This document shows, one piece after another, positions 1 through 59,881 of a stretch of 59,881 bases of DNA. Where the stretch lies: the IMG/VR virus record IMGVR_UViG_3300043958_000214, one strand, 5' to 3'. Numbering within the stretch: the stretch's first letter is position 1; each line of letters begins with the position of its first letter. The notes under the pieces were generated by a model. It had not been told where the DNA came from and did no database searches. It saw nothing but the letters and a program-made list of their open reading frames with translations. The translations under genes were made by a program, and so were the position numbers. The stretch is from a virus.

Positions 1-861
1 ATGAAGACCGACATGTGGGGGGCGCCCCTTCCCGAAGGCGCCGGGGATCAGCCTGGCGACGCCCGCCCCGCCCCGGAGCCTGGCGACGCCCCACCGAGGA
101 CGCCGTTGATCGCCACTCGTTCTCAGCGCCTGTCCTACGCCGTGGGTACGACGCCGTTCAGGACCCTCACTGCTCTCACCGCCTTCACCGCTCTCGCTGT
201 CTGCGGGTGGCTGGCTCGCCCCACGATCACGGATGCCCTCACCCCTGACCGGGCTGCTGTGACGCCGACCGCCCAGTCGGCGCCGGCCCCCAGTCCCTCC
301 CCCGTCGACCAGGTGGCCCTCGCCAAGGCCCGGAACGCCCTCAAGAGTACGATCGCGGACGCGGATACCGCGCGGAAGGACGCTCAGCCCGGACCGGAGC
401 TCGACAAGGTCGAACGCCTCCTCCTCATCGCCCGCGAAGCCATTCAGGGCCGCGACATCGACGCCATCAACAACGCCGAGAAGGAGCTCCGCACTTCCCT
501 CGACTCACTTCCCGCACCGGCGCCAACGCCTGTCACGGTGCCGACGCCACAGGACGCTTCCTCGCCCACGCCGCAGCCTGCCCAGCCGATCCCCGAGGCC
601 CCGTCCACTCAGCCTGCGACGACGCCCGCACGCGCTTCCGGATCCGTGTCCTGCAGCTCTTCCGCCGACGTGACCTTCCATGCCACGGGGACGGGAACCG
701 TCACCATCACCTCGGGTGGGGAGACAAGCACCGAGAGCTCGGCGGCGGAGATCACCGTCCACGTCGACGCCGGCCAGATCATCCAGGTCACCGCGACCGC
801 CGACGACAACCCGCAGATCGACACGTCCATGGACGAGTCCGTCTGCATGCCCCTGAGCTGA
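1..861 (+). CDS. Membrane-anchored Pro/Ala-rich surface protein (paralog 1)
   Basis: Single N-terminal TM segment, helical region, Pro-rich linker, C-terminal Ser/Thr-rich beta domain bracketed by two Cys; same architecture and shared PLIATR motif as next ORF. Confidence 0.7.
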   Translation: MKTDMWGAPLPEGAGDQPGDARPAPEPGDAPPRTPLIATRSQRLSYAVGTTPFRTLTALTAFTALAVCGWLARPTITDALTPDRAAVTPTAQSAPAPSPSPVDQVALAKARNALKSTIADADTARKDAQPGPELDKVERLLLIAREAIQGRDIDAINNAEKELRTSLDSLPAPAPTPVTVPTPQDASSPTPQPAQPIPEAPSTQPATTPARASGSVSCSSSADVTFHATGTGTVTITSGGETSTESSAAEITVHVDAGQIIQVTATADDNPQIDTSMDESVCMPLS

Positions 862-863
862 CC

Positions 864-1751
864 GTGAACGCTCACAGCGATCCCTGGGATGTCGGAAGCA
901 TGGGGGCGGACCTCCCCGAGGGCTCGGTCGCAGGCTCTCGTCCCGTGAAGGCCGGCGGTCCTCTCATCGCCACGCGGCGCGCGCGCCTGCGCTACGCGTT
1001 CACATCCAGGCTAGCCATGTCCGCTGTTCTCTTTCTCGTCCTCACGATCATCGCGGGTGGAGCATGGTCGCATCGCGACGATATCGCGGCGCGCCTGCGC
1101 GGGCCGGATCCGTCTCCCACCGCCGCCGCATCACCGGTGCCCTCACCCTCCCCCAGCCGATCAGAACTTAGTGCCGAGCAGATTCAGGCGATCATCGACG
1201 CGCGCGCCGAGCTCGCCGACTCGATCGCGGCAGCCGAGAAGGCGCTTTCCGGCGCCCAAGACGAGGACACGTCCGCACTCAAACTCGCCCTCTCGGCGGC
1301 GAAGAAGGCGGTCGTCAAGGCGGATCCGGACCGCATGGACGAAACGCGGGCGATCCTCGACAACGCGGTCTCTACCCTGACCGCCCCAGATCCCGAGCCC
1401 CAACCCCAGGAGACTGCGCCAGCAGCGGACCCAGCTCCCGTCCAGCCCGCGCCCGACGTGTCCACGCCCGAGCCGGAGCCAGCGCAGCCGGCCCCGGCTC
1501 CCGCACCTGTTCCCGCGGCGCCTTCGAGGGCCACGGTCTCCAAGACAGTGTCCTGCCCCGCGAAAGGGAACGTGGTCTTCACGGCGTCCGGCGGCGGGAC
1601 CGTCAATCTGAACGCGGGAGGGCAGTCGACGTCTGGGGCGGGATCCGCCTCGCTAACCATCACCGTCAGCGGCGGGTCCGTGACGGCTACCGCAACGGCG
1701 GACTCCCAGGTCGCCATCAACTGGTCGGCGTCCAGCGGCGGGTGCAGCTGA
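864..1751 (+). CDS. Membrane-anchored Pro/Ala-rich surface protein (paralog 2)
   Basis: PLIATRRARLRYA + TM helix, helical region, Pro-rich linker, SC..VxFxAxGxGTV..C domain aligning with 1..861. Confidence 0.7.
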   Translation: MNAHSDPWDVGSMGADLPEGSVAGSRPVKAGGPLIATRRARLRYAFTSRLAMSAVLFLVLTIIAGGAWSHRDDIAARLRGPDPSPTAAASPVPSPSPSRSELSAEQIQAIIDARAELADSIAAAEKALSGAQDEDTSALKLALSAAKKAVVKADPDRMDETRAILDNAVSTLTAPDPEPQPQETAPAADPAPVQPAPDVSTPEPEPAQPAPAPAPVPAAPSRATVSKTVSCPAKGNVVFTASGGGTVNLNAGGQSTSGAGSASLTITVSGGSVTATATADSQVAINWSASSGGCS

Positions 1752-1772
1752 TCCCGCCGCACAAGGAAGAGC

Positions 1773-3107
1773 ATGGGGAGCTACAACGACCAGCAGCCCC
1801 GCTTGCTGGCAGGAGCGCCGGGAGCCGGCAGATGGACTGGCACGCCTCACGCCTGCGACGAGATCGACACCCTCGACACCCCCGCGCCCGACCAGTGGAC
1901 GCCGTATGAGCATGCCAGCGACGTGTGGGCGGACGGGCCCTGGGACATCCGCATCCGCGGGACGCGCGACATGGAGGAGGCGCTCCAGCGTGTCAGTGAG
2001 GCCAATGGGCGCCTCGAACGCGCTGGAATCACCGATCGATTCACCTTGGAGCGCTCACGCCCGCTGAAGCTCATCGAGCACGGGCGCCCTACCACGTCGT
2101 GGATGGTGAGGCTCAACCGGCCCGTCATCTCCTACAAGGGCTGGTCGTTCGCCTCCGAGCTCGAATATGACGCGTCGGGCGCGATCATCTCCCACGCCTC
2201 CGTTCCGGGCCATGTCCCCGACATCATCGAATGCGAACACTGCCACACCTCGATCGCCCGTACGAAGACCTACATGCTCATCCATGAGGACGGCACGGAG
2301 ATCCAGGTGGGATCCACCTGCGTACAGAACTATCTCGGGATCCGGCCCAAAGGATTGTGGAGCCTCGACGCTGCGCTCATCGACGAGTACGGGGTGGACG
2401 AGCCCATCGACGACGCCGAGGAGGACACGAGCTATAGCGCCAGTTTTCCGGTCCTCGGCCGCCAGGACGAGGTGCCGGCCCGCGCCGTCCTCGCTGCCGC
2501 CCTCGACATCACGTCAGGCGGCACGAACTGGGTGAGACGGGAGGACACGCGAGAAGGTGTCGGCACGTCCGACATCGTCAAACAGGAGATCAAGGACTTC
2601 GGCGGACACTGGGAGGACGGCGCGAACGACCCCCGAATTGATGACGTGATCCGGGCTGTCGACGACATGCCGGGCGACACCGAGTACGCCCAGAACCTCA
2701 AGAAACTCGCCCACACCCGGGTCATCTCCTACAAGCACGCAGGCTTGCTGGCGTCAGCAGTCACCGTGTACGCGCGGCGCCGACGCGCAGAGCGTGCCCC
2801 AGCGCCCGCCACGCCGGGCTTCATCGCCGAGGAAGGACAGAAGGTCCCCGAAACCGAGGCGACTGTCATGTCGGTGCACGAGTTCCATGGCTACGACACG
2901 TATAAGCATCGTGAGGCAACGACGCGCATGGTCATCATGCGCGATCCTTCGGGACACGCCATCAAATGGACGACGGGCAGCAGGAACGTCCCCGAAGAGG
3001 GGGCGAGAGTGAGGCTGACCGGCGGGAGGGTGAAGGGCCATGGCAACTACAAGGGTGAGGACCAGAGCGTCGTGACCCGCCGGACGTTTGACCCGATCGA
3101 CGCCTGA
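1773..3107 (+). CDS. Hypothetical phage/plasmid protein with Zn-ribbon (CEHC..VGSTC) and possible C-terminal OB-like domain; divergent leader
   Basis: 444-aa ORF with GC-type codon bias; CCGCACAA-N8-ATG upstream; N-terminus YNDQQPR..GAGRW..H..DEIDTL resembles the shared leader. Confidence 0.7.
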   Translation: MGSYNDQQPRLLAGAPGAGRWTGTPHACDEIDTLDTPAPDQWTPYEHASDVWADGPWDIRIRGTRDMEEALQRVSEANGRLERAGITDRFTLERSRPLKLIEHGRPTTSWMVRLNRPVISYKGWSFASELEYDASGAIISHASVPGHVPDIIECEHCHTSIARTKTYMLIHEDGTEIQVGSTCVQNYLGIRPKGLWSLDAALIDEYGVDEPIDDAEEDTSYSASFPVLGRQDEVPARAVLAAALDITSGGTNWVRREDTREGVGTSDIVKQEIKDFGGHWEDGANDPRIDDVIRAVDDMPGDTEYAQNLKKLAHTRVISYKHAGLLASAVTVYARRRRAERAPAPATPGFIAEEGQKVPETEATVMSVHEFHGYDTYKHREATTRMVIMRDPSGHAIKWTTGSRNVPEEGARVRLTGGRVKGHGNYKGEDQSVVTRRTFDPIDA

Positions 3108-3180
3108 GGGGCGTCGGGTCGGGGCCGCAGCTGGACGAGTGGTTGCGTTCGACGGGTGCCGGTGTCGTGGGCTCCGACGA

Positions 3181-3471
3181 TTACGCTGCCAGGTGCGGAT
3201 ATCGGGAACGGAACTGCTTGTCCCTGAGGACGCCGACGTCTCCGTTTTCGTCGCGGGTCACCCAGTATCCGGGGCGGACCAGGACGTTGCCTGCGGGAGT
3301 GCGGGCCTCGAATACCCTGATGTCGCGCGTCGAGATCTCTGGATCCCGGTACTCGGCGCCCTCCGACCAATCGCGGATGCGCAGAAGCTGGGAGGTGGAC
3401 CCGTCGAAGCGGACCGCCTCGATCGCCTCGCCTTTCAGGCGCAGGAACGTGTTAGACATTGTCGTCCTCAT
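3181..3471 (-). CDS. Small phage-type hypothetical protein (PGDYG-like)
   Basis: EAVRFDG ... PGYWVTRDENGD..RDKQFRSRY pattern typical of a small phage protein family; true start may be MSNTF. Confidence 0.55.
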   Translation of the reverse strand: MRTTMSNTFLRLKGEAIEAVRFDGSTSQLLRIRDWSEGAEYRDPEISTRDIRVFEARTPAGNVLVRPGYWVTRDENGDVGVLRDKQFRSRYPHLAA

Positions 3472-3889
3472 ACTCGGAAGCGATGTAGCGTCGCACCCAT
3501 TCCTCGTTCAGGCGCGGCCCGTATTGCTTAGGGGACTTGACCTTCAACCATTCGCCTCCCTGCCAGGCCACGTAGATCGGGGCGCCCTCGCTCTCGGTCG
3601 TGTAGAACGCGGTCTGTGTCCGAACGGGGCCATGATCTGTCTCGTCGGTAGTGTCGACGAGGAACTTGATACGACCGGCTTTTCCTGCCACCTGACGGAT
3701 GTCATTGGCGCTTCCACACATAGTTGATGCCTCCTTGATGATTCGAGCGGCGAGCGCCCCGCCGGCGATGAGAATTATGGTGAGAGTGGACAGCACTGCC
3801 CACGTCGGCATCGCCTCCGCCGTGAAGATCGCGATCACCGCGCCCGCGAGCAGGAGGCGGAGCGCGACGGGATTCAGGAACTTGCTCAT
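3452..3889 (-). CDS. Small two-TM membrane protein
   Basis: Two hydrophobic helices after MSKFLN; start chosen from TCACAAC-N6-ATG. Confidence 0.6.
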   Translation of the reverse strand: MSKFLNPVALRLLLAGAVIAIFTAEAMPTWAVLSTLTIILIAGGALAARIIKEASTMCGSANDIRQVAGKAGRIKFLVDTTDETDHGPVRTQTAFYTTESEGAPIYVAWQGGEWLKVKSPKQYGPRLNEEWVRRYIASEYEDDNV

Positions 3890-3924
3890 ACACCCGTTGT
3901 GAGGCAAGGACCTTTCCCGCGCAC

Positions 3925-3982
3925 GGCATATACGAAACGCCCCAGCCCTCACACTCGGGGGCCAGGGCGTTTCGCATATGCC
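3925..3982 (-). terminator. Stem-loop downstream of ssb
   Basis: Inverted repeat GGCATATACGAAACGCCC ... GGGCGTTTCGCATATGCC just after the ssb stop. Confidence 0.6.
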
Positions 3983-4002
3983 AGGTCAGTGACCGCTGGC
4001 GG

Positions 4003-4596
4003 TCACCATGCCGCGGTGTCATCGATCGGAGCGGGAACCGTCTGGACGGGGGCCGGGGGCTGCGGCTGGGCGTACCCCTGCTGAGGAGCCTGGACGGGGG
4101 CCTGCGGCTGGGGCTGGGCGTACCCCCGCTGAGGGGCCGGGGCCTGGGGCTGGGCGTACCCCCGCTGAGGAGCCTGCTGGGGCTGGGCGTACCCCTGCTG
4201 AGGGGCCTGGGGGGCGGACGCGCTTTCCGCGCGCTGGTTGCGGGTGACCTGGGCCTTCGCATGACGCATTGAGATACCGACCTCGTCGGCCTGCATCTCC
4301 ACCACGGTGCGGTGTTCGCCCTCGCGGGTCTCATAAGACCGCTGGGAGAGCCGGCCCGAGACGATGACCCGCATGCCCTTGCGGAGGGACTCGGCAACGT
4401 TCTCGGCTTGCTGGCGCCACACGCTGCAGCGCATGAACAGGGTCTCGCCGTCCTTCCACTCATTGGTGGTGCGGTCGAAGGTCCTCGGCGTGGACGCCAC
4501 CGTGAAGTCGGCGACCGCAGCGCCCGCGGGGGTGAAGCGCAGCTCCGGGTCGGCGGTGAGGTTGCCGATGATGGTGATGATGGTCTCTCCAGCCAT
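4003..4596 (-). CDS. ssb: Single-stranded DNA-binding protein
   Basis: [38 protein letters not shown] is the actinobacterial SSB N-terminus; Q/P-rich repeated linker; acidic tail ending DDTAAW. Confidence 0.97.
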
Positions 4597-4909
4597 AGGA
4601 GGGGACCTACCTTTCTGGGCTGCCAGGCGAAGTCCTGGCTCGGTTTCGGGAATGGCGGCTGTTAGGCCGTCATTGGTGTTGTGAGGCAGCCGGTAGGTTC
4701 ATGCACGTCCGACTGCACCGGTAGTGGTGATGTGGGTCACAACTGTGTCGGGAGGCTGGGGCGGGCGGAAGGCCGCCCGCCCCGGGGAACCCCGATCACC
4801 TCCCCGCATTCCAACCCCGGACCCTCCGGAGTCGCTTTGTGTGTGCCACCTGCGAGTCCACAGCGGACACATGTTGGAAACACTCATATGCTCTCGATAT
4901 CAGCGAAAA

Positions 4910-7900
4910 TCACAGGGGGATCGTCCGCCAACATCTCCCTTCGACGTCAAGATCCCCTTTCAGCCAGGACAGCGCGCCCGCCGACGCCTTCTCACCGACG
5001 AAGGCGGGGTGCGCTCCGCCGGGGCCGGGGTGGGCCCACGTCCCCTTGCTCATCAGGTCGACGTCTGCATCCGAGTAGCCGGGGTGGGCGGGGTTGATTG
5101 CGTCCACGTCGGGTCCGAGGCCGCCGATGCTGCGCGGATCACGCCATGGGCGCCGGGCCGGAAGGGCCGCTTCGTCGTTCGCGGACACGTCCAGGGAGTC
5201 GATGGAGTCCGCGACGAGCTCGGTGACTGACGCTTCTTCGGTCACCGTCTCGCCCGTTTCGGTCGTTCGTTCCGTCACCACTTTGCGGATCTGGACGCGC
5301 CCGGTCACGACGACGGGGTACCCGATCCTCGGTTCCGCGCCTCGCTGTTCGAGGGCTTCGAGCGACCTCTGGAACATGATGCCGCCGACCCGGGAGCGGT
5401 CCCTGCCCTCAACCTCGATGCGGGCGAATCTCGACCTCTTCCCCGTGCGCTTCTCGAATCCCGTCAGGATTCCGACGACGCGAAGGGTGTCGCGGTCGTG
5501 GGCGTCGTGGAGGCGAGAGGGGCCGACCAGTGGTGGCATCGAGGTCACGCCCAGGCTCCGGAAGTAGCCGTCGTTGTCGCGGATCAGGTCGAGGATTGCG
5601 GCGTGCTGGGAGGCCATGGGGTGCTCCCCCATCGTCACTCCCAGCCGCAGGCGTTGACGGAGGTCCCGCTCGAAGGGCCCCCATTCGGCGGGGATCCTCA
5701 GCTCGGGTTCGAGGCGCGCCACCCGGGCCTCCATCGCCATGCCGAGGCGCGTCCCGCCGAGGGAGTCGAGGGCTCCCGCCTCGATGAGTCCTTGGACGTC
5801 TCCGGTGGTGAGGACCTTGTTGTTGACGCGGTCCATGAGGTCGGTCAGGGAGGTGAACGGCCCGCGCGCCTCCCGCTCAGCGATGATCTCCTTGGCTGCG
5901 GCGCCGACGCCCTTGATCTCGCCGAGGCCGAACCGCACCGTGTTGGAGCCGTCCGGCGCGGTCTTGAACTGGGAGGAGTTGACGTCCGGGGCCAGGATGG
6001 TGATGCCTTCGGCTGTCAGGGATCGGAGGATCTCCGACCTTTTGTCGTCTCTTCCGGTGTGGGCGAGGACGGCGGCGGCGAACGCGGCGGGCCAGTTGCC
6101 TTTCATGTAGGCGGTCTGGTAGGCGACGTACCCGTATCCGCACGCATGTGACTTGTTGAACAAGTATGAGGCTGAGGCTTCGAACGTGGTCCACAGTTTG
6201 TCCAGAGTCGACTGCTGGAACGGGGTGCGGGTCGGATTGTCGCCTGCGAGCGCGCCCGCGAACATCACCTCCTTGACTTGGGCCATCAGCTCGGCCTTCT
6301 TCTTGGAGAACGCTTTGCGCAGCTTGTTCGTGTATCCGCCGTCTAGACCTCCGATCGCGGTCCCCAGTTGCATGATCTGCTCCTGGTAGACGATTGTTCC
6401 GAACGTGGGGTCCAGGACGGAGGCGATGATCCTCTGCTCGGCGGGGTTGGTTGTCAGGTAGTCGTAGGAGACTGGGTCGCGCCCGTTCTTCCGGTCCGCG
6501 TACAAGGTGTGCATGCCCGCGGCCATCGGCCCGGGCCGGTAGAGGGCGACGAGGGCCGTGAGGTCGTCCCAGGAGTCCGGCTGGACGTTCATGGCGAGGT
6601 CGCGCATGCCCGAGGATGAGAGTTGGAAGATGCCCTCGGTCCGCCCCTCGCAGATCGTGCGGAAAGCCTCACGATCCCGCCGGATCGCCTCCGGGCTTGA
6701 CGTGTCTCCGGGGACGACATGAGCGATGTCCACTCGCTCGCCCGTGGTCTGTTCCACGTAGTCGGACGTGAGGTGGAGGATGTCGAGCGTGATCAGGCCG
6801 AGGACGTCGAGTTTGAGGAGCCCGTAGGCGTCGAGGTCGCCGCCCTCCCATCCGATGACGCGAGGCGCTCCCTCGACGACCTTGCCCTTCTTGCGTTCGT
6901 AGTACATCGGGACGAGGGAGTCGAGCGGCTCGTCGGAGATGATGGTGGCGCAGGCGTGCGTGGAGTTGTTGCGCACCACGTCCTCCAGTGTCCGGGCGAT
7001 CGAAATGAGCCGATCCCCATCTTCTCCCATGGTGGAGAGCTGGCGTCGGAATGGCTCACCGAGCGCGAAGCCCGGATCGAGGACGTCCGACAGTGGTGCG
7101 GGCTTGCCCTGGTTGACCGGGATCGCTGACGCGAGCTTCTCTCCTTGGGAGTCCAAGTTCAGCGTCCTAGCCGCGTCCTTGATGGCGCCCCGCGACTTGT
7201 CCAGTCCGAATGTCCCGACGCGGGCCACCACGTCTGCCCCGTACCTGACGGTCAGGTAGTGGAGGATCTCTTGGCGGCGTTCCTTCTCGAAATCTGTGTC
7301 GATGTCGGGGAGGCCGATGCGGGACGGGTCGAGGAAGCGTTCGAAGAGAAGCCCGTGGGCGAGGGGGTCGAGCCGGGTGATGCCGAGGACGTAGGCCGCG
7401 CATGACCCGCCTGCGCTTCCGCGACCGGGTCCCGTCCAGATCGGTTTCTTCTGCCCGGGCTTGCCCTGCGGGTACTCCGGGCAGGGGTATCCGCGCTCCG
7501 AGTTCGCCCACTCGATGAGGTCGCGCAGGATGAGGAAGTAGTCGGCGGTTCCAGCGCCGTTGATCACCTTCTCCTCCCATGCCATCCGCTGGGCGATATC
7601 GCGTCGAAGATGGCCTGGGCGCGCAGGGTCATCGCCGTACTTCTCGAGCGCTCCGGCTTTCAACAAGTCATGGAAGTACGTCTTCGAGTCCTCGTATCCC
7701 TCGGGGAGGGGGAACTTGGGGAGACGCTGGTGCGGGGCCGGCATCAGGTCGCCGTCCTCGTGTCCGGCCTCCTGGGCCGAGCGCCGGATCCGCAGGGCGA
7801 GCCGGTACGTGGCATCGCACGCTTCCTGCCACCAGTCCTCGTCGTGGAGGACGCGCATCTCAGCCCCCGTGCGGTAGTAGTACCCCTCCCCGTTGAAGGT

Positions 7901-8707
7901 GAAGCGCTTGTCATCGTCGAGGGTCTTCCCCGTCGACACGCACAGCCACGCCTCGTGGGCCAGGTGGTCTTCGGCGTCAGTGAAGTGGTTGTCATTGGTG
8001 ACAACCATCGGGAGATCGAACTCGGCGGACAGGCGGCGCATCCCATCGAGGATCCGGACCTCGGCGTCGATCTCGTGATCCATGACCTCGATGTAGACGC
8101 TATCGTGGCCCACCGCCTCGATCAGTGATTCGATCCCGCGGCGCGCACCCTCAATATCTCCCTGGGACAGTGGGCCAGCCACCGGCCCTCCCAGGCACCC
8201 GGTCAGGACGATGAGGCCCTTCCCGTGCTCCTTGAGAAGCGGGTAGTCGATGAGCGGGTGATAGCGGTAGGTATCCTCAGCCGCGTTCATCATGGAGATC
8301 AGGTTCGCGAAACCCTCCGGCGTCTCCGCCAGCACCGTCAGGTGATAGTAGGACTTCGTCTTAGTCTTCGTGTCCACGGGAGCCGACCGGGGTTGTCGAC
8401 CTGCTCCCTGGTTGCGCTTGAGGTCCTCAGGGTTCGCCTCCGAGACGTCTTCCTTGACGTCGAGCGTCTGAGGATCATGGCGTGAACCGATCGCGAGGTA
8501 GGCCTCGCAGCCGTAGATCGGCATGACACCGGCCGCACCGGCCGCCTTGTGCAGGTTGTACCAGCCGTTGAGAGACCCATGATCGGTGATGGCGACCGCC
8601 GGCGCGCCGTCATCTTTCGCCCTCCTCACGAGGTCCCTCACACGTGTCAGCCCGTCGAGCGGGCTATGCTCCGTATGGACGTGAAGGTGGATGAAGGGAA
8701 GCGTCAT
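4910..8707 (-). CDS. dnaE: DNA polymerase III alpha subunit
   Basis: PHP motifs HLHVHTEHSPLDG, AITDHG, TNDNH; GRGSAGGS; catalytic PDIDTD; LLKLDVLGL; FNKSHA; start MTLPF chosen from GGCACACA-N6-ATG. Confidence 0.96.
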   Translation of the reverse strand: MTLPFIHLHVHTEHSPLDGLTRVRDLVRRAKDDGAPAVAITDHGSLNGWYNLHKAAGAAGVMPIYGCEAYLAIGSRHDPQTLDVKEDVSEANPEDLKRNQGAGRQPRSAPVDTKTKTKSYYHLTVLAETPEGFANLISMMNAAEDTYRYHPLIDYPLLKEHGKGLIVLTGCLGGPVAGPLSQGDIEGARRGIESLIEAVGHDSVYIEVMDHEIDAEVRILDGMRRLSAEFDLPMVVTNDNHFTDAEDHLAHEAWLCVSTGKTLDDDKRFTFNGEGYYYRTGAEMRVLHDEDWWQEACDATYRLALRIRRSAQEAGHEDGDLMPAPHQRLPKFPLPEGYEDSKTYFHDLLKAGALEKYGDDPARPGHLRRDIAQRMAWEEKVINGAGTADYFLILRDLIEWANSERGYPCPEYPQGKPGQKKPIWTGPGRGSAGGSCAAYVLGITRLDPLAHGLLFERFLDPSRIGLPDIDTDFEKERRQEILHYLTVRYGADVVARVGTFGLDKSRGAIKDAARTLNLDSQGEKLASAIPVNQGKPAPLSDVLDPGFALGEPFRRQLSTMGEDGDRLISIARTLEDVVRNNSTHACATIISDEPLDSLVPMYYERKKGKVVEGAPRVIGWEGGDLDAYGLLKLDVLGLITLDILHLTSDYVEQTTGERVDIAHVVPGDTSSPEAIRRDREAFRTICEGRTEGIFQLSSSGMRDLAMNVQPDSWDDLTALVALYRPGPMAAGMHTLYADRKNGRDPVSYDYLTTNPAEQRIIASVLDPTFGTIVYQEQIMQLGTAIGGLDGGYTNKLRKAFSKKKAELMAQVKEVMFAGALAGDNPTRTPFQQSTLDKLWTTFEASASYLFNKSHACGYGYVAYQTAYMKGNWPAAFAAAVLAHTGRDDKRSEILRSLTAEGITILAPDVNSSQFKTAPDGSNTVRFGLGEIKGVGAAAKEIIAEREARGPFTSLTDLMDRVNNKVLTTGDVQGLIEAGALDSLGGTRLGMAMEARVARLEPELRIPAEWGPFERDLRQRLRLGVTMGEHPMASQHAAILDLIRDNDGYFRSLGVTSMPPLVGPSRLHDAHDRDTLRVVGILTGFEKRTGKRSRFARIEVEGRDRSRVGGIMFQRSLEALEQRGAEPRIGYPVVVTGRVQIRKVVTERTTETGETVTEEASVTELVADSIDSLDVSANDEAALPARRPWRDPRSIGGLGPDVDAINPAHPGYSDADVDLMSKGTWAHPGPGGAHPAFVGEKASAGALSWLKGDLDVEGRCWRTIPL

Positions 8708-8773
8708 ACCATGTGTGTGCCGCAAGACCGCGAAACAGCGAACAACGCCGCCGACCTCCGCATATGTGGGGCT

Positions 8774-9715
8774 ATGACAGACCAGACGAGGCGACGCCCC
8801 TTCCTCCTCGACGAGGGTGAAACCATCCTGCTCAGCGACTCAGCGCTCCAGGTGGTGACACGTAGACGGAAGTTCATGGAGGCGACCGGCCTCACCTTGG
8901 ACGAGATCTACGTCGACCCAGTACTCGCACTACCCGTCCCCATCTACCCCAAGGAATGGTCCCCCGGAACCCGCCGCTGGCCCGGAGTGAACCCACAAGC
9001 CATGTGGCACCCACTGATGTGGTTCCCCGCCAGGCTTCGCGCCCGATACACAGAAGGCGAATACGAGGAACCCGACGACTCCTGGGGTATGCGCGTCCTC
9101 CTCGAAATGAGCGCGGCAGGAATGTACGACCCCGGCAGCGGAACGTGGGTGGACATCCTCTACCACTACGGCCTCGACATCGACGACCCGATCACCCTCG
9201 ACCGCGTCCAAGACTGGCTCGATGGCGAGCCCGACCCGATCCTCGACGGCATCGAAAGTGACGTGGAGACGATCTTCGACTCCGGCGACCCCGCCTGGGC
9301 ATGGCGAACCATCAACGGCGTGCCGGAAGAGGACGAAGGAATCGGGTCCCTCGTCCGCGGAGCCGAATGGTCCCTCATCGCCCAGGACCTCGCCAGACTC
9401 GCCGACTCCCTGCGCGCCGACCTCACCGACGGGCTCGCACCCGAGATCGCCGCCCAGCGGGCATCAACCGTGTGCTGGCTCGGCGACTGGATGCTCCGCG
9501 GGGCCCTCGACGGGCCCACCGAAATGGCGATCTTCCCGGGCGGATGGACAAACCTCCTCGTCGACGCCGACGACCTCGCCCGCTCCCCCGGAGTCCCCGC
9601 CGACGAGGTCACGGGGCTCCTCGACGTCATCACCGCCCTGACCACCCCGGCCATCGAGACCTACCAGCCGGTCGCTCGCGCCCTCATCGTCGCCCTCGGC
9701 GGCACCGAAGACTGA
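8774..9715 (+). CDS. Hypothetical acidic protein
   Basis: Divergent from dnaE, strong coding bias, CCGCATAT-N8-ATG at MTDQTRR. Confidence 0.7.
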   Translation: MTDQTRRRPFLLDEGETILLSDSALQVVTRRRKFMEATGLTLDEIYVDPVLALPVPIYPKEWSPGTRRWPGVNPQAMWHPLMWFPARLRARYTEGEYEEPDDSWGMRVLLEMSAAGMYDPGSGTWVDILYHYGLDIDDPITLDRVQDWLDGEPDPILDGIESDVETIFDSGDPAWAWRTINGVPEEDEGIGSLVRGAEWSLIAQDLARLADSLRADLTDGLAPEIAAQRASTVCWLGDWMLRGALDGPTEMAIFPGGWTNLLVDADDLARSPGVPADEVTGLLDVITALTTPAIETYQPVARALIVALGGTED

Positions 9716-9816
9716 CACGACGCCCGCGCGCCCTAGACGCGCTCGCGGCACGCAGGGCGTGGAAGCTGCGCGGAGCCCCAGCACACCGGGGCCCGACAAA
9801 CCGCCGGATCCACCCG
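9713..9816 (+). repeat. Left arm of ~100-nt imperfect inverted repeat (copy of the CRISPR leader/promoter region)
   Basis: CTAGACGCGCTCGCGGCAC..GGAGCCCC..CCGCCGGAT aligns with the reverse complement of 10700..10808 (CTAAACGCGCTCGCGGCAC..GGAGCCCC..CCGGCGGAT). Confidence 0.75.
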
Positions 9817-9828
9817 TGTCGCCCAGGA

Positions 9829-10431
9829 TCACGCTTGCCGGGGCTGTTCGGCCTCCAAGCCGCCTTCGGCGTGTCCCCTGGCCGCGAGCGCTGTGATGGT
9901 GTCGTCGACGCGCTCGGACGGTGGCAGTACTTTGCTGACGGCGTCGAGGGCCGTTTTCGGTAGATGTTTGACGGTGTTGATGGGTTCTCCGAGGCGTCGG
10001 GCGACCACGTCGGCGATGGCGAGGGCGTCTGCGGAGTCGTTGCCGAGGATCCTGTCGTCGTTGTAGCGGCGGATGACGCTGGCGAGGACTGCGTCTTTTC
10101 CGGCGTTGCCTGCTCCCGTGGCGTAGCGGGCACGTACCGAGGGGGGCACGATCCAGGGGTCTCGACCGATCGCCCACAGCATTTGTGTGAGGCATCCGTA
10201 TAGGCCGAAAATCGCGGTGACTGCTCGCCCTCTGGCGTGCATGGCGGGACCTTCGATCGCCGCTTCGTCGCAGTTCAGGGCTAGTTCTTTCACGCGGTCG
10301 AGGATCATTTGCACCCGTTGATAGCCGCGGGTAGGCCCGGGCTTGAGGGTTTCTACGAGGTCGATCGTGCCGGAGTCGATGATGACGAGTCCGGTCGAGG
10401 TGAGTGATTGGTCGATGCCGAGGATCCTCAT
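9829..10431 (-). CDS. RuvC-like Holliday junction resolvase
   Basis: MRILGIDQSLTSTG, AIEG, YATGAGNAGKDAV, NDSADALAI: the RuvC catalytic motifs in order. Confidence 0.88.
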   Translation of the reverse strand: MRILGIDQSLTSTGLVIIDSGTIDLVETLKPGPTRGYQRVQMILDRVKELALNCDEAAIEGPAMHARGRAVTAIFGLYGCLTQMLWAIGRDPWIVPPSVRARYATGAGNAGKDAVLASVIRRYNDDRILGNDSADALAIADVVARRLGEPINTVKHLPKTALDAVSKVLPPSERVDDTITALAARGHAEGGLEAEQPRQA

Positions 10432-10468
10432 GTCATGTGTGTGCCGGATGCCGTCTCAGAGTGGATCA

Positions 10469-10680
10469 TCCGGTAACCCCACGCGGGTGGGGAATGTCTG
10501 CGGCGTCGGATCGGCACCGTGTTTCAGGACGGACCATCCCCACGCGGGTGGGGAACGGGTGCGGGCGACGGGCAGGGCGGGGACGAGGTACGGACCATCC
10601 CCACGCGGGTGGGGAACTGTGCGACGGCTGCAGGAACTCCCCGATCTGGACAGGACCATCCCCACGCGGGTAGGGAACAC
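10469..10680 (-). CRISPR. Type I-E mini CRISPR array: 4 repeats (29 nt), 3 spacers (32 nt)
   Basis: Repeats at 10469, 10530, 10591, 10652 with exact 61-nt period; minus-strand consensus (GT)GTTCCCCACCCGCGTGGGGATGGTCCG; 10469 copy is the degenerate terminal repeat. Confidence 0.93.
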
Positions 10681-10808
10681 CATCGAGGCGGAAAGGTCGA
10701 TGCCGGCGAATCCGCCGGTGTGTTGGATGCCGGCTGCCGGGGCTCCTCGTACCTTTCATGTCTTGTGTGTGCCGCGAGCGCGTTTAGAGCGTGCAGGTGG
10801 TGGTGTTA
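10681..10808 (-). promoter_or_regulatory. CRISPR leader with GGCACACA box; right arm of the inverted repeat
   Basis: GGCACACA-CAAGAC-A(10759) matches the box before dnaE, ruvC and the YqaJ gene and points into the array. Confidence 0.6.
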
Positions 10809-11579
10809 TCCGGGGGCGTTGTCGAGGTAGTAGGTCACCCATGGTGGAACGGCTGCTGGGGGTTCGGAGACTTTCCATTCGTCGTTGTGGCGGGTCATGG
10901 TGAGTTGGGCGGGGGCTCTCTCCCCCATGGGGGTGAGTCCGGGTGTTGTCGTGTCGCCGATCATTGGGATGTACCACACGGTCACGTGGTAAATGTCTTC
11001 ACGGTTTTCTGCGGTGGGGTCGGTGGGGTTCGTGAGGTTGGTTTGGGCGCGGAAGCGGCTTGTTGTCTTTTCGTTTCCTGTCCAGGGGCCGAGCAGTGTG
11101 GGGGATGTCGGGTCGGTGTCCTTCGCGTCGTATTCGGCTTGCAGGTCGTTGGTCCCGTAGCGGTGGACGGCGGTGAGGAATGCGGTCCATGGGGAGGGGT
11201 CGCTGGGGTTGATGTCCCATGCTGTGGTGACGAATGCGCGTGCGATGCGGCTCGCGGCGATCGCGTCTTCCGCACTGACGGCGGAGGAGGCCGGGATGGA
11301 TAGGGTCTCGTCGCCCTCCACGGGAATGGCCCCCTCTGGGGCGAGCCCGTTTTCTCCGGTCGGTGTGAAGGTGTCGGCGCTCGGCGCCGGTGTCGGTGTG
11401 TTCATCGCTCCCGACTCCTCATCGTGCGTGACGACGTAGGTCGGTGAGGACTGTCCGGGCTCGGCCCCTGAGGCCTGAACGTCCCCTCGATGGCTCCACC
11501 ACGCTCCGCCGACCGCCAGCCCGACGGTGAGGACGATCCCCGTGAAGACAAGGGCGTCGATCCCCTTTCTGCGGCTCAC
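10806..11579 (-). CDS. Membrane-anchored conjugation-associated protein (TcpC/VirB8-like position)
   Basis: N-terminal TM helix, linker, ARAFVTTAW helix and terminal WKVS strand; overlaps the hydrolase stop. Confidence 0.55.
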   Translation of the reverse strand: MSRRKGIDALVFTGIVLTVGLAVGGAWWSHRGDVQASGAEPGQSSPTYVVTHDEESGAMNTPTPAPSADTFTPTGENGLAPEGAIPVEGDETLSIPASSAVSAEDAIAASRIARAFVTTAWDINPSDPSPWTAFLTAVHRYGTNDLQAEYDAKDTDPTSPTLLGPWTGNEKTTSRFRAQTNLTNPTDPTAENREDIYHVTVWYIPMIGDTTTPGLTPMGERAPAQLTMTRHNDEWKVSEPPAAVPPWVTYYLDNAPG

Positions 11580-12817
11580 TTGTTGACCCTTCCGACGTAG
11601 TTGAGCGGTGTCCCCCAGATGGTGGTGACGTGCACCGTCGAGCCCGGCTGCGGGGCCTCAATCATTTTCGAGCCCCCCAAGTAGATCGCGACGTGGTAGA
11701 TGACCTTGCCGTGCGCCCAAAAGATCAGGTCGCCCGGTTGCGCCTTCGACCATGGCACGTGGGCCGTGACTTGGGACTGCTGGGCGGACTGGTGGGGGAG
11801 CTCGACGCCCGCTTGACGGTACGCCCACGTCACCAGCCCCGAGCAGTCGAACGAGTCCGGACCCTCAGCAGCCCAGATGTAGGGTTTCCCAATCTTCGTT
11901 TTCGCGGCTGCGATCGCGTCTGCTTGGAGGTCGCCGGTGCGCGAGATCCCGCCCCCGCCCATCTCATACGCCGTCGCCCCCGCGATGATCGCTGCCACGT
12001 AGTGCTGAGTCTCGGCGTAAGGCGGGATCCCGTGATAAGTCCGGACCGCTCCCGACCCCGCGTTATAGGCGGCCAAGGCGAGCTCCAACGGGCTGCCGAC
12101 GAAAGGCTCGCCCGCGGACTGCCAGGCGCGGATCTGGGCGACCAGCCCGCACATGTAGTTACCCTGCGTCCAAATCGCATCGATCGGATTGAGGATGTCA
12201 GCGCGCCCATCCCCATCGCCATCCTTGCCGACCGCCGACCACGTCGCGGGCATGAACTGAGCGATCCCACGAGCCCCGGCAGTACTCCCCGCACTCGGGT
12301 TCCAATGCGACTCCTGGTTGATCTGGGAGGCGAGAATCGGGGCGGTGATCTCCGGGCAGATCGACCCCGCCCTCAACACAATCTCCACGTACTCCGCGGG
12401 CACGTTCGTGATACCCCCGCCGACACCCATCAGGTCATCCTGCTTGGCGACAGCCGGGTTCAGCACAGTCGCCTGAGCGACCGTCTCCGCGATCGACGAC
12501 ACCACCGCGAACATGACGAGAATCGAGGCGAGAACCGCAGCAACGCCAGCCAACATGACGTAGCGGAAACCACGCGAACCAGCGACCTTCGAAGCAGCAG
12601 CACCCGCAGCCTTCCCAGCCACGACATTCCCCGTCGCAGCCGTCGCCGCAGCCTCAGCCGCCGCCCCCGCGGCGCTCGCGGCAAGTGAGGATGCCTTCTC
12701 CCCCGCCGAACTGTCCTGATCCCGCAGGACAGATGCCGTATCTACCGCGAGGGCGAGTGCCCCGCCTCGCCCCGGACCCAACGTGGGCCGTCCGGCGCTG
12801 GGTCCGGGCTCGGGCAT
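11576..12817 (-). CDS. Bifunctional lytic transglycosylase + NlpC/P60 peptidase (CwlT/TcpG-like conjugation hydrolase)
   Basis: QINQES, ARGIAQFMPATW, ALAAYNAG (SLT); PYIWAAEGPDSFDCSGLV, PGDLIF, HVAIY (NlpC/P60); TM anchor. Confidence 0.92.
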   Translation of the reverse strand: MPEPGPSAGRPTLGPGRGGALALAVDTASVLRDQDSSAGEKASSLAASAAGAAAEAAATAATGNVVAGKAAGAAASKVAGSRGFRYVMLAGVAAVLASILVMFAVVSSIAETVAQATVLNPAVAKQDDLMGVGGGITNVPAEYVEIVLRAGSICPEITAPILASQINQESHWNPSAGSTAGARGIAQFMPATWSAVGKDGDGDGRADILNPIDAIWTQGNYMCGLVAQIRAWQSAGEPFVGSPLELALAAYNAGSGAVRTYHGIPPYAETQHYVAAIIAGATAYEMGGGGISRTGDLQADAIAAAKTKIGKPYIWAAEGPDSFDCSGLVTWAYRQAGVELPHQSAQQSQVTAHVPWSKAQPGDLIFWAHGKVIYHVAIYLGGSKMIEAPQPGSTVHVTTIWGTPLNYVGRVNK

Positions 12818-13002
12818 GGTCCCTCCTCACGATGGGTGACTACGCCCATTAATGCGGAGGGGACTATTCGAGGACGCGCTCGCGGGCGACTCGTGGGGGT
12901 ATCGTCGTCGCAGCTACGTACCCACGCCAAGATCCGTATCGCGCATGTGCTCGAGTCAGCGCCGATCTTCGGCGACTCGGTTCAAACTGAGGAGGACCGG
13001 TA

Positions 13003-13626
13003 GTGTTATCGAGGAACGACGATCAAAAACCTACCCGACTACTTGCATCGGTGCCGAGCGAAGACCGCGGGCGAATGATAGTGCGTTATCCCACTCAAAC
13101 TGACTCCGAGCTCGCGTACGCCTATCACTTCGCAGCCCAGCGACTCGCATCGACCTTCAAGGGGCACGCGGAGGACGACCTCCTCCTTCTGCCGTTCCTG
13201 TTCCTCTACCGCCAAGCGTTTGAGCTTCAGCTCAAGAGCACGATCCGGTTCCTTGTTGGACTCAGGATTCGTTACGTTGGGGGAGATACTCGCAAACTGT
13301 TGGATGCCGCCTCGGCGGAGCGGTTGGCAAAGGATCGGGGACACAATCTTCACCGGCTCCTGAATCAGGCGAAGAACCATTTCGAGGCACTCAGCCTCGC
13401 GAATTCATTTCCCAGGTCCGTTGAGGAAGTGATTCTGATGCTCCACGAGGCCGACAATGCGGGAACAGCGTTCCGATATGCCGGACTCTTACCTGACACT
13501 CAGGAGGACGCAGACTTTCCTCATCTTGTCAAGAAACTCGACACCACCTTTACTGAGTTGTGCGACGTCGTCGATTACGCCGAAGGCATGACGGATGCCT
13601 GTCCCGACGCTAACGAACTCATATGA
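13003..13626 (+). CDS. Hypothetical protein, HEPN-like
   Basis: LPFLFLYRQAFELQLK ... GHNLHRL ... FRY pattern; opposite strand and lower GC than the flanking tra genes; start uncertain. Confidence 0.55.
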   Translation: MLSRNDDQKPTRLLASVPSEDRGRMIVRYPTQTDSELAYAYHFAAQRLASTFKGHAEDDLLLLPFLFLYRQAFELQLKSTIRFLVGLRIRYVGGDTRKLLDAASAERLAKDRGHNLHRLLNQAKNHFEALSLANSFPRSVEEVILMLHEADNAGTAFRYAGLLPDTQEDADFPHLVKKLDTTFTELCDVVDYAEGMTDACPDANELI

Positions 13627-13756
13627 GGAATGCACTCAGCGATTCGCGGTATGAGGCTGCGGCTCGGGCAAGGGTCGGTGCCGGCGGACCACCCCAAGCC
13701 TGGGGCCATCCGGGTGGCGCGTGGACTTCACCAAGCTGCCAACTTCTTGGGGGCAT

Positions 13757-16700
13757 CTAGACGCTGTTACGCATTCTTTTTCTGCTCTCAAGGTTGTATT
13801 TGTATGACGACCTTGAGTCCTGCTGGAGGACGTGAATGCGGTCCAGCGCTTCTTCGAATTCGTGTTGGAAGCGGTCGGCTTCATCCTGCTTGCCGCGACC
13901 GAGGGCCTCGTCGCGTTTCTTCTCGAGAGAATCCAGCGTTTTCCGTAGCTCGACCACCTCGGCATAATCGTCTGGCCGAGTCTTCGCAAACCGCGCATCA
14001 GACTCACCCGAATCTTGCCACCGCTTCATGAGCCGATGGGACATGTCATCCGCCACCTCGACTGGCGCAGGCTTACCGTCAGCCTGCGAAGCGGACGCGA
14101 CGGGAGTCTCATAGTGTCGCTCTAGTGGCGTGTTCATTGACACGTCCACATCGGCCTTGGAGGGCTCCGGGGCCTTGGGCGTCTCCTTCTCGGGGGGTTT
14201 CTCACTCGGAGCCTCGCTTCCGGATGCCTCCCCGGCGGCACTCGCTCCCTGTTTCCTTGCCTCCTCCACCGCGGCCGCATCATCACGAATGCGCGCGACC
14301 TCGGCGAGCAGGTCTTTTTCGTGGTCCTGCGCCACCTCGTCGCGGCGTCCCCGGTATAGCTGCCTGCCGGCCAGAGCGGCGACGACGGGTGCCGCCGTTC
14401 CGGCTGTCGCTCCGATTGCCAGGGCTCCCACGCCAGCCTTCGCCGCTGTTACGGCGATCGCCCGGGCCCGCTCGCCCCTCGACGCGCGATCCCATTTCTC
14501 GCCCGCCAGGCCGATGGCCCGCTTCGCGGTCGGGGCCGTCCTCCGGGCGACGCTACGGATGGTGGCGCCCACAGCCTTGGGAGGTGTCGCAAAGACTGCT
14601 CCCGCCCGCCGCGCCGTCGAAAGCTCCCGCCATTCCGCCTCGTTCAGGCCCACAGCGTGGAGCCCGCCTGCCTTGGCGAGCGCCGCAGCGCGTCCGCCCC
14701 GACCGAGTCTGCGCCATGCGTCCCTGTCTGCCACACCGGCAGCGCGCCGCGCTTTGTCGCCCACCACAGCCAGTCCGTCGCCGGTGAGCTTCCCGGCTTT
14801 GGCTCCGATCCCCGCTGCCTCTTCGGCTGTGATATCGGAGGGTTTCTCGCCGATCGATTTCGCCCCGGCTTGCACGCGCCCCGGCATGGTCCTGACGCCG
14901 GCGACCGCTTTCCTCTTGCGTTCTTCTGCCTTGAGGGCGCGTAGGGCCGCAGCGCGTTCGCCGAGGTTCTTCTCCGCCTGGGCTCGCTCGTCTGCGGTCA
15001 TGGGCTTGCCGTCTTCGGGGAGGCCCGCCGCGTCGGCCATTCCGCCTTGGCCCTTCTTGAGCCCGTGGTCGGTGGCCGAGGCCTTCGCAGTGGAGCCCGA
15101 GAGGCTGTTCTTCGCCGTGTCCACGGCCCGCTTCGTGCCCGTCTTCGCGACACCTTTCGTGCGGTCCCACAGTTCGGAGAGCGCGGCTCCGCCCACGGCT
15201 CCGCTCATGCTGCCGAAGGCGAGCGCGCCACGGACGGACAGGGGGTTGGGCATGTGGAGGAGATCGGTGAACAGTTTCCCGATGATCCAGATGGCTGCAA
15301 GGGGCGCGACGGTGCCGACGAGCATGGAGGTCATGTTCGTGGACGCGGGCGTCACGGTGAGAGCCGCGGCGAACTGGTTGGCAGGCGTGGCGGAGGTGAC
15401 GCCGCCGCCGACCATGGAGGAGATGAGGGAGGTGATGAGGACCATGAAGGCGAGGATGAGTGAGTACCCCCAGGAGATGAACGTCATGCCGAGGAGTCCC
15501 TTGAAGAACTTCTCGACGAGCTTGTCGTCGGCTTTCCCAGGCCACAGGCTGACCAGGAGGACGATCATGACGAGGCCCAGGTAGATGAGCATCCCGATCT
15601 TGGTGACGATCACGATGATGCTCATGACGCCGAACACTGCGAGATCAATGAGCGCTGTGATGGCGAAGAGGAAGGGGGCGATCGACCCGCCTGGGGCGGA
15701 CTCCCCGTGCAGGGCCATCGTGAAGGCCCGGGCTTCGGGTGAGGCGTCCTTCAGCGAGCTGGTGATGTTCGCCTGCTTGTCCTTGATGTCGAGGACGGTT
15801 CCCTCACCGCCTGAGGCGTCGGCGGCCTCGGTCCACCACGCCTGGCATTGCTTCGAGACGTCGTCGGCGGAGGCTCCGTTGAGTCCTTGCCAGGAGTCGT
15901 CGAGAGACCAGCGTCCTCCACCGTCCGGGTGGCAGGCGGCCCACCCGACCATGGCGCGGTCAACAACCTCGTCCTGGGGAGCCGCGTCGTCGCCGGTGCC
16001 GAGGACGTTAGCTGGGCCGAAGGCGAGCGAGAGTTTCTGGGAGCTTCCCGGCACGAGGGCGTCGTTGGCTGCCCGCTGGACGGCGTACTGGGAGCTGGGA
16101 GAGACGTTCGCCTGCCACTCCAGGAGGTGGCAGTACGTGCGGTACGCGGTGGGTCCGGAGTCGAGTTGCATCGTGATCCACGCATTGAGGCCGGTCTGCT
16201 CCCACAGTCCGTTGAGCGCCATGACGGCGCCGGTGGTCCCGCGGTTCACGCCCGCCTTGTTCTTGTACTCGGCGCGCAGGGCGTCCGTGTAGGCGGAACA
16301 GTCGAGCGGCTTCCCTGAGTCGACCGTGATGCCTTCGATGTCCGCGGAGTCGACGATGCTCTCGGTGATGCCGTCGGTGGAGACGTTGACGAGGGTGGAC
16401 ATGGTCTGGGCGATCCAGCCGGGAGACATCACCGCAGGCCTGTAGTCGTCTCCGCTGCCCGTGGACATGCCGGCGCTGGCGACCATGGTCGACATGAACG
16501 CGACAGTGAGGACGACGCGCCCGAGGCTCCGGAAAGCGCGCGTGCCCTCGTTCTTCCTCCAAGCGGCCCACATGGCGGCGATGACGGCGGCCGCGACGAG
16601 GATCGCGGCCAGAGGCGAAGTGATGAGCGCGTGTCCAAGGCGGCTAGACAGGTGATCCATCTGGGCGCCGGCAGAGCGCAGGGGATCCATGTTTGTCGCA

Positions 16701-17116
16701 TACGAGATGGACATCATCGTCCAGCTCCAGAACGTGTTCCCGAGCGACATCGCCCAGCTGCGGGTGCCGAGGTGGGTCAGCATTCTGGTGGTCGAGCCCG
16801 CGAGGTCCGAGATGTCGAAGGACAGGCGGGTGTGGAACGCCGTGGTGGCGTCGGACCACCGGTTGACGGGGAGGCAGTTCGTGGCCGGCCCGCCGCAGAT
16901 CGCGGAGTACTGGTTCGCTCCTCCAAGCCCTTGCGTGGTCTCACCCTGGTTGCCGTCGGCTGACGGCCATACTGAGACGACGGATGCCGGCTGGACCGCG
17001 GTGGCGGCTTGCGCGGGCAACCCGGACACGGCGATGACCCCCGTCAGGACGACGGCGATGCCGACGGCCATCAGGATGATGCGCCGCCATGCGCCTGTCC
17101 GCGGTACTCGCTTCAT
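13757..17116 (-). CDS. Large polytopic membrane protein of the conjugation apparatus (VirB6/TcpH-like)
   Basis: Signal-like N-terminus, Cys-containing extracellular loop, 5+ TM helices, long Ala/Arg/Gly-rich tail; GGAGAGG RBS before MKRVP. Confidence 0.7.
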   Translation of the reverse strand: MKRVPRTGAWRRIILMAVGIAVVLTGVIAVSGLPAQAATAVQPASVVSVWPSADGNQGETTQGLGGANQYSAICGGPATNCLPVNRWSDATTAFHTRLSFDISDLAGSTTRMLTHLGTRSWAMSLGNTFWSWTMMSISYATNMDPLRSAGAQMDHLSSRLGHALITSPLAAILVAAAVIAAMWAAWRKNEGTRAFRSLGRVVLTVAFMSTMVASAGMSTGSGDDYRPAVMSPGWIAQTMSTLVNVSTDGITESIVDSADIEGITVDSGKPLDCSAYTDALRAEYKNKAGVNRGTTGAVMALNGLWEQTGLNAWITMQLDSGPTAYRTYCHLLEWQANVSPSSQYAVQRAANDALVPGSSQKLSLAFGPANVLGTGDDAAPQDEVVDRAMVGWAACHPDGGGRWSLDDSWQGLNGASADDVSKQCQAWWTEAADASGGEGTVLDIKDKQANITSSLKDASPEARAFTMALHGESAPGGSIAPFLFAITALIDLAVFGVMSIIVIVTKIGMLIYLGLVMIVLLVSLWPGKADDKLVEKFFKGLLGMTFISWGYSLILAFMVLITSLISSMVGGGVTSATPANQFAAALTVTPASTNMTSMLVGTVAPLAAIWIIGKLFTDLLHMPNPLSVRGALAFGSMSGAVGGAALSELWDRTKGVAKTGTKRAVDTAKNSLSGSTAKASATDHGLKKGQGGMADAAGLPEDGKPMTADERAQAEKNLGERAAALRALKAEERKRKAVAGVRTMPGRVQAGAKSIGEKPSDITAEEAAGIGAKAGKLTGDGLAVVGDKARRAAGVADRDAWRRLGRGGRAAALAKAGGLHAVGLNEAEWRELSTARRAGAVFATPPKAVGATIRSVARRTAPTAKRAIGLAGEKWDRASRGERARAIAVTAAKAGVGALAIGATAGTAAPVVAALAGRQLYRGRRDEVAQDHEKDLLAEVARIRDDAAAVEEARKQGASAAGEASGSEAPSEKPPEKETPKAPEPSKADVDVSMNTPLERHYETPVASASQADGKPAPVEVADDMSHRLMKRWQDSGESDARFAKTRPDDYAEVVELRKTLDSLEKKRDEALGRGKQDEADRFQHEFEEALDRIHVLQQDSRSSYKYNLESRKRMRNSV

Positions 17117-17129
17117 GGGCCTCTCCGTG

Positions 17130-17588
17130 TCAGTGCCTCTTCGGGGAGGCGAAGAGCGAATCGACACGCGCCGCCTGCTCGGCGTCGCCGAGCCGAGGCT
17201 TTTCATCCGTACCGACCGGAACGGAAGATGAGGTGATGACGAGGTTGTCGCTCATCATCGGGTCGACGACCTGCATGCCCATGACGAACTTCCCGACCAT
17301 CGCTTTCGCCTTCCGGCGGTCGATCAACGCCTTGTACTGGGGGAGCCGGCGCGCGTCGTTCGTCCTGGAGGCGAACAGCCACAGGCTGGCTCCGACGACG
17401 ATCGGAGGCACGACGAGGGCGTAGCTGTCCACCAGCGGCCAGAAGACGCCGGTGAGGATCAGCCCCGGGATGATGGAGGCGAGGCCCACTAGCAGGAACT
17501 TCCGGTTGAACTCCACGGTCGCGAACGTGACGGTCCGCTTCTCGTTCGCTCGGCGCCCCGTCAGGTCGGTCAGGTCGTAGACGTTCAT
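17130..17588 (-). CDS. TcpE/PrgI-like two-TM conjugation protein
   Basis: VYDLT N-terminus, two TM helices, position between pilin-like and VirB6-like genes. Confidence 0.55.
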   Translation of the reverse strand: MNVYDLTDLTGRRANEKRTVTFATVEFNRKFLLVGLASIIPGLILTGVFWPLVDSYALVVPPIVVGASLWLFASRTNDARRLPQYKALIDRRKAKAMVGKFVMGMQVVDPMMSDNLVITSSSVPVGTDEKPRLGDAEQAARVDSLFASPKRH

Positions 17589-17609
17589 CTGCGCTGTGGT
17601 CCCCCGTTG

Positions 17610-17969
17610 TCAGGCGACCAGGCCGAGGACCTTGCCCACCCCATTGACTAGCGCGTCCATGAGCCACAGGACGAGGGGGATGAGCATGTTGGGTGCCGCG
17701 ATCACGGCTCCGACGAGGACCGCCCACAGAAGCTTGTTGGTTCCCGGCCCGCCCATCTGACCCGAACGCCGGCGCTCGAACAGCCAGGAGATGAGGGCGA
17801 TGAGGGCGATGCCCATTCCCGCGATACCCAGGAGCGTCATGACGCCGGAGATCCCGGCAGCCCCGGTCACCGCGCCCCATGCCTGGCGCCAGGATCCGTC
17901 GAAGTCCACGGCGTCACCGCTGGCTGGGATGACGACCGCCAGCGCGCCGGGAGTCAGTAGTGCGCTCAT
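17610..17969 (-). CDS. Small hydrophobic pilin-like (VirB2/TcpD-like) protein
   Basis: 119 aa, two long hydrophobic helices, first gene of the tra block, GAAAGGA RBS. Confidence 0.55.
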   Translation of the reverse strand: MSALLTPGALAVVIPASGDAVDFDGSWRQAWGAVTGAAGISGVMTLLGIAGMGIALIALISWLFERRRSGQMGGPGTNKLLWAVLVGAVIAAPNMLIPLVLWLMDALVNGVGKVLGLVA

Positions 17970-18111
17970 GATGAGCCTGTTTCCTTTCAGGAGCGTCCGG
18001 CTGGTGCCAGACCGTCACACCCACTAATGCGGAGGGCCCCGGAGAAGGGGACGCCCCGCACGGGGCCTGTCAGAACTCCTTGTGCGGGGCGTCCCCTTCT
18101 CCCAGAGTCGC

Positions 18112-19485
18112 TCAGATGCCGAGAGCCTCCATCGACCGCCTGTTGCGCACCGAAGCGATGGCTGTCGCCGAGCTCCACAGGCTCTCAGCTGCCCGCGGGT
18201 TGCGGATCAGCACGGCAACGATCGCTTCCCTGTCGGCATCAGCGTGGATCTCGTAGGGAGCGAAGAGGGCTCGGGTCGCGGACCCACGATCCCCGTCCTC
18301 CCACTGTTGGGCGAGAACGGCGGGCCCACCCGCCTCCGCGACCTCCTTGCGCAGCTTCGTGGCCTCACCCGAGGAGATGGAGGCACGCGCGGCCAGTGGG
18401 GCGTCGGACTGTTCGGCGAGCGCGTTCCACGCGATCATGTTCGCCATCCTCTTCGCCACGGTTGGCTTCTCCGCCTCCGGGGACGTGAGCCGGTAGACCG
18501 CCTGGCTCCACTTATCGGTTTCCTCCCCGGAATGGGTCGTGGAGTAGTCGAGGAAGTTGGGGCGGGGCCGGGCCGGATCACCCGGGCGCCAGTGTGAGAT
18601 CACGCGGGAGGCGACATGACGGCGTTCCGCGTCGGTGAGGTCGCGTCCCAGCTTCGCGCTGGCCTGGTCGACGATTGTGGCGTAGACCTCCGCCGCCCGG
18701 CGTTCGGCCATGATGCGGCTTCTGCGGTGCGTCTCCACGTGAAGCAGGCGCCCGCTGCCGTTACTCGTGCCATCAAGGCCGATCGCGCCGACAAGACCAA
18801 GCTGGTCTGCTGCGCCGATATCCTCGTGGAACCGCCCATCCACGGACTTATGGAAATTCACGGAGGGTTTCCGCTTCTGGCGGTCCCACGTCTGCCTGAT
18901 CTCGCTGGCGAGCGCGTCGCGTTCGCGGTTCGTGATCTTGCGTCCGTGCTCCTGTTCGAACGCTGTCACTTGGTCGGCGAGCATCCGTCCGGCGATCTGA
19001 TCCGCGGAGGACTCCCGGCTTCCACGCAGGCGTTCCGCGATGCAGCGTTTGACGACTCCCCCGACGAAGTCGCCGGAACTGCGGATGGGCGACCTGTCAC
19101 CGGTCGACTTCTTCGCGCGCTGGTAGAGGCGCTGCATGACGTCCTGCGTGATGTCGTCTTCGAGACCTTCGAGGTGAAGCTCGGCGCCGCCTCCCCGGGA
19201 GAGGTATCCGCCGTCCTCAGCGAAGACGCCGCGGTGGCGGAGCATCCTGCGGGCAGTCTCCTTGGCGTAGAGGCGGACGGCTTCGGAGTCATGCTCGGAG
19301 TTCAGGTCGATCTCGTCCCAGGGCGGGAGCTTCCACATCGTGCCGGTCAGGACGTATCCGTCATCGTCTTCGGGGAGAGCATCGAGATCGACGCCTTCCG
19401 CTTCCGCGTAGTCCTTCGTGCTGTACTGCCCGACGTTGGCCGGGTTTTCCCCGCGCACGTGCTTGGTTTCGTCGTAGCCGCTCAT
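18112..19485 (-). CDS. Leader-tagged sigma-70-like protein (regions 2 and 3, no obvious region 4)
   Basis: Leader MSGYDETKHVRGENPANVGQYSTKDYAEAEGVDL; EDDITQDVMQRLY..FVGGVVKRCIAERLR resembles region 2; FEQEHGRKITNRE and SAKLGRDLTDAE resemble region 3 LGRxPTxxE. Confidence 0.55.
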   Translation of the reverse strand: MSGYDETKHVRGENPANVGQYSTKDYAEAEGVDLDALPEDDDGYVLTGTMWKLPPWDEIDLNSEHDSEAVRLYAKETARRMLRHRGVFAEDGGYLSRGGGAELHLEGLEDDITQDVMQRLYQRAKKSTGDRSPIRSSGDFVGGVVKRCIAERLRGSRESSADQIAGRMLADQVTAFEQEHGRKITNRERDALASEIRQTWDRQKRKPSVNFHKSVDGRFHEDIGAADQLGLVGAIGLDGTSNGSGRLLHVETHRRSRIMAERRAAEVYATIVDQASAKLGRDLTDAERRHVASRVISHWRPGDPARPRPNFLDYSTTHSGEETDKWSQAVYRLTSPEAEKPTVAKRMANMIAWNALAEQSDAPLAARASISSGEATKLRKEVAEAGGPAVLAQQWEDGDRGSATRALFAPYEIHADADREAIVAVLIRNPRAAESLWSSATAIASVRNRRSMEALGI

Positions 19486-19555
19486 GACATTTCTTGTGCG
19501 GTAGAAACCCGCTACATGACGTGAAACCCGCCACAACTCGATGCGTTCTGGGAGG

Positions 19556-19843
19556 TCAGAGAATGCCCAAGGAGCGGAGGACGTAGACGATGAGGACGAT
19601 CCCGGCGATCCCGGCGACCAGTCCGATCACGATCCGGAACGTCTCGCCGAGGGCCTTCGCGATCGCCGCGCCCACGCCGATGACGATCGTGGCGAGAAAC
19701 AGCCACATGAGGATCGGCTCGGAGGAGACGAAAGCGTAAACGTCATGGACGGCGCCCACCATCGCGGTCCAGGCTCCCTGGGAGCCGTCGTAGGCTGCGG
19801 CGCGCGGCAGGACCGGGGCGAGAAGAGTGTTCGCGGGTGTCAT
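19556..19843 (-). CDS. Small membrane protein
   Basis: 95 aa, two hydrophobic helices, CCGCACAC-N8-ATG. Confidence 0.65.
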   Translation of the reverse strand: MTPANTLLAPVLPRAAAYDGSQGAWTAMVGAVHDVYAFVSSEPILMWLFLATIVIGVGAAIAKALGETFRIVIGLVAGIAGIVLIVYVLRSLGIL

Positions 19844-19859
19844 AAGAGCATGTGTGCGG

Positions 19860-20699
19860 TCACCCCGCGCATCCGGCGAGCACGTGTTCCATCGCCCGTT
19901 TCTCGGCAGGTGCGACGCTCAGGTCGTACTTGTTCTTGATGTGGACCTGGCGGGCGACGTAGGCGCATTGATAGGACGTGTTCGGGGGGAGCCATTCCGA
20001 GGCGTCGGAATCGCGTTTCTCGTTGTTCGTGGGCCCGTCGACGGCGAGCAGATTCTCTGGGTCGTTGGCGAGGTGCTGGCGCTGGTCCTGAGTGAGCGCG
20101 TCGGCGCCCGAGACCCACGCGTTTCCGAGGGCGACCACGTGGTCGATCTGGACCGCGGAGGAGGTCTTCGTCCCACGCTCGAAAGCGATCGTTTTCCCCG
20201 TGTAGGGGTCGTCGAGCGTTCCGGAGGCAACGACGCAGTGCTCCCGGTCCTTGTAGGTGATGTCGACGAGGTCGCGCGCGAGGATGTCATTGCGGGTATC
20301 GCACCCGTTGTCGTCGACGTCCATCCACGCTTCCCCGAAGTCCGCCTCCCTGTCGTAGGACGTCATGGTGCCCTTGGGGGCGACGTTGAGCGTGGCGAGG
20401 GTGTCGAGGCCCTCCTGATACGGCTGGGCGTCGTCCGGCCCCGCGGTGCTCGGCGCAGTGGCGTCGTTCCCGAGGTCCTGCCATGACAGTTTCCACCAGT
20501 CGTCCGCGGGGCCGCCGACGGACGGCGCGGCGACGGCCGGGGCGGAAACTTGGGCGTTTTCGTCCCCGACGCCTAAGCCTCGGGAAAGGAGGCTCCACAG
20601 CCCAGAACGCGTGGCGAACATGGCGATGAGGAGGAAGATCAGTCCGGCGACGAGCCACCTCACGTCGAGGTGGATCCTGCCGCTCGCCCTGTGGTTCAT
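19860..20699 (-). CDS. Membrane-anchored HNH endonuclease (DUF1524-type)
   Basis: GCDTRNDILARDL, DPYTG, QIDHVVAL, ANDPENLLAV, WLPPN; N-terminal TM helix. Confidence 0.9.
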   Translation of the reverse strand: MNHRASGRIHLDVRWLVAGLIFLLIAMFATRSGLWSLLSRGLGVGDENAQVSAPAVAAPSVGGPADDWWKLSWQDLGNDATAPSTAGPDDAQPYQEGLDTLATLNVAPKGTMTSYDREADFGEAWMDVDDNGCDTRNDILARDLVDITYKDREHCVVASGTLDDPYTGKTIAFERGTKTSSAVQIDHVVALGNAWVSGADALTQDQRQHLANDPENLLAVDGPTNNEKRDSDASEWLPPNTSYQCAYVARQVHIKNKYDLSVAPAEKRAMEHVLAGCAG

Positions 20700-20786
20700 C
20701 TGCCATCCATCCTTCGTCCGGCCCGCCCGCGTCTCACGTCTTCTCCCCTGTTGTGGAGCAGGGGGAAGCGCGGCGCACGGCTGCGG

Positions 20787-20939
20787 CTAGGCCGCCGAGT
20801 TCAGCCACTCCTCGATGAGGGCGTCGAGCACTGCGGCGGCCTCAGGGTCTTCGAGATCGTCGAGAGGGTCGTCGTCATCAACACGATCGTCGGTGACCAG
20901 TTCGCCGAGCTCTGGTTCGCTGAACTGCACAAAAGCCAC
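20787..20939 (-). CDS. 50-aa highly acidic protein (not in the ORF track)
   Basis: GTG start after GAAAGG; reads MAFVQFSEPELGELVTDDRVDDDDPLDDLEDPEAAAVLDALIEEWLNSAA; directly downstream of the ArdC-like gene. Confidence 0.5.
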   Translation of the reverse strand: MAFVQFSEPELGELVTDDRVDDDDPLDDLEDPEAAAVLDALIEEWLNSAA

Positions 20940-20975
20940 GATGGGCCGCCTTTCTGCCGGGTCTGGGTCGACCTA

Positions 20976-22085
20976 TCAATGCGTCGACCGACGGCGTTTG
21001 GCCGGACGCTTCTTCCTTCCGGAGCCGGGAAGCGAGCCGCCTCTCACGTCAACGTTGCGGAATCCCCCGCCCTTGAGGAGTTCCATGACGCCACGATCCA
21101 CACGGCCAGCGGCCTTCTCGACCACCTCCGGGTCGTGGCTCGCCTGCGACCAGCCTTTGAGGTACTGGGCTGAGGCGCGTTTCCCCGCCTGATCATCGAA
21201 GCCGTTGGCCCGGTCGAGGACATAGCCAATGGACTCGGCCTCGACCTCCATGACGCCGCGGTGCTCCGCCTTCCGGTACTCCGCAAGATGCTCAGGGTCC
21301 AGGTGGCCGGCGACGATGTGGCCGAGCTCGTGGGACAGCGTGGCCGCGCGGTCCGGGATGCCCAACCGCGAGTCGATGACGATCGAGCCGAGACTAGGCG
21401 CGCCCGTCCCCCCTCCACCAGACGGTGGGCGGGTGAACCCGCGCGCCTCAGAATCGATCTCCTCATAGACGACGGGGAACCCGCGGCGCGCGGCTTCCAC
21501 CTCCAGGTCCTCGATGTAGCCGTCAGGGGGTGTGGCGCACAGGTGATCCCAGCCGCTCGGGATCGGGTCGCCTTCGGTCTGGGAGACGTCGAAGACGGAG
21601 GCGGTCGTGAAGCCGACGCACTTCCGTGTCTTCACGGGCTTTCCGTCCTCGTCGAGGACGGGCGCGCCTCCCTCATCCGTCTCATCGACCCGGACCGTTT
21701 TCGGAGCGAAGATCTGGATGCCCTTCTCCCCCGCTTTGACGTGGCGGCCGAGTTCGCTCCACGTGCGGAATCCGCCGACCATCCCGGTCCCGCCCTGTAG
21801 AGCGATCAGGAGACGGTTGTTGAAGGAATAGTGGTGGAACTTCGCCATGGCATCGAGGTAGGACTGCCACTCGGCATCCCCATCGAGGGCGTCGACGGCG
21901 TCGCGAAGCTCCCCGCGGAAGGCTTCGAGCTTCTCCTCCATCGTGTCGTAGCGGGTGTGGAAGACGTCCTTGGGGTCGAGGCAGACGCCGAGCGGATCGC
22001 AGTGGTTCTGGGAGGCGAACTGGCCGGCGTTCCCAGGCTGCCCGCGTTTTACTTTGGATTCGTCGAAGGTCGTTGCACTGCTCAT
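20976..22085 (-). CDS. ArdC-like ssDNA-binding domain + zincin metallopeptidase; divergent leader
   Basis: FHHYSFNNRLLI, GFRTWSELGRHVKAGEKG, VFDVSQTEG (ArdC-N); HELGH..EVEAES..YLKGW (MPTase); N-terminal FDESKVKRGQPGNAGQF. Confidence 0.88.
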   Translation of the reverse strand: MSSATTFDESKVKRGQPGNAGQFASQNHCDPLGVCLDPKDVFHTRYDTMEEKLEAFRGELRDAVDALDGDAEWQSYLDAMAKFHHYSFNNRLLIALQGGTGMVGGFRTWSELGRHVKAGEKGIQIFAPKTVRVDETDEGGAPVLDEDGKPVKTRKCVGFTTASVFDVSQTEGDPIPSGWDHLCATPPDGYIEDLEVEAARRGFPVVYEEIDSEARGFTRPPSGGGGTGAPSLGSIVIDSRLGIPDRAATLSHELGHIVAGHLDPEHLAEYRKAEHRGVMEVEAESIGYVLDRANGFDDQAGKRASAQYLKGWSQASHDPEVVEKAAGRVDRGVMELLKGGGFRNVDVRGGSLPGSGRKKRPAKRRRSTH

Positions 22086-22106
22086 ACCCTTCCTTGTGCG
22101 GGCGAA

Positions 22107-23855
22107 TCACGCGTACATGGACGCCCCCAGGCGCATGGAGGACTGAGAGAGCTTGTCGTGTGCGGACGCGATCGCCGCACCGTCCCCCGCGTCTATGGCC
22201 GCGCGCAGGGCATCGAGATCCCGCTGGACTTCCTCGCGGAGGTCCTGCGGCGCGGACGCCTGGGTGTCTCGCAGGAGTTTCCCCGCGGAGTAGGCGGCGC
22301 CTTCCGCCCGGGAGCGGGTTTCCGCCTCCTCCAGGCGCGCCCGATCCTCGGCGGCGTGCTCTTCGGCCTCCCTGGTCATCCGGTCGATTTCCGCCTTGGG
22401 AAGACCGGACCCGCCGGTGACCTTCACGTGGCGTTCAGCCTCGGTGGCCTTGTCGCGCGCCGAGACGGAGACGATTCCGTTGACGTCGATCTCGAAAGTG
22501 ACCTCGATCTGCGGGACGCCGCGCGGGGCAGGCGGGATGCCTGTGAGTTCGAAGTCCCCGAGCAGCTTGTTGTCTCGGGTCATGGGGCGCTCGCCCTGGT
22601 AGATCTGGAGGAAGACGGAGTCCTGCCCGTCATCGGCGGTGGAGAAGACCTGGCTGGCGCGCGCAGGGATCTGCGTGTTACGAGGGATGACGACAGCCAT
22701 CTGCCCACCGGAGGTCTCGATACCGAGGCTCAAAGGCGTGACGTCGACGAGAATGACGTCGCGGCGCGCCCCCGAGACGACGCCGCCCTGCAGGGCGGCC
22801 CCCACGGCGACGACCTCGTCGGGGTTGACTCCCCGGCTGGGTTCCTTCCCCGCCAGTTTCTCGACGAGGTCGGCGACCGCGGGCATGCGGGTGGACCCGC
22901 CGACGAGGACCACGTGGTCGATGTCAAAGACCGCGACGTTCCCGTCGCGCAGAGCCTGCTCGAAGGGGGCGCGGGTGCGTTCAAGCAAGTCGGAGGTCAT
23001 ATCCTCGAACTGGGCGCGGGACAGTGCTTCGTCGACGTGGACGGGTCCGGAGGGCCCGGCGCCGACATATTGCAGGGAGATCCTGGTCGACGTGGCGTTG
23101 GAGAGTTCCTTCTTCGCCTGCTCGGCCGCCTCCTTGAGGCGGGACATGGCGACGGGGTCGCTGGAGAGGTCGACCCCGGTCTTGGACTTCACCTGGCCAA
23201 CCAGCCAGTCGACGACGCGCTGGTCCCAGTCATCGCCGCCGAGGCGGTTGTCGCCGGCGGTGGCGATCACCTGAATCGCGGAGAACCCGTCGTCGTCCTT
23301 GCCGACCTCAAGGAGAGACACATCGAAAGTGCCGCCACCCAGGTCGTAGACGAGGATCCTCTCGTCCTGCTTCGCCTTGCCGAGCCCGTAGGCCAGGGCG
23401 GCCGCGGTGGGCTCGTTGACGATGCGCTGGACGTCGAGGCCGGCGATCTGGCCGGCGTCCTTCGTGGCCTGGCGCTGCGCGTCGTTGAAGTAGGCGGGGA
23501 CGGTGATGACCGCGTCGGTGACGGGCTCGCCCAGGTAGGCCTCCGCGTCCCGCTTGAGCTTCATGAGGATCTGCGCGGAGATCTCGGGGGCCGTCCACCG
23601 CTTCCCCGCGGCTTCGGCCGCCCACGACGGGTCCCCCATGCGCCGTTTCACGGAGATCACGGTGCCGGACGGGTTCGTGGCCGCCTGGCGCCGCGCGGTC
23701 TCCCCCACCACGATCGAGCCGTCCGCGTCGTAAGCCACAACGCTGGGGGTGGTCCGGGCTCCTTCCGCGTTCACCAGAACCTCCGGTTCATCCCCGGAGA
23801 GAATCGCCATGCAGCTATTCGTCGTACCCAAGTCGATGCCGAGCGTTCGTCCCAT
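22107..23855 (-). CDS. dnaK: Hsp70 chaperone DnaK (C-terminal tail short)
   Basis: [63 protein letters not shown]. Confidence 0.97.
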
Positions 23856-23883
23856 GGCCCCACCTATGCGGAGGGGGCGGCAC

Positions 23884-25200
23884 TCACGCATGGACGGTGG
23901 CGAGTTCGGCCCAATGGGTGGTGGCCCGGTTGGAGAGCATGTCGCGGCGCATCTGCCAGTCAGGCGGATGTTTCAGGCCGGCGAGGCCAAGCCCGACAGC
24001 GTCACGCCCCAGCGCGGCGTTGACGCGGTCGATGAGGTCCCCGAGCCGGCTCCCGTGCTCGTCGGGCTGGAAGAGGGGCAGCATGGGCTCCGCACCCCGT
24101 TGGGCGAGATCGCTGACGCTGATGCCGGCTCGCACGTACCGGTTCCCGGGGATCATGCGCGGCAGGATCATGCGGGTGGCCGCCCTCATCACGGAGACCG
24201 GGTCATCGGTGCGCTCCGGGAGGGCGGCGGCCTCCCCGATCTGGTGAAATGCCTGAGAGCGGTCATGCCAACTGGTGGCGGCGAACGCGTACACGCTCCC
24301 CGCCACCGACCCCTGCTGGCGTAGGCGCCGTGTCACGTTCTGCGCGTAGATGCTGAGGACCTGGTGCATGGCCTCGGTGCCGGTCACCGGGGTGGAGAAG
24401 GACCGGGAGAACATGACTTGTCCGCGCCTTTGCGAGTCCCGTTCCTCGATCTCGATACAAGGCGTGCCCCGAAGCTCCAGGACCGTGCGCTCCACGTTGA
24501 CGGAGAACCTGCGGCGCATCGCCATCGCGTCGGCGTCACGCAACTGGCGGGCTGTCACGATCCCCAGGTCTTCAAGCCGGGCGCACAGGCGCCGTCCGAT
24601 CCCCCACAAGTCCCCCACCGGCGTCGCCGTGAGAATAGCGTCGAGGCGCTCAGGCCCATAGGCGTCCAGGCTCGCCACTCCCCCAAGGCCCCTCGAGCGC
24701 TTGGCCCCATGGCTGGCGAGCTTGGCGAGCGTGCGGGTCGGCGCGATACCCACGGAGACGGGGATGCCCAGGTCGTGGCGGACCCTCTCCCGGATCGCCC
24801 GCGCCTCGCCCACAAGGCCCTGCGGAGAGCCGTGCAGACGCAGGAACGCCTCATCAATGCTGTACACCTCCACGGCGGGAGTGAAACCGCCCAGGATCTC
24901 CATGATCCGCCGTGAGATAGACCCGTAAAGCTCGTAGTTGCTGGACCGGGCGACCACGCCCATCCTCTCGGCCTGCGCGCGGATCTTGAACCACGGCACG
25001 CCCATCTCGATGCCGAGAGCCTTCGCCTCGCGGCTCCTGGCGACCACGCACCCGTCGTTGTTCGACAAGACCACGATCGGGCGCCCTTCCAGCTCAGGAT
25101 GGAAGACGCGCTCGCAAGCGGCGAAACAAGAATCCACGTCGACGAGGGCGAACCGGCTCACCGGTGCAGGTGATGCAGGCACGTCGTCACCACCCCCCAC
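23884..25200 (-). CDS. umuC: Y-family DNA polymerase V catalytic subunit
   Basis: [53 protein letters not shown]; start may be slightly downstream. Confidence 0.93.
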
Positions 25201-25589
25201 ACGGTCAGGTCTTCGGGGCGCAGGACGGGGTACGCCGGGTTCTCTGGGCGCAGCTCGGGCTCGTCCGCTGTCAGGTTCAGGCGCTTCACTGTCATCTCCC
25301 CTTCGACGACAGCGATCACGATGTCCCCGTCCGCCGGGTCGAGGGAGCGGTCGACCACCAGCTCATCGCCGTCACTGATCCCCGCCCCCACCATGGAGTC
25401 CCCCACTACCCTGACCACGAACGTGGCCGGCCTGTTTCGAATGAGGTGCTCATTCAGGTCCAGGTCACCCGAAAAATAGTCCTGGGCAGGGCTCGGCCAC
25501 CCTGCAGGCACCGCCTCCCCACCCACTGGGATGGAGGCCACTGCGGTGAGGGGCGCAACGGGCCGCACCGAATCCACGAGGTCGAACAT
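25158..25589 (-). CDS. umuD: UmuD-like S24 autopeptidase
   Basis: [32 protein letters not shown]; start MFDL. Confidence 0.92.
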
Positions 25590-25597
25590 GTGTTCGA
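25582..25597. promoter_or_regulatory. LexA (SOS) box overlapping the umuD start
   Basis: TCGAACATGTGTTCGA matches the actinobacterial TCGAAC-N4-GTTCGA consensus; CATACT -10 lies 7 nt before the ATG. Confidence 0.9.
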
Positions 25598-25643
25598 GTA
25601 TGTGCGCGCCCATAGGCACATGCAACACAGCAGGTGGCGCCGT

Positions 25644-26312
25644 TCAGGCGGCGCCCTCGCCGGCGAGGCGTTCCTTGGTGTAGATCTCGGGGAGGCGGCG
25701 GGTGAGGTCGTCGAGGCGCGGCCACGCGACGGGGCGCCCCGCTTGGCGGCTGGCCGTCACGTCGAGGACGCGCTGGTTGGAGGATCCGCGGAACTGGAGG
25801 CGTGAGTCGGCGAGCTCCTTGATGTAGCGTCCGTCGACGAGGACGTCGACCAGGGACAGCAGCCGCGCCTTGTCGGGGGTCTCCCCGGGGCGTGCGAGTT
25901 CTTCCCACGTGTACCCGGTCCAGCACCAGATGTCGCGGGTCTCCCCGAACTCGGCGCGCACGCGCCGCGCCAGTGGGATCAGCAGGGGCGTGTTGAGCAT
26001 CGGTTCCCCGCCCAGGAGGGTGAGTCCTTGGACGGCCGGATGGGCGAGGTCGGAGAGGATCCGGTCTTCGAGTTCGCGGGTGTAGGGCTGCCCGGCGCGG
26101 AACGTCCAAGCCGAGGAGTTCCAGCAGCCGTCGCACCGGAAGGGGCATCCGCTGACGTAGAGGGAGCAGCGGATGCCCTCCCCGTCGGTCATGACGAAGG
26201 GCTTGTAGTCGGCGATCATGCCCTGGGACAGGCGCCGTCCGTCCCAGCCGCCGGCCCCGGGGTTGGCGGAGCCGGCGTAGGGGATGCCTGGGCCGAGGTC
26301 CGGGCTCATCAT
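25644..26312 (-). CDS. nrdG: Anaerobic ribonucleotide reductase activase
   Basis: DGEGIRCSLYVSGCPFRCDGCWN radical-SAM motif, LGGEP, FRGSSNQR; ATGA overlap with nrdD. Confidence 0.95.
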   Translation of the reverse strand: MMSPDLGPGIPYAGSANPGAGGWDGRRLSQGMIADYKPFVMTDGEGIRCSLYVSGCPFRCDGCWNSSAWTFRAGQPYTRELEDRILSDLAHPAVQGLTLLGGEPMLNTPLLIPLARRVRAEFGETRDIWCWTGYTWEELARPGETPDKARLLSLVDVLVDGRYIKELADSRLQFRGSSNQRVLDVTASRQAGRPVAWPRLDDLTRRLPEIYTKERLAGEGAA

Positions 26313-28678
26313 GACGGCTGGCCCGTCGTCCACTCGCGGGTCGTGCCGTCGGGCCGGGTGACGTGCCCGGTCAGGCCGGACACGTGCTTCGCGCGGTGGG
26401 TGATCTCCTCGTGGCGGCCGTGGACCATGGGGCGTTGGACCGGGTTGCCCAGGTATCCGCAGGTCCGCTTCGTCACGTCGCACCTGTCAGGGTCGCTGTT
26501 GCCGCACTCGGGGCAGCGGAACCCGTCGTCGGTGGGCTCGAAGTCGCCCTCGAACCCGCAGGCGTAGCAGTGGTCGATCGGCGTGTTCGTGCCCAGGTAG
26601 CCGATCCCGATCCGGTAGGCGTAGTCCCACACCGCCTCCAGCGCCTTCTTGTTCTGCTGCAGGGAGGGGAATTCGCAGTAGTGGATGAAGCCGCCCGCGG
26701 CGTACCGGGGGAAGTCGACCTCGTAGTCGAGCTTCTCCATCGGGGTGGGCTTGAGCCACACCGGGTAGTGGAAGGAGTTCGTGTAGAAGTCGTGGTCGGT
26801 GATGCCGTCGACGACGCCGAAGGCCTGGGTGTCCATGCGGTTGAAGCGGTCGGTGAGGGACTCCGCGGGCGTGGAGTAGACCGAGTAGTGGTAGCCCTCG
26901 GCCGCCTCCCACTCCCGGCACAGGTCGCGCATGCGGGCCACGATCGACAGGGCGAACTCGCGCCCCTCCGGATCCCAGTCGTGATCGCGGATCCAGTTCC
27001 TGCCGTAGAAGGCGGCGACCGTCTCGGCCAGGCCGATGTAGCCGAGGCTGATCGTCGCTCGCTTCCGGTTGAAGAGCTGGTCGACGTCGTCGTGGGGCCC
27101 GAGCCGTCCGAAGGCGCCGAACTGGTAGAGGCTGGGGGCGGCCACCGGCTCGGTCTGCTTGCAGCGGTCGATGCGGAACCGCAGCGCCTTGTGCGCCAGG
27201 GCCGCGCGCTCCTCGAAGATCTCCCAGAAGCGGTCCTTGTCCGCGTGGGACTCGAGCGCGATGCGGGGCAGGTCGATGGTGACGACGCCGAGGTTCATGC
27301 GTCCCTCCTCCACGTCCTCCCCGGTCTCGGGGTCGGTCCAGGCGTGGAGGAAGGACCGGCAGCCCATGGGGGCCTTGAAGGAGCCGGTGATCTTCTCGAT
27401 GTTCTCGTAGAACAGGACGTCGGGGTACATGCGCTTCGTGGAGCACTCCAGCGCCAACTGCTTGAGGTCGTAGCTTGGGTCCCCGGGGTCCGCGTTGACG
27501 CCGTGGCGGATGGCGTAGGTGAGCTTCGGGAAGATGGCCGTGCGCTGCTCGCGGCCCAGCCCGCGGATCCGGATCAGGAAGATGGCGCGCGTGATCTCGC
27601 GGGCGAACCAGGAGGTGCCCAGGCCGAAGCCGACCGTGACGAAGGGGGTCTGGCCGCTGCTGACCCGGTTGGAGTTGATCTGGTACTCCAGGGTCTGCAT
27701 GGCGTCGTAGATGGACTTGCGGGTGAGGATCTTGGCGTAGATCTCGCGCAGCTGGACCAGGCGCGGGGCGTCCTGGGTGAAGGGCTCGTCGTCGGGCAGC
27801 GGAGCGCGGTCCTCGATGTGCAGCCACCCCGGCTCGCGCGACTTGAGCGTGGCGACGATCCTCTCGGCGGCTGGGACGCCGGTGGCCTCGGGGATGACGA
27901 TGAGCGCCATGTCGAGATGCTTGGCGTAGTCGAGACGGGCGTAGGGCTCGAGAAGCTCGTCGGCCCGGTTGACGGTCTGCCCGCCGTACTGGCTGCTCGC
28001 GACATCTTTGATGATCTGCGTGATCTGCGTGGTGGCAGTCCCAATCGAGCGGGGAGACTCCATCTTCGCGTTGCCCAGTTCGAACCCGTTGGCGAGCATA
28101 TCCGCGAAGTCGGGCAGAGAGCAGTTCGTCATCGACGTGAACGGCGAGTAGTCCAGATCATGGAAGTGGATCTGCCCCTTGAGGTGCGCGTTCGCGACGT
28201 CGGGCGGCAGCTGGGACAAAGCGGTCGCCTTGGACACGGAGCCCGCCAACAAGTCCCTCTGAGTGGCGAAAACGCGGCTGTCCTTGTTCGCATTCTCGTT
28301 GACCAGGGACTCATCGCGAGACGTCAGACGCAGGACGGCCTCGCGGACATCTCCGGCCTTCGTCCGCTCGATATCGCGGTGGAGCCGGTAGGACGTGTAC
28401 GACTGGGCGACGTCGTACTCGTGGGCGTCAACCAGGGAGCGCTCGACGAGGGTCTGGATCTCGGCGATACGCACAGGACCGGACGTGGGGTCCTGGACGC
28501 GTTCGGTCACGCGCGCGACGATGTCGGCGGCGACCCGTTGGCGCTTCGGGGTCAGTCGCTGTCCAATGTCGTGGTAGGCGGCCCGGATCGCCGCGGTAAT
28601 TCGCTCGGGGTCGTAGGCGACAAGCCTTCCGTCCCGCTTCTCGATGGCGCGGCTACGTGGCTCGGTGTTGCTGCTCAT
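26309..28678 (-). CDS. nrdD: Anaerobic (class III) ribonucleoside-triphosphate reductase
   Basis: ATP cone (KRDGR), NENANKDS, MGCRSFL, TNSFH, CYAC..CPECG, RTCGYLG glycyl-radical motif. Confidence 0.97.
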   Translation of the reverse strand: MSSNTEPRSRAIEKRDGRLVAYDPERITAAIRAAYHDIGQRLTPKRQRVAADIVARVTERVQDPTSGPVRIAEIQTLVERSLVDAHEYDVAQSYTSYRLHRDIERTKAGDVREAVLRLTSRDESLVNENANKDSRVFATQRDLLAGSVSKATALSQLPPDVANAHLKGQIHFHDLDYSPFTSMTNCSLPDFADMLANGFELGNAKMESPRSIGTATTQITQIIKDVASSQYGGQTVNRADELLEPYARLDYAKHLDMALIVIPEATGVPAAERIVATLKSREPGWLHIEDRAPLPDDEPFTQDAPRLVQLREIYAKILTRKSIYDAMQTLEYQINSNRVSSGQTPFVTVGFGLGTSWFAREITRAIFLIRIRGLGREQRTAIFPKLTYAIRHGVNADPGDPSYDLKQLALECSTKRMYPDVLFYENIEKITGSFKAPMGCRSFLHAWTDPETGEDVEEGRMNLGVVTIDLPRIALESHADKDRFWEIFEERAALAHKALRFRIDRCKQTEPVAAPSLYQFGAFGRLGPHDDVDQLFNRKRATISLGYIGLAETVAAFYGRNWIRDHDWDPEGREFALSIVARMRDLCREWEAAEGYHYSVYSTPAESLTDRFNRMDTQAFGVVDGITDHDFYTNSFHYPVWLKPTPMEKLDYEVDFPRYAAGGFIHYCEFPSLQQNKKALEAVWDYAYRIGIGYLGTNTPIDHCYACGFEGDFEPTDDGFRCPECGNSDPDRCDVTKRTCGYLGNPVQRPMVHGRHEEITHRAKHVSGLTGHVTRPDGTTREWTTGQPS

Positions 28679-28804
28679 GATTTCTCTTCTCGATCGGTCC
28701 CACAGCGAGTTGCGGGGACCGTATTGTGTGCGGGGCAGCCCAGCAGTCTACGGATAGGTGGCGAGCAAAGATACGACCTGCGGACCTCGCGTGTGTGCCG
28801 CCTG

Positions 28805-29050
28805 CTAGTCCGCAGTCGTGACCCCGTGCGCGACCATCGCGCCCACGGCGTGGGCGTAGCGGCGGATGAAGGACAGTCGGGCGTCGAGCCTTTCGTGCTC
28901 GAACGCACGGACGACGCCTGACGCGACACCGATTCGCCCAGCGACCTCTTCTTCCGTGAGTCCGCGAGCGCGGCGTAGTGCGGACAATTCTGAGATGAGG
29001 GTGGCGTCGGCGGCGACAAGCGCGTCGGCGTGGGTTTTGATCGCGTTCAT
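28805..29050 (-). CDS. XRE-family HTH protein
   Basis: LRRARGLTEEEVAGRIGV..VRAFE..RRYAHAVG; TCACAAC-N6-ATG. Confidence 0.8.
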   Translation of the reverse strand: MNAIKTHADALVAADATLISELSALRRARGLTEEEVAGRIGVASGVVRAFEHERLDARLSFIRRYAHAVGAMVAHGVTTAD

Positions 29051-29194
29051 ACACCCGTTGTGAGACAGGGGGTCACGCTGGGCATGAGCCGGTTCCTCTC
29101 TTGGGTGCGGGGGTGGTTGAGGGCGCGACACATCCTTGCGCACGTCCCAACCTTGTTGACGCGTCAAAGGCGGATCCCCCACTTCGAGTGGGTG

Positions 29195-30193
29195 TTACGC
29201 GGCTGTACCGTCGATGGGTCGGCGTTCGAGGGCCGCTCTGTTGGCTTCTCGGGTCTTGTTCCACTTGTCGACGTAGGCCTCCGCCTCCTGGTAGAGGTCG
29301 AGGTAGGACGCCCACTCGAGACCCGTGTGGCGTTTCAGTGCCGGGGAGCAGTGGATCTGCGTGTCGGGCGTCACCCTGTAGGCTCGGATCTCCCGATCGT
29401 CGATGTTGACGATGAGGCACGCCTGGGACGAGCCGTAGAAGTGCATGTAGTGACCGACCTGGAGGACGTAGCCCTCGGGGATGTGGTTCTCCGACCATTC
29501 GTCGGGGAAGCTCGAGGTCTTGCATTCGACGACAGACTTCAAGGTGCCGCGTTTGGAGAGGGTGAAGCCGTCGAGGTTCGCGTGCGATAGGCCGCGCCTA
29601 TACGTCGTCTTATCCATGTAGACGGGCACGCCGAGAATCTCGGAGGCCAGATTGTCCAGGGCAGGCTCCCACGTGTCTCCGCGCCCGGTGGCGCCGGAGT
29701 GCTCCTGCGTCTGGGGCGACAAGTCGAGTTTGGACTCCCGGACCTGCTTGAAGTTCCGTTCCCCCCAGTGCTCGTCGACGTGCATGATCGAACCGACGTC
29801 GGATCCCCCGAGCGTGTGCTGGCGGGTCCGCAACCACTGAGCCGACCCCGACGGGTAGTGCCCCATCTCCTCGGCGCCCTCCGGCGGGGTGAGCTTGTAC
29901 TCCGGCGGCTCCTGGCCGAGCCGGGAAGCGGCGATGAGGGCCGCGTGCTCGTCCTTCACGGCATTGATCCGAGCGTCGAGGGCCTTGCGCTCCGCCGCGA
30001 GATCGCGCCGATGGCGATACTCCTCGTCGGTGAGTCCCCTCCTCCCCCACAACTGGTCGAGTTCTCGGCGCATCGCATCGCGTTGAGACAGGAGGGCCCG
30101 GAACTCCGGCGTGGAGAACGGGGGAAGGCTGTGGGCGGTGAGCACGTCGTTGATGTCGGCGGCGTAGATGAGCTGGGGCAGGATCGGTTCCAT
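29195..30193 (-). CDS. YqaJ/lambda-exonuclease-like protein
   Basis: WLRTRQHTLGGSD, RGDTWEP, ANLDG, VECKT, YVLQVGHYM. Confidence 0.88.
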   Translation of the reverse strand: MEPILPQLIYAADINDVLTAHSLPPFSTPEFRALLSQRDAMRRELDQLWGRRGLTDEEYRHRRDLAAERKALDARINAVKDEHAALIAASRLGQEPPEYKLTPPEGAEEMGHYPSGSAQWLRTRQHTLGGSDVGSIMHVDEHWGERNFKQVRESKLDLSPQTQEHSGATGRGDTWEPALDNLASEILGVPVYMDKTTYRRGLSHANLDGFTLSKRGTLKSVVECKTSSFPDEWSENHIPEGYVLQVGHYMHFYGSSQACLIVNIDDREIRAYRVTPDTQIHCSPALKRHTGLEWASYLDLYQEAEAYVDKWNKTREANRAALERRPIDGTAA

Positions 30194-30290
30194 ACCCTGT
30201 GTGTGCCACCAGCGGATGGGCGAGCGGACATGGGACCACCCACAGGGGTGTGCTATCCCAGGTGCCTATGCCCGGCGTTAGCATCGCTAT

Positions 30291-33200
30291 ATGCCACACC
30301 AGGACGACGACGTAACCTCGACGGGCGGCAGTCCCTCCACCCCGCCAGCCAAACCTCGGGAACCCCTCCGCCTCTCCCCTAACGAGATAGAGAAGGGGAA
30401 ACCAGGCAAGCCCGGGGGCGAGATGGACCTGGTGAGTCTCGCACCCCAATATGCCCAGGAACAGCATGGCCTCTACCTGGACTTATTGGAGAGGGCGATC
30501 AACCACCACGACACCCGCAATGTGGCGCTGACAGGGACCTTTGGCGCAGGGAAGTCGAGCGTCCTCAAGCCGCTGAGGGACTCCGAACAGGCACGCAAGG
30601 CCAAGAAGCACAGCGAATTCACGGGTGACGGAAAGTGGCGGGAGCACACCGTCACGACGCTCTCCCTGTCGACGCTGGACCCCGATGCCGGTCCGCCGCC
30701 GGACGCGAAGAACGCCGCCGAGAAGGAGCCGAGCAACCGGATCCAGAAAGAGCTGGTGAAGCAGCTCCTCTACCAGCTGCCGGCGGGCAGGGCTTCTCGC
30801 TCCAGGTTCCGCAGGCTCGTTCATCCCAGCCCTCTCCGCCGCGTGTCCGCGGCCGCCCTCGCTTTCGCATTGGCCCTGGCCATCGTGGGAGTGATCGCCA
30901 CGCTCGCGGGCTGGGTGGGAGACAACACCAGGTGGCGCATCGCGTCCGCGCTCACCATCGTCGCAGCCCTCACCGCATGCTTCTTCACCGTCTGGTGGCT
31001 CGCCGGAGATCGCCTGAACCTCCAAGCGGGCTTCAACGCGGGACCGGCGACGGTCCGCCTCGACCCAAAGTCGACGAGCTACTTCGACCAGTACCTCGAC
31101 GAGATCATGTACTTCTTCCAGGTCAGCAAGACCGACGTCGTCCTCATTGAGGATCTGGACCGGTTTGAGGACATCGCCGTCTTCGACACGCTCCGCGCGC
31201 TCAACGACCTCGTGAACGAATCCGGAGAGATCGGACGCCGAGTCGTCTTCGTCTACGCCGTCAGCGACAGCATCCTCAGTGAAATCGGAGCCAAGAAGGT
31301 CGACGCCGACCCCGACAAAGAGAAGAACCACGTTCCCGCCGATCCCGTACGTGAGAAGCGGGCTCTTGCGCTCGGAAACCAGACGAAGTTCTTCGACGTC
31401 ATCATCCCGATCGTCCCCTTCGTCACTACGGCGAACGCTCGCGACCTCCTCATGCAGGTCATGGAACCCGAGAAGACCGGAATCACCCCCGCCCTGATCC
31501 GTCTTGCGGCGCGCCACGTCTCCGACATGCGGCTGATGTGGTCCATCCGCAACCAGTTCGAGGTTCACGCAGACAGGCTCCTCGACAAGAGCAGAATCAT
31601 GCCTGGGAACAAGCCCGACATCGTGTTCGCCCTCGTCCTGCTGCGGGCCACCGTCCCCGGAGCGTACGAAAAGATCCAGATCACTGAGAGCCCGCTCGAC
31701 ACGCTCTACACGCGCTGGCGCGACCTCGTCAACGAGAACATCCACGAGAAGACCGATGAGCTCACTAAGCTTCGAACTCAACTCGCGAATGGCAAAGCAC
31801 GGGCGACGCGAGCAGAGAATGCTGCGCAGCGACTCGAAGCCCTGCGATCCGAACTGACAGTTTCAGTGAGAGGGAGCTCCGCTGAGCAAGTCAGATTCAC
31901 CGGACCGGTTCAGGACGACGATTTAGCAAATGTGGACGGGTGGTCCCAAATCTCAAATGACAATCCGTTGACGATTGGCTTCAATTGGAGCGTATATTCC
32001 GGATCGATTGAAATTCGGCCGCATGGGCTCTCACAGTTGCTAGGTATGAATGTCGAGCCGGAGGTGTGGAAGGAGACTGACCTGTCCGAGCTCAAGAAGG
32101 AGATTTCCCAGGCGGAGAAAGACCTCCACCGGCTCCGACACCACTCTTGGAAAGACCTCTGCTTGCGTTCCGAATTTCGAATTGCACAGGCGGACGATGA
32201 ACCTTCACCGAAGCCGAATGAAGTCGACCCCGCTGCGAAGCCGGAGAACAAGAACACCCTTTCGTTCAATGAACTGGTCGAGCACTATGGTCCCTCAACT
32301 CTCGCCAAAGAACTAATTCGTGGGGGATATCTGCCTTTTGACTTCGCCAGCTACGGGGCCATCTACTACGGCGGAGTAGTGAACCCCGTTGCTCGTGATT
32401 ACATCCGACGCTACGTTGAGACGGGAGACCATGATATTAACTTCTCTCTGACCGATGAGTATGTCGAACAGATTCTTAGAGAGCAGGACGCCGGGAAAGA
32501 CGACGCCGACCTGTTTGACGACCCAGTCCTCTACAATATCGACATCGTCGACTATCTTCTCCGGAAGCGTCCGAATGCAGCGCAACGTGTCGCGACCAGG
32601 CTGACAAGGTGGGGTGAGGACGAGCGAGAGTTCGTCGACGCGTTTTTTGGGCGGACACGCGAGCGCGATCGTGAGTACGCCGACATCGCAGACCTCGCCC
32701 GCCTTATGGCCCCTACCTGGACGCAGGCGGTGCGCTACGCCGCTGTTGATGCTCCCGTGGAGCCTAAGACTCGAATCCGACTCGTGAATTCAGTCTTGCA
32801 TGCGATCCCCGACAACCCGCGCGAGGATCTGGACGAAGAAGTGGCGGCGTTCCTCGGCGAGCACTACGTGGAACTCCCCGCCTACCGAAAACCTGCGAGC
32901 AAGACGCTTGCTGAACATATGATTCGGATCGCCGCCGAATCCGGCGCGACACTCCGGAACCTGTCTCCCTTGAACAAGATGTCGCGCGCGGCTGCTGCCC
33001 GGCTGAAGATCTACCCCGTCACGGCTGCGAACCTCACCGCGCTGGTCGACCAAGGGGTTTCGCTTGACGTTTTGCGCAGCGAAGAGACCACATTACCCAT
33101 CTACGAGCATGTGCTTGACAACTTCTCCGACTACCTCGACGCACTCTGCGCTCTCACGTCACCCGCCTCCCCAGTCAAAGACCCCGAGGCTTTCGCCAGC

Positions 33201-34238
33201 ATCCTCACAGCCGTCGCTGAGCAGCCACCCGAACTCATTGATCGCCTTGTCGAACTCACACCCCCGGAGTGCCAAGTCAAAGCGCTCGCCGACACCAGAA
33301 CCGGAGTCCCAGACGACGTTTGGCCGATTCTGATTGCGCGCGGTCGGACTGGAAGCACCTTCGAGAACGTTCGAGCCTACGTGGACGCATACGACGTTGA
33401 TGAGGAGCTGGGCGCCTTCCTTGTGGAGCGCCGCGAGATCGCCACGCCGGAAGGCGCCGGAGATGAGGAGCGAGTCGACCTCGCGGTCGCCGTCCTCTCC
33501 GCACGCGAGTGGATCCCCGACCCCGGGATTCGTGTAGGTCTTGCCTGCACGCTCGAGCCTGAGTGCATCCCGATCGAGAGAATCGAAGATGAGGACGGCA
33601 ACCTCATCGGGCTTCTCTTGGCGGCCGGGCTTCTCCCGGACGAAGCCGCGACATTCGACCACCGACGGCTCACCCACTGGGAAGACTTCAAGGCTGCCGT
33701 CGCGGCATCCGACCAATTCGGGGAGTTCGCGAATGCGAGCATCATCTCGACAGAATTCCTCGCGAAAGCACTTGACCCTGTTTCTGGGATTGACCCGGCC
33801 ATAAAGACATCATTGGCCGAGAAGGTTGCGGAGATCATGTCACCCCCATCGAACGAAGTGGAACCATGCGAGCCGATTCGCGCGCAAGATGCGACGACGA
33901 TCGCACGCACCTTGCACTCGAAGGACTATTCGCGAGCAGTAAGCCGATCCACCATTGAGGCCCTGTGCACTGGAGGGGCAGACCAGGGTGACGTCGTTCA
34001 GCTGGTCGCGGACCATGACGAGCTCAGTGCCGACGACGTCAAAGCAATTCTTCGATCGTTGGGAGGCGACTACGCGAGAGTCGCCGACCGCGGGTACGGT
34101 AGGTTGATCTTCCCGAACGACACTGCCCACAAGTCTGTTCTAAAAAGACTGACGAATGACACGCACACCGGCGTGAAACCGCTCCCCGGCAAAGGTGGCG
34201 TCCGAAGGCTGCGGGTCGATCTCAAGCACCCCCGATGA
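30291..34238 (+). CDS. YobI-like (KAP-related) P-loop NTPase with two TM helices
   Basis: NVALTGTFGAGKSS Walker A, IQKELVKQLLY, SYFDQYLDEIMYFF, IEDLDRF, KFFDVIIPIVPF; TAGCAT-N6-ATG leaderless-type -10. Confidence 0.85.
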   Translation: MPHQDDDVTSTGGSPSTPPAKPREPLRLSPNEIEKGKPGKPGGEMDLVSLAPQYAQEQHGLYLDLLERAINHHDTRNVALTGTFGAGKSSVLKPLRDSEQARKAKKHSEFTGDGKWREHTVTTLSLSTLDPDAGPPPDAKNAAEKEPSNRIQKELVKQLLYQLPAGRASRSRFRRLVHPSPLRRVSAAALAFALALAIVGVIATLAGWVGDNTRWRIASALTIVAALTACFFTVWWLAGDRLNLQAGFNAGPATVRLDPKSTSYFDQYLDEIMYFFQVSKTDVVLIEDLDRFEDIAVFDTLRALNDLVNESGEIGRRVVFVYAVSDSILSEIGAKKVDADPDKEKNHVPADPVREKRALALGNQTKFFDVIIPIVPFVTTANARDLLMQVMEPEKTGITPALIRLAARHVSDMRLMWSIRNQFEVHADRLLDKSRIMPGNKPDIVFALVLLRATVPGAYEKIQITESPLDTLYTRWRDLVNENIHEKTDELTKLRTQLANGKARATRAENAAQRLEALRSELTVSVRGSSAEQVRFTGPVQDDDLANVDGWSQISNDNPLTIGFNWSVYSGSIEIRPHGLSQLLGMNVEPEVWKETDLSELKKEISQAEKDLHRLRHHSWKDLCLRSEFRIAQADDEPSPKPNEVDPAAKPENKNTLSFNELVEHYGPSTLAKELIRGGYLPFDFASYGAIYYGGVVNPVARDYIRRYVETGDHDINFSLTDEYVEQILREQDAGKDDADLFDDPVLYNIDIVDYLLRKRPNAAQRVATRLTRWGEDEREFVDAFFGRTRERDREYADIADLARLMAPTWTQAVRYAAVDAPVEPKTRIRLVNSVLHAIPDNPREDLDEEVAAFLGEHYVELPAYRKPASKTLAEHMIRIAAESGATLRNLSPLNKMSRAAAARLKIYPVTAANLTALVDQGVSLDVLRSEETTLPIYEHVLDNFSDYLDALCALTSPASPVKDPEAFASILTAVAEQPPELIDRLVELTPPECQVKALADTRTGVPDDVWPILIARGRTGSTFENVRAYVDAYDVDEELGAFLVERREIATPEGAGDEERVDLAVAVLSAREWIPDPGIRVGLACTLEPECIPIERIEDEDGNLIGLLLAAGLLPDEAATFDHRRLTHWEDFKAAVAASDQFGEFANASIISTEFLAKALDPVSGIDPAIKTSLAEKVAEIMSPPSNEVEPCEPIRAQDATTIARTLHSKDYSRAVSRSTIEALCTGGADQGDVVQLVADHDELSADDVKAILRSLGGDYARVADRGYGRLIFPNDTAHKSVLKRLTNDTHTGVKPLPGKGGVRRLRVDLKHPR

Positions 34239-34264
34239 CCCGCGCCGCCCGACGTGCGGGCTAC

Positions 34265-35140
34265 TCACCCCTCGTACAGGGACGCGAGGAACGTGGCGTA
34301 GGAGGTGAGGTCTCCGAACGTGTACATGTCAGTGAGCGCCCGGTTGTAGTCGTCGCGGCGCTTCGCCGGCGTGACGATAGCGTCGAACCCGTGTGACATG
34401 AGGATCGCGTTCATCGAGTACTTCCCCGTCCGCTTGTTCGCGTTGCCATAGAACTGACCGTAGGCCATGAACGCGCCCAAAAGGATGCCACGGGCCAGCG
34501 GCGACTCCTCACGGGCAATGCGCGCCAGGCCGTCGTCGAACATCGCTCGCAGGGCTTCTCCCGCATCGTCAGCGGACGATAAGGCGTGGAACGACTGGCC
34601 GCGCCCCATGCTCACCGTCCCACTCCCGTATACGTTTCCCCACCCGCGCATGTGCCCCGCCACGATCGCGTCGTTGCGCGCCAGGATCGCATTCATCCGA
34701 TCCGTCAGCTCCGAAGACGGTTCGAGCGGGCCAGCGAGCGCGAGCCGGGACGCCAGCTGTGCGGCCTCGTGCATGTCCGCGACCTGAAGTTCCTCAACGG
34801 AGGGGTCACCGCCGAGACTGAGATTGTCGATGAGGGTAACCACCTCGGGCTCGGTGAAGGTGAATCCTTCGAGAAGCTGGTCGTTGAAGACGGTGTTCGA
34901 GGAGCGTCTGCCCCACCGTGCGACTGCGCGTTCGACTGCCTTGGGTCGGATGCGCTCCAGATGAAGATGACCGATGTCCCACGAGACAGCGGGATCGGCC
35001 TCGAAGATCCTCGCGGGGACGCTCAGATCGAGGTCCGGAGCGTCGCTATGCGACCTCTGTCCGTTGCGGGCGTTCTTGGGCTTGGGGCGCCCGTGAGGGC
35101 CGTATTGGTTGCTTCCTGCCCCGCCGCCTGTCTTTCCCAC
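34265..35140 (-). CDS. Fic/Doc-family protein with variant motif
   Basis: QFYGNANKRTG in place of HPFxDGNGR; LEGFTFT N-terminal Fic element; N-terminal extension with GSNQY. Confidence 0.8.
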   Translation of the reverse strand: MGKTGGGAGSNQYGPHGRPKPKNARNGQRSHSDAPDLDLSVPARIFEADPAVSWDIGHLHLERIRPKAVERAVARWGRRSSNTVFNDQLLEGFTFTEPEVVTLIDNLSLGGDPSVEELQVADMHEAAQLASRLALAGPLEPSSELTDRMNAILARNDAIVAGHMRGWGNVYGSGTVSMGRGQSFHALSSADDAGEALRAMFDDGLARIAREESPLARGILLGAFMAYGQFYGNANKRTGKYSMNAILMSHGFDAIVTPAKRRDDYNRALTDMYTFGDLTSYATFLASLYEG

Positions 35141-35143
35141 GTG

Positions 35144-35908
35144 TCAGTCCTCCTCGGAATAGCGTGCGACCAGGAGACGGAACAGTGGCTTCGCATCACC
35201 GACCCCTTGGATGCGGTTGATCGCATCGCGGTAGTAGTCCTTGTCGTAGGGTGAAAGGACGATCCAGCCGAGACCGTTCTCAACGAGGAGTCCATTGGCG
35301 ACGTGGCGCGCCTCGTAGGGGACGGCTCCCGTGCGGATGCACTCCGCCATCCACACGAGGATGTCCGTCGGACGGTGGCGGAGGTGGGGTTCGAAGGTGG
35401 ACACCTGGCCGTGCGGGAGCTCGATCGTGGGGACGAACCGGCGGTTGCGCACGGCGCTCGTGACGCGGTCGTAGGAGGAAGCGATGGCGCGGGCGCGCTG
35501 GACTTCATGCAGTGGGGCGGCGATTGTGACGTGGTCTGCGATCAGCCAGGCTTGTTCGGACGTGATGTCCACGCCCTCGCAGAGGATGTCGCCCTCAATG
35601 CCGGCGTTGCGCACCCGGGACGCGGCGCGGATCGCTGCGCGCAGCGCGTTGTCCGGCTTGGGATCGGGCAGGAGGATCGGTGTCTCATAGTCCCAGGAGA
35701 CTGGACGAAGATCCGCCTTGCCACCGAGTTGGGCGCTGATGGGAGCGCCCATCACTTCGAGAGCACTGCGAAGCGTACGGACCGTGATCGTCCCGTCGTC
35801 GTCGCGTTTCTCCATCTGGCTGACGGCGGAGGGCGTGATGCGCAGCGCGCGGGCAAGATCTGCTTGCGACCATCCGACTGACGTGCGCCGGTCGCGAATG
35901 ATGGACAT
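35144..35908 (-). CDS. HTH (mobile mystery protein A-like) fused to a degenerate Fic-like domain
   Basis: GWSQADLARALRITPSAVSQMEK..GTITVRTL HTH; remainder aligns with the adjacent Fic but lacks the catalytic loop; GGAGGGAG RBS. Confidence 0.7.
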   Translation of the reverse strand: MSIIRDRRTSVGWSQADLARALRITPSAVSQMEKRDDDGTITVRTLRSALEVMGAPISAQLGGKADLRPVSWDYETPILLPDPKPDNALRAAIRAASRVRNAGIEGDILCEGVDITSEQAWLIADHVTIAAPLHEVQRARAIASSYDRVTSAVRNRRFVPTIELPHGQVSTFEPHLRHRPTDILVWMAECIRTGAVPYEARHVANGLLVENGLGWIVLSPYDKDYYRDAINRIQGVGDAKPLFRLLVARYSEED

Positions 35909-36205
35909 CTCTCCCTCCGTCCGTGAAGCTACAGCTAATGGGCCCGCTCCTATTGTGGAGCCAAGTGGGTGTGGGCGCACACAGGTTGAAACCGCCTCGC
36001 GAAGACCTCGGTGCGCACAACCAGTCCGCCGAGGCATCACCGACGAGGGGTACGACCCGCACGCGTATCGTCGAACAGCGACAGCCCATCCTGTCGTCGC
36101 CCGGTGACAAAGGCGTTGTCGCGCTGGAATAGCCCGGCTCGTGCTTCGCCTGCCTTGATGGACGATGGAGGCTCAGTCCTTCGAGGCCGGGAGGATGTCA
36201 AGGTA

Positions 36206-37177
36206 TCAGCTGGCTCGGGTCTCCAGCTCCCACTCGGCCGGCGGGTTTCCTCCGGCTGCGGCCCAGATGGCGGTGTCATCGTCTTCCTCGGTGGCCTCCG
36301 CCCACCGGTCGACGTGGGCACGGTTGGGGTCGAACCCCTGGATGTGCCCGGCGTAGCGCTGGAGGTACTCGGGCCGGTACTTCTTGGTCGAGGCTGACCC
36401 GTTCCCGTATGCCTGTCCCTCGTAGTACTCCTCGCCGCGCTGGACGACGAGGCGTTCAGGAATGAAGACTTCGGCGTTTCCTCTTCTCCCGCGGTCGAAA
36501 GCCGTGACGACGTAGGCGCTCTTCCCCGCCTGCCCCGCAGGGAGCGCTTCGCCGGGTTCGCCGGAAGACGGCTCGAGAGTCGGGAAGTCCAGGGGGTAGT
36601 TGGCGATGCGGTCGCGCAGTGCGTCTTGGTAGGCCGTGGCCTTGGCGTCGGTGATCCGCGTGTCCTTGGAGACGATGAGCACCCCGACCCCGTCGTTCAT
36701 GTCCTCGGCGTTGCCGAGCCAGGTGGATCCCAGCATCTCGTTGGAGATGTAGCGCAGGCGTTGCCCGTCGCGCCCCTCGATGGACTTCACGGGACCGCTG
36801 ACCAGTTCGAGGCTTCCCATGGGCGTCGAACGCACCGCCGTCAGCGTTTTGCCGTGTCGTTCGGCGGAATCGGCCAGCGCTTCCGCTTCGACGGGGTCGT
36901 GCAGGACCTGGCCGAGGAACTGACTCACCATGGTGTGCTGGGCTAGACGTGCGCCGAAGCGCGCATCCGTGGTGGGGCAGACCTGGCCGAGAATGAACGC
37001 CCCTGGACGCATATGAACCACATTCATGTCGAAGACGGAGTCAGCGGCGATTCCGCTGGTGCGCCGTGCGTCATCGAGTTCGACGTCTTCGGGCTCCGCG
37101 TAGTCCTTCGGACTGTACTGGCCGACGTTGTCGGGGTTCTTCCCCCGCGGGTGCTTGGCTTCGACGTATGTGCTCAT
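36206..37177 (-). CDS. Leader-tagged hypothetical protein
   Basis: MSTYVEAKHPRGKNPDNVGQYSPKDYAEPEDVEL; CCGCACAA-N8-ATG. Confidence 0.8.
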   Translation of the reverse strand: MSTYVEAKHPRGKNPDNVGQYSPKDYAEPEDVELDDARRTSGIAADSVFDMNVVHMRPGAFILGQVCPTTDARFGARLAQHTMVSQFLGQVLHDPVEAEALADSAERHGKTLTAVRSTPMGSLELVSGPVKSIEGRDGQRLRYISNEMLGSTWLGNAEDMNDGVGVLIVSKDTRITDAKATAYQDALRDRIANYPLDFPTLEPSSGEPGEALPAGQAGKSAYVVTAFDRGRRGNAEVFIPERLVVQRGEEYYEGQAYGNGSASTKKYRPEYLQRYAGHIQGFDPNRAHVDRWAEATEEDDDTAIWAAAGGNPPAEWELETRAS

Positions 37178-37211
37178 GTCTCTCCTTGTGCGGCTGGGCG
37201 CGCCGAGTGCG

Positions 37212-37571
37212 TCATGATGCCTTCTGCTGCTCCTCGGAGGCGTTTGCCGCCGCGAGGCAGTCGAACATCTCGTCGACCATGGCGAGCATGGCGTCGAAGT
37301 CGGCGACGATGCCGCTCCCCACGATGAAACGCGTCCCGTTCTTCTCGAAGCGGCCGGTCGCTTCCATGGTGACGTTGCGGTACACCGCGGTCGCGGAATC
37401 GTCGGTCGCGTAGGTCATGGTGACGTAGATCGGTTGTCTGGTCGCCGTGCCGATGTTCTCGTACACGCGCTCGAGCTCGGTGGCGGTCGCCTCCCGGGTC
37501 CACGTGCCGACGGCATCCCGGATTTCCTGTTCAGTCGCTTCCGGATCGAGTCTCGGGGTCAGGACCAACAT
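37212..37571 (-). CDS. Small hypothetical protein
   Basis: AAGGAG RBS before MLVLTPR; coding-like composition only from this start. Confidence 0.6.
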   Translation of the reverse strand: MLVLTPRLDPEATEQEIRDAVGTWTREATATELERVYENIGTATRQPIYVTMTYATDDSATAVYRNVTMEATGRFEKNGTRFIVGSGIVADFDAMLAMVDEMFDCLAAANASEEQQKAS

Positions 37572-37626
37572 GTCGTCTCCTTGTCGCTGTGTGCCTGTCT
37601 GACCAGTTGTGGGGCAGGTGTTCCCC

Positions 37627-38466
37627 TCATGCACGGCGCAGGGAGGCGAGCGCGTCAAGGAGCGCAGGCCGCGCGGTCCTTCCGCCGAGCCTGGCGTCCA
37701 TGCGAGCGACGTAGTGATCGAAGACCGAGCGCGCTTCCTGCCTTCCCAGTTCGCGTCCGCTTTCCCGAATCGTCGCGGCAGCGGGTTCCCAGGTGTCGCC
37801 GGCGCGGGAGAAGACGACGGTGGCCTCGGTGGTGCGGGCGCCGAGCCGGTCGGTGAACGCGAAAACGGGCTCCCTCCCCACCCGGATGGCCCACACGTTG
37901 ACGATGTCGGTGGGTTCCGTGCCCTCGCGTACGCGGCCGTGGGCGATGGCATCGACGAGGTACCTGCACTGCGGGAGGTTCACCGTGTCGTCGAGTCGGC
38001 GCTGCAGGTCAGCCTTGTCGGGCAGCGTGCTTGCGGCTTGGCGTAGCCAGTCGGGGTCGAGTATGGGTCCTTCCGCCACATCGTCTCGGGTGCCTCCTCC
38101 GACGGGGATCGTGCGGACGGAGAACGGGAGAGGGTCGGCGGCGCCCCATGAGGCATAGACGTCGGCGAATTGGACTGCGCCTTCCGCGTCCGAGATGAGG
38201 AAAGCGTGGGCCTTCCAGTCACCGGTGTCGTGGATCAGCATGGTCTGCGTCCCCCCGCGGGGCATGTTCTCGATCCACGTATCGACGCCATCCCGGGGGA
38301 CCCCAAGCCCGTACGCGAAGGCTTCGAGGGAACCTTCAACGTCATCGTGAGAGGGGGCGAGCTCGATGTCGGGCTCGGCTCGCTGGCGCTTCGCGAACTC
38401 ACCGCCCGTGGGGAGGCCGCCAGGTTGACGGTTGACCTTGGATTCGTCGAAGGTGGATGTGTTCAT
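37627..38466 (-). CDS. Hypothetical protein with divergent leader
   Basis: MNTSTFDESKVNRQPGGLPTGGEFAKRQRAEPDIEL; CCGCACAA-N8-ATG with no SD. Confidence 0.75.
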   Translation of the reverse strand: MNTSTFDESKVNRQPGGLPTGGEFAKRQRAEPDIELAPSHDDVEGSLEAFAYGLGVPRDGVDTWIENMPRGGTQTMLIHDTGDWKAHAFLISDAEGAVQFADVYASWGAADPLPFSVRTIPVGGGTRDDVAEGPILDPDWLRQAASTLPDKADLQRRLDDTVNLPQCRYLVDAIAHGRVREGTEPTDIVNVWAIRVGREPVFAFTDRLGARTTEATVVFSRAGDTWEPAAATIRESGRELGRQEARSVFDHYVARMDARLGGRTARPALLDALASLRRA

Positions 38467-38627
38467 ATCCGCGGTTGTGCGGCTGGTGTGCGCGGACGGT
38501 CGTTCACCCCGACATAAGTGCATATCCATTCGCTTGTATGAGTGATTATGCAGTGGATCAACGGGGTTCCAGCGGGCCTCGCCGTGTGTGAGCCGTGGGG
38601 GTGTGGGGGCGTGTCCCGCCTGCCCAC

Positions 38628-38820
38628 GCTGTGACGGGCGTCACAGCGCAGTGCCGCGGGAGGCGGGCCGGGGAACCCGAAAGGGGTGTGACGGGCGTCA
38701 CAAACGCTTTTGTTTCACAACAAGTCAAAATGCTCGGACCCCTCGGGCGCGCGCACGCGCACACATACGCGCGCACGCGCTACGTAACGCGCGCGACCCC
38801 CACTGTGACGCACGTCACAG
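38628..38820. repeat. Three TGTGACG-NN-CGTCACA palindromes (iteron-like or CRP-type boxes)
   Basis: Copies at 38630-38645, 38687-38702 and 38804-38819 in a long non-coding stretch. Confidence 0.8.
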
Positions 38821-39209
38821 AGTGGGGGCAGGTGGCTCCCCGCTCTCACTTGACCATGTCTTGACTCTCGCCACACTCGTTCTTGGGTTTGTTTGTGCGT
38901 TGTCTTGGTGTTCGAGGGGTGTTCGTTGCCGTGTTACGACCCCTCTGAACGCGAGAAAACCGCACCAGGAAGCCGAAAAGTCCCCGTCGGGGCGAGCGTT
39001 GCATTTCTGCGGAACAGGGGGGGGTCTTGTGTGTGAGATGACTGTGAACACCCCCCCTCCCCTGGGGGAGGAACAGGGGGGTCGTCACAGAGACACCCCC
39101 TTACGTATAGATCTATTTTTGTGTAACAAACGCAACACAAGTATTAAAGGCCCCCTTTCCCCAGCCCTGGGGCCGATCCCGGCGTTGCGCCAAACGTTGC
39201 TTTCGCATT

Positions 39210-39432
39210 GAATCCCCGAAACACCCCCAAAAACGCCCCTCCGACACCCCCACAGCACCCCCCAGGCGAGCCCCGCCCACACCACCCCCACCAAGACGCC
39301 CAGCAAGCCCCCTACGACGCTTTCACCCCCCACCCCAGGCACCACCACACAACCCACCCCAAACCCCCGCAGAATCCCACACACGCACGAATCCGACACC
39401 CACCCCCAACCGACACCCCACAGACACCACCT
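39210..39432. repeat. C/A-rich low-complexity strand-skewed tract
   Basis: Plus strand made of C-runs separated by A, with very few G or T. Confidence 0.75.
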
Positions 39433-39888
39433 GAACCGTGTTCAAGACGGGGCTCGTCGTGAGCTCAGATCGTCGCAATTCACTGTATAATTATGCACTG
39501 ATTCTGGGGCTGAGTAGAGACCAACCGCCCCCACAGAAGGACCCCGCGAGGGCGGTGTGAGGGTGTCTCAGAAACCCCTGACCTGCTTTCGCGCCTCTCT
39601 CATGCGTTTCCGACGGCCCGCCCATCCCCGCCACGGAGTCGCCAGACAAGCCGTCGGACGTGGACTTGGACGGGTGCAAGTACCCCGCTCCGCGGGATAT
39701 GAGGCCGTTAGTCCGCTTGCGAACCGGGGCCTCGGTGATCACCGATTTCGGGGAGGGGCACCGTCGCATTCGATGGGGTTGGAGTACCCGACGCCGCGGT
39801 TCAATCATGAACTGCTCTCCCACGGACATCATCGAGTCATTCGGCTGGAGCGAAAGTGACGGTCAGGGATTCGACTGTGTGGTCTCCG

Positions 39889-40486
39889 CTAGCGACCCGT
39901 CTCGCGGCGACGCCGCATGCGACGGGCGTGGTTCTGCCATATCTCTTCACGACTGGTGGGCTCGCGAGGGTGTATCCGGCAGGAGGTATGGCAGTCATCA
40001 TCGCCCATCCCCTGATATTCCCCGGTCCGGCAGAACAACTTGTTGCCGCTATATTGCTGGGGTAAGCCTTTCCAACTATGGTCTTCGTAGTAGCCCCCCC
40101 CCACTACGTATGAGAAGGTGCCGTTCGAATAAGTTACGTCGCCAGTGTTCAGCTGCCTGCTACGCCGTTTCTGCATTGAACCCTGGACACGACGTTGATC
40201 GTCCCCCTCACGTGGGTCGAGCCGTGGGCATCATCCACGCTCAGCGTGCATGAATGACTGGCGCAGCCGAGTTTGGAGTAATGACTGCATCGCTTGTCGG
40301 AGCTGGAGCCGGGAGGACTCTCACCCTGAGGTTTTCGGTCGAGAAGTCGGTACTGCCGTCAGCGTTCTCGACCGTAATGATCTCCATTGTTTCCTCAGTC
40401 GGAGATAGCTGTCCAGAGACGTTGCCGATCCCAGGGAAGGCAATTAGTGCTACGGTTTCGGCCGTCGCTCACATGTTCGTGAACAT
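39889..40486 (-). pseudogene. Probable decayed gene
   Basis: GAAGGA RBS + ATG followed by an early stop, then protein-like fragments in shifting frames; lower GC. Confidence 0.3.
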
Positions 40487-40986
40487 TTTTCCTTCTTTCA
40501 GGAGTGGACATCGCGAAAGTGATTCCAACGAATGAGAGCCATGAGACATTTCGGGTTGATTCTCCCCTATATAGGGGGAACTTCTGGGAGAGACCTCGAC
40601 CTAAGTATGGCTGGAATTTGGACGCGTATCATCTGGAGAATTGTGCAGATGTCACTCAAGCGCCTTTGCGGGCTTTTGGAGAAGCCCGAGGTCGACGATT
40701 TCAGCTATTTGTAATACAGTGAGCAATCGAAGGAATCGGATACGCTCGTCTGTCTCTATGGGGACGATCCCAATAGAGAGACGAATTCCTGATCTGGGCT
40801 GTTCGGTACCTTGTGCGGCGGGCAGCTCAATCTGTCCGGGTTACCCTAGACGGGAATGCTCGTTTTGGGGTTACAGCAAAAGGGCTGTAATGTTGACAAT
40901 TTGCAACACTTTTCATACAGCAGTCGAGCCCGCTGTACGGACACCCCCGTTATCGGAAGAGGCTGTATCCCGGGCGTTGTAGGCGT

Positions 40987-41883
40987 TCACTGGAGGTAGG
41001 TCCTGCCATCGTCGCCCCTGAGGGCGGAGAGCTCCCCCACGGACTGGGCAGCCTGAGTGAGTCGTTCGCCGTCCTCGCCCCACCCGCGGTCCCAGAATCC
41101 CGTCCCGTGATTGTTGCGGGTCAGCCACAGGTCGCGCCCCCACTGCTCGGGTCCGATACCGAGGCGCTGAAGGATGTGGCCGGCCAGGTCGTAGAACGCC
41201 TGCGCGTCGTCGGCGAGGCGCGCTCGGGCTTGGTCTGAGAGGTCCTCCGTCGTCCAAGGCGTGTCCTCCTGGTCGCCGTCGGTGAACTCTGCCGCCTGTG
41301 CCGCGGAGGCGGCAGCCTGATCGCATTGGCCATCGCCGGCGGCAAGGCTTAGGGCGAGTTCGCGTCGATTGGCGTCAGTCATCGGGGCTTCCCGGCGGCG
41401 CTGTTCGTCCAGGATGTCGTCGAGGGAACGCCCGGCTGGATAGACGATCCTCTGGGAGTAGGCACCGGTTCCAAGGACCGGGTCCGCCTCGAGACCGTGC
41501 TCGTCGAGGAAGCGCTCCACCTGGAGCCGGTGCGCCGACAGGTAGGCCCCAGGGTCCTTGCCCGCCGCGATCTGAGCGGGGTCGCATTCGAACGTGGATG
41601 TGACGGTCGTCGTCCCATCGGCGTTGCGCTGGGCGTAGACGAGAGCGGCCTCACCGAGGTCCGCCTCGTCGTCGCCCAGTTCGAGGACCCCTCCGTACTC
41701 GATGAGCCTGGCCTCGGATTCGCCGCTCCCCCACTGCCTGAGATTCTGCTGGTGGATCGCGGCGGACGCGAACGCGGCATTGAGCTCTATGTCCTCTGCT
41801 TCCGCGTGGTCCTTCGCGCTGTATTGGCCGACGTTAGAGGGGTTGGCGCCCCGCCGGTGCTTGGCTTCGTCATAAGTGCTCAT
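40987..41883 (-). CDS. Leader-tagged hypothetical protein (array unit 7)
   Basis: MSTYDEAKHRRGANPSNVGQYSAKDHAEAEDIEL; C-terminal GRDLWLTRNNHGTGFWDR motif; CCGCAAAA-N8-ATG. Confidence 0.8.
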   Translation of the reverse strand: MSTYDEAKHRRGANPSNVGQYSAKDHAEAEDIELNAAFASAAIHQQNLRQWGSGESEARLIEYGGVLELGDDEADLGEAALVYAQRNADGTTTVTSTFECDPAQIAAGKDPGAYLSAHRLQVERFLDEHGLEADPVLGTGAYSQRIVYPAGRSLDDILDEQRRREAPMTDANRRELALSLAAGDGQCDQAAASAAQAAEFTDGDQEDTPWTTEDLSDQARARLADDAQAFYDLAGHILQRLGIGPEQWGRDLWLTRNNHGTGFWDRGWGEDGERLTQAAQSVGELSALRGDDGRTYLQ

Positions 41884-41950
41884 GACTCTCCTTTTGCGGC
41901 GGTCGCCAAGGTTCGCCTGTCCACGCCGGCGGCGCGCCTAGTCAGGCTTT

Positions 41951-43036
41951 CTATCGAGCGTCCCCCTCGCGCGTCTGCGAGCGCGGGTAGGCGAGGGTCT
42001 GGGCGTAGTGGTGGAACAACCCGCCGTTGTCGTAGCGGGCCCGGTATTTGCCTGTTGCGGGGTCGTGGACGATCCATTCGCTTGCGAGGGCATCGACGTC
42101 GGTGGTGTCGTCGACGTGCTTGAGCTTGCGGATGACTTCGGCGTCCATGGCGGCGGAGCGGCCTTTGTAGTGCTTGACGGGGGGTCCTGATGGCGTGAAG
42201 CGGAAGATGAGGGCGTCGTCGGTGTCGACAAGCCGGTAGTTGCCGTGTCCGTCGGAGTCCTGCCCGTAGAGGAGGCGGATTTCGTCTGCGTTAGTGGTGG
42301 ACATGGTGTCGTCGAGGTCATCGTCGAGGCGGTTCCCGTCCTCGTCGATGGGTGCGATCGCGGTGACGTATTGGGCGTTGGATTCCTCGCCGTCACACTC
42401 GAGGGTGAGTTGAAGGGCGGTGGCTGCGGGGTAGTTGGCTTTGACCCTGTCGATGAGTGCTTGGTCGAGGGCGCGGTCGTTGTCTTCTTGGCGATCCTCG
42501 AAGGACAGCCTGGTGCGGTCGACGGTGTCGCGTGCCTGGTTAAGGTTTTGCGTGGTGGGTGGGGTCGGGTGTCGGCGGATGATCTCGTCAATGTCGGCCC
42601 GGATTGTCCCCGTGTTCTCCCCGGTCGAATGCTGGCGGCCTTGGTGGGCTGCTCTGAACCGGTCGGCATCTGGGACGAGGTTGGACGTGAGGGATTCGGG
42701 GAGGTCGACGTCTGCTAGGTCGATTCCGCTGCCCCCTTCGGCCGACGGCAGGTCGTAGTAGTTCCCGTTGTCGTAGTGGTCAAGGTGATAGACGAGTTCC
42801 TTGGCCTTGGGGTCGATCGCCCGGGCGGCGTGCGCCCATCCTGCTTCTTGTAGGTCGCAAAGCGTCCGAATGGCGGATTCGTAGTAGCGGCGCGTCGAGT
42901 CCAGGACCTCCTGGCGCAGGCTGGTGGCGACATCGAGCTCCACTCCCTCGGGCTCCGCGTGGTCCTTCGCGCTGTACTGGCCGACGTTGGCTGGGTTCTT
43001 CCCGCGTGGGTGCAAGGTCTCGTCATAAGTGCTCAT
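41951..43036 (-). CDS. Leader-tagged hypothetical protein (array unit 6)
   Basis: MSTYDETLHPRGKNPANVGQYSAKDHAEPEGVEL; CCGCACAA-N8-ATG. Confidence 0.8.
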   Translation of the reverse strand: MSTYDETLHPRGKNPANVGQYSAKDHAEPEGVELDVATSLRQEVLDSTRRYYESAIRTLCDLQEAGWAHAARAIDPKAKELVYHLDHYDNGNYYDLPSAEGGSGIDLADVDLPESLTSNLVPDADRFRAAHQGRQHSTGENTGTIRADIDEIIRRHPTPPTTQNLNQARDTVDRTRLSFEDRQEDNDRALDQALIDRVKANYPAATALQLTLECDGEESNAQYVTAIAPIDEDGNRLDDDLDDTMSTTNADEIRLLYGQDSDGHGNYRLVDTDDALIFRFTPSGPPVKHYKGRSAAMDAEVIRKLKHVDDTTDVDALASEWIVHDPATGKYRARYDNGGLFHHYAQTLAYPRSQTREGDAR

Positions 43037-43059
43037 GACTCTCCTTGTGCGGCGTGTAC

Positions 43060-43863
43060 TCATCTGAAGATGATCTCGTTGCGCGTTCCGGCGACCTCCA
43101 GTTCGCGGACGGCGACGAAGCGGTCCATTCCGGTGTCGTCGGTGATGCGCAAGTGCGCACTTCGGAAGTCGCCCGGGGTGATGGAGCGTCCGTCCTCGTT
43201 CCAGAATCCTGTGCGGATCGTCCCTGAGACTTCTCGGGTATCCCCGAACTCGTCGTGGCGGAGGTACTTCACATGCGACTGGGCGCCCATGGCGTCAATG
43301 ATCCGGGCGTCCATCCTGATCTGAGCCATCTGCTGGGCCACGGGCACAGGCTTGTCCTCCGGCTCAGACGACGCAGCGGGTTCTGGGGCGTCACCGAGAA
43401 CGGATCCGACGATAGCCTTCTGAACGTCAGGGGTGATGGCCGCGATCTGGACGGCGTACGCCTGTTCGTCGATTCCCCGCGCGACCGCCCCCATCCACTC
43501 CATGGCATCATCCCCCACGTCAGGGTCCGCGGTGGAGAAGTCCGGCTCCGGATAGAAGTACACGTCATTGCTGGGGTCAACCCAGCTGCTGATCATCTGT
43601 CCGTCCGGCATGACGAACTGCGTCTTGACACCGTCATCGAAATCGATGAAAACCCGGGGCCGTTCCCCGGCCGACTCCGGCCAGTCTGGGAGGTCGAGGT
43701 CGTCGTGGCGCAACCGAACCGTCGAGCGGATCGGAACCTCGACGGCTCCTGCGCTGCGAGGCAACTCCACCCCCTCCGCGTCGGCGTGGTCCTTCGCGCT
43801 GTACTGCCCGACATTGGCGGGGTTCTTCCCGCGTGGGTGCAAGGTCTCGTCGTAAGTACTCAT
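43060..43863 (-). CDS. Leader-tagged hypothetical protein (array unit 5)
   Basis: MSTYDETLHPRGKNPANVGQYSAKDHADAEGVEL; CCGCACAA-N8-ATG. Confidence 0.8.
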   Translation of the reverse strand: MSTYDETLHPRGKNPANVGQYSAKDHADAEGVELPRSAGAVEVPIRSTVRLRHDDLDLPDWPESAGERPRVFIDFDDGVKTQFVMPDGQMISSWVDPSNDVYFYPEPDFSTADPDVGDDAMEWMGAVARGIDEQAYAVQIAAITPDVQKAIVGSVLGDAPEPAASSEPEDKPVPVAQQMAQIRMDARIIDAMGAQSHVKYLRHDEFGDTREVSGTIRTGFWNEDGRSITPGDFRSAHLRITDDTGMDRFVAVRELEVAGTRNEIIFR

Positions 43864-44328
43864 ACCCCGTCTTGTGCGGCGCAGATCGATTCGAGAGACT
43901 CAATCGCCTCGCACGGCAGCAACCCTAGAGAGGAAGTCGTCCCTGGCATCCTCGTCGAACCACCGGACGTTCGCCTCCATGTCCTCTAGCCGATCCGCGA
44001 AGTACGTCAACTCCCGTCGGACCAGCTCCGCGTCAGGACGTTCAGAGGCGGCGCTGAGAAGGATGTTGCTCGAGAGCCCATCGAACGCATCGAGTCCAGA
44101 CCCCCCGAGCAATTCTGCCGCGTCGTGGGCGGCCTGCAGTCGTTCGACCATCGCGCGACGATCCTCAGCAGTCATCACCTCACGTTCGCGGGTACCCGGC
44201 CCGATGCCAAGCTCCACCCCCTCCGCGTCGGCGTGGTCCTTCGCGCTGTACTGCCCGACATTGGCGGGGTTCTTCCCGCGTGGGTGCAAGGTCTCGTCGT
44301 AAGTACTCATACCCCGTCTTGTGCGGCG
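43765..44328. repeat. 117-nt perfect direct repeat (43765-43881 and 44212-44328) covering box + leader
   Basis: Base-by-base identity from CTCCACCCCC to TTGTGCGGCG; sequences diverge immediately outside. Confidence 0.9.
43900..44310 (-). CDS. Leader-tagged hypothetical protein (array unit 4)
   Basis: Same leader as unit 5, unrelated short helical body. Confidence 0.8.
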   Translation of the reverse strand: MSTYDETLHPRGKNPANVGQYSAKDHADAEGVELGIGPGTREREVMTAEDRRAMVERLQAAHDAAELLGGSGLDAFDGLSSNILLSAASERPDAELVRRELTYFADRLEDMEANVRWFDEDARDDFLSRVAAVRGD

Positions 44329-44348
44329 GCGGGACACCCAGACATCTC

Positions 44349-45359
44349 TCACCCGGCGCGGCGGCTCAAACCGCTCCGCCGCCCTTCCGCAACCCACATC
44401 GGCGTGTTGTACGCGGAATGGACGAGCCCCGCGGTCTGATCCCACCCGTACCCGTCCTCCTCATCGTCAAGACGGACGCGACGCGCATCGGGGAGTTCCT
44501 CATCCCCCGACCTCGCCCCCACGGACATGCTCGCCCACCCAGACATCACCACGTCGTAGCCTGAGCCGTTCAACGTGTCGATCAGGACGACATGAGGGTT
44601 CTCGAAGCTCAGGACCCGCTCCACGTCACCGGGAATGGCGTCCCGCACATCCCCATTCCAGATGACGTCCAACCGGACTCCTTCATGCCAAGTCTCAGGG
44701 CCCTCAGACACGAGATCTCGCACAGCCTCAGCATTGCCCTCATCCAGCATGTCGATACCCGCTGCGGACAGTTTCTGCCTCAACAGCTTCTCCCGGTTGC
44801 GCACCAAACGGCCCCACGCCTTCTCGTCGCCCGGGTTCGCCCAATACGTCTCGGCCCCGGCAAGCGTGCCATACCCCGAAATCGGAGCCCGCATCAACCT
44901 TGGTCCCACGTTCCGCAAGAGATCACGCTCACGGTCGGAATCATCGTGATCCCAGATATAGTCCCTCAGGCGCTCGCGGTCCTCGTCGGCGTCATCGAGG
45001 GCGGTGAAGTCGGTTCCGTGCTCGTCGTCGAAGCGGGCGATCGCCTGGTCGATGTCGTCCGCGTCTGCCTCGAGATAGCGGTTGCCGAGCTCTTCCATGT
45101 ATGTAACTTCGTCGCCGGAGAAGGCGAGGCGGAGGAGGTCGTCCGGCATCTCCTCATCAGGTCCCGTGTACGCCAGGTAGAACCTCTCGCCCGACGGTTC
45201 AAGCCCGTCCAGAGCCTTGACGCGCAGATCATGTCTCGACTCCCCTGACCCGACATCAAGTTCGACGCCTTCGGGCTCCGCATGGTCTTTGGGACTGTAC
45301 TGCCCGACGTTGTCGGGGTTCTTCCCGCGTGGGTGCAAGGTCTCGTCGTAAGTGCTCAT
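44349..45359 (-). CDS. Leader-tagged hypothetical acidic protein (array unit 3)
   Basis: MSTYDETLHPRGKNPDNVGQYSPKDHAEPEGVEL; CCGCACAA-N8-ATG. Confidence 0.8.
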   Translation of the reverse strand: MSTYDETLHPRGKNPDNVGQYSPKDHAEPEGVELDVGSGESRHDLRVKALDGLEPSGERFYLAYTGPDEEMPDDLLRLAFSGDEVTYMEELGNRYLEADADDIDQAIARFDDEHGTDFTALDDADEDRERLRDYIWDHDDSDRERDLLRNVGPRLMRAPISGYGTLAGAETYWANPGDEKAWGRLVRNREKLLRQKLSAAGIDMLDEGNAEAVRDLVSEGPETWHEGVRLDVIWNGDVRDAIPGDVERVLSFENPHVVLIDTLNGSGYDVVMSGWASMSVGARSGDEELPDARRVRLDDEEDGYGWDQTAGLVHSAYNTPMWVAEGRRSGLSRRAG

Positions 45360-45409
45360 ACCCCGTCTTGTGCGGGGATGGACGCCGGAAGGCCCGTGAG
45401 AGACCAGTC

Positions 45410-45844
45410 TCAGCCGCCGTAGACCGCGACGTTGTAGTCGGACAATGCGTCCTTGAACTCACTTGAGCCGGTGTCGTAGCGCGTCGCGGCCACTGCGTCG
45501 CCTTTGATCAGGTCGGCGTTGGAGTAGACGCGACCGCAGTCGGGGCACACCGCGTACTCTTCTTCGTCGCCCGATCCGAGGGAGTCAGGGTTCAACCGCC
45601 CGTTCCGGTCTGCTGCCACCCAATCGTCGGTCTCGGAGTCGTTCCCGCACTCGCAGATCTGGTTTTCCCCGCCATCGATCACGCGAGCGATGCCGTCAAC
45701 GGGCTCTGGGGAGAAGGGGTAAGCGCCCTTGATCGGGGTGCCCAACTCGACGCCTTCAGGCTCCGCATGGTCTTTGGTGCTGTACTGGCCGATGTTCTCG
45801 GGGTTTCCGCCGCGCTGATGTTTCGTCTCGTCGTAGATGCTCAT
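45410..45844 (-). CDS. Leader-tagged small Zn-finger protein (array unit 2)
   Basis: MSIYDETKHQRGGNPENIGQYSTKDHAEPEGVEL; CECGN..CPDCG. Confidence 0.8.
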   Translation of the reverse strand: MSIYDETKHQRGGNPENIGQYSTKDHAEPEGVELGTPIKGAYPFSPEPVDGIARVIDGGENQICECGNDSETDDWVAADRNGRLNPDSLGSGDEEEYAVCPDCGRVYSNADLIKGDAVAATRYDTGSSEFKDALSDYNVAVYGG

Positions 45845-45888
45845 ACTTCCCCTTGTGCGGCGGGCACGGGCTGTCCGGTGTCCGCCGT

Positions 45889-46725
45889 CTAGAACGATCG
45901 CGCGACCTGGCACAGCCGCTTAGCCTCAGCGTCGGTAATCACCGAGTACTCGGAGAACCCGTTGTAGCCGCTCTTTCGGCACCGGTACAGCGCGAGTCCC
46001 CAGTCCGAAGCCGACAGCGGTAGGCGGTCGAGGACCTCTCCAGCACGCTCGTAGAACTTCGCGGAAAGCCGGGTTGCGTGGGCCATCGCGGCGTCTGTGG
46101 GTGTTTCGCACCCTGCGCGTTCGGCTTCCGCGACCGCGTACATGGTCCCCGCCTCGACGTTTGCATCGTCGACGCTCTCACAGCGGAATGCGAGGCGTTC
46201 ACCCAGCGATGCCGCCGGCTTCGACATCTCATCATTGAGGGGCCGGACACGGTTCTCGAGCATCCAGTCGAGGTCCTTGTCCAGGCTCATCCCCGTCGGG
46301 AAGACCGTGGTGTGGGCGTATGCCTCGAACCCTTCTTGAGGGGCCTTCTCGAGCCCGTAGAGGGATTGAAGAAGCCGACTGATGGTGTTGCGATGCGCCG
46401 CCACATAGGCCGCACCACGGCCCTTGTCCGTCAAACCCGCACGCTCCACGGCGGTGGGGGCACCCACGTCATACACGACAGTGACGGTCGTAGCGCCGTC
46501 ATTCGCCCGCTCGGCGTGAAGACCCTTGACGAAGGTCAAGTCGTCCCACCTGAGCAGGCCGGCCGTGAGATCCAAGCTCCCGCCGCGCTCGATCAGCGCA
46601 CCCTCAAGAGAGGACGGGGTCGCGAGCTCCAGGTCGCGGTCGTCTGCGTACCCCTTTCGGCTGTACTGGCCGATGTTGTCGGGGTTCCCGCCACGCTGAT
46701 GCTTCGACTCGTCGTAGATGCTCAC
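45889..46725 (-). CDS. Leader-tagged hypothetical protein (array unit 1), paralog of 40987..41883
   Basis: MSIYDESKHQRGGNPDNIGQYSRKGYADDRDLEL; CCGCACAA-N8-GTG. Confidence 0.8.
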   Translation of the reverse strand: MSIYDESKHQRGGNPDNIGQYSRKGYADDRDLELATPSSLEGALIERGGSLDLTAGLLRWDDLTFVKGLHAERANDGATTVTVVYDVGAPTAVERAGLTDKGRGAAYVAAHRNTISRLLQSLYGLEKAPQEGFEAYAHTTVFPTGMSLDKDLDWMLENRVRPLNDEMSKPAASLGERLAFRCESVDDANVEAGTMYAVAEAERAGCETPTDAAMAHATRLSAKFYERAGEVLDRLPLSASDWGLALYRCRKSGYNGFSEYSVITDAEAKRLCQVARSF

Positions 46726-47286
46726 ACCTCTCCTTGTGCGGCGGGCACAGGGTGCTGGGTGAATGTCGTCTAGAACGATCGCACGACCGCGCGTCTTCGG
46801 TGGCGGGTCTGGACATTCCGAGGTTCACGTCCTAGCCACGAGGCGCGTCGCTCACTAACGCCATTATGCGGGATAGGCCACGACCTGTGGCACTTTCAAC
46901 GTTCTGGCCGGACACCGAGAGCTTCAAAACCGCACCGGTTTCAGCCTACAGAAGGCCCTGAAGACCGCGCACCCCCCCCCCCAATGGCATCACCCTGCGG
47001 ATGCCGGGTTAAACACGCGCCGACCCCACCGAAATCCTCCATACCTCACCAGCCTCATGACAGCCCACATACCTGACTGCAGACCGAACTAACTTGAAAC
47101 AAGCCGGGTGTAACCCTCGAACCGTTACTTCCTCAGGCAAGCGAAGAAGGGTGGGGGCCTCGAATCTCTTCCCGGCTGGTGGAGATCGCCAAGACCAGGG
47201 TCTCGTGCTAAAGGTTCCCGATTCAAGAGGGGCATTAGTCTAGATCCTCAATATAATTGATTCATATTAGCGCCATTCGTCGATTC

Positions 47287-48264
47287 TCATATGAGAGCGA
47301 GTAGGTCTGACCGGATGTGGAACATGGGCTCATCCCAGTCGAAGCCAAGAATTCTTAGCTGTTCGTCGAGAAGGGCTGCCATCTTCAACCGAGCCTCTTG
47401 CTCCGACTCTCGCGAAAGAGCGTATTCACCAGAGGGCAACGAATTTAGTAATGTGCGAAATTCGCTAAGCCATGCTGAAAGATTCTCCCTGGTGTTCATA
47501 TAGCGGAGGCCCCTCGTATCTAGCGGTAATTCAGCACTGGCAACTGTTTCGTACGCAACGCAGTATGCCATCTGTTTGAGTGCGATCAATACTTGGGAGC
47601 CGACCTCGAATACCAGCCTATTCACGTCTCTATGCACTTGGTAACTGGTTACAACTTTGATCAGAGCATCTTCGAGCCAAGCCACAATCTCACTTGGATT
47701 CCAGTTAGACTCATCGGTAGATAACCTGCGTAACGAGCCAAGCTCGGCTCTGTACTCATCAATAATCGCTGCGGCGGCGGATGTCAGGTTCAGCGTTTTC
47801 CAGCTGTCATTCTCGTTAGACCGGGATGACTCGCCACGTTGGTATATCGAGACGTGGTTCATCTCATGTACTAGCGTTCTTAAGAATAAGAACGCGGCAT
47901 CAGGGTTCGTCTCGTAATCGAGAGCTTTCTCGAAGATATCCGCACGAAGGAGGACGGAAGAGCCATCGCCGTCATGAATAGTCTTGCCGGCCACGAGACC
48001 TTCTCCTCGAAGAAGGTTGAACGAGCGTGCCGCCTCGGTGTCGCGCAGACGATCTTTGGTGGATTTCACAAAGTCACCTGTGATCACTAACGTGACGTTC
48101 TGGGGAGACTTCGCAATCGCTGTGGCTAACTTAATGCAGACCAGGAGAAATTCCGGCAACGGGGAAGAGGTAACGAGCTCAACAAGTGTTTCACTGACCG
48201 ATTCGAACTGAACTTGTGCGGTAGGCAGATCGTCTTCGACCATGATTTTCCCTTCGTCGTCCAC
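47287..48264 (-). CDS. Hypothetical protein with HExxH zincin-like motif, low-GC cargo
   Basis: TLVHEMNH..IIDEYRAE; visibly AT-richer than the backbone. Confidence 0.65.
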   Translation of the reverse strand: MDDEGKIMVEDDLPTAQVQFESVSETLVELVTSSPLPEFLLVCIKLATAIAKSPQNVTLVITGDFVKSTKDRLRDTEAARSFNLLRGEGLVAGKTIHDGDGSSVLLRADIFEKALDYETNPDAAFLFLRTLVHEMNHVSIYQRGESSRSNENDSWKTLNLTSAAAAIIDEYRAELGSLRRLSTDESNWNPSEIVAWLEDALIKVVTSYQVHRDVNRLVFEVGSQVLIALKQMAYCVAYETVASAELPLDTRGLRYMNTRENLSAWLSEFRTLLNSLPSGEYALSRESEQEARLKMAALLDEQLRILGFDWDEPMFHIRSDLLALI

Positions 48265-48800
48265 CTCAAGGTTGAGTCCTTGAACAAGTGTTAAAAAAAC
48301 CGATCAGAGCGCCAGCATTGCGATCCTCGTCGTTCACAACGTGGAAGTGTCGAAACAACTAGTTGTTCTATAAGAGTCGCGAAAGAGGCCTTAACTTTTT
48401 ATCGAGAATTTCGGCAAGGACGTGTTAAGGATTCTGGCTTTTCGGAACCCTCCCGTCGAATGACCTGTCGGACGCGGAGCGAACAATGTTGACATGGTTT
48501 TATCCTATCCAATAGTTTTGAAACTTCGTATTCTCCATTGCGTAGCTGAAGTTTCGGAGGTCTTCGTTTCGATCCTGAATTCTGCGGGCTTCACGCGCGA
48601 ATGCTCGACGGAGTTCCTCATGCTTATCGACACTCGAAAGAACCGTATTGAGATCAGACTCAGCGACCACTCGTGAATCCCTATCTGAGTGAAAACAGTT
48701 TCCTTTCTTTTCGATTTGATTTCCGTTCTGTGCGGCTGAGGGCGTAGTAGGTGGGGTAGGTATCGGTCACAGTGAATGCCTGGCTCGTGACCCAGTCATC

Positions 48801-51387
<2,587 letters not shown>

Positions 51388-51395
<8 letters not shown>

Positions 51396-53055
51396 CGGTG
51401 TCGTCGGCTTCGATCTCGTCGAACAAGGTGCTGTCGTGTGGGGCGACTTGGGACTCGATGAACGCGATCTCATCATCGGTCAGCCCGTAGCGCTCGTAAA
51501 GCATCTGGTCAGTCCAGTTCTGGTTGAACGGAACCTCCGGAATAAACGAGTACACATGTCGAGGTGCGTCTTGAGTCGACTTACGGAGCGATACCAAGAA
51601 CCTGACGAATCGGGTGCCCAGATAGCTGGCGTAGGACTCAGCCTCTGTTTCACTTTCAAACCGACCCGCAACGAGGTAGGTCTCGGTGCAGGCTGTCCCG
51701 GGCCCCACGATGATGGGCTTAGAGAGGAACTTGGTCTCCACAGCGGCACTGGTTCCCTGGACACGTGTCATCAGGACCTTCCAGTCGTCGATCCACTCGG
51801 AGTGCAGCGGAATCTCTGAACGTTCGATCCAGCCCACTCGCTGGTTCGCGTAGAGCTTCACCGGGTCCTTCAACCCGCGGGTCGTGTCTTTTCCTTGGAC
51901 GAACGTCCGAAGTCCAAACGGCTTCTGTGTAGACACTCTGTTGTCGAGGGTCTGCTCATGCCGCATGCGTACCTTTTCAAGGATCGGAACGGCTTCATTG
52001 CGCCGAACGAGGACGTCGTAGGCGTCGAGATAGCGGGCGACGGATTCGCCGACGGGCTGACCGTCCCACATGGTTTGGATAGTGCAAGGGCCGTCGTAGT
52101 CGCGGTCCCACAGGAAGTAGGAGACGCCGCCGCGGATCTTCACCCCAGGGAAGGCCTCGTAGAGCTTGGGATAGTCGACGATGTCGTGCATCCGATGGTC
52201 GGCAAGCATGGTCTTGCGGTACTCGTCCAGTCCCTTGCCTCCCGCCATCCAGCGCGAGGGGGTGACGAACACGGCGAAACGCGGATCAAGGCCGAGGGCC
52301 TTCTCAACGAAGTGCTGATAGATCGGAGCAGCTGAAGCTCCATGCCCGCCGTCGGAGAGCTGGTAGGGCGGGTTGCCGATGATGACGTCGAACTGCATGG
52401 TGTCTCCGAACAGCTCGCGGATGCGAGCTTTGATGTCGTCGGTGTGGATGAAGGCGTAGGCGTGGGTTTCCAGTTCGTCACCGCGCCCGTAGTCGTCCTC
52501 ACCCGCACCGCAATAATTGCACTTGCGGTGGGTGTAGACGACCTTCTCGTCACTGGTCAGTGGGTCGACGCGGTATTCGCGCGTGCCGCCGGTCCAGGTG
52601 TGTTCGGTGCGCTGGAACCAGATGTTCCCGTCCTCGTTGTCGAAGGACTTGGCGATCGAGTGGGGTCCGTTGGCGTACTTGGAGCAGTACACGGACCGGC
52701 GGGCCAGCAGTGCGGTGAGCTGGGTGATGCCGATGCCGTAAACCTGCCGGGTGAGGATGTGGTCCACTCGCTCCTGAAGGTCAGGGAACTGGCTGGTGAG
52801 TCCGTCGACCAATCGTCGGGTGATCTCTCGCAGGAACACTCCGGACTTGGTGAACGGGTCAAGGAAGGTGACGTTCGGGTCGGCCCAGATGTCGGCGCCG
52901 TCGTGGGAGTCAGCCCAGCGCTGGGCCAGTAGGTCGAGCATGGCGCCCGCCATCTCGGGCGGGGTGAAGACCTCGTCGTTCGAGAGGTTTGCGATGCAGG
53001 TCAGGACGTCGGGGTTGTGCCTGCGCAGCGTGAAGGGAGCCTGGGTGATGCTCAT
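51388..53055 (-). CDS. Eco57I-family adenine methyltransferase with C-terminal target-recognition region
   Basis: DEVFTP, degenerate motif I DPFTKSGVF, FDVIIGNPPY, TPSRW. Confidence 0.88.
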
Positions 53056-53705
53056 GCGGCGTCCGCCTGCTCTGCCAGATCGTTGACGGTCATCGTCGGG
53101 TACGTCGTTTCAGGCGTGAACAGGTCCGCGCCCATGTCGGCGAACAGCGACCCTTCGGCCTCCCAGGCGGAACGCTTGGTTAGCTCGTCGTAGCGAAAAT
53201 CACGGCGCTGGAACCTCCCCTTGCCCAGGTATCCCCATTCGGCGAACGTGATCGGCTCTCCGATGGGCGTGGTCATCGTGAGGGCATCGCCCTGGACGAT
53301 GTTTACCGAGAGGACGGCGCGGGAGGCGCGGGCCCACTCGTCGTCCTCCTCGATTCCGAGGAAGGCGTTGAGGAGGGTGGCGAGGTTGTCACGGCACTCC
53401 GCAGCATTGTCTGGCAGTAGCTCGATCCCGTAGGTGCACATCAACGCGAACAGGGCGTAGTGGCGCTTCTCGAAGTCACTCTTGCCGTGCTTGGCAGCCA
53501 CCGTCAAGAGTTTGCGAGTCAGAACAGCGACGAGGAAGTTCCCCGACCCACAGGCGGGTTCCAAGACTCTGGAGTCGATTCGCTCGGACTCTTCCTTCAC
53601 CAGGTTGAGCATGTCCTCGACCATCCAGGACGGGGTGAAGACCTCGCCGTGGTCTGCCACGCGCTGCTTGGACTTCACTAAACGCTCAATCCCGTTCGCG
53701 TTCAT
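53052..53705 (-). CDS. Short methyltransferase subunit (SAM-binding half only)
   Basis: HGEVFTP, LEPACGSGNFL, YGIEL, NIVQGDAL; no NPPY. Confidence 0.85.
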   Translation of the reverse strand: MNANGIERLVKSKQRVADHGEVFTPSWMVEDMLNLVKEESERIDSRVLEPACGSGNFLVAVLTRKLLTVAAKHGKSDFEKRHYALFALMCTYGIELLPDNAAECRDNLATLLNAFLGIEEDDEWARASRAVLSVNIVQGDALTMTTPIGEPITFAEWGYLGKGRFQRRDFRYDELTKRSAWEAEGSLFADMGADLFTPETTYPTMTVNDLAEQADAA

Positions 53706-54027
53706 CGGCCCCTATTCCTCGTCTTCCGCTCGGCGTTCAACTCAGGATAGGAGTCCCCGCCATCATTTCCATTCGCTTCATCGCAAACGGCGAGTCAGGT
53801 TGGACGACGATCTCTCGTGACCGGACCTCACATGGAACAAGGACGACTTGCGACTGTGCCTTACTAAGTACCTGCTATTTCGTCGCAACCATGCGGCATC
53901 CGACACGGAGAGCCACGTCCACCGACGTGTCACACACCCGGCCCGCACCCCCTTGGCTCCCGGTTTTCTTGATACTCAATCGATCCTAGACACACGGGAG
54001 CAAAGGTCGAACGAACCGTCTACGTCT

Positions 54028-54306
54028 TCACGCGGCGTCGAGCGCAGCGTGTAGCGCCTCCATGTTCTGGAAGTCCAGAGTGGTATCCCCGCACCGTAAG
54101 CGGAGTGCCCCGCCGCCTTTCGGCGCCGGGCCGTGGTCGGGCTGTTCGATGACGCGGTCCACGCACTCGACGGGGACTCCCGCGTCCTCGATGCCGAGGA
54201 GGCGGCGAGCTGCAGCTTGGGATGCGGCGTCAAGGGGGTGGCCGAGAGTGAACAGCTGTCCCCCGCCGGGTTCTGGCACGAGGACCTTTCCGATGTTCGG
54301 GTTCAT
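54028..54306 (-). CDS. Small hypothetical protein
   Basis: CCACAAC-N6-ATG; ATGA overlap with the upstream gene. Confidence 0.55.
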   Translation of the reverse strand: MNPNIGKVLVPEPGGGQLFTLGHPLDAASQAAARRLLGIEDAGVPVECVDRVIEQPDHGPAPKGGGALRLRCGDTTLDFQNMEALHAALDAA

Positions 54307-55013
54307 GCCTGTGTTGTGGGACACGAACGAAGCTCACGCGTCGGATGTGCGGGCTCGAGGAGTGTGATGGAGTCGGAGGGCTTGCTCCATCCTCCAAAGG
54401 TCTCCCACGCCCGGGTGTCGTCTTCATCCCCCCTGGTCTCCCAGTCGTCCTGGGTCCGGTCCCAGGCGCTGGCAAGACGGTTCAAAACGATCCGCGGGTC
54501 TCCTGAGACGTGGATCGCGTCGGTTGCTTCGTTCTCGCCTTTGCCCTGCTCGGCGACGGTGATGTCGGTGGATCCGGTAGTCTTGTCGAAGACGATGGAA
54601 ACCCGGAGGTCATGTGTGACGTTGTCGATCTGAGCGGCGGGCACGCTCTTGTCGTTGGCGACTAGTGTCGCGTCGCACAGGCCCTGCCCGACGGCGTGGA
54701 AGTCCGCCGGTGTCCCAGGGAAGGGGACTCGCCCGGTAGAGGAATGAACGCGCCCGTCGGGCGTGCGCACGCTGGTGACCAAGGTGGCGTCCCCTGGCGC
54801 GTCGAAGCAGACGTCGAGATTCCGCTCATTGCCGGTTGCGCGGATCGACACGCAGGTATTGTGCCCGTCGTCGGTGACCATGAGGTGGGAGGAATCCACA
54901 GGGGCCGCGCCGAGTTCGACCTCCTCCGGCTCAGCATGGTCTTTCGGGCTGTACTGGCCGGTGTTCGCGAGGTTCTTTCCCCGCGGGTGCTTGGCCTCGT
55001 CGTAGACGTTCAT
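54303..55013 (-). CDS. Leader-tagged hypothetical protein
   Basis: MNVYDEAKHPRGKNLANTGQYSPKDHAEPEEVEL; CCGCACAA-N8-ATG with no SD. Confidence 0.8.
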   Translation of the reverse strand: MNVYDEAKHPRGKNLANTGQYSPKDHAEPEEVELGAAPVDSSHLMVTDDGHNTCVSIRATGNERNLDVCFDAPGDATLVTSVRTPDGRVHSSTGRVPFPGTPADFHAVGQGLCDATLVANDKSVPAAQIDNVTHDLRVSIVFDKTTGSTDITVAEQGKGENEATDAIHVSGDPRIVLNRLASAWDRTQDDWETRGDEDDTRAWETFGGWSKPSDSITLLEPAHPTRELRSCPTTQA

Positions 55014-55356
55014 GTCGATTCTTGTGCGGCTGGTTCAATTTCACTGAACGACAACGAACTGATACGATTTCTCTTTGTTGAGCACCGATCGTTAGTAATG
55101 CTCAGCGTCTTCGATGATCGACCTCAGGCCACGAACACGATGCTAGTTGGCCTCTCCCCCACCGCCATGCGCACGCCCGGCGGTCGCTGCCCGCTCACAC
55201 AGTCCTTCCACCTCACCTTTGTCGAGATGGGCTTTCCTCTTCGCCTTGGTCCTACGCGCCAGGCGGCGGATCCTGCTTTTCGCGGTCACCGGGCCTCAAC
55301 TCGTCCTGATTCCATGCCCCCACCTATGCGGAGGGGTTCCCCGCACACAAGGAGGC

Positions 55357-57030
55357 ATGAACCGGACCTTCGACGAACAGCACCCCAGGGATATCGGCAA
55401 CGGACAATTCCGGAGCAAGGAGCACGCCGAGGCGGACATCGACCTCCTCACGCCCGCGGGATGGGAATCCCCCAACGAGGAGGAGGACGACGAATTCGAC
55501 TGGGTACGGATCGACTCCCTGATGGGCCAGGACTTCCACCTGAACCCCGCCCGGACCGCCTCCCTGCCGAAGATGAAGGCCGACGACACCGTCGCTCAGA
55601 TGACGAGCAAAGTCATGAGCTATGTCGCGCGGACCCAGGACCTCTCTGGGATGTCCGACGAAACGGTCGCCGAGTCGGCAGGATTATCCTGGAGCCCGAA
55701 GGAAATACCGGATCGTCTCAGGCGCGCTTTCGGGCTTCCCGAAAGCGAACGCATCGTGACCGCCGTCAATGCGTCCGGCAGGCCCGTCTATCTCTCGGTC
55801 GGGAACGCTTTCACGCGCACCGGATCCTTCGTCGGAGGTTTCGATACCGCTAACGTCGCTCAGCGGATCGTCGCAGACCGCTTCAAGGAACGCTTCACAG
55901 CCGAGCACCCCGAATTCACGCCCAAGGAGATCAACGACCTGTTCCGCAGGCTGGAGGACAAGTCGTACCGCGGAAAGAAATGGGCTCACCTTTGGCAGGA
56001 GGCGTACCTTCCGCCAACAGACCGCCGGACCTTGGCCGCGGCCTGTGCCCCTGACCTAGTGTCGACAAACCCCGCCCTGACCCGTGAGGATCTCGACCGG
56101 TACGTCCGCGAGATGGAGCCCGCAGAGATCCGCGAACGCTTCTCCCGGCTTCCCGTTGAGGAGGTGCCTGGCGTGGTGGATGGGCATGCTGCCCAGGTGC
56201 CGGCTTATCTTGCCAAGGTCGGTCCGATTCGCCAGTACTCCGCGGTGGATGCTGTTGAGCGGCATCTGCGCGGTGAGAGCACGTACGCGAAGGGGGCGGC
56301 CCTCAATCGGGCGTACCGGGCGTTTTTGGAGGAGGAGGTCGCCGTCGAGTACGACTATCAGCTCCAGCGCAAGTACGTTCGGGACAACAGCGTCGCGCAT
56401 TCTGCGACGGTCTTCGAGGAGAAGAAGCACGTTCCGCAGTCGTATGTGGATGCTGCGGAGTCGAGTGTCTTCCGTAGGAGCGGGGACTTCTCTCACGTCG
56501 AGCTGGATGAGGATGTGGATCTGGCTCGGGTTGGGCAGATTGAGCGGGAGTATGCCCGGATTCGGAGTCTGCTTCCCCGGACGGGGCGGACGCCGACGTT
56601 GCGTTTCCGCAAGACTGGGCGCCATCACGCCAAGGGCGTGTATCACCCGCATGTGGACAATGTCGCTGTGGATCCTCGGAGCCCGTCGTCTTTCATCCAT
56701 GAGTACATCCACCACGTGGATCACACGGCGGGCGGGAGGAACATCTCCTCGAGTGAGGAGTTTCGTCCGATCCTCCGGGCGGTTCAGCGCAGCGTGGATC
56801 GGGAGGCTGGGTTGAGGGCGAAGTGTGATTACTACAAGACGCCGACCGAGGTGCTTAGCCGGACTGGGGAGGCTTACTTCTCGTGGAAGGGGTTGGGCGG
56901 GAGTCTCAACGGTACTGCTGAGGAGTATGGGGCGAACCCGGCGTATGTGACCTTGGAGCCGTTGAAGGGCGAGATCATCGCGTTTTGGGATGCGTTGCTG
57001 CCTGCGTTGGGGGCCGATCGTCCTGCTTGA
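55357..57030 (+). CDS. Leader-tagged zincin metallopeptidase / LPD1-like polyvalent-type protein
   Basis: MNRTFDEQHPRDIGNGQFRSKEHAEADIDL; LRFRKTGRHHAKGVY, SFIHEYIHHVD, YYKTPTEVLSRTGEAY. Confidence 0.75.
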   Translation: MNRTFDEQHPRDIGNGQFRSKEHAEADIDLLTPAGWESPNEEEDDEFDWVRIDSLMGQDFHLNPARTASLPKMKADDTVAQMTSKVMSYVARTQDLSGMSDETVAESAGLSWSPKEIPDRLRRAFGLPESERIVTAVNASGRPVYLSVGNAFTRTGSFVGGFDTANVAQRIVADRFKERFTAEHPEFTPKEINDLFRRLEDKSYRGKKWAHLWQEAYLPPTDRRTLAAACAPDLVSTNPALTREDLDRYVREMEPAEIRERFSRLPVEEVPGVVDGHAAQVPAYLAKVGPIRQYSAVDAVERHLRGESTYAKGAALNRAYRAFLEEEVAVEYDYQLQRKYVRDNSVAHSATVFEEKKHVPQSYVDAAESSVFRRSGDFSHVELDEDVDLARVGQIEREYARIRSLLPRTGRTPTLRFRKTGRHHAKGVYHPHVDNVAVDPRSPSSFIHEYIHHVDHTAGGRNISSSEEFRPILRAVQRSVDREAGLRAKCDYYKTPTEVLSRTGEAYFSWKGLGGSLNGTAEEYGANPAYVTLEPLKGEIIAFWDALLPALGADRPA

Positions 57031-57289
57031 TGCTGGTCTTCGGGCGGAAAGTCAGGTAGGACCAGCCGTCGGCGCTGTAGGTGGAGAATCGTGAGGCGGG
57101 GGTGCCGGCGGGTGCTGTCTCAGCCAGGTAGAGGCTGGCCGTGTGCAGGAGGTGGGCGGCGATCGTCCACACTTTCGTTCGGTCCATGCCCCTATGGACC
57201 CGCAGCACCGCTTCGGGAGGGTCGATGGAGACGTAGGCGGTGTCCATTACCTCCAGCAGGTCAGGTGTCAAGGTTGATGAGGTGGTCAT
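56975..57289 (-). CDS. Small hypothetical protein downstream of cas6e
   Basis: TCACAAC-N6-ATG at MTTSST; 3' end overlaps the convergent gene. Confidence 0.5.
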   Translation of the reverse strand: MTTSSTLTPDLLEVMDTAYVSIDPPEAVLRVHRGMDRTKVWTIAAHLLHTASLYLAETAPAGTPASRFSTYSADGWSYLTFRPKTSIKQDDRPPTQAATHPKTR

Positions 57290-57337
57290 GCCCTTGTTGT
57301 GAGGCATCGGGGCCGGCCATGCACACGGCTTGGCCTG

Positions 57338-57958
57338 TCAGCTCAGCGGTTGGAGGCTGAGGAGCCCGCAGCCGTAGGCCTTGCCTCGTCCGATTCCGAA
57401 GCGCATGGCGTGACGGAGCAGGTCGGCGTCGGTGACTGTGAGGAGCCCGGTGAACCCGGTGGGAATGACGGTGACGTGTCGGCGGATGCCGCCGGTGAAC
57501 CGGTCGAATTCTCCTGCGGCGGTGCCGCCGGTGACGAGGACGTTGGCGAAGTCGACTCCCCAGTCGTCCTGGCGTTCACGGAGCCATGCCTCGGCGTTGG
57601 TGGCCCCGCAGTGAGGGATGATGGAGCCCGGCTTCGCTCCCTTCCGGGTCCGCTTTGAGGCGTTCGCGTTGAGGGAGAAGCGGTAGGTGGCGCCGTTTGT
57701 GATGCTGGCGATGAACGGGTCGAGTGGGACGGTCCGGATGTTTCCCGGCAGCTTCTCGGCGAGGCGGTCGATGTCGACTGGGCCGGGGCCCTGCATGAGG
57801 ATCGTGTCCTTTTCGACGCGCCATAGCGGCCGGCCTTCGTCGGTGGAGGCGGAAAAGGTGGCGGCGACGACGGCGTGGACCCGCTGGGGCGAGGCCAGGA
57901 CCCTTCGTGCGAGGGGCGAGGCGAGTGCCGGACGGACCTGGACGAGTTGGATGGACAA
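57338..57958 (-). CDS. cas6e: Type I-E crRNA-processing endoribonuclease Cas6e
   Basis: QRVHAVV, LWRVE, YRFSLNAN, FTGLLTVTD, GIGRGKAYGCGLL G-loop. Confidence 0.92.
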   Translation of the reverse strand: MSIQLVQVRPALASPLARRVLASPQRVHAVVAATFSASTDEGRPLWRVEKDTILMQGPGPVDIDRLAEKLPGNIRTVPLDPFIASITNGATYRFSLNANASKRTRKGAKPGSIIPHCGATNAEAWLRERQDDWGVDFANVLVTGGTAAGEFDRFTGGIRRHVTVIPTGFTGLLTVTDADLLRHAMRFGIGRGKAYGCGLLSLQPLS

Positions 57959-57972
57959 GGTGTGAACCTTTC

Positions 57973-58001
57973 GTGAGCCCCACCGCGGTGGGGATGTGTT
58001 G
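57973..58001. repeat. Solitary CRISPR-repeat-like hairpin between cas5 and cas6e
   Basis: GTGAGCCCCACCGCGGTGGGGATGTGTTG shares the CCCCAC/GTGGGGATG stem with the array repeat. Confidence 0.7.
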
Positions 58002-58004
58002 GTG

Positions 58005-58745
58005 TCAGGCTGCAGCTGTGAGGGCTGAGGTGAACATGTCTGCCTCCGTGCCGAGATGTGCGTCCGGGTTTGCCCAGTCCCATGTGGCGACGCGGCGTGT
58101 GGCGAAGCGGCGGAGTCGGGGGTCGGCGATCGGAACGTCGCACACCGTCGTCACCAGTGAGTGGGCGGCGACCGATAGGGGCACAGCTCGGACGTCAATG
58201 GACATGCGCGCCGTGTCGGGCACGGTGATCGTCTGGTGGGGGCTGGTGAGCGCCTCCAGGATGGTCTGCGTCGTCGTCCCGAGGCAGATGCGCTCCGTTG
58301 GCGGGCAGGAGCGCGTTCCGAGGAACAGAGGGTGAGCGGGGTTGCGCAGAGCGTCATTGGCGCGCGTGATCAGTTGGTCCTCGCCTTGGAGGGCCACCAG
58401 AAACTTCGCTCCCTGGATGTAGACGCGTTTGGTGATGATGGTTCCCCCGTCTTCGCCCTTCCTCCATGTCAGCGACGCGGGGGTGAGTGCCCGGGGCGGC
58501 CTGGCGAAGGTCGTCTGATAGTCGATGTCGGGCACGCCGGCGTCGTCGGTGCGCACACCCATGATGAGCGTCTCCGGCCAGGTTTCGGTATGTCCGAGCG
58601 GCAGGCCGAGAGCGGAGGCGAGGATCCCCGTCACCCCGGAGAGCGTTGGTTCCCCGCGTGTTCGGAGGGGCGCGGCCGCGTCCAGACGGGGTGAATACGC
58701 CCAGGACTGCATCGCCCCGCTCAGACGCATGAGGAGTGTGAGCAC
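58005..58745 (-). CDS. cas5e: Type I-E Cascade subunit Cas5e
   Basis: LLMRLSGAMQSW, PTLSGVTGILASALG, DYQT, LFLGTRSCPP. Confidence 0.92.
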   Translation of the reverse strand: MLTLLMRLSGAMQSWAYSPRLDAAAPLRTRGEPTLSGVTGILASALGLPLGHTETWPETLIMGVRTDDAGVPDIDYQTTFARPPRALTPASLTWRKGEDGGTIITKRVYIQGAKFLVALQGEDQLITRANDALRNPAHPLFLGTRSCPPTERICLGTTTQTILEALTSPHQTITVPDTARMSIDVRAVPLSVAAHSLVTTVCDVPIADPRLRRFATRRVATWDWANPDAHLGTEADMFTSALTAAA

Positions 58746-58746
58746 G

Positions 58747-59880
58747 TCACGCCTCCCGTACGAAGCTGTCGACGCGCTCGAGCAGGCCGGGGAGGGTGAC
58801 GCGCGTTCCGAGGGCGGACAGGCCCTCCGCCTCCGGGTCCGCGACGAGGACCAGTGACTCCCCGTCCTCTCCGAAGACTGCGCGGTCTTGCTCCACGTGC
58901 GCAACGAGGGCTTTGACGGAGCCCGCGGTGTATCCACCGCGTGAGGTGAGGACTGGCGTTTCGAACGCTGAGGCGTAAGAGACGGGCTGACCTTGCCTGC
59001 GGAGGACGACGAGGACGCCACACGGGTGGGTGCTCGCCGCGAAAGTGGCGCTCTTACCGGAGGGGAGGGACAGGAGGAAGGAGCGGATGAGCTGGCGTGC
59101 CGCGGCAGCGGTGTCCGCCGTGTCGGCGCGCAGGTTCGCCCGCAGGTCGTCCACGCAGATCGACAGGTATTTGTAGATCGTTGAACTGGTGAACTCTGAC
59201 GTGCCGATGAAGCCGGCGCCGGTCTCCCGGTTGTCTTCGGAGTGGTTTTCGTCTTCGACGGCCGAGAAGAAATCGAACTCGTTGGTGATCTCGTGGGTGG
59301 AGATGGCGTGGGCGACCTGGCAGGCGGCGTCCACGGATGCCGTCGTGTTACCGGCGACCATCCGGCCGAACGCCGCCAAATCGAGGCTCGGCGCAACGTT
59401 CATGGCCTCAGCGAACTCCACCTTGAAGGACCGGTCGCCGGCGAGCTTGTCCAGCTTCGTGCCGTACCTGGCGGCGATCACCTCTGCGATGGCATCGAGC
59501 TGGGGGCGGGAGAACAGGAAGACGACGCTCTTCGAATCCTGATCGTCGACCCCACCCTCCTCGTTCTTCGTGTCGGTCTTGGTGGGGAGTTTCCCGTCCG
59601 TGCCGAGTTTCGCGGCAGACACGATGAACTCATCCAGATCATCACCCGCCGCTACGTCCCGCTGTGCGAGAAGGGCTCGCACCCTTTCTCCCAGGCGAAT
59701 CGACAGGTGATCTGTACGAACGCGCTCGCCGGCGAGTCCCTCTTCGAAGGAGAGGCGCATGGCCCTCTTCAGTGATTGGGAGGAAACGCGCTGGCGGATG
59801 ACACCGCCGAACACCGCCTGCTTGGGTGAGCCGTTGTCATCCCTGTTCAGGCAGTTCGGGGGGAGGTTTTGGATGACGTG
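58747..59880 (-). CDS. cas7e: Type I-E Cascade backbone Cas7 (5' end outside window)
   Basis: HVIQNLPPNCLNRDDNGSPK, RVSSQSLKRAMR, AFGRM, QVAHAISTH, DFFSAVED. Confidence 0.96.
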   Translation of the reverse strand, partial: HVIQNLPPNCLNRDDNGSPKQAVFGGVIRQRVSSQSLKRAMRLSFEEGLAGERVRTDHLSIRLGERVRALLAQRDVAAGDDLDEFIVSAAKLGTDGKLPTKTDTKNEEGGVDDQDSKSVVFLFSRPQLDAIAEVIAARYGTKLDKLAGDRSFKVEFAEAMNVAPSLDLAAFGRMVAGNTTASVDAACQVAHAISTHEITNEFDFFSAVEDENHSEDNRETGAGFIGTSEFTSSTIYKYLSICVDDLRANLRADTADTAAAARQLIRSFLLSLPSGKSATFAASTHPCGVLVVLRRQGQPVSYASAFETPVLTSRGGYTAGSVKALVAHVEQDRAVFGEDGESLVLVADPEAEGLSALGTRVTLPGLLERVDSFVREA

Positions 59881-59881
59881 A

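Follow-up and report, generated by a model that had tools for sequence, protein, structure and literature searches.

A candidate leaderless promoter element, CCGCACA(A/C), restricted to a family of large plasmid-like elements in actinobacteria

Phages and the plasmid pBS32 provide known examples of mobile elements that bring a sigma factor and a promoter code of their own. The late promoters of phage T4 are read by gp55 and consist of an 8-bp element at -10 without a -35; sigma-28 (FliA/WhiG) promoters follow the pattern TAAA-N15-GCCGATAA; the stoperators of Cluster A mycobacteriophages are asymmetric sites at variable intergenic positions that are bound by the element's repressor; and a pyrimidine at -1 followed by a purine at +1 is typical of transcription initiation. 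The T4 late motif is quoted as TATAAATA (PMC1524935). In Bacillus subtilis the sigma factor SigN (ZpdN), encoded by pBS32, drives plasmid genes as well as its own gene (PMC6751061). About one third of actinobacterial mRNAs are leaderless, with AUG preferred, and in the leaderless sigma-A promoters of C. glutamicum the start site coincides with the start codon, ~7 nt downstream of the TAnnnT hexamer (PMC3890552). Cluster K mycobacteriophages carry Start-Associated Sequences (SAS), which are proposed start-adjacent repeats (PMC3203893).

The window analysed here is the whole 59,881-nt stretch of IMG/VR record IMGVR_UViG_3300043958_000214, for which a sequence-only reading had described a single promoter-like box at a fixed distance from 17 start codons. 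The position and spacing hold, as an 8-mer CCGCA(C/T/A)AN ends exactly 8 nt 5' of the start at all 17 (16 ATG and one GTG), and a conserved -35 is absent upstream, as had been claimed; two motifs had been pooled, however. Class A is CCGCACA(A/C), for example CCGCACAA, with semi-conserved flanking bases (G before, G/A after) and 15 sites next to starts. Class B is a 17-mer, CCTCCGCAT(A/T)nrTGGGn (for example CCTCCGCATAGGTGGGG), with five sites in the window, three followed by an ATG after 2 nt and two located 43-66 nt upstream of tra operon starts. The pattern CCGCAHA-N9-RTG has 20 matches, the 17 starts all among them, against 0.61 +/- 0.78 expected from 100 dinucleotide shuffles (shuffle maximum 3). 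Among the window sites the box is invariant, the 8-nt spacer and all further upstream sequence vary, and the box is better conserved than the neighbouring spacer and coding sequence. Position -1 is a pyrimidine at 17 of 17 sites. Positions -13 to -8 read CACAAG or CACACA, never with T in the last place, so that this hexamer does not conform to TANNNT. GGAG-like words occur in about half of the window spacers; they may contribute as ribosome-binding sites and could be used by read-through transcripts. The observation that several spacers have no Shine-Dalgarno (SD) sequence is borne out, since four of them are without any.

Fourteen of the 17 box genes are paralogs with a common ~34-aa N-terminal tag and near-identical first ~100 coding bases. 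On the plus strand, class A boxes stand 8 nt before ATG 1773 (444 aa, degenerate tag; CCGCACAA at 1757..1764) and ATG 55357 (557 aa, tagged; CCGCACAC at 55341..55348). All other class A boxes are on the minus strand, where CCGCACAA at 19494..19501 is 8 nt before ATG 19485 of the tagged, 457-aa candidate sigma-like protein, CCGCACAC at 19852..19859 is 8 nt before ATG 19843 of an untagged 95-aa membrane protein (both spacers SD-less), and CCGCACAA at 22094..22101 is 8 nt before ATG 22085 of a tagged ArdC-like protein. At the same distance from tagged genes are the boxes at 37186..37193 (ATG 37177, 323 aa), 38475..38482 (ATG 38466, 279 aa; spacer CCGCGGAT without SD), 41892..41899 (the variant CCGCAAAA; ATG 41883, 298 aa), 43045..43052 (ATG 43036, 361 aa; upstream stop codon 23 nt away), 43872..43879 (ATG 43863, 267 aa), 44319..44326 (ATG 44310, 136 aa), 45368..45375 (ATG 45359, 336 aa), 45853..45860 (ATG 45844, 144 aa), 46734..46741 (GTG 46725, 278 aa, the first gene of the tandem array) and 55022..55029 (ATG 55013, 236 aa; spacer GAATCGAC without SD). 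The tandem same-strand array genes have no terminators between them and gaps down to 23 nt, and three array members share identical spacers. A consensus scan of 36-55.5 kb of the window, including the sequence before the array genes, finds no sigma-70-type promoters above chance.

Three class A boxes away from starts had been overlooked. One, CCGCACAC at 28726..28733 (-), precedes the start of nrdD (28678) by 47 nt and exemplifies leadered use; intergenic window boxes that precede a gene do so at distances of 8, 32, 47 and 55 nt. The second, 18080..18087 (-), lies within the 5' arm of a GC-rich hairpin directly after the stop of the candidate factor gene, and the third, cccgCCGCACAAgg at 40811..40818 (-), has no nearby start codon and is followed by an inverted repeat. 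Neither of these two has an obvious promoter role, and the orphan may drive a non-coding or long-leader RNA. The class B sites are CCTCCGCATATGTGGGG at 8755..8771 (+), 2 nt before ATG 8774 (313 aa, untagged); CCTCCGCATAGGTGGGG at 23858..23874 (-), 2 nt before ATG 23855 of an Hsp70/DnaK-like protein (582 aa); 55318..55334 (-), likewise overlooked, 2 nt before ATG 55315 of an ORF of only 9 codons; CCTCCGCATTAATGGGC at 12844..12860 (-), 43 nt upstream of position 12817, where the SLT/NlpC-P60 (tra) gene starts, an SD lying in between; and CCTCCGCATTAGTGGGT at 18019..18035 (-), after the hairpin and 66 nt before ATG 17969 of the first gene of the tra block. The last two are the CCTCCGCATTA variants that had been reported near 12855 and 18030, and both are present there.

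Although all 17 sites exist, the 5' ends of the paralogs are not independent instances as had been supposed, and since most window sites are such ends the strongest statistics come from a relative rather than from this element. The plasmid pPA-B-2242 of a cultured Pseudarthrobacter strain (sp. BIM B-2242) shares box and spacing with the window, before tagged and untagged genes alike. It holds 183 occurrences of CCG(C/T)ACACA, 83 copies of GCCGCACACA against 0 for the reversed control, and CCGCACACAT as its commonest 10-mer. The next good start is 7-10 nt away at 104 sites, 11-21 nt away at none, 22-60 nt away at 38 and more than 60 nt away at 17, so that on this related plasmid the distances are bimodal, falling into one class of 7-10 nt and another of 22 nt or more. 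In the 7-10 nt group the -1 base is C at 93 and T at 8 of the 104 sites (pyrimidine 101/104), and ATG is the start codon at 100 of them, whereas 31 of the 51 leadered sites use it. Some 80 of these 104 box genes with leaderless geometry are untagged. Boxes also occur 20-33 nt after terminator hairpins with no TANNNT between, and others head tRNA/tmRNA clusters or divergent units. The purine run in the pPA-B-2242 spacers ends 1-2 nt from the ATG, which is too close for a normal SD.

Comparison with L042, a syntenic relative with ~45% protein identity, gives a footprint of the box. At five orthologous sites the box is identical at 38 of 40 positions, against 53 of 150 in the upstream and 63 of 150 in the downstream flanks (35-42%), and the conservation holds at an untagged gene too. 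The L042 ortholog of the 19843 gene has its box at 8 nt with a wholly different spacer; that of 18112..19485 retains the box, yet 56 nt before the start; nrdD has a box upstream there as well. The hairpin box after the stop of the candidate factor gene is repeated in L042, and a 26-nt block is conserved there at the class B site 18019..18035. More widely, relatives whose proteins are 25-47% identical keep the box at orthologous sites. This pattern indicates that the box is selected for itself and conserved independently of its flanks.

The box is also >100-fold enriched on the elements relative to host chromosomes. In seven Micrococcaceae genomes the box 10-mer occurs 3-12 times, which is the control level, and counts of 69-100 are reached in exactly 3 of 301 genomes, those with a homolog of the 18112..19485 product; the box is found as well in a small island of an Arthrobacter chromosome. 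Judged by these counts, the box is private to related large plasmid-like elements of actinobacteria, and its absence from host chromosomes makes the housekeeping sigma-A an unlikely reader.

We propose that CCGCACA(A/C) is the core -10-like element of a leaderless promoter class private to these elements, probably read by host core RNA polymerase together with a specificity factor that the element encodes, and we consider this explanation likely. RNA polymerase would open the DNA at the CACA(A/C)(A/G) hexamer, at about -13 to -8, and begin transcription 8-9 nt past the 8-mer, which in the window coincides with the A of ATG, to give a leaderless mRNA; a start site at the ATG would fix the distance between box and start and make an SD optional. 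Genes that need a leader (nrdD, the tra operons and many genes of the relatives) would have the box at least 22 nt upstream, followed by a normal SD. A promoter of this kind, non-TANNNT and starting at the ATG, predicts the distance bimodality, the -1 pyrimidine, the ATG bias and the placement after terminators and before tRNA clusters. From conservation, geometry and privacy we infer that transcription starts at the ATG and that the mRNAs are leaderless. Class B (CCTCCGCATAGGTGGGG), with the same geometry and a longer conserved sequence, may form a promoter class of its own or may be this promoter with an operator superimposed. The sequence-only reading is supported in part: comparative geometry, footprint and privacy are as a non-TANNNT -10-like promoter with leaderless mRNAs would predict, and the element-encoded sigma is a candidate. 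Its count took paralogous ends as independent and pooled the motif classes.

Among the described systems, the leaderless sigma-A promoters are similar in that the hexamer ends 6-8 nt before the ATG, without a 5' UTR, with an ATG bias and with a weak or absent -35, but the box is CACA(A/C)(A/G) with a CCG extension instead of TANNNT and is absent from host chromosomes. An assignment to sigma-A was rejected on the hexamer and on the lack of sigma-70-type sites before the array genes; with neither TANNNT nor a conserved -35 the box is not a sigma-A -10, so that an element-encoded specificity factor is probable. The sigma-28 promoters also have a long GC-rich -10 that begins with GCCG and has an A-rich end ~8 nt before the start site; this assignment was rejected because there is no TAAA -35 or other conserved upstream element and the core is CACA, not ATAA. 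The sole FliA-like sigma of pPA-B-2242 is encoded within a flagellar gene cluster, and no T7-type or beta-subunit RNA polymerase gene was found on that plasmid. SigN of pBS32 offers a parallel in that a large plasmid encodes a sigma factor which drives plasmid genes and its own gene; here the gene of the candidate factor bears the box. SigN differs in being a recognisable sigma with few targets, whereas here more than 100 promoters per element are predicted, the transcripts are expected to be leaderless and the candidate factor goes undetected by standard profiles. T4 late promoters resemble the box in their 8-10 bp near -10, the lack of a conserved -35 and their restriction to a mobile genome, and gp55, a truncated, divergent sigma-like protein working with the host core polymerase, is matched here by a candidate; sequence, host phylum and genome type differ, as does the predicted leaderless state of the transcripts.

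The window's best candidate for the specificity factor is the product of 18112..19485 (-), an all-helical backbone protein of 457 aa that bears the tag; the gene of this putative factor itself carries the box. It has no significant Pfam, NCBIfam or PDB sequence match. In two homologs Sigma70_r2 is the top Pfam match, below threshold (E 0.0044 and 0.0061; 17.2 and 16.8 bits, the cut-off being 24), and hhalign profile-profile comparison with five sigma factors is not significant (E 0.39). The AF2 model is of low confidence (mean pLDDT 54.6). With it, Foldseek gives sigma factors as top matches (E 0.13-4), and VIA-align of residues 54-182 gives ShbA (Z 8.8), SigC region 2 (Z 7.7; 79 of 88 residues at 2.8 A) and BldN (Z 7.4), with sigma factors in about 40 of 50 rows and sigma region-2 neighbours spanning Z 6-8.8, values that helical proteins can attain by chance. 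Residues 241-318 of the same low-confidence model show a weak likeness to a winged-helix domain. The box precedes the gene in every examined homolog, and such co-occurrence would be expected of any backbone gene. These signals are weak but convergent and point to a divergent, sigma region-2-like protein as the candidate. A more speculative version, which we consider unlikely, is that a new and very divergent sigma-like factor reads a -10-only CACA box and, bearing the N-terminal tag of putative transferred proteins, would be delivered together with the DNA in conjugation, so that in the recipient more than 100 leaderless genes for establishment and anti-defence would be switched on ahead of any expression from the element, as a self-priming private transcription programme.

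The box might instead be the operator of an element-encoded repressor or activator, overlapping a weak or unrecognised promoter. Its asymmetry and orientation would fit a site comparable to the Cluster A stoperators, the motif being short, intergenic, element-private and oriented with transcription; class B is conserved over 17-26 nt, long enough for a protein-binding site, and gene-specific additional motifs adjoin some boxes. The exact 8-9 nt to the ATG, the empty 11-21 nt interval, the -1 pyrimidine and the ATG bias are not predicted by an operator, and no other conserved promoter-like element lies near the boxes, some of which follow terminators by 20-33 nt. We therefore regard an operator as quite unlikely.

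A translation-initiation signal in the mRNA (an extended ribosome-binding site, a standby site or a site for a translation factor) is very unlikely. The box does stand directly before mostly ATG starts, often with GGAG-like spacers and in operon-like tandem arrays with gaps down to 23 nt, and SASs are distributed similarly (PMC3203893), being private, asymmetric, one-orientation repeats that host genomes lack and that lie a few bases upstream of non-structural genes, most of which start with ATG. SASs, however, have the SD core AGGAG and occur at starts only, whereas the box lacks this core, lies upstream of the SD position, is found 22-190 nt from leadered starts that have their own SD and before tRNA/tmRNA clusters, and is joined to SD-less spacers at four window sites and, on pPA-B-2242, to a purine run too near the ATG for an SD. 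After terminators there is moreover no space for another promoter that would put the box into RNA.

In another reading, which is extremely improbable, box, spacer and tag form a gene-front module kept by recent duplication or gene conversion; the box would then simply be its 5' boundary, perhaps acting as a homology arm in the exchange of gene bodies, and would have no role of its own in expression. The near-identical fronts of the 14 paralogs and the three identical spacers would suit such a module, but the box is better conserved than the adjacent coding sequence and spacer, and it occurs at untagged genes, including about 80 of the 104 on pPA-B-2242, as well as at orthologous sites of relatives that share 25-47% protein identity; the L042 footprint and the untagged box genes largely refute it. 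Cleavage of polycistronic RNA before each ATG by an element-encoded endoribonuclease is just as improbable: it would fit the terminator-free tandem genes, the ACA within the box and, through its leaderless products, the ATG preference, but boxes that directly follow terminators or lead divergent units require a promoter anyway, the -1 pyrimidine and +1 purine are typical of initiation, and no nuclease candidate was found.

In the searchable literature we found no description of a family of plasmids in which 100-180 genes are driven by a leaderless promoter that has neither TANNNT nor a -35. The leaderless promoter proposed here is directly testable, as related plasmids of culturable soil bacteria carry the box in more than 100 copies. 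If confirmed, it would provide an orthogonal promoter/factor pair for high-GC hosts and would point to a sigma-like family overlooked by current profiles. For large actinobacterial plasmids it would also supply a sequence rule by which gene starts could be corrected and transcription units read, and it would explain how the expression of these elements is insulated from that of their hosts.

The sequence-only reading had placed an 8-mer exactly 8 nt before 17 named start codons, and this geometry holds at 17/17 of them; 16 are ATG and one is GTG, each opens an ORF of 95-582 aa, and position -1 is a pyrimidine at all 17. In the window the core CCGCAYA occurs 30 times against 15 expected, and the spaced pattern CCGCAHA-N9-RTG 20 times against 0.61 expected (maximum 3 in 100 shuffles). 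The spacers GAAATGTC, CCGCGGAT, GAATCGAC and ATGCTCTT do lack a Shine-Dalgarno (SD) word, as described, and column conservation is at background immediately upstream of the box, so the absence of a conserved -35 is borne out as well. The treatment of the 17 sites as one motif has to be revised for the starts 8774 and 23855, which carry a longer motif, CCTCCGCATAGGTGGGG (class B), separate from the class A box CCGCACA(A/C) and by sequence also present at 55315. The motif variants reported before the tra genes prove to be class B copies 43 and 66 nt before two tra-block starts, one of them directly after a terminator-like hairpin; at both leadered tra sites, class B predicts a purine at +1 and a T at -1. 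Immediately behind the stop codon of gene 18112-19485 (-) lies a GC-rich hairpin whose 5' arm includes an exact CCGCACAA (window 18040-18100 (-); 11350-11400 in L042, a syntenic metagenomic relative); the class B motif of the tra operon comes next in both the window and L042.

A second CACA-type box, whose core lies one base closer to the ATG, occurs as GGCACACA-N6-ATG at 8707, 10431, 10759 and 30193 and as CYCACAAC-N6-ATG at 3889, 54306 and 57289, in every case on the minus strand. The genes behind this set belong to DNA metabolism (DnaE-like, RuvC-like and YqaJ, all three preceded by the GGCACACA form) or are small; a loose pattern is matched 7 times where 0.96 would be expected, and five of these matches belong to the seven listed starts. 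It is probably of the same promoter family as class A. Away from start codons, class A boxes are found 47 nt before nrdD and within the hairpin after 18112-19485. An orphan copy at 40811-40818 (-) has no gene nearby; after it comes an inverted repeat, imperfect, of CGTCTCTCTATTGGG and CCCATAGAGACAGACG (40700-40818). Coding signal is poor around it, at 38.5-40.9 kb, and the segment could encode a small RNA or represent a decayed gene. Searches of the window for tRNAs and Rfam families found none. Beyond the box, the first two array genes have a further 45 nt or so of upstream sequence in common (45861-45905 and 46742-46790 (-)), including CGATCGTTCTAGACG with two small palindromes, which is either a duplicated operator or just part of a longer duplication.

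The 17 sites are not independent, because 14 of the box genes are paralogs in which unrelated bodies, one of them ArdC-like, stand behind a common N-terminal tag of about 34 aa (MSTYDEtKHPRGxNPxNVGQYSxKDHAEPEgVEL); one more paralog (P0004) runs past the window end. The tag, with the core DExKHPRG..GQF/Y..K.HAE, begins about 15 unrelated window proteins (1773-57030) and many small proteins elsewhere, and its 20-residue core is repeated 3-8 times within giant proteins of 1000-3200 aa (P0009, P0016 and others), a distribution that points to a modular motif for docking or processing in proteins of the polyvalent type. A profile search with the tag in a library of 1.8 billion proteins returned about 200 proteins, and a locus search with it in genome and metagenome contigs found no loci. 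Contigs of four other tag subfamilies have boxes at equivalent positions, in the forms CCGCGTACATAG-N5-ATG, GAACATATAGAAGAT-ATG and CCGCACAAGAACAAG, the last 25-35 nt upstream of strong SDs (CCGCCTACA, the box of a promoter-plus-tag module, is a lead outside the present evidence).

Several comparisons show that the box is selected for itself. The 8-mer is invariant in 12/14 paralogs while the spacer varies freely, and it is kept by distant paralogs with diverged coding 5' ends (1773, 22085, 38466 and 55357). At five orthologous places in L042, where protein identity to the window is about 45%, 38/40 box bases are identical, against 35% identity in the 30-nt upstream flanks and 42% in the downstream ones. 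An untagged membrane protein of 90-95 aa keeps the box in L042 with a completely different spacer, and the L042 ortholog of 18112-19485 has its start codon 56 nt downstream of the box, so the box can occur without the tag and is not strictly bound to the start codon. Near-identical copies of the element differ at position -1 of the 95-aa gene, which is T in the copy at 12243 of locus L001 (spacer atgctctt) and C in that at window 19843 (spacer atgctctc); it remains a pyrimidine, and the box is identical.

The richest statistics come from pPA-B-2242 (NZ_CP061722.1), a 417-kb plasmid of the cultured strain Pseudarthrobacter sp. BIM B-2242 that was matched by tblastn of the tag. This plasmid carries 41 tRNA genes, tmRNA, nrdF and a flagellar gene cluster and is typed as non-mobilizable in PLSDB. 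It contains CCGCACA-N9-RTG 31 times and GCCGCACACA 83 times, the reversed controls giving 0, and its commonest 10-mer overall is CCGCACACAT. For all 183 CCG(C/T)ACACA sites the distance was taken to the next ORF start whose GC3 is coding-like: 104 lay at 7-10 nt, none at 11-21 nt, 38 at 22-60 nt and 17 at over 60 nt; the remaining 24 (15 at 0-6 nt, 9 lacking a start) mostly reflect start calls that are ambiguous. Among the sites at 7-10 nt the -1 base is C in 93/104 and T in 8/104, and the start is ATG in 100/104, compared with 31/51 first starts for the sites at 22-60 nt. The tag is found in only about 20-27 of the 104 genes at short distance, so the box serves the plasmid as a signal in general. 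Boxes also stand 20-33 nt after terminator hairpins, with no TANNNT in between, and head the tRNA/tmRNA clusters.

The promoter part of the earlier proposal is well supported by this comparative evidence: we consider it likely, with fairly good confidence, that the box is a promoter. It would act as a -10-like core element, its probable hexamer CACA(A/C)(A/G) at about -13 to -8 and transcription starting 8-9 nt past the box, and most box genes would then yield leaderless mRNAs. What points this way is the fixed distance of 8-9 nt, the empty 11-21 nt interval, the pyrimidine at -1 and purine at +1, the near-exclusive ATG, the optional SD, the sites that follow terminators and those that head tRNA clusters, and the lack of any other conserved element. 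Actinobacteria routinely make and translate leaderless mRNAs, which constitute 33% of those of C. glutamicum, with AUG preferred (PMC3890552). A hidden -35 was sought by k-mer enrichment at 28 pPA-B-2242 sites, which yielded only CATGTGT; this word comes from boxes of divergent genes, read in reverse complement. Pairing with 16S rRNA was considered because CCGCAC is complementary to helix 45 (3' strand), and was rejected by reasoning, since a box located upstream of the SD position rather than downstream cannot extend SD pairing. An inverted box as ssDNA or RNA hairpin partner occurs at only 8/28 sites and is accounted for by divergent promoters.

The promoter reading raises the matter of what recognizes the box. 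Seven Micrococcaceae genomes of 2.7-4.6 Mb contain 3-12 copies of GCCGCACACA each, the control level, against 83 in the 0.42 Mb of pPA-B-2242 and 69-100 in each of three genomes containing such an element; these three are exactly those with an 18112-19485 homolog among 301 sampled Micrococcaceae genomes. This distribution excludes, for these hosts, a host sigma factor with a chromosomal regulon. In the Arthrobacter sp. MPF02 chromosome (NZ_CP176772.1, G001), the one complete chromosome with 12 copies, 7/12 fall within 90 kb at about 1.80-1.89 Mb, four of the seven in the full form CCGCACACAGrrGGGC-ATG, and this stretch resembles a piece of such an element that has integrated in a cultured strain.

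An element-encoded sigma factor, the other part of the earlier proposal, is plausible as the reader, and no recognisable sigma factor is encoded in the window. The 457-aa product of 18112-19485 (-) is a tentative candidate, somewhat less likely than not to be the factor; its homolog on pPA-B-2242 lies at 16.7-17.8 kb on the minus strand. Weak, convergent signals support its being sigma-like: Sigma70_r2 is the top Pfam match, sub-threshold, in two homologs, and of ten structural neighbours in ESM-Atlas five belong to sigma-70 clusters (TM below 0.5). A first AF2 model from 4 sequences was unusable (mean pLDDT 48.5); with a later one from a 7-sequence alignment (mean pLDDT 54.6), most of the top Foldseek matches were sigma factors, with E of 0.13 or higher, and VIA-align placed residues 54-182 on the region-2 domains of sigma factors (ShbA, Z 8.8; M. 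tuberculosis SigC region 2, Z 7.7 over 79/88 residues at 2.8 A). Helical models can reach such values by chance. A profile-profile comparison with sigma factors was not significant, and a profile search against PDB sequences found nothing. The box stands in front of every homolog examined, which would fit autoregulation. Upstream of the gene (window 19502-19545 (-)) are two direct GCGGGTTTC repeats, and TGCGCGTTTT lies about 10 nt before the box in all Micrococcaceae homologs (upstream regions L118, L119, L120 and L073); these may form a gene-specific regulatory site. pPA-B-2242 encodes two recognisable sigma factors, neither retained as the reader. The group 1/2-type (RpoD-like) one at 186 kb, after dut, has a near-canonical region 2.4 and should therefore read TANNNT, and the FliA/WhiG-type one is probably the flagellar sigma factor given its position inside the flagellar cluster. 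No beta-subunit RNA polymerase gene was matched on the plasmid, nor a T7-type RNA polymerase, for which the control search was likewise empty everywhere.

No description of the box motif was found in the literature searched. It resembles leaderless actinobacterial promoters in geometry, pBS32 SigN and phage sigma systems in being private, and T4 late promoters in consisting of a -10 signal alone. The absence of TANNNT rules out a sigma-A promoter; the box is not of the sigma-28 type either, and it behaves differently from Cluster K SASs and, with its fixed distance to the ATG, probably also from Cluster A stoperators. The cargo of the element, which is about 192 kb in size, comprises (4003-8725, 22107-30193 and 57338-57958) SSB, a DnaE-type polymerase, Hsp70, a UmuD/UmuC-like pair, NrdD/NrdG, a YqaJ exonuclease, a GmrSD_C protein, a YobI-type ATPase, an Eco57I-type methylase with helicase and a CasE-like protein, and such replication-, repair- and defence-rich cargo is typical of very large plasmids. 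The promoter reading is directly testable in a cultured strain, Pseudarthrobacter sp. BIM B-2242.

Follow-up and report, generated by a model that had tools for sequence, protein, structure and literature searches.

An N-terminal peptide tag and a start-proximal DNA box mark at least 14 genes of a giant actinobacterial conjugative-type element

Tagged genes and their box

Fourteen genes in the window (the whole 59,881-nt stretch of DNA analysed here) begin with a shared leader of ~34 residues, hereafter called the tag, and each is preceded by a short DNA box. The general form of the tag is M-S-T-[FY]-[DN]-E-x-x-H-P-R-G-x3-N-x-G-Q-[FY]-x-x-K-x5-6-L. Its canonical version, M-S-T-Y-D-E-x-x-H-x-R-G-x-N-P-x-N-x-G-Q-Y-S-x-K-D-x-A-E-x-E-x-V-E-L, heads ten genes, all on the minus strand. 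The box, CCGCA[CA]A[AC], precedes every tag gene, 8–11 nt before the start codon, and 14 of the 20 CCGCA[CA]A[AC] sites in the window stand before the 14 tag genes. The genes, named below by their start positions, are:

18112–19501, minus strand: box 19494–19501; canonical tag 19384–19485 (80 bits); 457-aa all-helical cargo
36206–37193, minus strand: box 37186–37193; canonical tag 37076–37177 (85 bits); 323-aa cargo, no family assigned
40987–41899, minus strand: variant box CCGCAAAA 41892–41899; canonical tag 41782–41883 (83 bits); 298-aa cargo
41951–43052, minus strand: box 43045–43052; canonical tag 42935–43036 (88 bits); 361-aa acidic cargo
43060–43879, minus strand: box 43872–43879; canonical tag 43762–43863 (86 bits); 267-aa cargo
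43900–44326, minus strand: box 44319–44326; canonical tag 44209–44310 (87 bits); 136-aa cargo
44349–45375, minus strand: box 45368–45375; canonical tag 45258–45359 (88 bits); 336-aa very acidic cargo
45410–45860, minus strand: box 45853–45860; canonical tag 45743–45844 (87 bits); 144-aa Cys-containing cargo
45889–46741, minus strand: box 46734–46741; canonical tag 46624–46725, GTG start (73 bits); 278-aa cargo
54303–55029, minus strand: box 55022–55029; canonical tag 54912–55013 (80 bits); 236-aa cargo
20976–22101, minus strand: box 22094–22101; divergent tag 21978–22085; ArdC-N ssDNA-binding domain plus M78/IrrE-type zinc peptidase
37627–38482, minus strand: box 38475–38482; divergent tag 38359–38466 (E 1.5e-10); 279-aa cargo
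55341–57030, plus strand: variant box CCGCACAC 55341–55348; short divergent tag 55357–55446; 557-aa cargo
1757–3107, plus strand: box 1757–1764; putative decayed variant tag 1773–1874; 444-aa cargo

The original prediction had listed 14 open reading frames with a shared leader on mostly unrelated bodies, and all 14 coordinates give the translations described for them. Run against all six frames of the window, a profile of the ten canonical leaders recovers exactly its own ten copies at 72.7–88.2 bits each; the next-best match, the ArdC-like gene, scores 18.7 bits, and the remainder fall below 8 bits. With a wider profile, made from 60 N-terminal tags outside the window, the divergent copies at 22085 (E 1e-11), 38466 (1.5e-10) and 55357 (2.9e-6) are also detected. 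Three of the four divergent copies first proposed thus stand, and the fourth, at 1773, is matched by neither profile. We count 1773 as tagged because it has the box, a Microbacterium orthologue of its body that bears the canonical tag, and an N-terminus resembling the variant tag of proteins P0241 and P0242; orthology suggests that it is a decayed variant.

Tagged cargo in the window spans 136–557 aa (~235 residues is typical of stand-alone cargo), and the only similarity between bodies is that of the paralogues 41883 and 46725 (33% identity). The ArdC-N + M78 protein is the one cargo with a Pfam, NCBIfam or PHROG function, and its tagged orthologues in Microbacterium sp. oral taxon 186 F0373 (42% identity) and in a Microbacterium MAG place it in three elements. 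Other cargoes have relatives or motifs of note. That of 19485 has orthologues, P0241, P0242 and P0063, that are likewise tagged, the first two by the variant QPR..AGAP..G.[FW]; the C-terminal part of the 41883 cargo matches phrog_1915 (function unknown), and that of the 43863 cargo shares 59% identity with P0111, itself a tagged protein. The 55357 cargo has HExxH at residue 448 and no Pfam or NCBIfam family. Of the body annotations offered initially, ArdC-N with an M78-type peptidase is borne out, while "sigma-like" (19485 matches no sigma-factor family) and "LPD1-like" find no support in Pfam, PHROGs or NCBIfam.

Conservation of the tag lies in the peptide. Across codons 2–34 of the ten canonical copies, mean pS is 0.61, near saturation, versus a pN of 0.15, and selection therefore acts on the peptide rather than the DNA. 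Conservation stops sharply at the conserved Leu (~position 34), after an acidic or Pro-rich stretch. The tag is hydrophilic (GRAVY -0.5 to -1.5; net charge 0 to -5) and has no hydrophobic stretch, so that, as first suggested, it resembles neither a Sec signal (h-region) nor a Tat signal (twin arginine plus h-region); no cargo in the set has a transmembrane segment. AF2 gives a pLDDT of ~31 over residues 1–51 of the 19485 protein, and by this model the leader is an intrinsically disordered, acidic N-terminal peptide tag. As anticipated, Pfam, NCBIfam and PHROGs hold no model of the tag, and we found no published description of it in the literature. We also considered a J domain (DnaJ, PF00226; four helices over ~63 residues, with an HPD loop): the tagged proteins have no Pfam DnaJ match, and against three J domains the tag profile reached an hhalign probability of 0.2%, with "HP" alone aligned.

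The pairing of box and tag extends beyond the window. It recurs in the cultured relative F0373, and in 240 kb of Microbacterium DNA 10 of 10 CCGCACTCATG sites precede tag genes. The best explanation from sequence is that box and tag together define at least 14 soluble proteins that are regulated as one set. The tag itself, only ~45% identical between elements, is kept across them on three cargo families (ArdC-N + M78, DUF7007 and the 1773 body). These observations uphold the idea of a portable, peptide-level module on unrelated cargo that includes an anti-restriction ArdC-N + peptidase protein.

The motif family and the element

Among 1.84 billion proteins searched, the window-tag profile finds 245 at E<=1e-3. 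They share the core [FYW]-[DN]-E-x-x-H-P-R-G-x3-N-x-G-[QE]-[FYW], which we name the HPR-GQF header, and the 13 window genes that match tag-built profiles are members of this family. In small proteins, some of them actinobacterial, the tag lies inside the first 30 residues in 62 of 65 cases. Giant phage proteins instead carry 2–16 internal copies at a median spacing of 308 residues, among domains that include ART-PolyVal, LPD1, InPase, Topo IB, NUDIX, Zeta, MuF and portal; one such giant is encoded 4 kb away from an HK97-type capsid gene. By sequence, the tag and the header found ahead of every enzyme module in giant phage polyvalent proteins belong to one motif family. The proposed search with a leader profile showed that the tag is not private to this element. 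The core spans several phyla and occurs in both capsid-forming phages and capsid-less conjugative-type elements; that virions and conjugative elements use one peptide speaks against a vehicle-specific receptor.

The window belongs to a giant (~190-kb; 192-kb contig) actinobacterial conjugative-type element. Three untagged neighbours in the window bear on this and on what follows:

13757–17206, minus strand: 1149-aa protein like TrbL/VirB6-like clusters, conserved in the Microbacterium element
11576–12817, minus strand: SLT + NlpC/P60 cell-wall hydrolase, of a type with a VirB1-type role in Gram-positive conjugation
22107–23891, minus strand: element-encoded DnaK (Hsp70), directly upstream of the tagged ArdC-like gene

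The element encodes components of a type IV secretion system (T4SS): the TrbL/VirB6-like protein and a VirB4-like AAA_10 protein (31.4 bits against a cut-off of 27.5). Together, the element and its relatives supply VirB4-like (AAA_10), TrbL/VirB6-like and TcpC-like proteins, FtsK/SpoIIIE-type ATPases and wall hydrolases. We did not locate a coupling ATPase on the window's own element; the FtsK/SpoIIIE ATPases of coupling type stand beside the VirB4-like gene in the homologous Microbacterium element. Tag arrays lie 5–10 kb from a VirB4-like gene in related Microbacteriaceae genomes, away from capsid genes, and 5–8 kb from one in two further genomes of that family. The conjugation genes foreseen for the tag element are therefore present, and co-occurrence in relatives sides with the T4SS over the capsid.

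What the tag may do

Because its core is also found at the head of modules in giant phage polyvalent proteins, the tag probably labels proteins that act at entry. Our leading reading, tentative and given a little less than an even chance, is that proteins required on entry into a new host bear the tag as a handling label. Here every module has a gene and a header to itself; some partner would recognise the tag, and tagged proteins would pass N-terminus first, together with the DNA, through the conjugation channel, be processed on arrival, or both. A portable sorting tag, as originally envisaged, is a plausible form of this reading, and for this element conjugative export is favoured over capsid packaging; export or delivery, and the identity of the receptor, are what we infer here. 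The position and charge of the tag speak against export: it is N-terminal and acidic, whereas the T4SS signals known so far lie at the C-terminus or internally and are often basic. Calling the proteins "invasion-stage" depends mainly on ArdC, because most cargo has no known function, and the counter-defence cocktail proposed earlier has, correspondingly, one identified ingredient, the ArdC-N + peptidase protein.

Two further points weigh against this reading. A core motif common to capsid-forming phages and capsid-less elements fits a host-directed, partner-independent function equally well, and the tag genes could be early-expressed leading-region genes with no need of export (PMC11541004).

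Other accounts keep the link to entry and change the step at which the tag would act. In one, which we consider unlikely though worth carrying, the HPR-GQF header would serve phage heads and conjugative elements alike, across bacterial phyla, as an entry handle tied to neither vehicle, working by intrinsic chemistry or through a universally conserved host factor (e.g. the Hsp70 system) engaged while each module comes out, N-terminus leading, into the new cell; coupling to a private start-proximal box would here make one regulon, possibly of leaderless mRNAs. On a par with this in probability, the tag could be a pro-peptide, a docking and cleavage site for the element's M78/MPTase-type protease or a conserved host protease, with cleavage separating the modules of phage giants and with stand-alone cargo activated after entry by loss of the pro-peptide near Leu ~34. 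The motif sits exactly at module boundaries in the giants, where the ~300-residue spacing is comparable with the ~235 residues of stand-alone cargo; the sharp end of conservation at Leu after the acidic or Pro-rich stretch and the tagged ArdC-N + M78 peptidase kept in three elements point the same way, as does the proposal of Iyer et al. that zincin-like peptidases process polyvalent proteins (PMC5512222). However, none of 55 motif-bearing giant proteins scanned has a Pfam MPTase domain, and a cleavage site alone leaves unexplained both the extreme N-terminal place and the 20 invariant-pattern residues. Slightly less probable again is a purely post-entry role in which the tag recruits a conserved host factor, for example an Hsp70 system that refolds channel-unfolded modules; such recruitment would account for the retention of one peptide by phages and conjugative elements from many phyla. 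Conservation of the core over phyla and vehicles agrees with it, and Hsp70-system genes recur on tag elements: DnaK directly upstream of the tagged ArdC-like gene here, DnaJ two genes before the tag genes in L001, a J-domain gene immediately before a tag gene on the Pseudarthrobacter plasmid pPA-B-2242, and another within the Microbacterium element. Yet the hydrophilic tag lacks the hydrophobic core typical of DnaK clients and, on the hhalign result above, is not a J-domain fragment, while chaperone adjacency may be synteny inherited in one lineage and plasmid chaperones are also explicable by replication-initiator remodelling.

The remaining accounts are improbable. A degron or timer, through which entry-stage proteins would vanish once the element is established, would suit a disordered N-terminal extension on a co-regulated gene set, and trimming the first three residues would expose the invariant aromatic as an N-end-rule residue; this is pure inference, it sits badly with the internal copies of the motif in phage giants, and we know of no actinobacterial degron that resembles the tag. 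Least probable of all are two readings that we rank together. The first is a capsid-packaging signal like the T4 capsid-targeting sequence, an option the original prediction had kept alongside conjugation. Motif relatives do occur in phage head-module proteins, fused to portal, MuF and DUF2213, and one adjoins a capsid gene; but for this element packaging is improbable: the ~128 kb examined around the window shows no capsid, portal or terminase gene, the whole F0373 genome has no Phage_capsid or Terminase_6N match, and conjugation genes are present in place of virion genes. The second takes the 5' module as a DNA- or RNA-level feature, a cassette-exchange homology arm or translation-initiation enhancer, with the peptide incidental. 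A tandem gene array with a constant 5' end and a box at fixed distance from the ATG would be expected of it, and contigs from other sludge metagenomes break at tag borders, one joining two tags; contig breaks at repeats are also expected of de Bruijn assembly. The pN/pS contrast largely refutes this account, the tag's 5' region has neither conserved RNA structure nor covariation, and the peptide persists at ~45% identity in distant elements and internally in giant proteins.

Should the tag prove to be an address or handling label, sequence alone could be used to list what mobile elements send or deploy first in a new host: proteins mostly of unknown function that are likely counter-defence factors. 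The tag would also offer a portable peptide for protein delivery between Gram-positive cells, and one signal would link phage polyvalent head proteins with conjugative-element effectors. The present case stands out in that the tag is used by a conjugative-type, capsid-less element and is closely tied to a private box conserved between distant elements. The question is directly testable, because the cultured host F0373 carries ~21 tagged genes.

Comparison with known systems

Like the capsid-targeting sequences of T4 IPI–III and Alt, and of P1 DarB, the tag is a short common N-terminal peptide on unrelated proteins; those of the phages travel with the DNA. In T4, a protease removes the peptide after delivery to the prohead. 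The present element differs in that no capsid or prohead-protease genes were found, with neither capsid nor terminase in those parts of the element that were examined or in the F0373 genome, and the tag is three times longer and of other sequence.

Modules read by the coupling ATPase of a T4SS include XVIPCD of Xanthomonas toxins, Bartonella BID and C-terminal Arg-rich signals. They too place one common module on diverse cargo. Those modules, however, are C-terminal or internal, folded or basic, and Gram-negative, whereas the tag is N-terminal, acidic and predicted to be disordered, and belongs to a Gram-positive-type system with an FtsK/SpoIIIE-type ATPase.

To our knowledge, genes of plasmid leading regions share neither a peptide tag nor a start-codon-proximal box. 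Otherwise the anti-defence gene sets in the leading regions of conjugative plasmids (Samuel et al. 2024, PMC11541004) offer a close parallel: a cluster of small genes with SSB, ArdC-type anti-restriction and a UmuC/ImuB-type polymerase, adjoining conjugation genes and apparently expressed as a unit. The comparison differs in that oriT and relaxase were not located on the window's element.

The likeness to polyvalent proteins is one of motif and, for one cargo, of architecture. Iyer, Burroughs, Anand, de Souza and Aravind (2017) argued that these proteins, with 2–15 disparate domains per polypeptide and signature domains including ArdC-N, MPTase, LPD and ART-PolyVal, travel with the DNA, and that ArdC and TraC1 are transferred in conjugation (PMC5512222). 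Their text does not mention the motif (PMC5512222), and no LPD family matches the tag. The tag core nevertheless stands between modules of giants with hallmark polyvalent domains, and ArdC-N with a zincin-type peptidase, a signature architecture, is a cargo here. Signature domains (ArdC-N plus M78-type peptidase) occur in one of the 14 genes, which is also the only one with two recognised domains; in place of multi-domain polypeptides, the window encodes its modules as separate single-cargo genes of 136–557 aa, each with the N-terminal motif and its own box.

Tag copies, selection and cargo

All 14 start positions of the original prediction translate as stated there, within a window of high GC (about 0.58–0.70). 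A profile made from the ten canonical leaders, hereafter called tags, was scanned against the six-frame translation of the window and returned exactly ten copies at 72.7–88.2 bits. The next-best hit was the ArdC-like gene (18.7 bits), and the rest scored below 8 bits, confirming a statistically clean canonical set without background. A second, wider profile drew on 60 N-terminal tags from public data; it also picked up genes 22085 (E 1e-11), 38466 (1.5e-10) and 55357 (2.9e-6), each named by its start position. Gene 1773 was not matched by this profile. We count it as a decayed member because it has the upstream DNA motif (box) of the other tag genes, the Microbacterium orthologue of its body starts with a canonical tag, and its N-terminus resembles the variant tag QPR..AGAP..G.[FW] that orthologues of the 19485 cargo carry. 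A tag copy cut short (...HPRGKNPANIGQYSPKDHAEAQGVDL), lacking the M-S-T-Y-D-E start, occupies part of an open frame at about 6300–6420 of L010, a sister-contig locus, some 1.8 kb before the window begins; it adjoins a PIN/Phd toxin-antitoxin pair and is possibly a decayed cassette.

Selection acts on the peptide. Across codons 2–34 of the ten canonical copies, mean pS was 0.61 versus a mean pN of 0.15, so that synonymous sites are near saturation while the peptide is retained. Conservation at the DNA level alone, which the original prediction had named as the finding that would speak against it, is therefore not what these copies display. An RNA-structure explanation was also rejected, as the consensus fold of box and tag reaches only -3.4 kcal/mol and covariation is absent. 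DNA-level explanations of the tag are disfavoured.

The bodies behind the tag are mostly unrelated, as predicted, with no similarity outside the tag except between 41883 and 46725 (33% identity). Tags are hydrophilic (GRAVY -0.5 to -1.5, net charge 0 to -5), and membrane-spanning stretches are absent from every cargo, so the tags are not Sec or Tat signals, again in line with the prediction. Low AlphaFold2 confidence over residues 1–51 of 19485 (pLDDT about 31) and a Pro/Gly/Asn-rich sequence fit a disordered peptide. The 19485 cargo itself was modelled with a mean pLDDT of 54 from a 5-row alignment, too poor for a fold search.

One window cargo could be identified: an ArdC-N domain joined to an M78/IrrE-type zinc peptidase, matching the predicted ArdC-like and peptidase body. 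The remaining window cargo matched no family, leaving the earlier "sigma-like" and "LPD1-like" labels unsupported; a weak Pfam match to Phage_gene29 (E 0.002) fell below the cut-off. The ArdC-N and M78 protein is tagged in three elements, and a DUF7007 protein just outside the window and the 1773 body likewise keep their tags across elements. Among Microbacterium tagged proteins, one has a GmrSD_N domain and another LRV repeats. Tagged proteins are acidic (15–22% Asp+Glu). By analogy with ArdC and polyvalent proteins, a counter-defence cocktail would be a reasonable reading of this cargo.

A box coupled to the tag

DNA similarity among the copies extends from CCGCACAAG, 8 nt before the ATG, to codon 34. 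CCGCAYAA is found at 16 places in the window, where 2.8 would be expected, and 14 of the 20 sites of the looser pattern CCGCA[CA]A[AC] precede the 14 tag genes. Conservation does not extend to the Shine-Dalgarno-like bases lying between box and ATG. The arrangement recurs in distant relatives. A Microbacterium metagenome-assembled genome packs eight tag genes into 6 kb, mostly with CCGCAC 10–11 nt before the ATG, and all ten copies of the 11-mer CCGCACTCATG in 240 kb of the cultured Microbacterium sp. oral taxon 186 F0373 stand 10–22 nt before a tag gene. Box and tag thus form one conserved module.

From sequence, the fixed distance would suit a candidate -10-like element from which leaderless mRNAs start, or else a translational operator. 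On the Pseudarthrobacter plasmid pPA-B-2242 (L013 19982–20003), the GTG start of a tag gene follows a perfect extended -10, TGATATAAT, at 7 nt, a spacing that would correspond to leaderless-mRNA geometry and that supports the CCGCAC box of other elements as a putative -10-position signal. Four more boxes (CCGCACAA or CCGCATAA), all on the minus strand (18080–18087, 40811–40818, 46864–46871 and 48214–48221), are followed by neither a start codon at 8 nt nor a tag; they may be orphans, serve genes that lack a tag, or belong to small RNAs.

Tag-bearing elements and other occurrences of the motif

The window carries genes for Pol III alpha, SSB, DnaK, a UmuC/ImuB-type polymerase, NrdD/NrdG and a RuvC-like resolvase, together with a YobI-type ATPase, restriction-modification genes and type I-E Cas6e/Cas7. 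A TrbL/VirB6-like protein of 1149 aa and a hydrolase with SLT and NlpC/P60 domains are encoded as well. Past the end of the window, the sister contig adds Cas3/Cse1/Cse2, NAD-ligase, SNF2 and DinG-like helicases, a G5 wall protein, a stretch apparently rich in tRNAs, and a 1279-aa AAA_10 (VirB4-type) ATPase split by an intein (L009 4302–8141, about 50 kb past the window end). Residues 464–531 of this ATPase resemble DnaB-type mini-inteins (E 1e-15 to 1e-17); FtsK-type ATPase homologues with inteins also exist. Upstream of the window lie the PIN/Phd pair and, at L010 2723–4975, a class A penicillin-binding protein (transglycosylase, transpeptidase and PASTA) with a second NlpC/P60 protein, genes that a mobile element does not usually carry. 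Across about 128 kb of the 192-kb contig we saw no gene for a capsid, portal or terminase. Over the part covered, we conclude that this is a giant element of conjugative type, either plasmid or ICE, rather than a phage that forms virions, which leaves capsid packaging disfavoured here.

At 54303–57030, two divergently transcribed tag genes adjoin the Cas6e/Cas7 end of the type I-E CRISPR-Cas operon (57338–59814). A 1315-aa YobI-like P-loop NTPase (30291–34238) is encoded on the opposite strand, where the GC of the region is lowest (0.59–0.62), and looks like an inserted defence gene. Over 36000–47500, contigs from four other sludge metagenomes break or pass into unrelated DNA at the very borders of tags (37080, 43762, 43839, 45735 and 46742), and in one contig the tags of 44310 and 37177 are joined. 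Cassettes may have been swapped between tags, or the assemblies may simply have broken at repeats. The segment 39840–40990, present in four metagenomes as a diverged variant at 3–8x the depth of its surroundings, has ORFs without a Pfam family and no Rfam or tRNA match, and may be mobile on its own or shared widely.

The F0373 genome holds a homologous region (Pol III alpha 38% identity, VirB4-like 41%) that also encodes VirB6-like, TcpC-like, DinG-like, SNF2, ligase and SSB genes. It has 21–22 tag genes over 190 kb, and two FtsK/SpoIIIE ATPases adjoin its VirB4-like gene. Phage_capsid and Terminase_6N had no match in the whole F0373 genome. Among 400 other Microbacteriaceae species genomes we found four further carriers, two of which have tag arrays 5–8 kb from a VirB4-like gene with no capsid gene near; in a separate 400 genomes sampled evenly across the class, none matched. 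So few carriers indicate that the elements are rare and patchy, like mobile elements.

Searching 1.84 billion representative proteins with the window-tag profile gave 245 matches (E<=1e-3) in two architectures. In the one, proteins of 100–450 aa carry the tag inside their first 30 residues (62 of 65) and, when of known source, belong to actinobacterial genomes and metagenomes. In the other, proteins of up to 7334 aa repeat the core [FWY]DExKHPRGxxxNxG[QE]F 2–16 times at a median spacing of 308 residues. Fifty-five mid-sized proteins of this kind contain ART-PolyVal, ADP-ribosyltransferase, Topo IB, NUDIX, Zeta toxin, InPase, LPD1, MuF and DUF2213 domains, and a single portal domain. The top match is a 3180-aa protein with six tags, whose gene, on a 141-kb contig, lies 4 kb upstream of one for an HK97-type capsid. 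These two observations, the domains and the capsid neighbour, tie the motif to phage heads. This domain set is the repertoire of polyvalent proteins, described in a paper that makes no mention of the tag motif (Iyer et al. 2017, PMC5512222).

An exact-pattern scan placed the motif in 25 IMG/VR contigs, either inside large proteins or 50–90 residues after the start of their frame, and in genomes of Planctomycetota, Clostridia, Alphaproteobacteria and Actinomycetota. A degenerate DNA pattern found tag loci where a tag-alignment search had not; the latter gave no confirmed match in IMG/VR. With a 36-aa tag, a query too short for tblastn, there was no match in INPHARED phages and one weak match in PLSDB. 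Pfam-A, NCBIfam r20 and PHROGs v4 gave no family match on the tag, in line with the original prediction, which knew of no named family that explains it. A literature search for the motif, or for a description of a capsid-targeting or polyvalent motif, returned nothing relevant, and the tag appears undescribed.

Possible roles of the tag

Any account must explain a disordered 34-residue N-terminal peptide that is under purifying selection on unrelated soluble proteins, tightly coupled to a private expression signal, and found on conjugative-type elements, often beside transfer genes. It must also explain why the same core heads each module of phage proteins thought to be injected. We tentatively propose, at a little below an even chance, that the tag serves entry-stage proteins as a handling label: they would be exported together with DNA through the conjugation channel, processed once they arrive, or both. 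Complex prediction between the tag (36-row alignment) and an FtsK/SpoIIIE-type coupling-ATPase candidate from Microbacterium (52-row alignment) scored 0.00, which speaks neither for nor against binding. The main difficulty for the handling label is that one peptide would serve two unrelated vehicles, which favours an adaptor, a processing role or a post-entry function.

A processing role in its own right gains from that difficulty, and we consider it unlikely, at about one chance in five. A function after entry, which benefits from the same argument, seems to us rather improbable. It draws suggestive evidence from the Hsp70 system: every tag-bearing element examined encodes an Hsp70-system protein, next to or near tag genes in three cases, and in Pseudarthrobacter a membrane-anchored J protein directly precedes a tag gene. 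Against such a function, the tag is not a typical DnaK client, and the idea that it is a J-domain fragment was tested and rejected.

Hsp70-system proteins of tag-bearing elements
Window 22107–23891: DnaK
L001 (another tag-bearing locus) 7985–9163: DnaJ or J-domain protein
L013 (pPA-B-2242) 19291–19989: DnaJ or J-domain protein
G001:C2:259570 (Microbacterium element): DnaJ or J-domain protein

The portable sorting tag of the original prediction thus holds as a portable tag, with conjugation favoured over the capsid as its context, while delivery stands as a proposal. As a system, the tag is kin to shared address-like peptides on mobile-element effectors and to polyvalent-protein systems; new here are its conjugative setting, the conservation of box and tag as one module, and a host in culture for testing.

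Follow-up and report, generated by a model that had tools for sequence, protein, structure and literature searches.

The internal proteins of phage T4 carry a capsid-targeting sequence, i.e., a short shared N-terminal peptide that is removed by the prohead protease, and are packaged in the capsid, while the orphan-cassette arrays of CDI/Rhs systems consist of C-terminal toxin pieces that have no start of their own and are each paired with an immunity gene. At the DNA level, the promoter-early stem-loop (PeSL) cassettes of T4-type phages comprise only an intergenic sigma-70 promoter and a terminator hairpin (Arbiol et al. 2010, PMC2839356; Comeau et al. 2014, PMC4122927). Copies of this short conserved expression unit, all in the same orientation, precede many unrelated accessory genes; recombination between the copies produces insertions, deletions, and replacements between relatives, and close direct repeats could release mini-circles. 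Anti-defence islands have been described in the leading regions of plasmids (Samuel et al. 2024, PMC11541004), and polyvalent proteins occur in phages and in conjugative elements (Iyer et al. 2017, PMC5512222); they are thought to enter the recipient together with the DNA.

The locus described here lies in a window of 59,881 nt (IMG/VR record IMGVR_UViG_3300043958_000214), which belongs to a contig of 192,334 nt. In line with the original prediction, the ORF list of the window contains seven consecutive, head-to-tail minus-strand genes (U1 to U7, from 46725 down to 40987), each with its own box, CCGCA(C/A)AA, from which 8 nt lead to a start codon and then to a leader of 34 codons. The box reads CCGCACAA in six units and CCGCAAAA in U7, and the distance from its 3′ end to the start codon is exactly 8 nt in all seven. 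Across the window, the box occurs 16 times (2.8 expected; none of 100 shuffles reached 16), with 15 of these copies on the minus strand. A repeat search of the window revealed a single family, namely seven 117-nt copies made up of box, spacer, and 34 codons, which are located on the (−) strand at 46627-46743, 45746-45862, 45261-45377, 44212-44328 (U4), 43765..43881 (U5), 42938-43054, and 41785-41901. From U1 to U7, the units are separated by short gaps of 44, 50, 38, 36, 23, and 67 nt, and we found no sigma-70-like promoter or terminator, no inverted repeats or attC-like sites, and no conserved RNA structure between the units. An RNA-level role of the head was rejected, since neither a consensus structure (−3.2 kcal/mol) nor covariation was observed for it and Rfam gave no match. 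The tag is probably conserved mainly through selection on the peptide.

The bodies that follow the leaders had been estimated at ~100 to 330 aa and described as mostly different, which is borne out by their measured lengths (102 to 327 aa) and by an all-against-all BLASTP comparison in which only those of U1 and U7 matched each other (33% over 245 aa, E = 2e-18). All units are on the (−) strand. U1 (45889..46725) has a GTG start and a 244-aa body and is a paralogue of U7 (40987..41883; 264-aa body), whose last ~50 aa form the phrog_1915 motif, which is widespread in phages. The body of U2 (45410..45844) measures 110 aa and contains two CxxC pairs in a zinc-ribbon-like arrangement, that of U3 (44349..45359) measures 302 aa and has orthologues elsewhere with another leader class, that of U4 (43900..44310) measures 102 aa, that of U5 (43060..43863) comprises two domains in 233 aa, and that of U6 (41951..43036) measures 327 aa. 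Searches of U1 to U7 against Pfam, PHROGs, and NCBIfam returned only phrog_1915 at the tail of U7 and a weak CxxC family for U2, with no recognised anti-defence family among the seven. Based on a predicted model, the U3 body resembles a Gordonia phage protein; the same model had no PDB match, and its residues 1–38 fall below pLDDT 50, i.e., the leader is predicted to be disordered. ESM Atlas provided weak structural leads only, for U5 and U6, and the U7/U1 model (pLDDT 42) was too poor for a structure search. The GC content of the bodies (0.64 to 0.69) is similar to that of the backbone and, therefore, nothing appears to be newly imported. The bodies are also acidic, with 15 to 22% D+E (18 to 22% in U2 to U7) and a net charge of −10 to −38, and this high acidity is the sole feature of U1 to U7 that favors an anti-defence role. 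"Effector", the term originally applied to the bodies, would thus be an inferred label, as none of them has a known function.

The module of box and leader is not confined to the array. It also heads the genes at 54303-55013, 36206-37177, and 18112-19485, a divergent form heads those at 37627-38466 and 20976-22085, and it is present in at least six further proteins encoded elsewhere on the 192,334-nt contig. The canonical leader is found in 16 protein clusters, all of which are located on this contig or on its near-identical relative. The array is the densest cluster among at least 16 "tagged" accessory genes that are spread across the element, itself a large (~192 kb) actinobacterial conjugative-plasmid-like element. 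The YqaJ- and RuvC-like genes that had been assigned to it are both real, i.e., a RecE/YqaJ-like exonuclease (29195..30193, (−) strand), which is a candidate recombination function of the element, and a RuvC-like Holliday-junction resolvase (9829..10431, (−) strand). On the same strand as U1 to U7 are an ArdC-like gene (20976-22085), the product of which carries a variant leader, and a UmuC-like gene (23884-25200).

Among the described systems, the array resembles PeSL cassettes in that a short conserved, here putative, expression module is repeated in one orientation before many unrelated accessory genes. In contrast to PeSLs, it has neither a hairpin nor a sigma-70 promoter, the module extends 34 codons into the gene, so that a protein tag travels along with it, and the host is an actinobacterial plasmid-like element. 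In relatives, evidence for end points of the PeSL type within the module comes from leader swaps at the protein level and from indels in the similarly organised Curtobacterium plasmids (see below). A short common N-terminal peptide on otherwise unrelated small proteins in a variable locus also recalls the T4 capsid-targeting sequence, but the tag is three times longer here, and no virion genes, including capsid and prohead protease genes, were found in the window. A short motif similar to the one here also recurs inside giant multidomain proteins of the polyvalent kind, whereas each module of the array belongs to a separate gene with its own start and is not a domain of one polypeptide. As in anti-defence islands, the genes are small, co-oriented, and mostly unknown, they are found near ArdC-type and UmuC-type genes as on conjugative elements, and phage-related families are common (PMC11541004). 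However, no known anti-defence family was found in U1 to U7, oriT and relaxase were not found here, and a shared tag and box is not a described feature of such islands.

With its small, unrelated genes lined up in one orientation, the array resembles a series of exchangeable units, as in integron arrays, but integrase, attI, and attC are all absent; the units have individual putative expression signals and start codons, and exchange, if any, would proceed by homology. No integrase family was detected on the seven ORFs, on three other canonical-leader ORFs, or on the flanking genes. The array is thus integrase-free, as the original prediction had it, and an integron-like reading was rejected, given the lack of both an integrase and attC inverted repeats in the gaps. 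Orphan cassettes of polymorphic toxins (CDI/Rhs) were also ruled out, because no unit lacks a start or a head of its own, and the gaps contain no small partner genes.

Analysis of the array revealed footprints of recombination. Over 117 nt, the U4 module does not differ from that of U5, although their flanks match only at random and their bodies are unrelated; past codon 34, identity collapses abruptly from 100% to random. In these two leaders, 32 of 33 synonymous codons are identical (17 expected), and 23 of 31 are shared between U4/U5 and U6 (16 expected, P ≈ 0.005); such an excess of synonymous identity was found only among U4, U5, and U6. Exact shared runs within U3 to U6 reach 117, 40, and 32 nt. 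In most leader pairs, exact runs span 8 to 27 nt and codon identity is at the level expected from codon bias, indicating that most leaders would be poor homology arms. A maximum chi-square mosaic test on the modules was marginal globally (19 of 300 permutations reached the observed value), with single leader triplets being suggestive, and, because of this marginal result, we do not lean on it.

At the DNA level, junction relics were found at both ends of the array. Upstream of U1 (46742..46800, (−) strand), the tail of a U1-type gene (its last ~6 codons, stop codon, and intergenic junction) is repeated before the U1 box, and an orphan U1-type junction with a box (40809..40850, (−) strand) is located ~140 nt past the U7 stop codon (~170 nt for the box), with neither a start codon nor a leader after the box. 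The extended box of this junction occurs in three copies, compared with 0.02 expected. No relic cassettes were found in the flanks at the protein level. The idea that the constant 5′ module acts as a homology arm, therefore, agrees with the U4/U5 identity and the end relics but does not extend to most of the leaders, which are poor arms.

Comparisons with metagenomic relatives revealed discordance between leader and body. The U3 leader is 33 to 38% identical to those of P0002-4, while the bodies are 65 to 71% identical (P = 3.5e-5 to 2.5e-3), and the clearest case is P0079 versus P0080, with a leader identity of 28% and a body identity of 89% (P = 4e-17). U2 and its near-identical relative P0016 share 82% of the leader and 97% of the body, and two relatives of U5 (P0030 and P0078) consist of the leader and the C-terminal domain only. 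The remaining pairs showed the usual pattern, with the leader conserved at least as much as the body. In three metagenomic relatives and three Curtobacterium plasmids, the U3 body carries a class-B leader, which implies that the class-A leader of U3, matching those of its neighbors, is derived. These alignments show that orthologous bodies of related elements have changed leader class.

In the present samples, the array itself looks stable, as all seven proteins are letter-for-letter identical on 6–7 contigs. In a near relative, fragments of U1 and of U2 are each located on one 1,124-nt contig, probably the same one, which suggests that their adjacency is kept. A search for the U3 family in genome, viral, and metagenome contigs revealed no related locus, and the leader profile returned only internal motifs of large proteins on six metagenome contigs and one Chloroflexia MAG. 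A second leader lineage had no match among viral contigs, nor did the array (by blastn) or U5 and U3 (by tblastn) among plasmids and phages, and a word-based protein search with U7 returned only U7 itself.

The same box-spacer-start geometry and leader family were found on three cultured Curtobacterium megaplasmids (D40, pS16, and pCPAA3), although the canonical leader profile misses the Curtobacterium leaders genome-wide and a broader profile picks up none but the best of them. Gene order among these plasmids is largely conserved, with proteins that are only 40 to 77% identical. One slot contains three, one, or no genes; an extra cassette with the same leader is inserted box-to-box in front of the U3 homologue; the start of one indel coincides exactly with the last leader codon; and several cassettes are 48 to 60% identical within a backbone of ~85 to 93% identity. 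Curtobacterium is a distant lineage, and indels at gene boundaries can also arise by selection alone, with no mechanistic part for the module. The expectation that bodies are swapped by recombination is supported in part, by the leader-class swaps and the cassette indels of relatives, and tempered by the mostly conserved gene order of the cultured plasmids.

We think it fairly probable that the locus is a set of tagged genes whose shared head doubles as an occasional recombination seam, i.e., a slowly turning cassette array. The gene plan is a box, 8 nt, a start codon, a 34-residue tag predicted to be disordered, and an unrelated, very acidic body. The box would serve as a private expression signal and the tag as a signal for the handling or delivery of proteins whose action coincides with entry of the DNA into a new cell; an anti-host role of the bodies, as well as which recombinase acts, is likewise inferred. 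Since the same head of ~118 nt precedes every gene, it would also act as an occasional seam for homologous recombination. Adjoining heads would then convert one another (U3 to U6), a given body would exchange its tag class, domains would be gained or lost directly behind the tag, and whole box-to-box units would be inserted or deleted. The outcome would be a slow turnover of cassettes, with the overall order conserved and a few hot slots, rather than fast shuffling of the integron type.

It is unlikely, in our judgment, that the head is instead kept as the homology arm of a dedicated, fast-turning system, in which RecE-like and RuvC-like machinery routinely excises, captures, and reorders bodies and related elements hold different arrays. 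Both genes are present, relic junctions exist, Curtobacterium slots contain zero, one, or three genes, and the identical U4 and U5 heads, 447 nt apart, would release a small (447-nt) circle, as PeSL repeats of T4-type phages could. However, most leaders show no homogenisation at synonymous sites and their exact runs are short, the proteins are unchanged on 6–7 contigs, order is largely conserved among plasmids of only 40 to 77% protein identity, and the window yielded no single-strand annealing protein.

We give little credence to a static operon of co-regulated tagged proteins, in which the head is purely functional and has no role in rearrangements, the identical U4/U5 modules being a one-off accident. 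Codon identity at expectation in most pairs, the marginal mosaic test, the absence of a compositional sign of import, and the conserved order of the cultured relatives all fit such an operon, but it leaves unexplained the leader-class swaps on bodies that are 89% and ~70% identical, the U1-type junction in three copies, and the relatives' indels, both from the last leader codon and box-to-box. Tandem paralogues with a conserved N-terminus and bodies diverged past recognition are scarcely credible because, although U1 and U7 are true paralogues, the other bodies have no detectable similarity and range from 102 to 327 aa, U3, U7, and U2 have separate homologues (the Gordonia phage protein, phrog_1915, and the CxxC family, respectively), and U4/U5 identity drops to random in a single step after codon 34.

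A wider reading of the tagged-gene set, which we offer as doubtful speculation, is that actinobacterial conjugative megaplasmids may possess an undescribed "tagged cargo" system, i.e., a private-box regulon with a delivery tag, the head of which would be a docking seam for capture, loss, and re-tagging by homologous recombination alone, making it an integrase-free analogue of integrons for anti-host proteins. Three Curtobacterium plasmids that are in culture and fully sequenced share this architecture, which makes the roles of the box, the tag, and turnover accessible to bench work as well as to metagenomics. A head that is tag and seam at once would account for the way in which large actinobacterial plasmids build up and refresh private establishment proteins for new hosts, and the box and tag would then provide a simple sequence rule for finding such proteins among hypotheticals.

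Seven minus-strand ORFs, U1 to U7, fill positions 40987–46725 (U1, 45889–46725; U2, 45410–45844; U3, 44349–45359; U4, 43900–44310; U5, 43060–43863; U6, 41951–43036; and U7, 40987–41883), with gaps from U1 to U7 of 44, 50, 38, 36, 23, and 67 nt. Exactly 8 nt separate the upstream octamer CCGCA(C/A)AA from the start codon in every unit, and the first 34 codons (the leader, or tag) encode the same peptide with the core HPRG...NP...GQYS. We found 16 copies of the octamer in the window versus 2.8 expected, 15 of them on the array strand, and a repeat search of the window returned a single family of seven 117-nt copies. The fixed box spacing, shared peptide, box excess, and seven-copy repeat family thus bear out, far beyond chance, the original prediction of seven cassettes, each composed of a box, a leader, and a mostly differing body. 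The post-leader bodies range from 102 to 327 aa, and the only kinship among them within the array is between U1 and U7 (33% identity, E = 2e-18).

The array-type head (box, spacer, start codon, and leader; class A) also starts the genes at 54303–55013, 36206–37177, and 18112–19485, and a divergent head (class B) starts 37627–38466 and the ArdC-like gene at 20976–22085. A leader profile matched 16 of 5.8 billion protein clusters, all on the 192,334-nt contig that contains the window or on a near-identical relative. Among 1.84 billion representatives, it retrieved only 63 proteins, mostly small and with the motif at the N terminus; a few others are giant proteins in which it occurs internally. 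At 18050–18110, just 3′ of gene 18112–19485, one box copy sits in the loop of a G+C-rich long hairpin and resembles a terminator more than a gene head.

In most pairwise comparisons of leaders, synonymous codons agree as often as the element's codon bias predicts, and the longest exact runs span only 8–27 nt; these leaders are old, and their conservation is at the peptide level. Exceptions are found in the array centre. U4 and U5 share 117 identical nt, with 32 of 33 synonymous codons identical (17 expected), and this identity ends after codon 34 and is random on either flank. Both agree with U6 at 23 of 31 synonymous codons (16 expected; P ≈ 0.005) and have exact runs of 32 nt in common with it. 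Between U3 and U4/U5, an exact run of 40 nt takes in the non-coding spacer, and the 3′ half of the U3 head is similar to U2. Tested globally by maximum chi-square, support for mosaicism was only marginal, with 19 of 300 codon-block permutations reaching the observed value. The proposal that the leader serves as a homology arm for body exchange is consistent with the longer exact runs shared among the heads of U3–U6 but not with most pairs, in which runs are short and codon identity is as expected. An RNA-level explanation of the head was rejected, as there was no conserved fold and no Rfam family.

Comparison with relatives revealed discordance between leaders and bodies. U3 orthologues on 97-, 118-, and 7-kb contigs are 65–71% identical in the body and 33–38% in the leader (Fisher P = 3.5e-5 to 2.5e-3), which is of class B. 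Likewise, the element encodes another leader protein, P0079, beyond the window; identity to its orthologue P0080, from the 118-kb contig, is 89% over the body but 28% over the leader (P = 4e-17). U2 and P0016, which is encoded by a near-identical relative, differ at 3 of 110 body positions but at 6 of 34 leader positions, the P0016 leader being nearest to that of P0079. The expected pattern, in which leader conservation equals or exceeds that of the body, holds for U5/P0007, for 18112–19485 paired with P0012 and P0064, and for U1/U7. Compared with P0030 and P0078 (97- and 118-kb contigs), U5 carries an extra ~135-aa domain between the tag and the C-terminal domain. The discordant pairs and this extra domain behind the tag show that heads and bodies have been re-assorted at a seam where the tag ends.

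The array ends also carry footprints. U1 and U2 have about 60 nt in common upstream of their boxes; therefore, the last codons of U1, its stop codon, and the junction recur in front of U1 itself. A third copy of the 16-nt extended U1/U2 box lies ~170 nt past the stop codon of U7, a paralogue of U1 (0.02 copies expected), within a 42-nt copy of the U1–U2 junction (40809–40850) that starts ~140 nt past that stop and is followed by neither a start codon nor a leader. These junction copies are remains of past duplications or deletions with end points at the head. There are also signs of stability: each U1–U7 protein is letter-for-letter identical on 6–7 contigs, the body GC content (0.64–0.69) is like that of the backbone, and U1 and U2 of the near relative are represented by fragments, each found on one 1,124-nt contig, probably shared by both. 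There was no sign of variation in cassette number or order at the locus.

Using tblastn with the ArdC-like protein, we reached three Curtobacterium megaplasmids (NZ_CP126274.1, NZ_CP126255.1, and CP018784.1), in which long co-oriented rows of hypothetical genes adjoin an ArdC-like gene and a giant FtsK/SpoIIIE gene. In these rows, many genes begin with a leader from the array's family, and a CCGC(G)CA(C/T)A box precedes their start codon by about 8 nt (best leaders versus the broad leader profile, E = 1e-8 and 2e-6). Gene order is conserved for the most part, with several cassette-shaped differences. The slot after ArdC holds 3, 1, or 0 genes; in one leader gene, the identity between two ~88% identical plasmids extends through the box and leader, and an indel of roughly 230–270 nt starts at the last leader codon; and several cassettes are 48–60% identical in a ~85–93% identical backbone. 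Each of the three plasmids encodes a homologue of the U3 body (E = 2e-29 to 2.5e-20), which closes a further row of this kind. Since these homologues carry a class B leader, class B is ancestral for the U3 body, and the class A head of U3, which matches its neighbours, is derived. Immediately before the U3 homologue in this row, one plasmid carries an additional cassette, running from box to box and bearing the same leader, as in the U4/U5 pattern. Another slot is, across the three plasmids, empty or occupied by a leader gene or a non-leader gene. The Curtobacterium comparison, drawn from a distant lineage, is evidence by analogy, and selection alone could also favour indels that respect gene borders.

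NZ_CP126274.1 and NZ_CP126255.1 (546–608 kb) are typed "non-mobilizable" in PLSDB; because they carry a 1,700-aa FtsK/SpoIIIE protein, a type IV coupling-protein-like gene, ArdC-like genes, and box-leader rows, an actinobacterial transfer system has probably gone undetected in this typing. The unannotated plasmid pCPAA3 (CP018784.1) has many broken frames in genes that its relative at ~88% identity carries intact, probably because of sequencing errors, and its ORF calls are therefore unreliable.

The window encodes DNA polymerase III alpha, DnaK, a UmuC-type polymerase, NrdD/NrdG, an NlpC/P60+SLT wall hydrolase, type I-E Cas proteins, and, as anticipated in the original prediction, both a RecE/YqaJ-like exonuclease and a RuvC-like resolvase, a gene set that fits a large conjugative-plasmid-like element. 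The wall hydrolase (11576–12817) adjoins a 1,149-aa protein (13757–17206) that has no match in Pfam or PHROGs and may be part of a transfer apparatus. Directly upstream of the array, gene 47287–48264 has a GC of 0.51 and a GC3 of 0.57, versus 0.64–0.69 and about 0.8 in its neighbours, and matches only an unknown PHROG family (E = 5e-5). It appears to be foreign DNA that was recently inserted between the array and the helicase/methylase block. That block, 48801–53705, is a restriction or defence-like module beside the array and encodes in a row a T5orf172+ResIII helicase-like protein (891 aa), an Eco57I-type methylase (555 aa), and a short N6-methylase piece (217 aa).

No recognised function was found for the U1–U7 bodies. 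A structural model of U3 (pLDDT 65), in which the leader is disordered, matches an uncharacterised protein from a Gordonia phage (E = 1.6e-10); U2 contains a zinc-ribbon-like CxxC signature, and U5 and U6 gave weak leads only, to small viral proteins. The last ~50 residues of U7 (40990–41140) correspond to phrog_1915, present in 439 phage records; the motif, always annotated as hypothetical, occurs in Mycobacterium, Escherichia, Gordonia, and Caulobacter phages, among others, and lies within the terminal repeats of the Caulobacter phages. All seven proteins are unusually acidic (D+E, 15–22%, and 18–22% in U2–U7, versus 7–15% for backbone genes; net charge, −10 to −38). Many DNA mimics, such as anti-restriction proteins, are very acidic. 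The bodies may be effectors, as the original prediction proposed.

An integron was rejected, with neither integrase nor attC at the array; to that extent, the array is integrase-free, as predicted. Leading-region anti-defence islands (PMC11541004) resemble it in layout only. The closest known mechanism is the modular shuffling mediated by promoter-early stem-loop cassettes in T4-type phages (PMC2839356, PMC4122927), although those are intergenic promoter-terminator units, whereas the array head includes a coding tag and has no hairpin. The locus is best read as a slowly turning cassette array, in which the shared head would be primarily functional, as an expression signal and tag, and secondarily a seam for homologous exchange that the element's RecE-like and RuvC-like genes could help.
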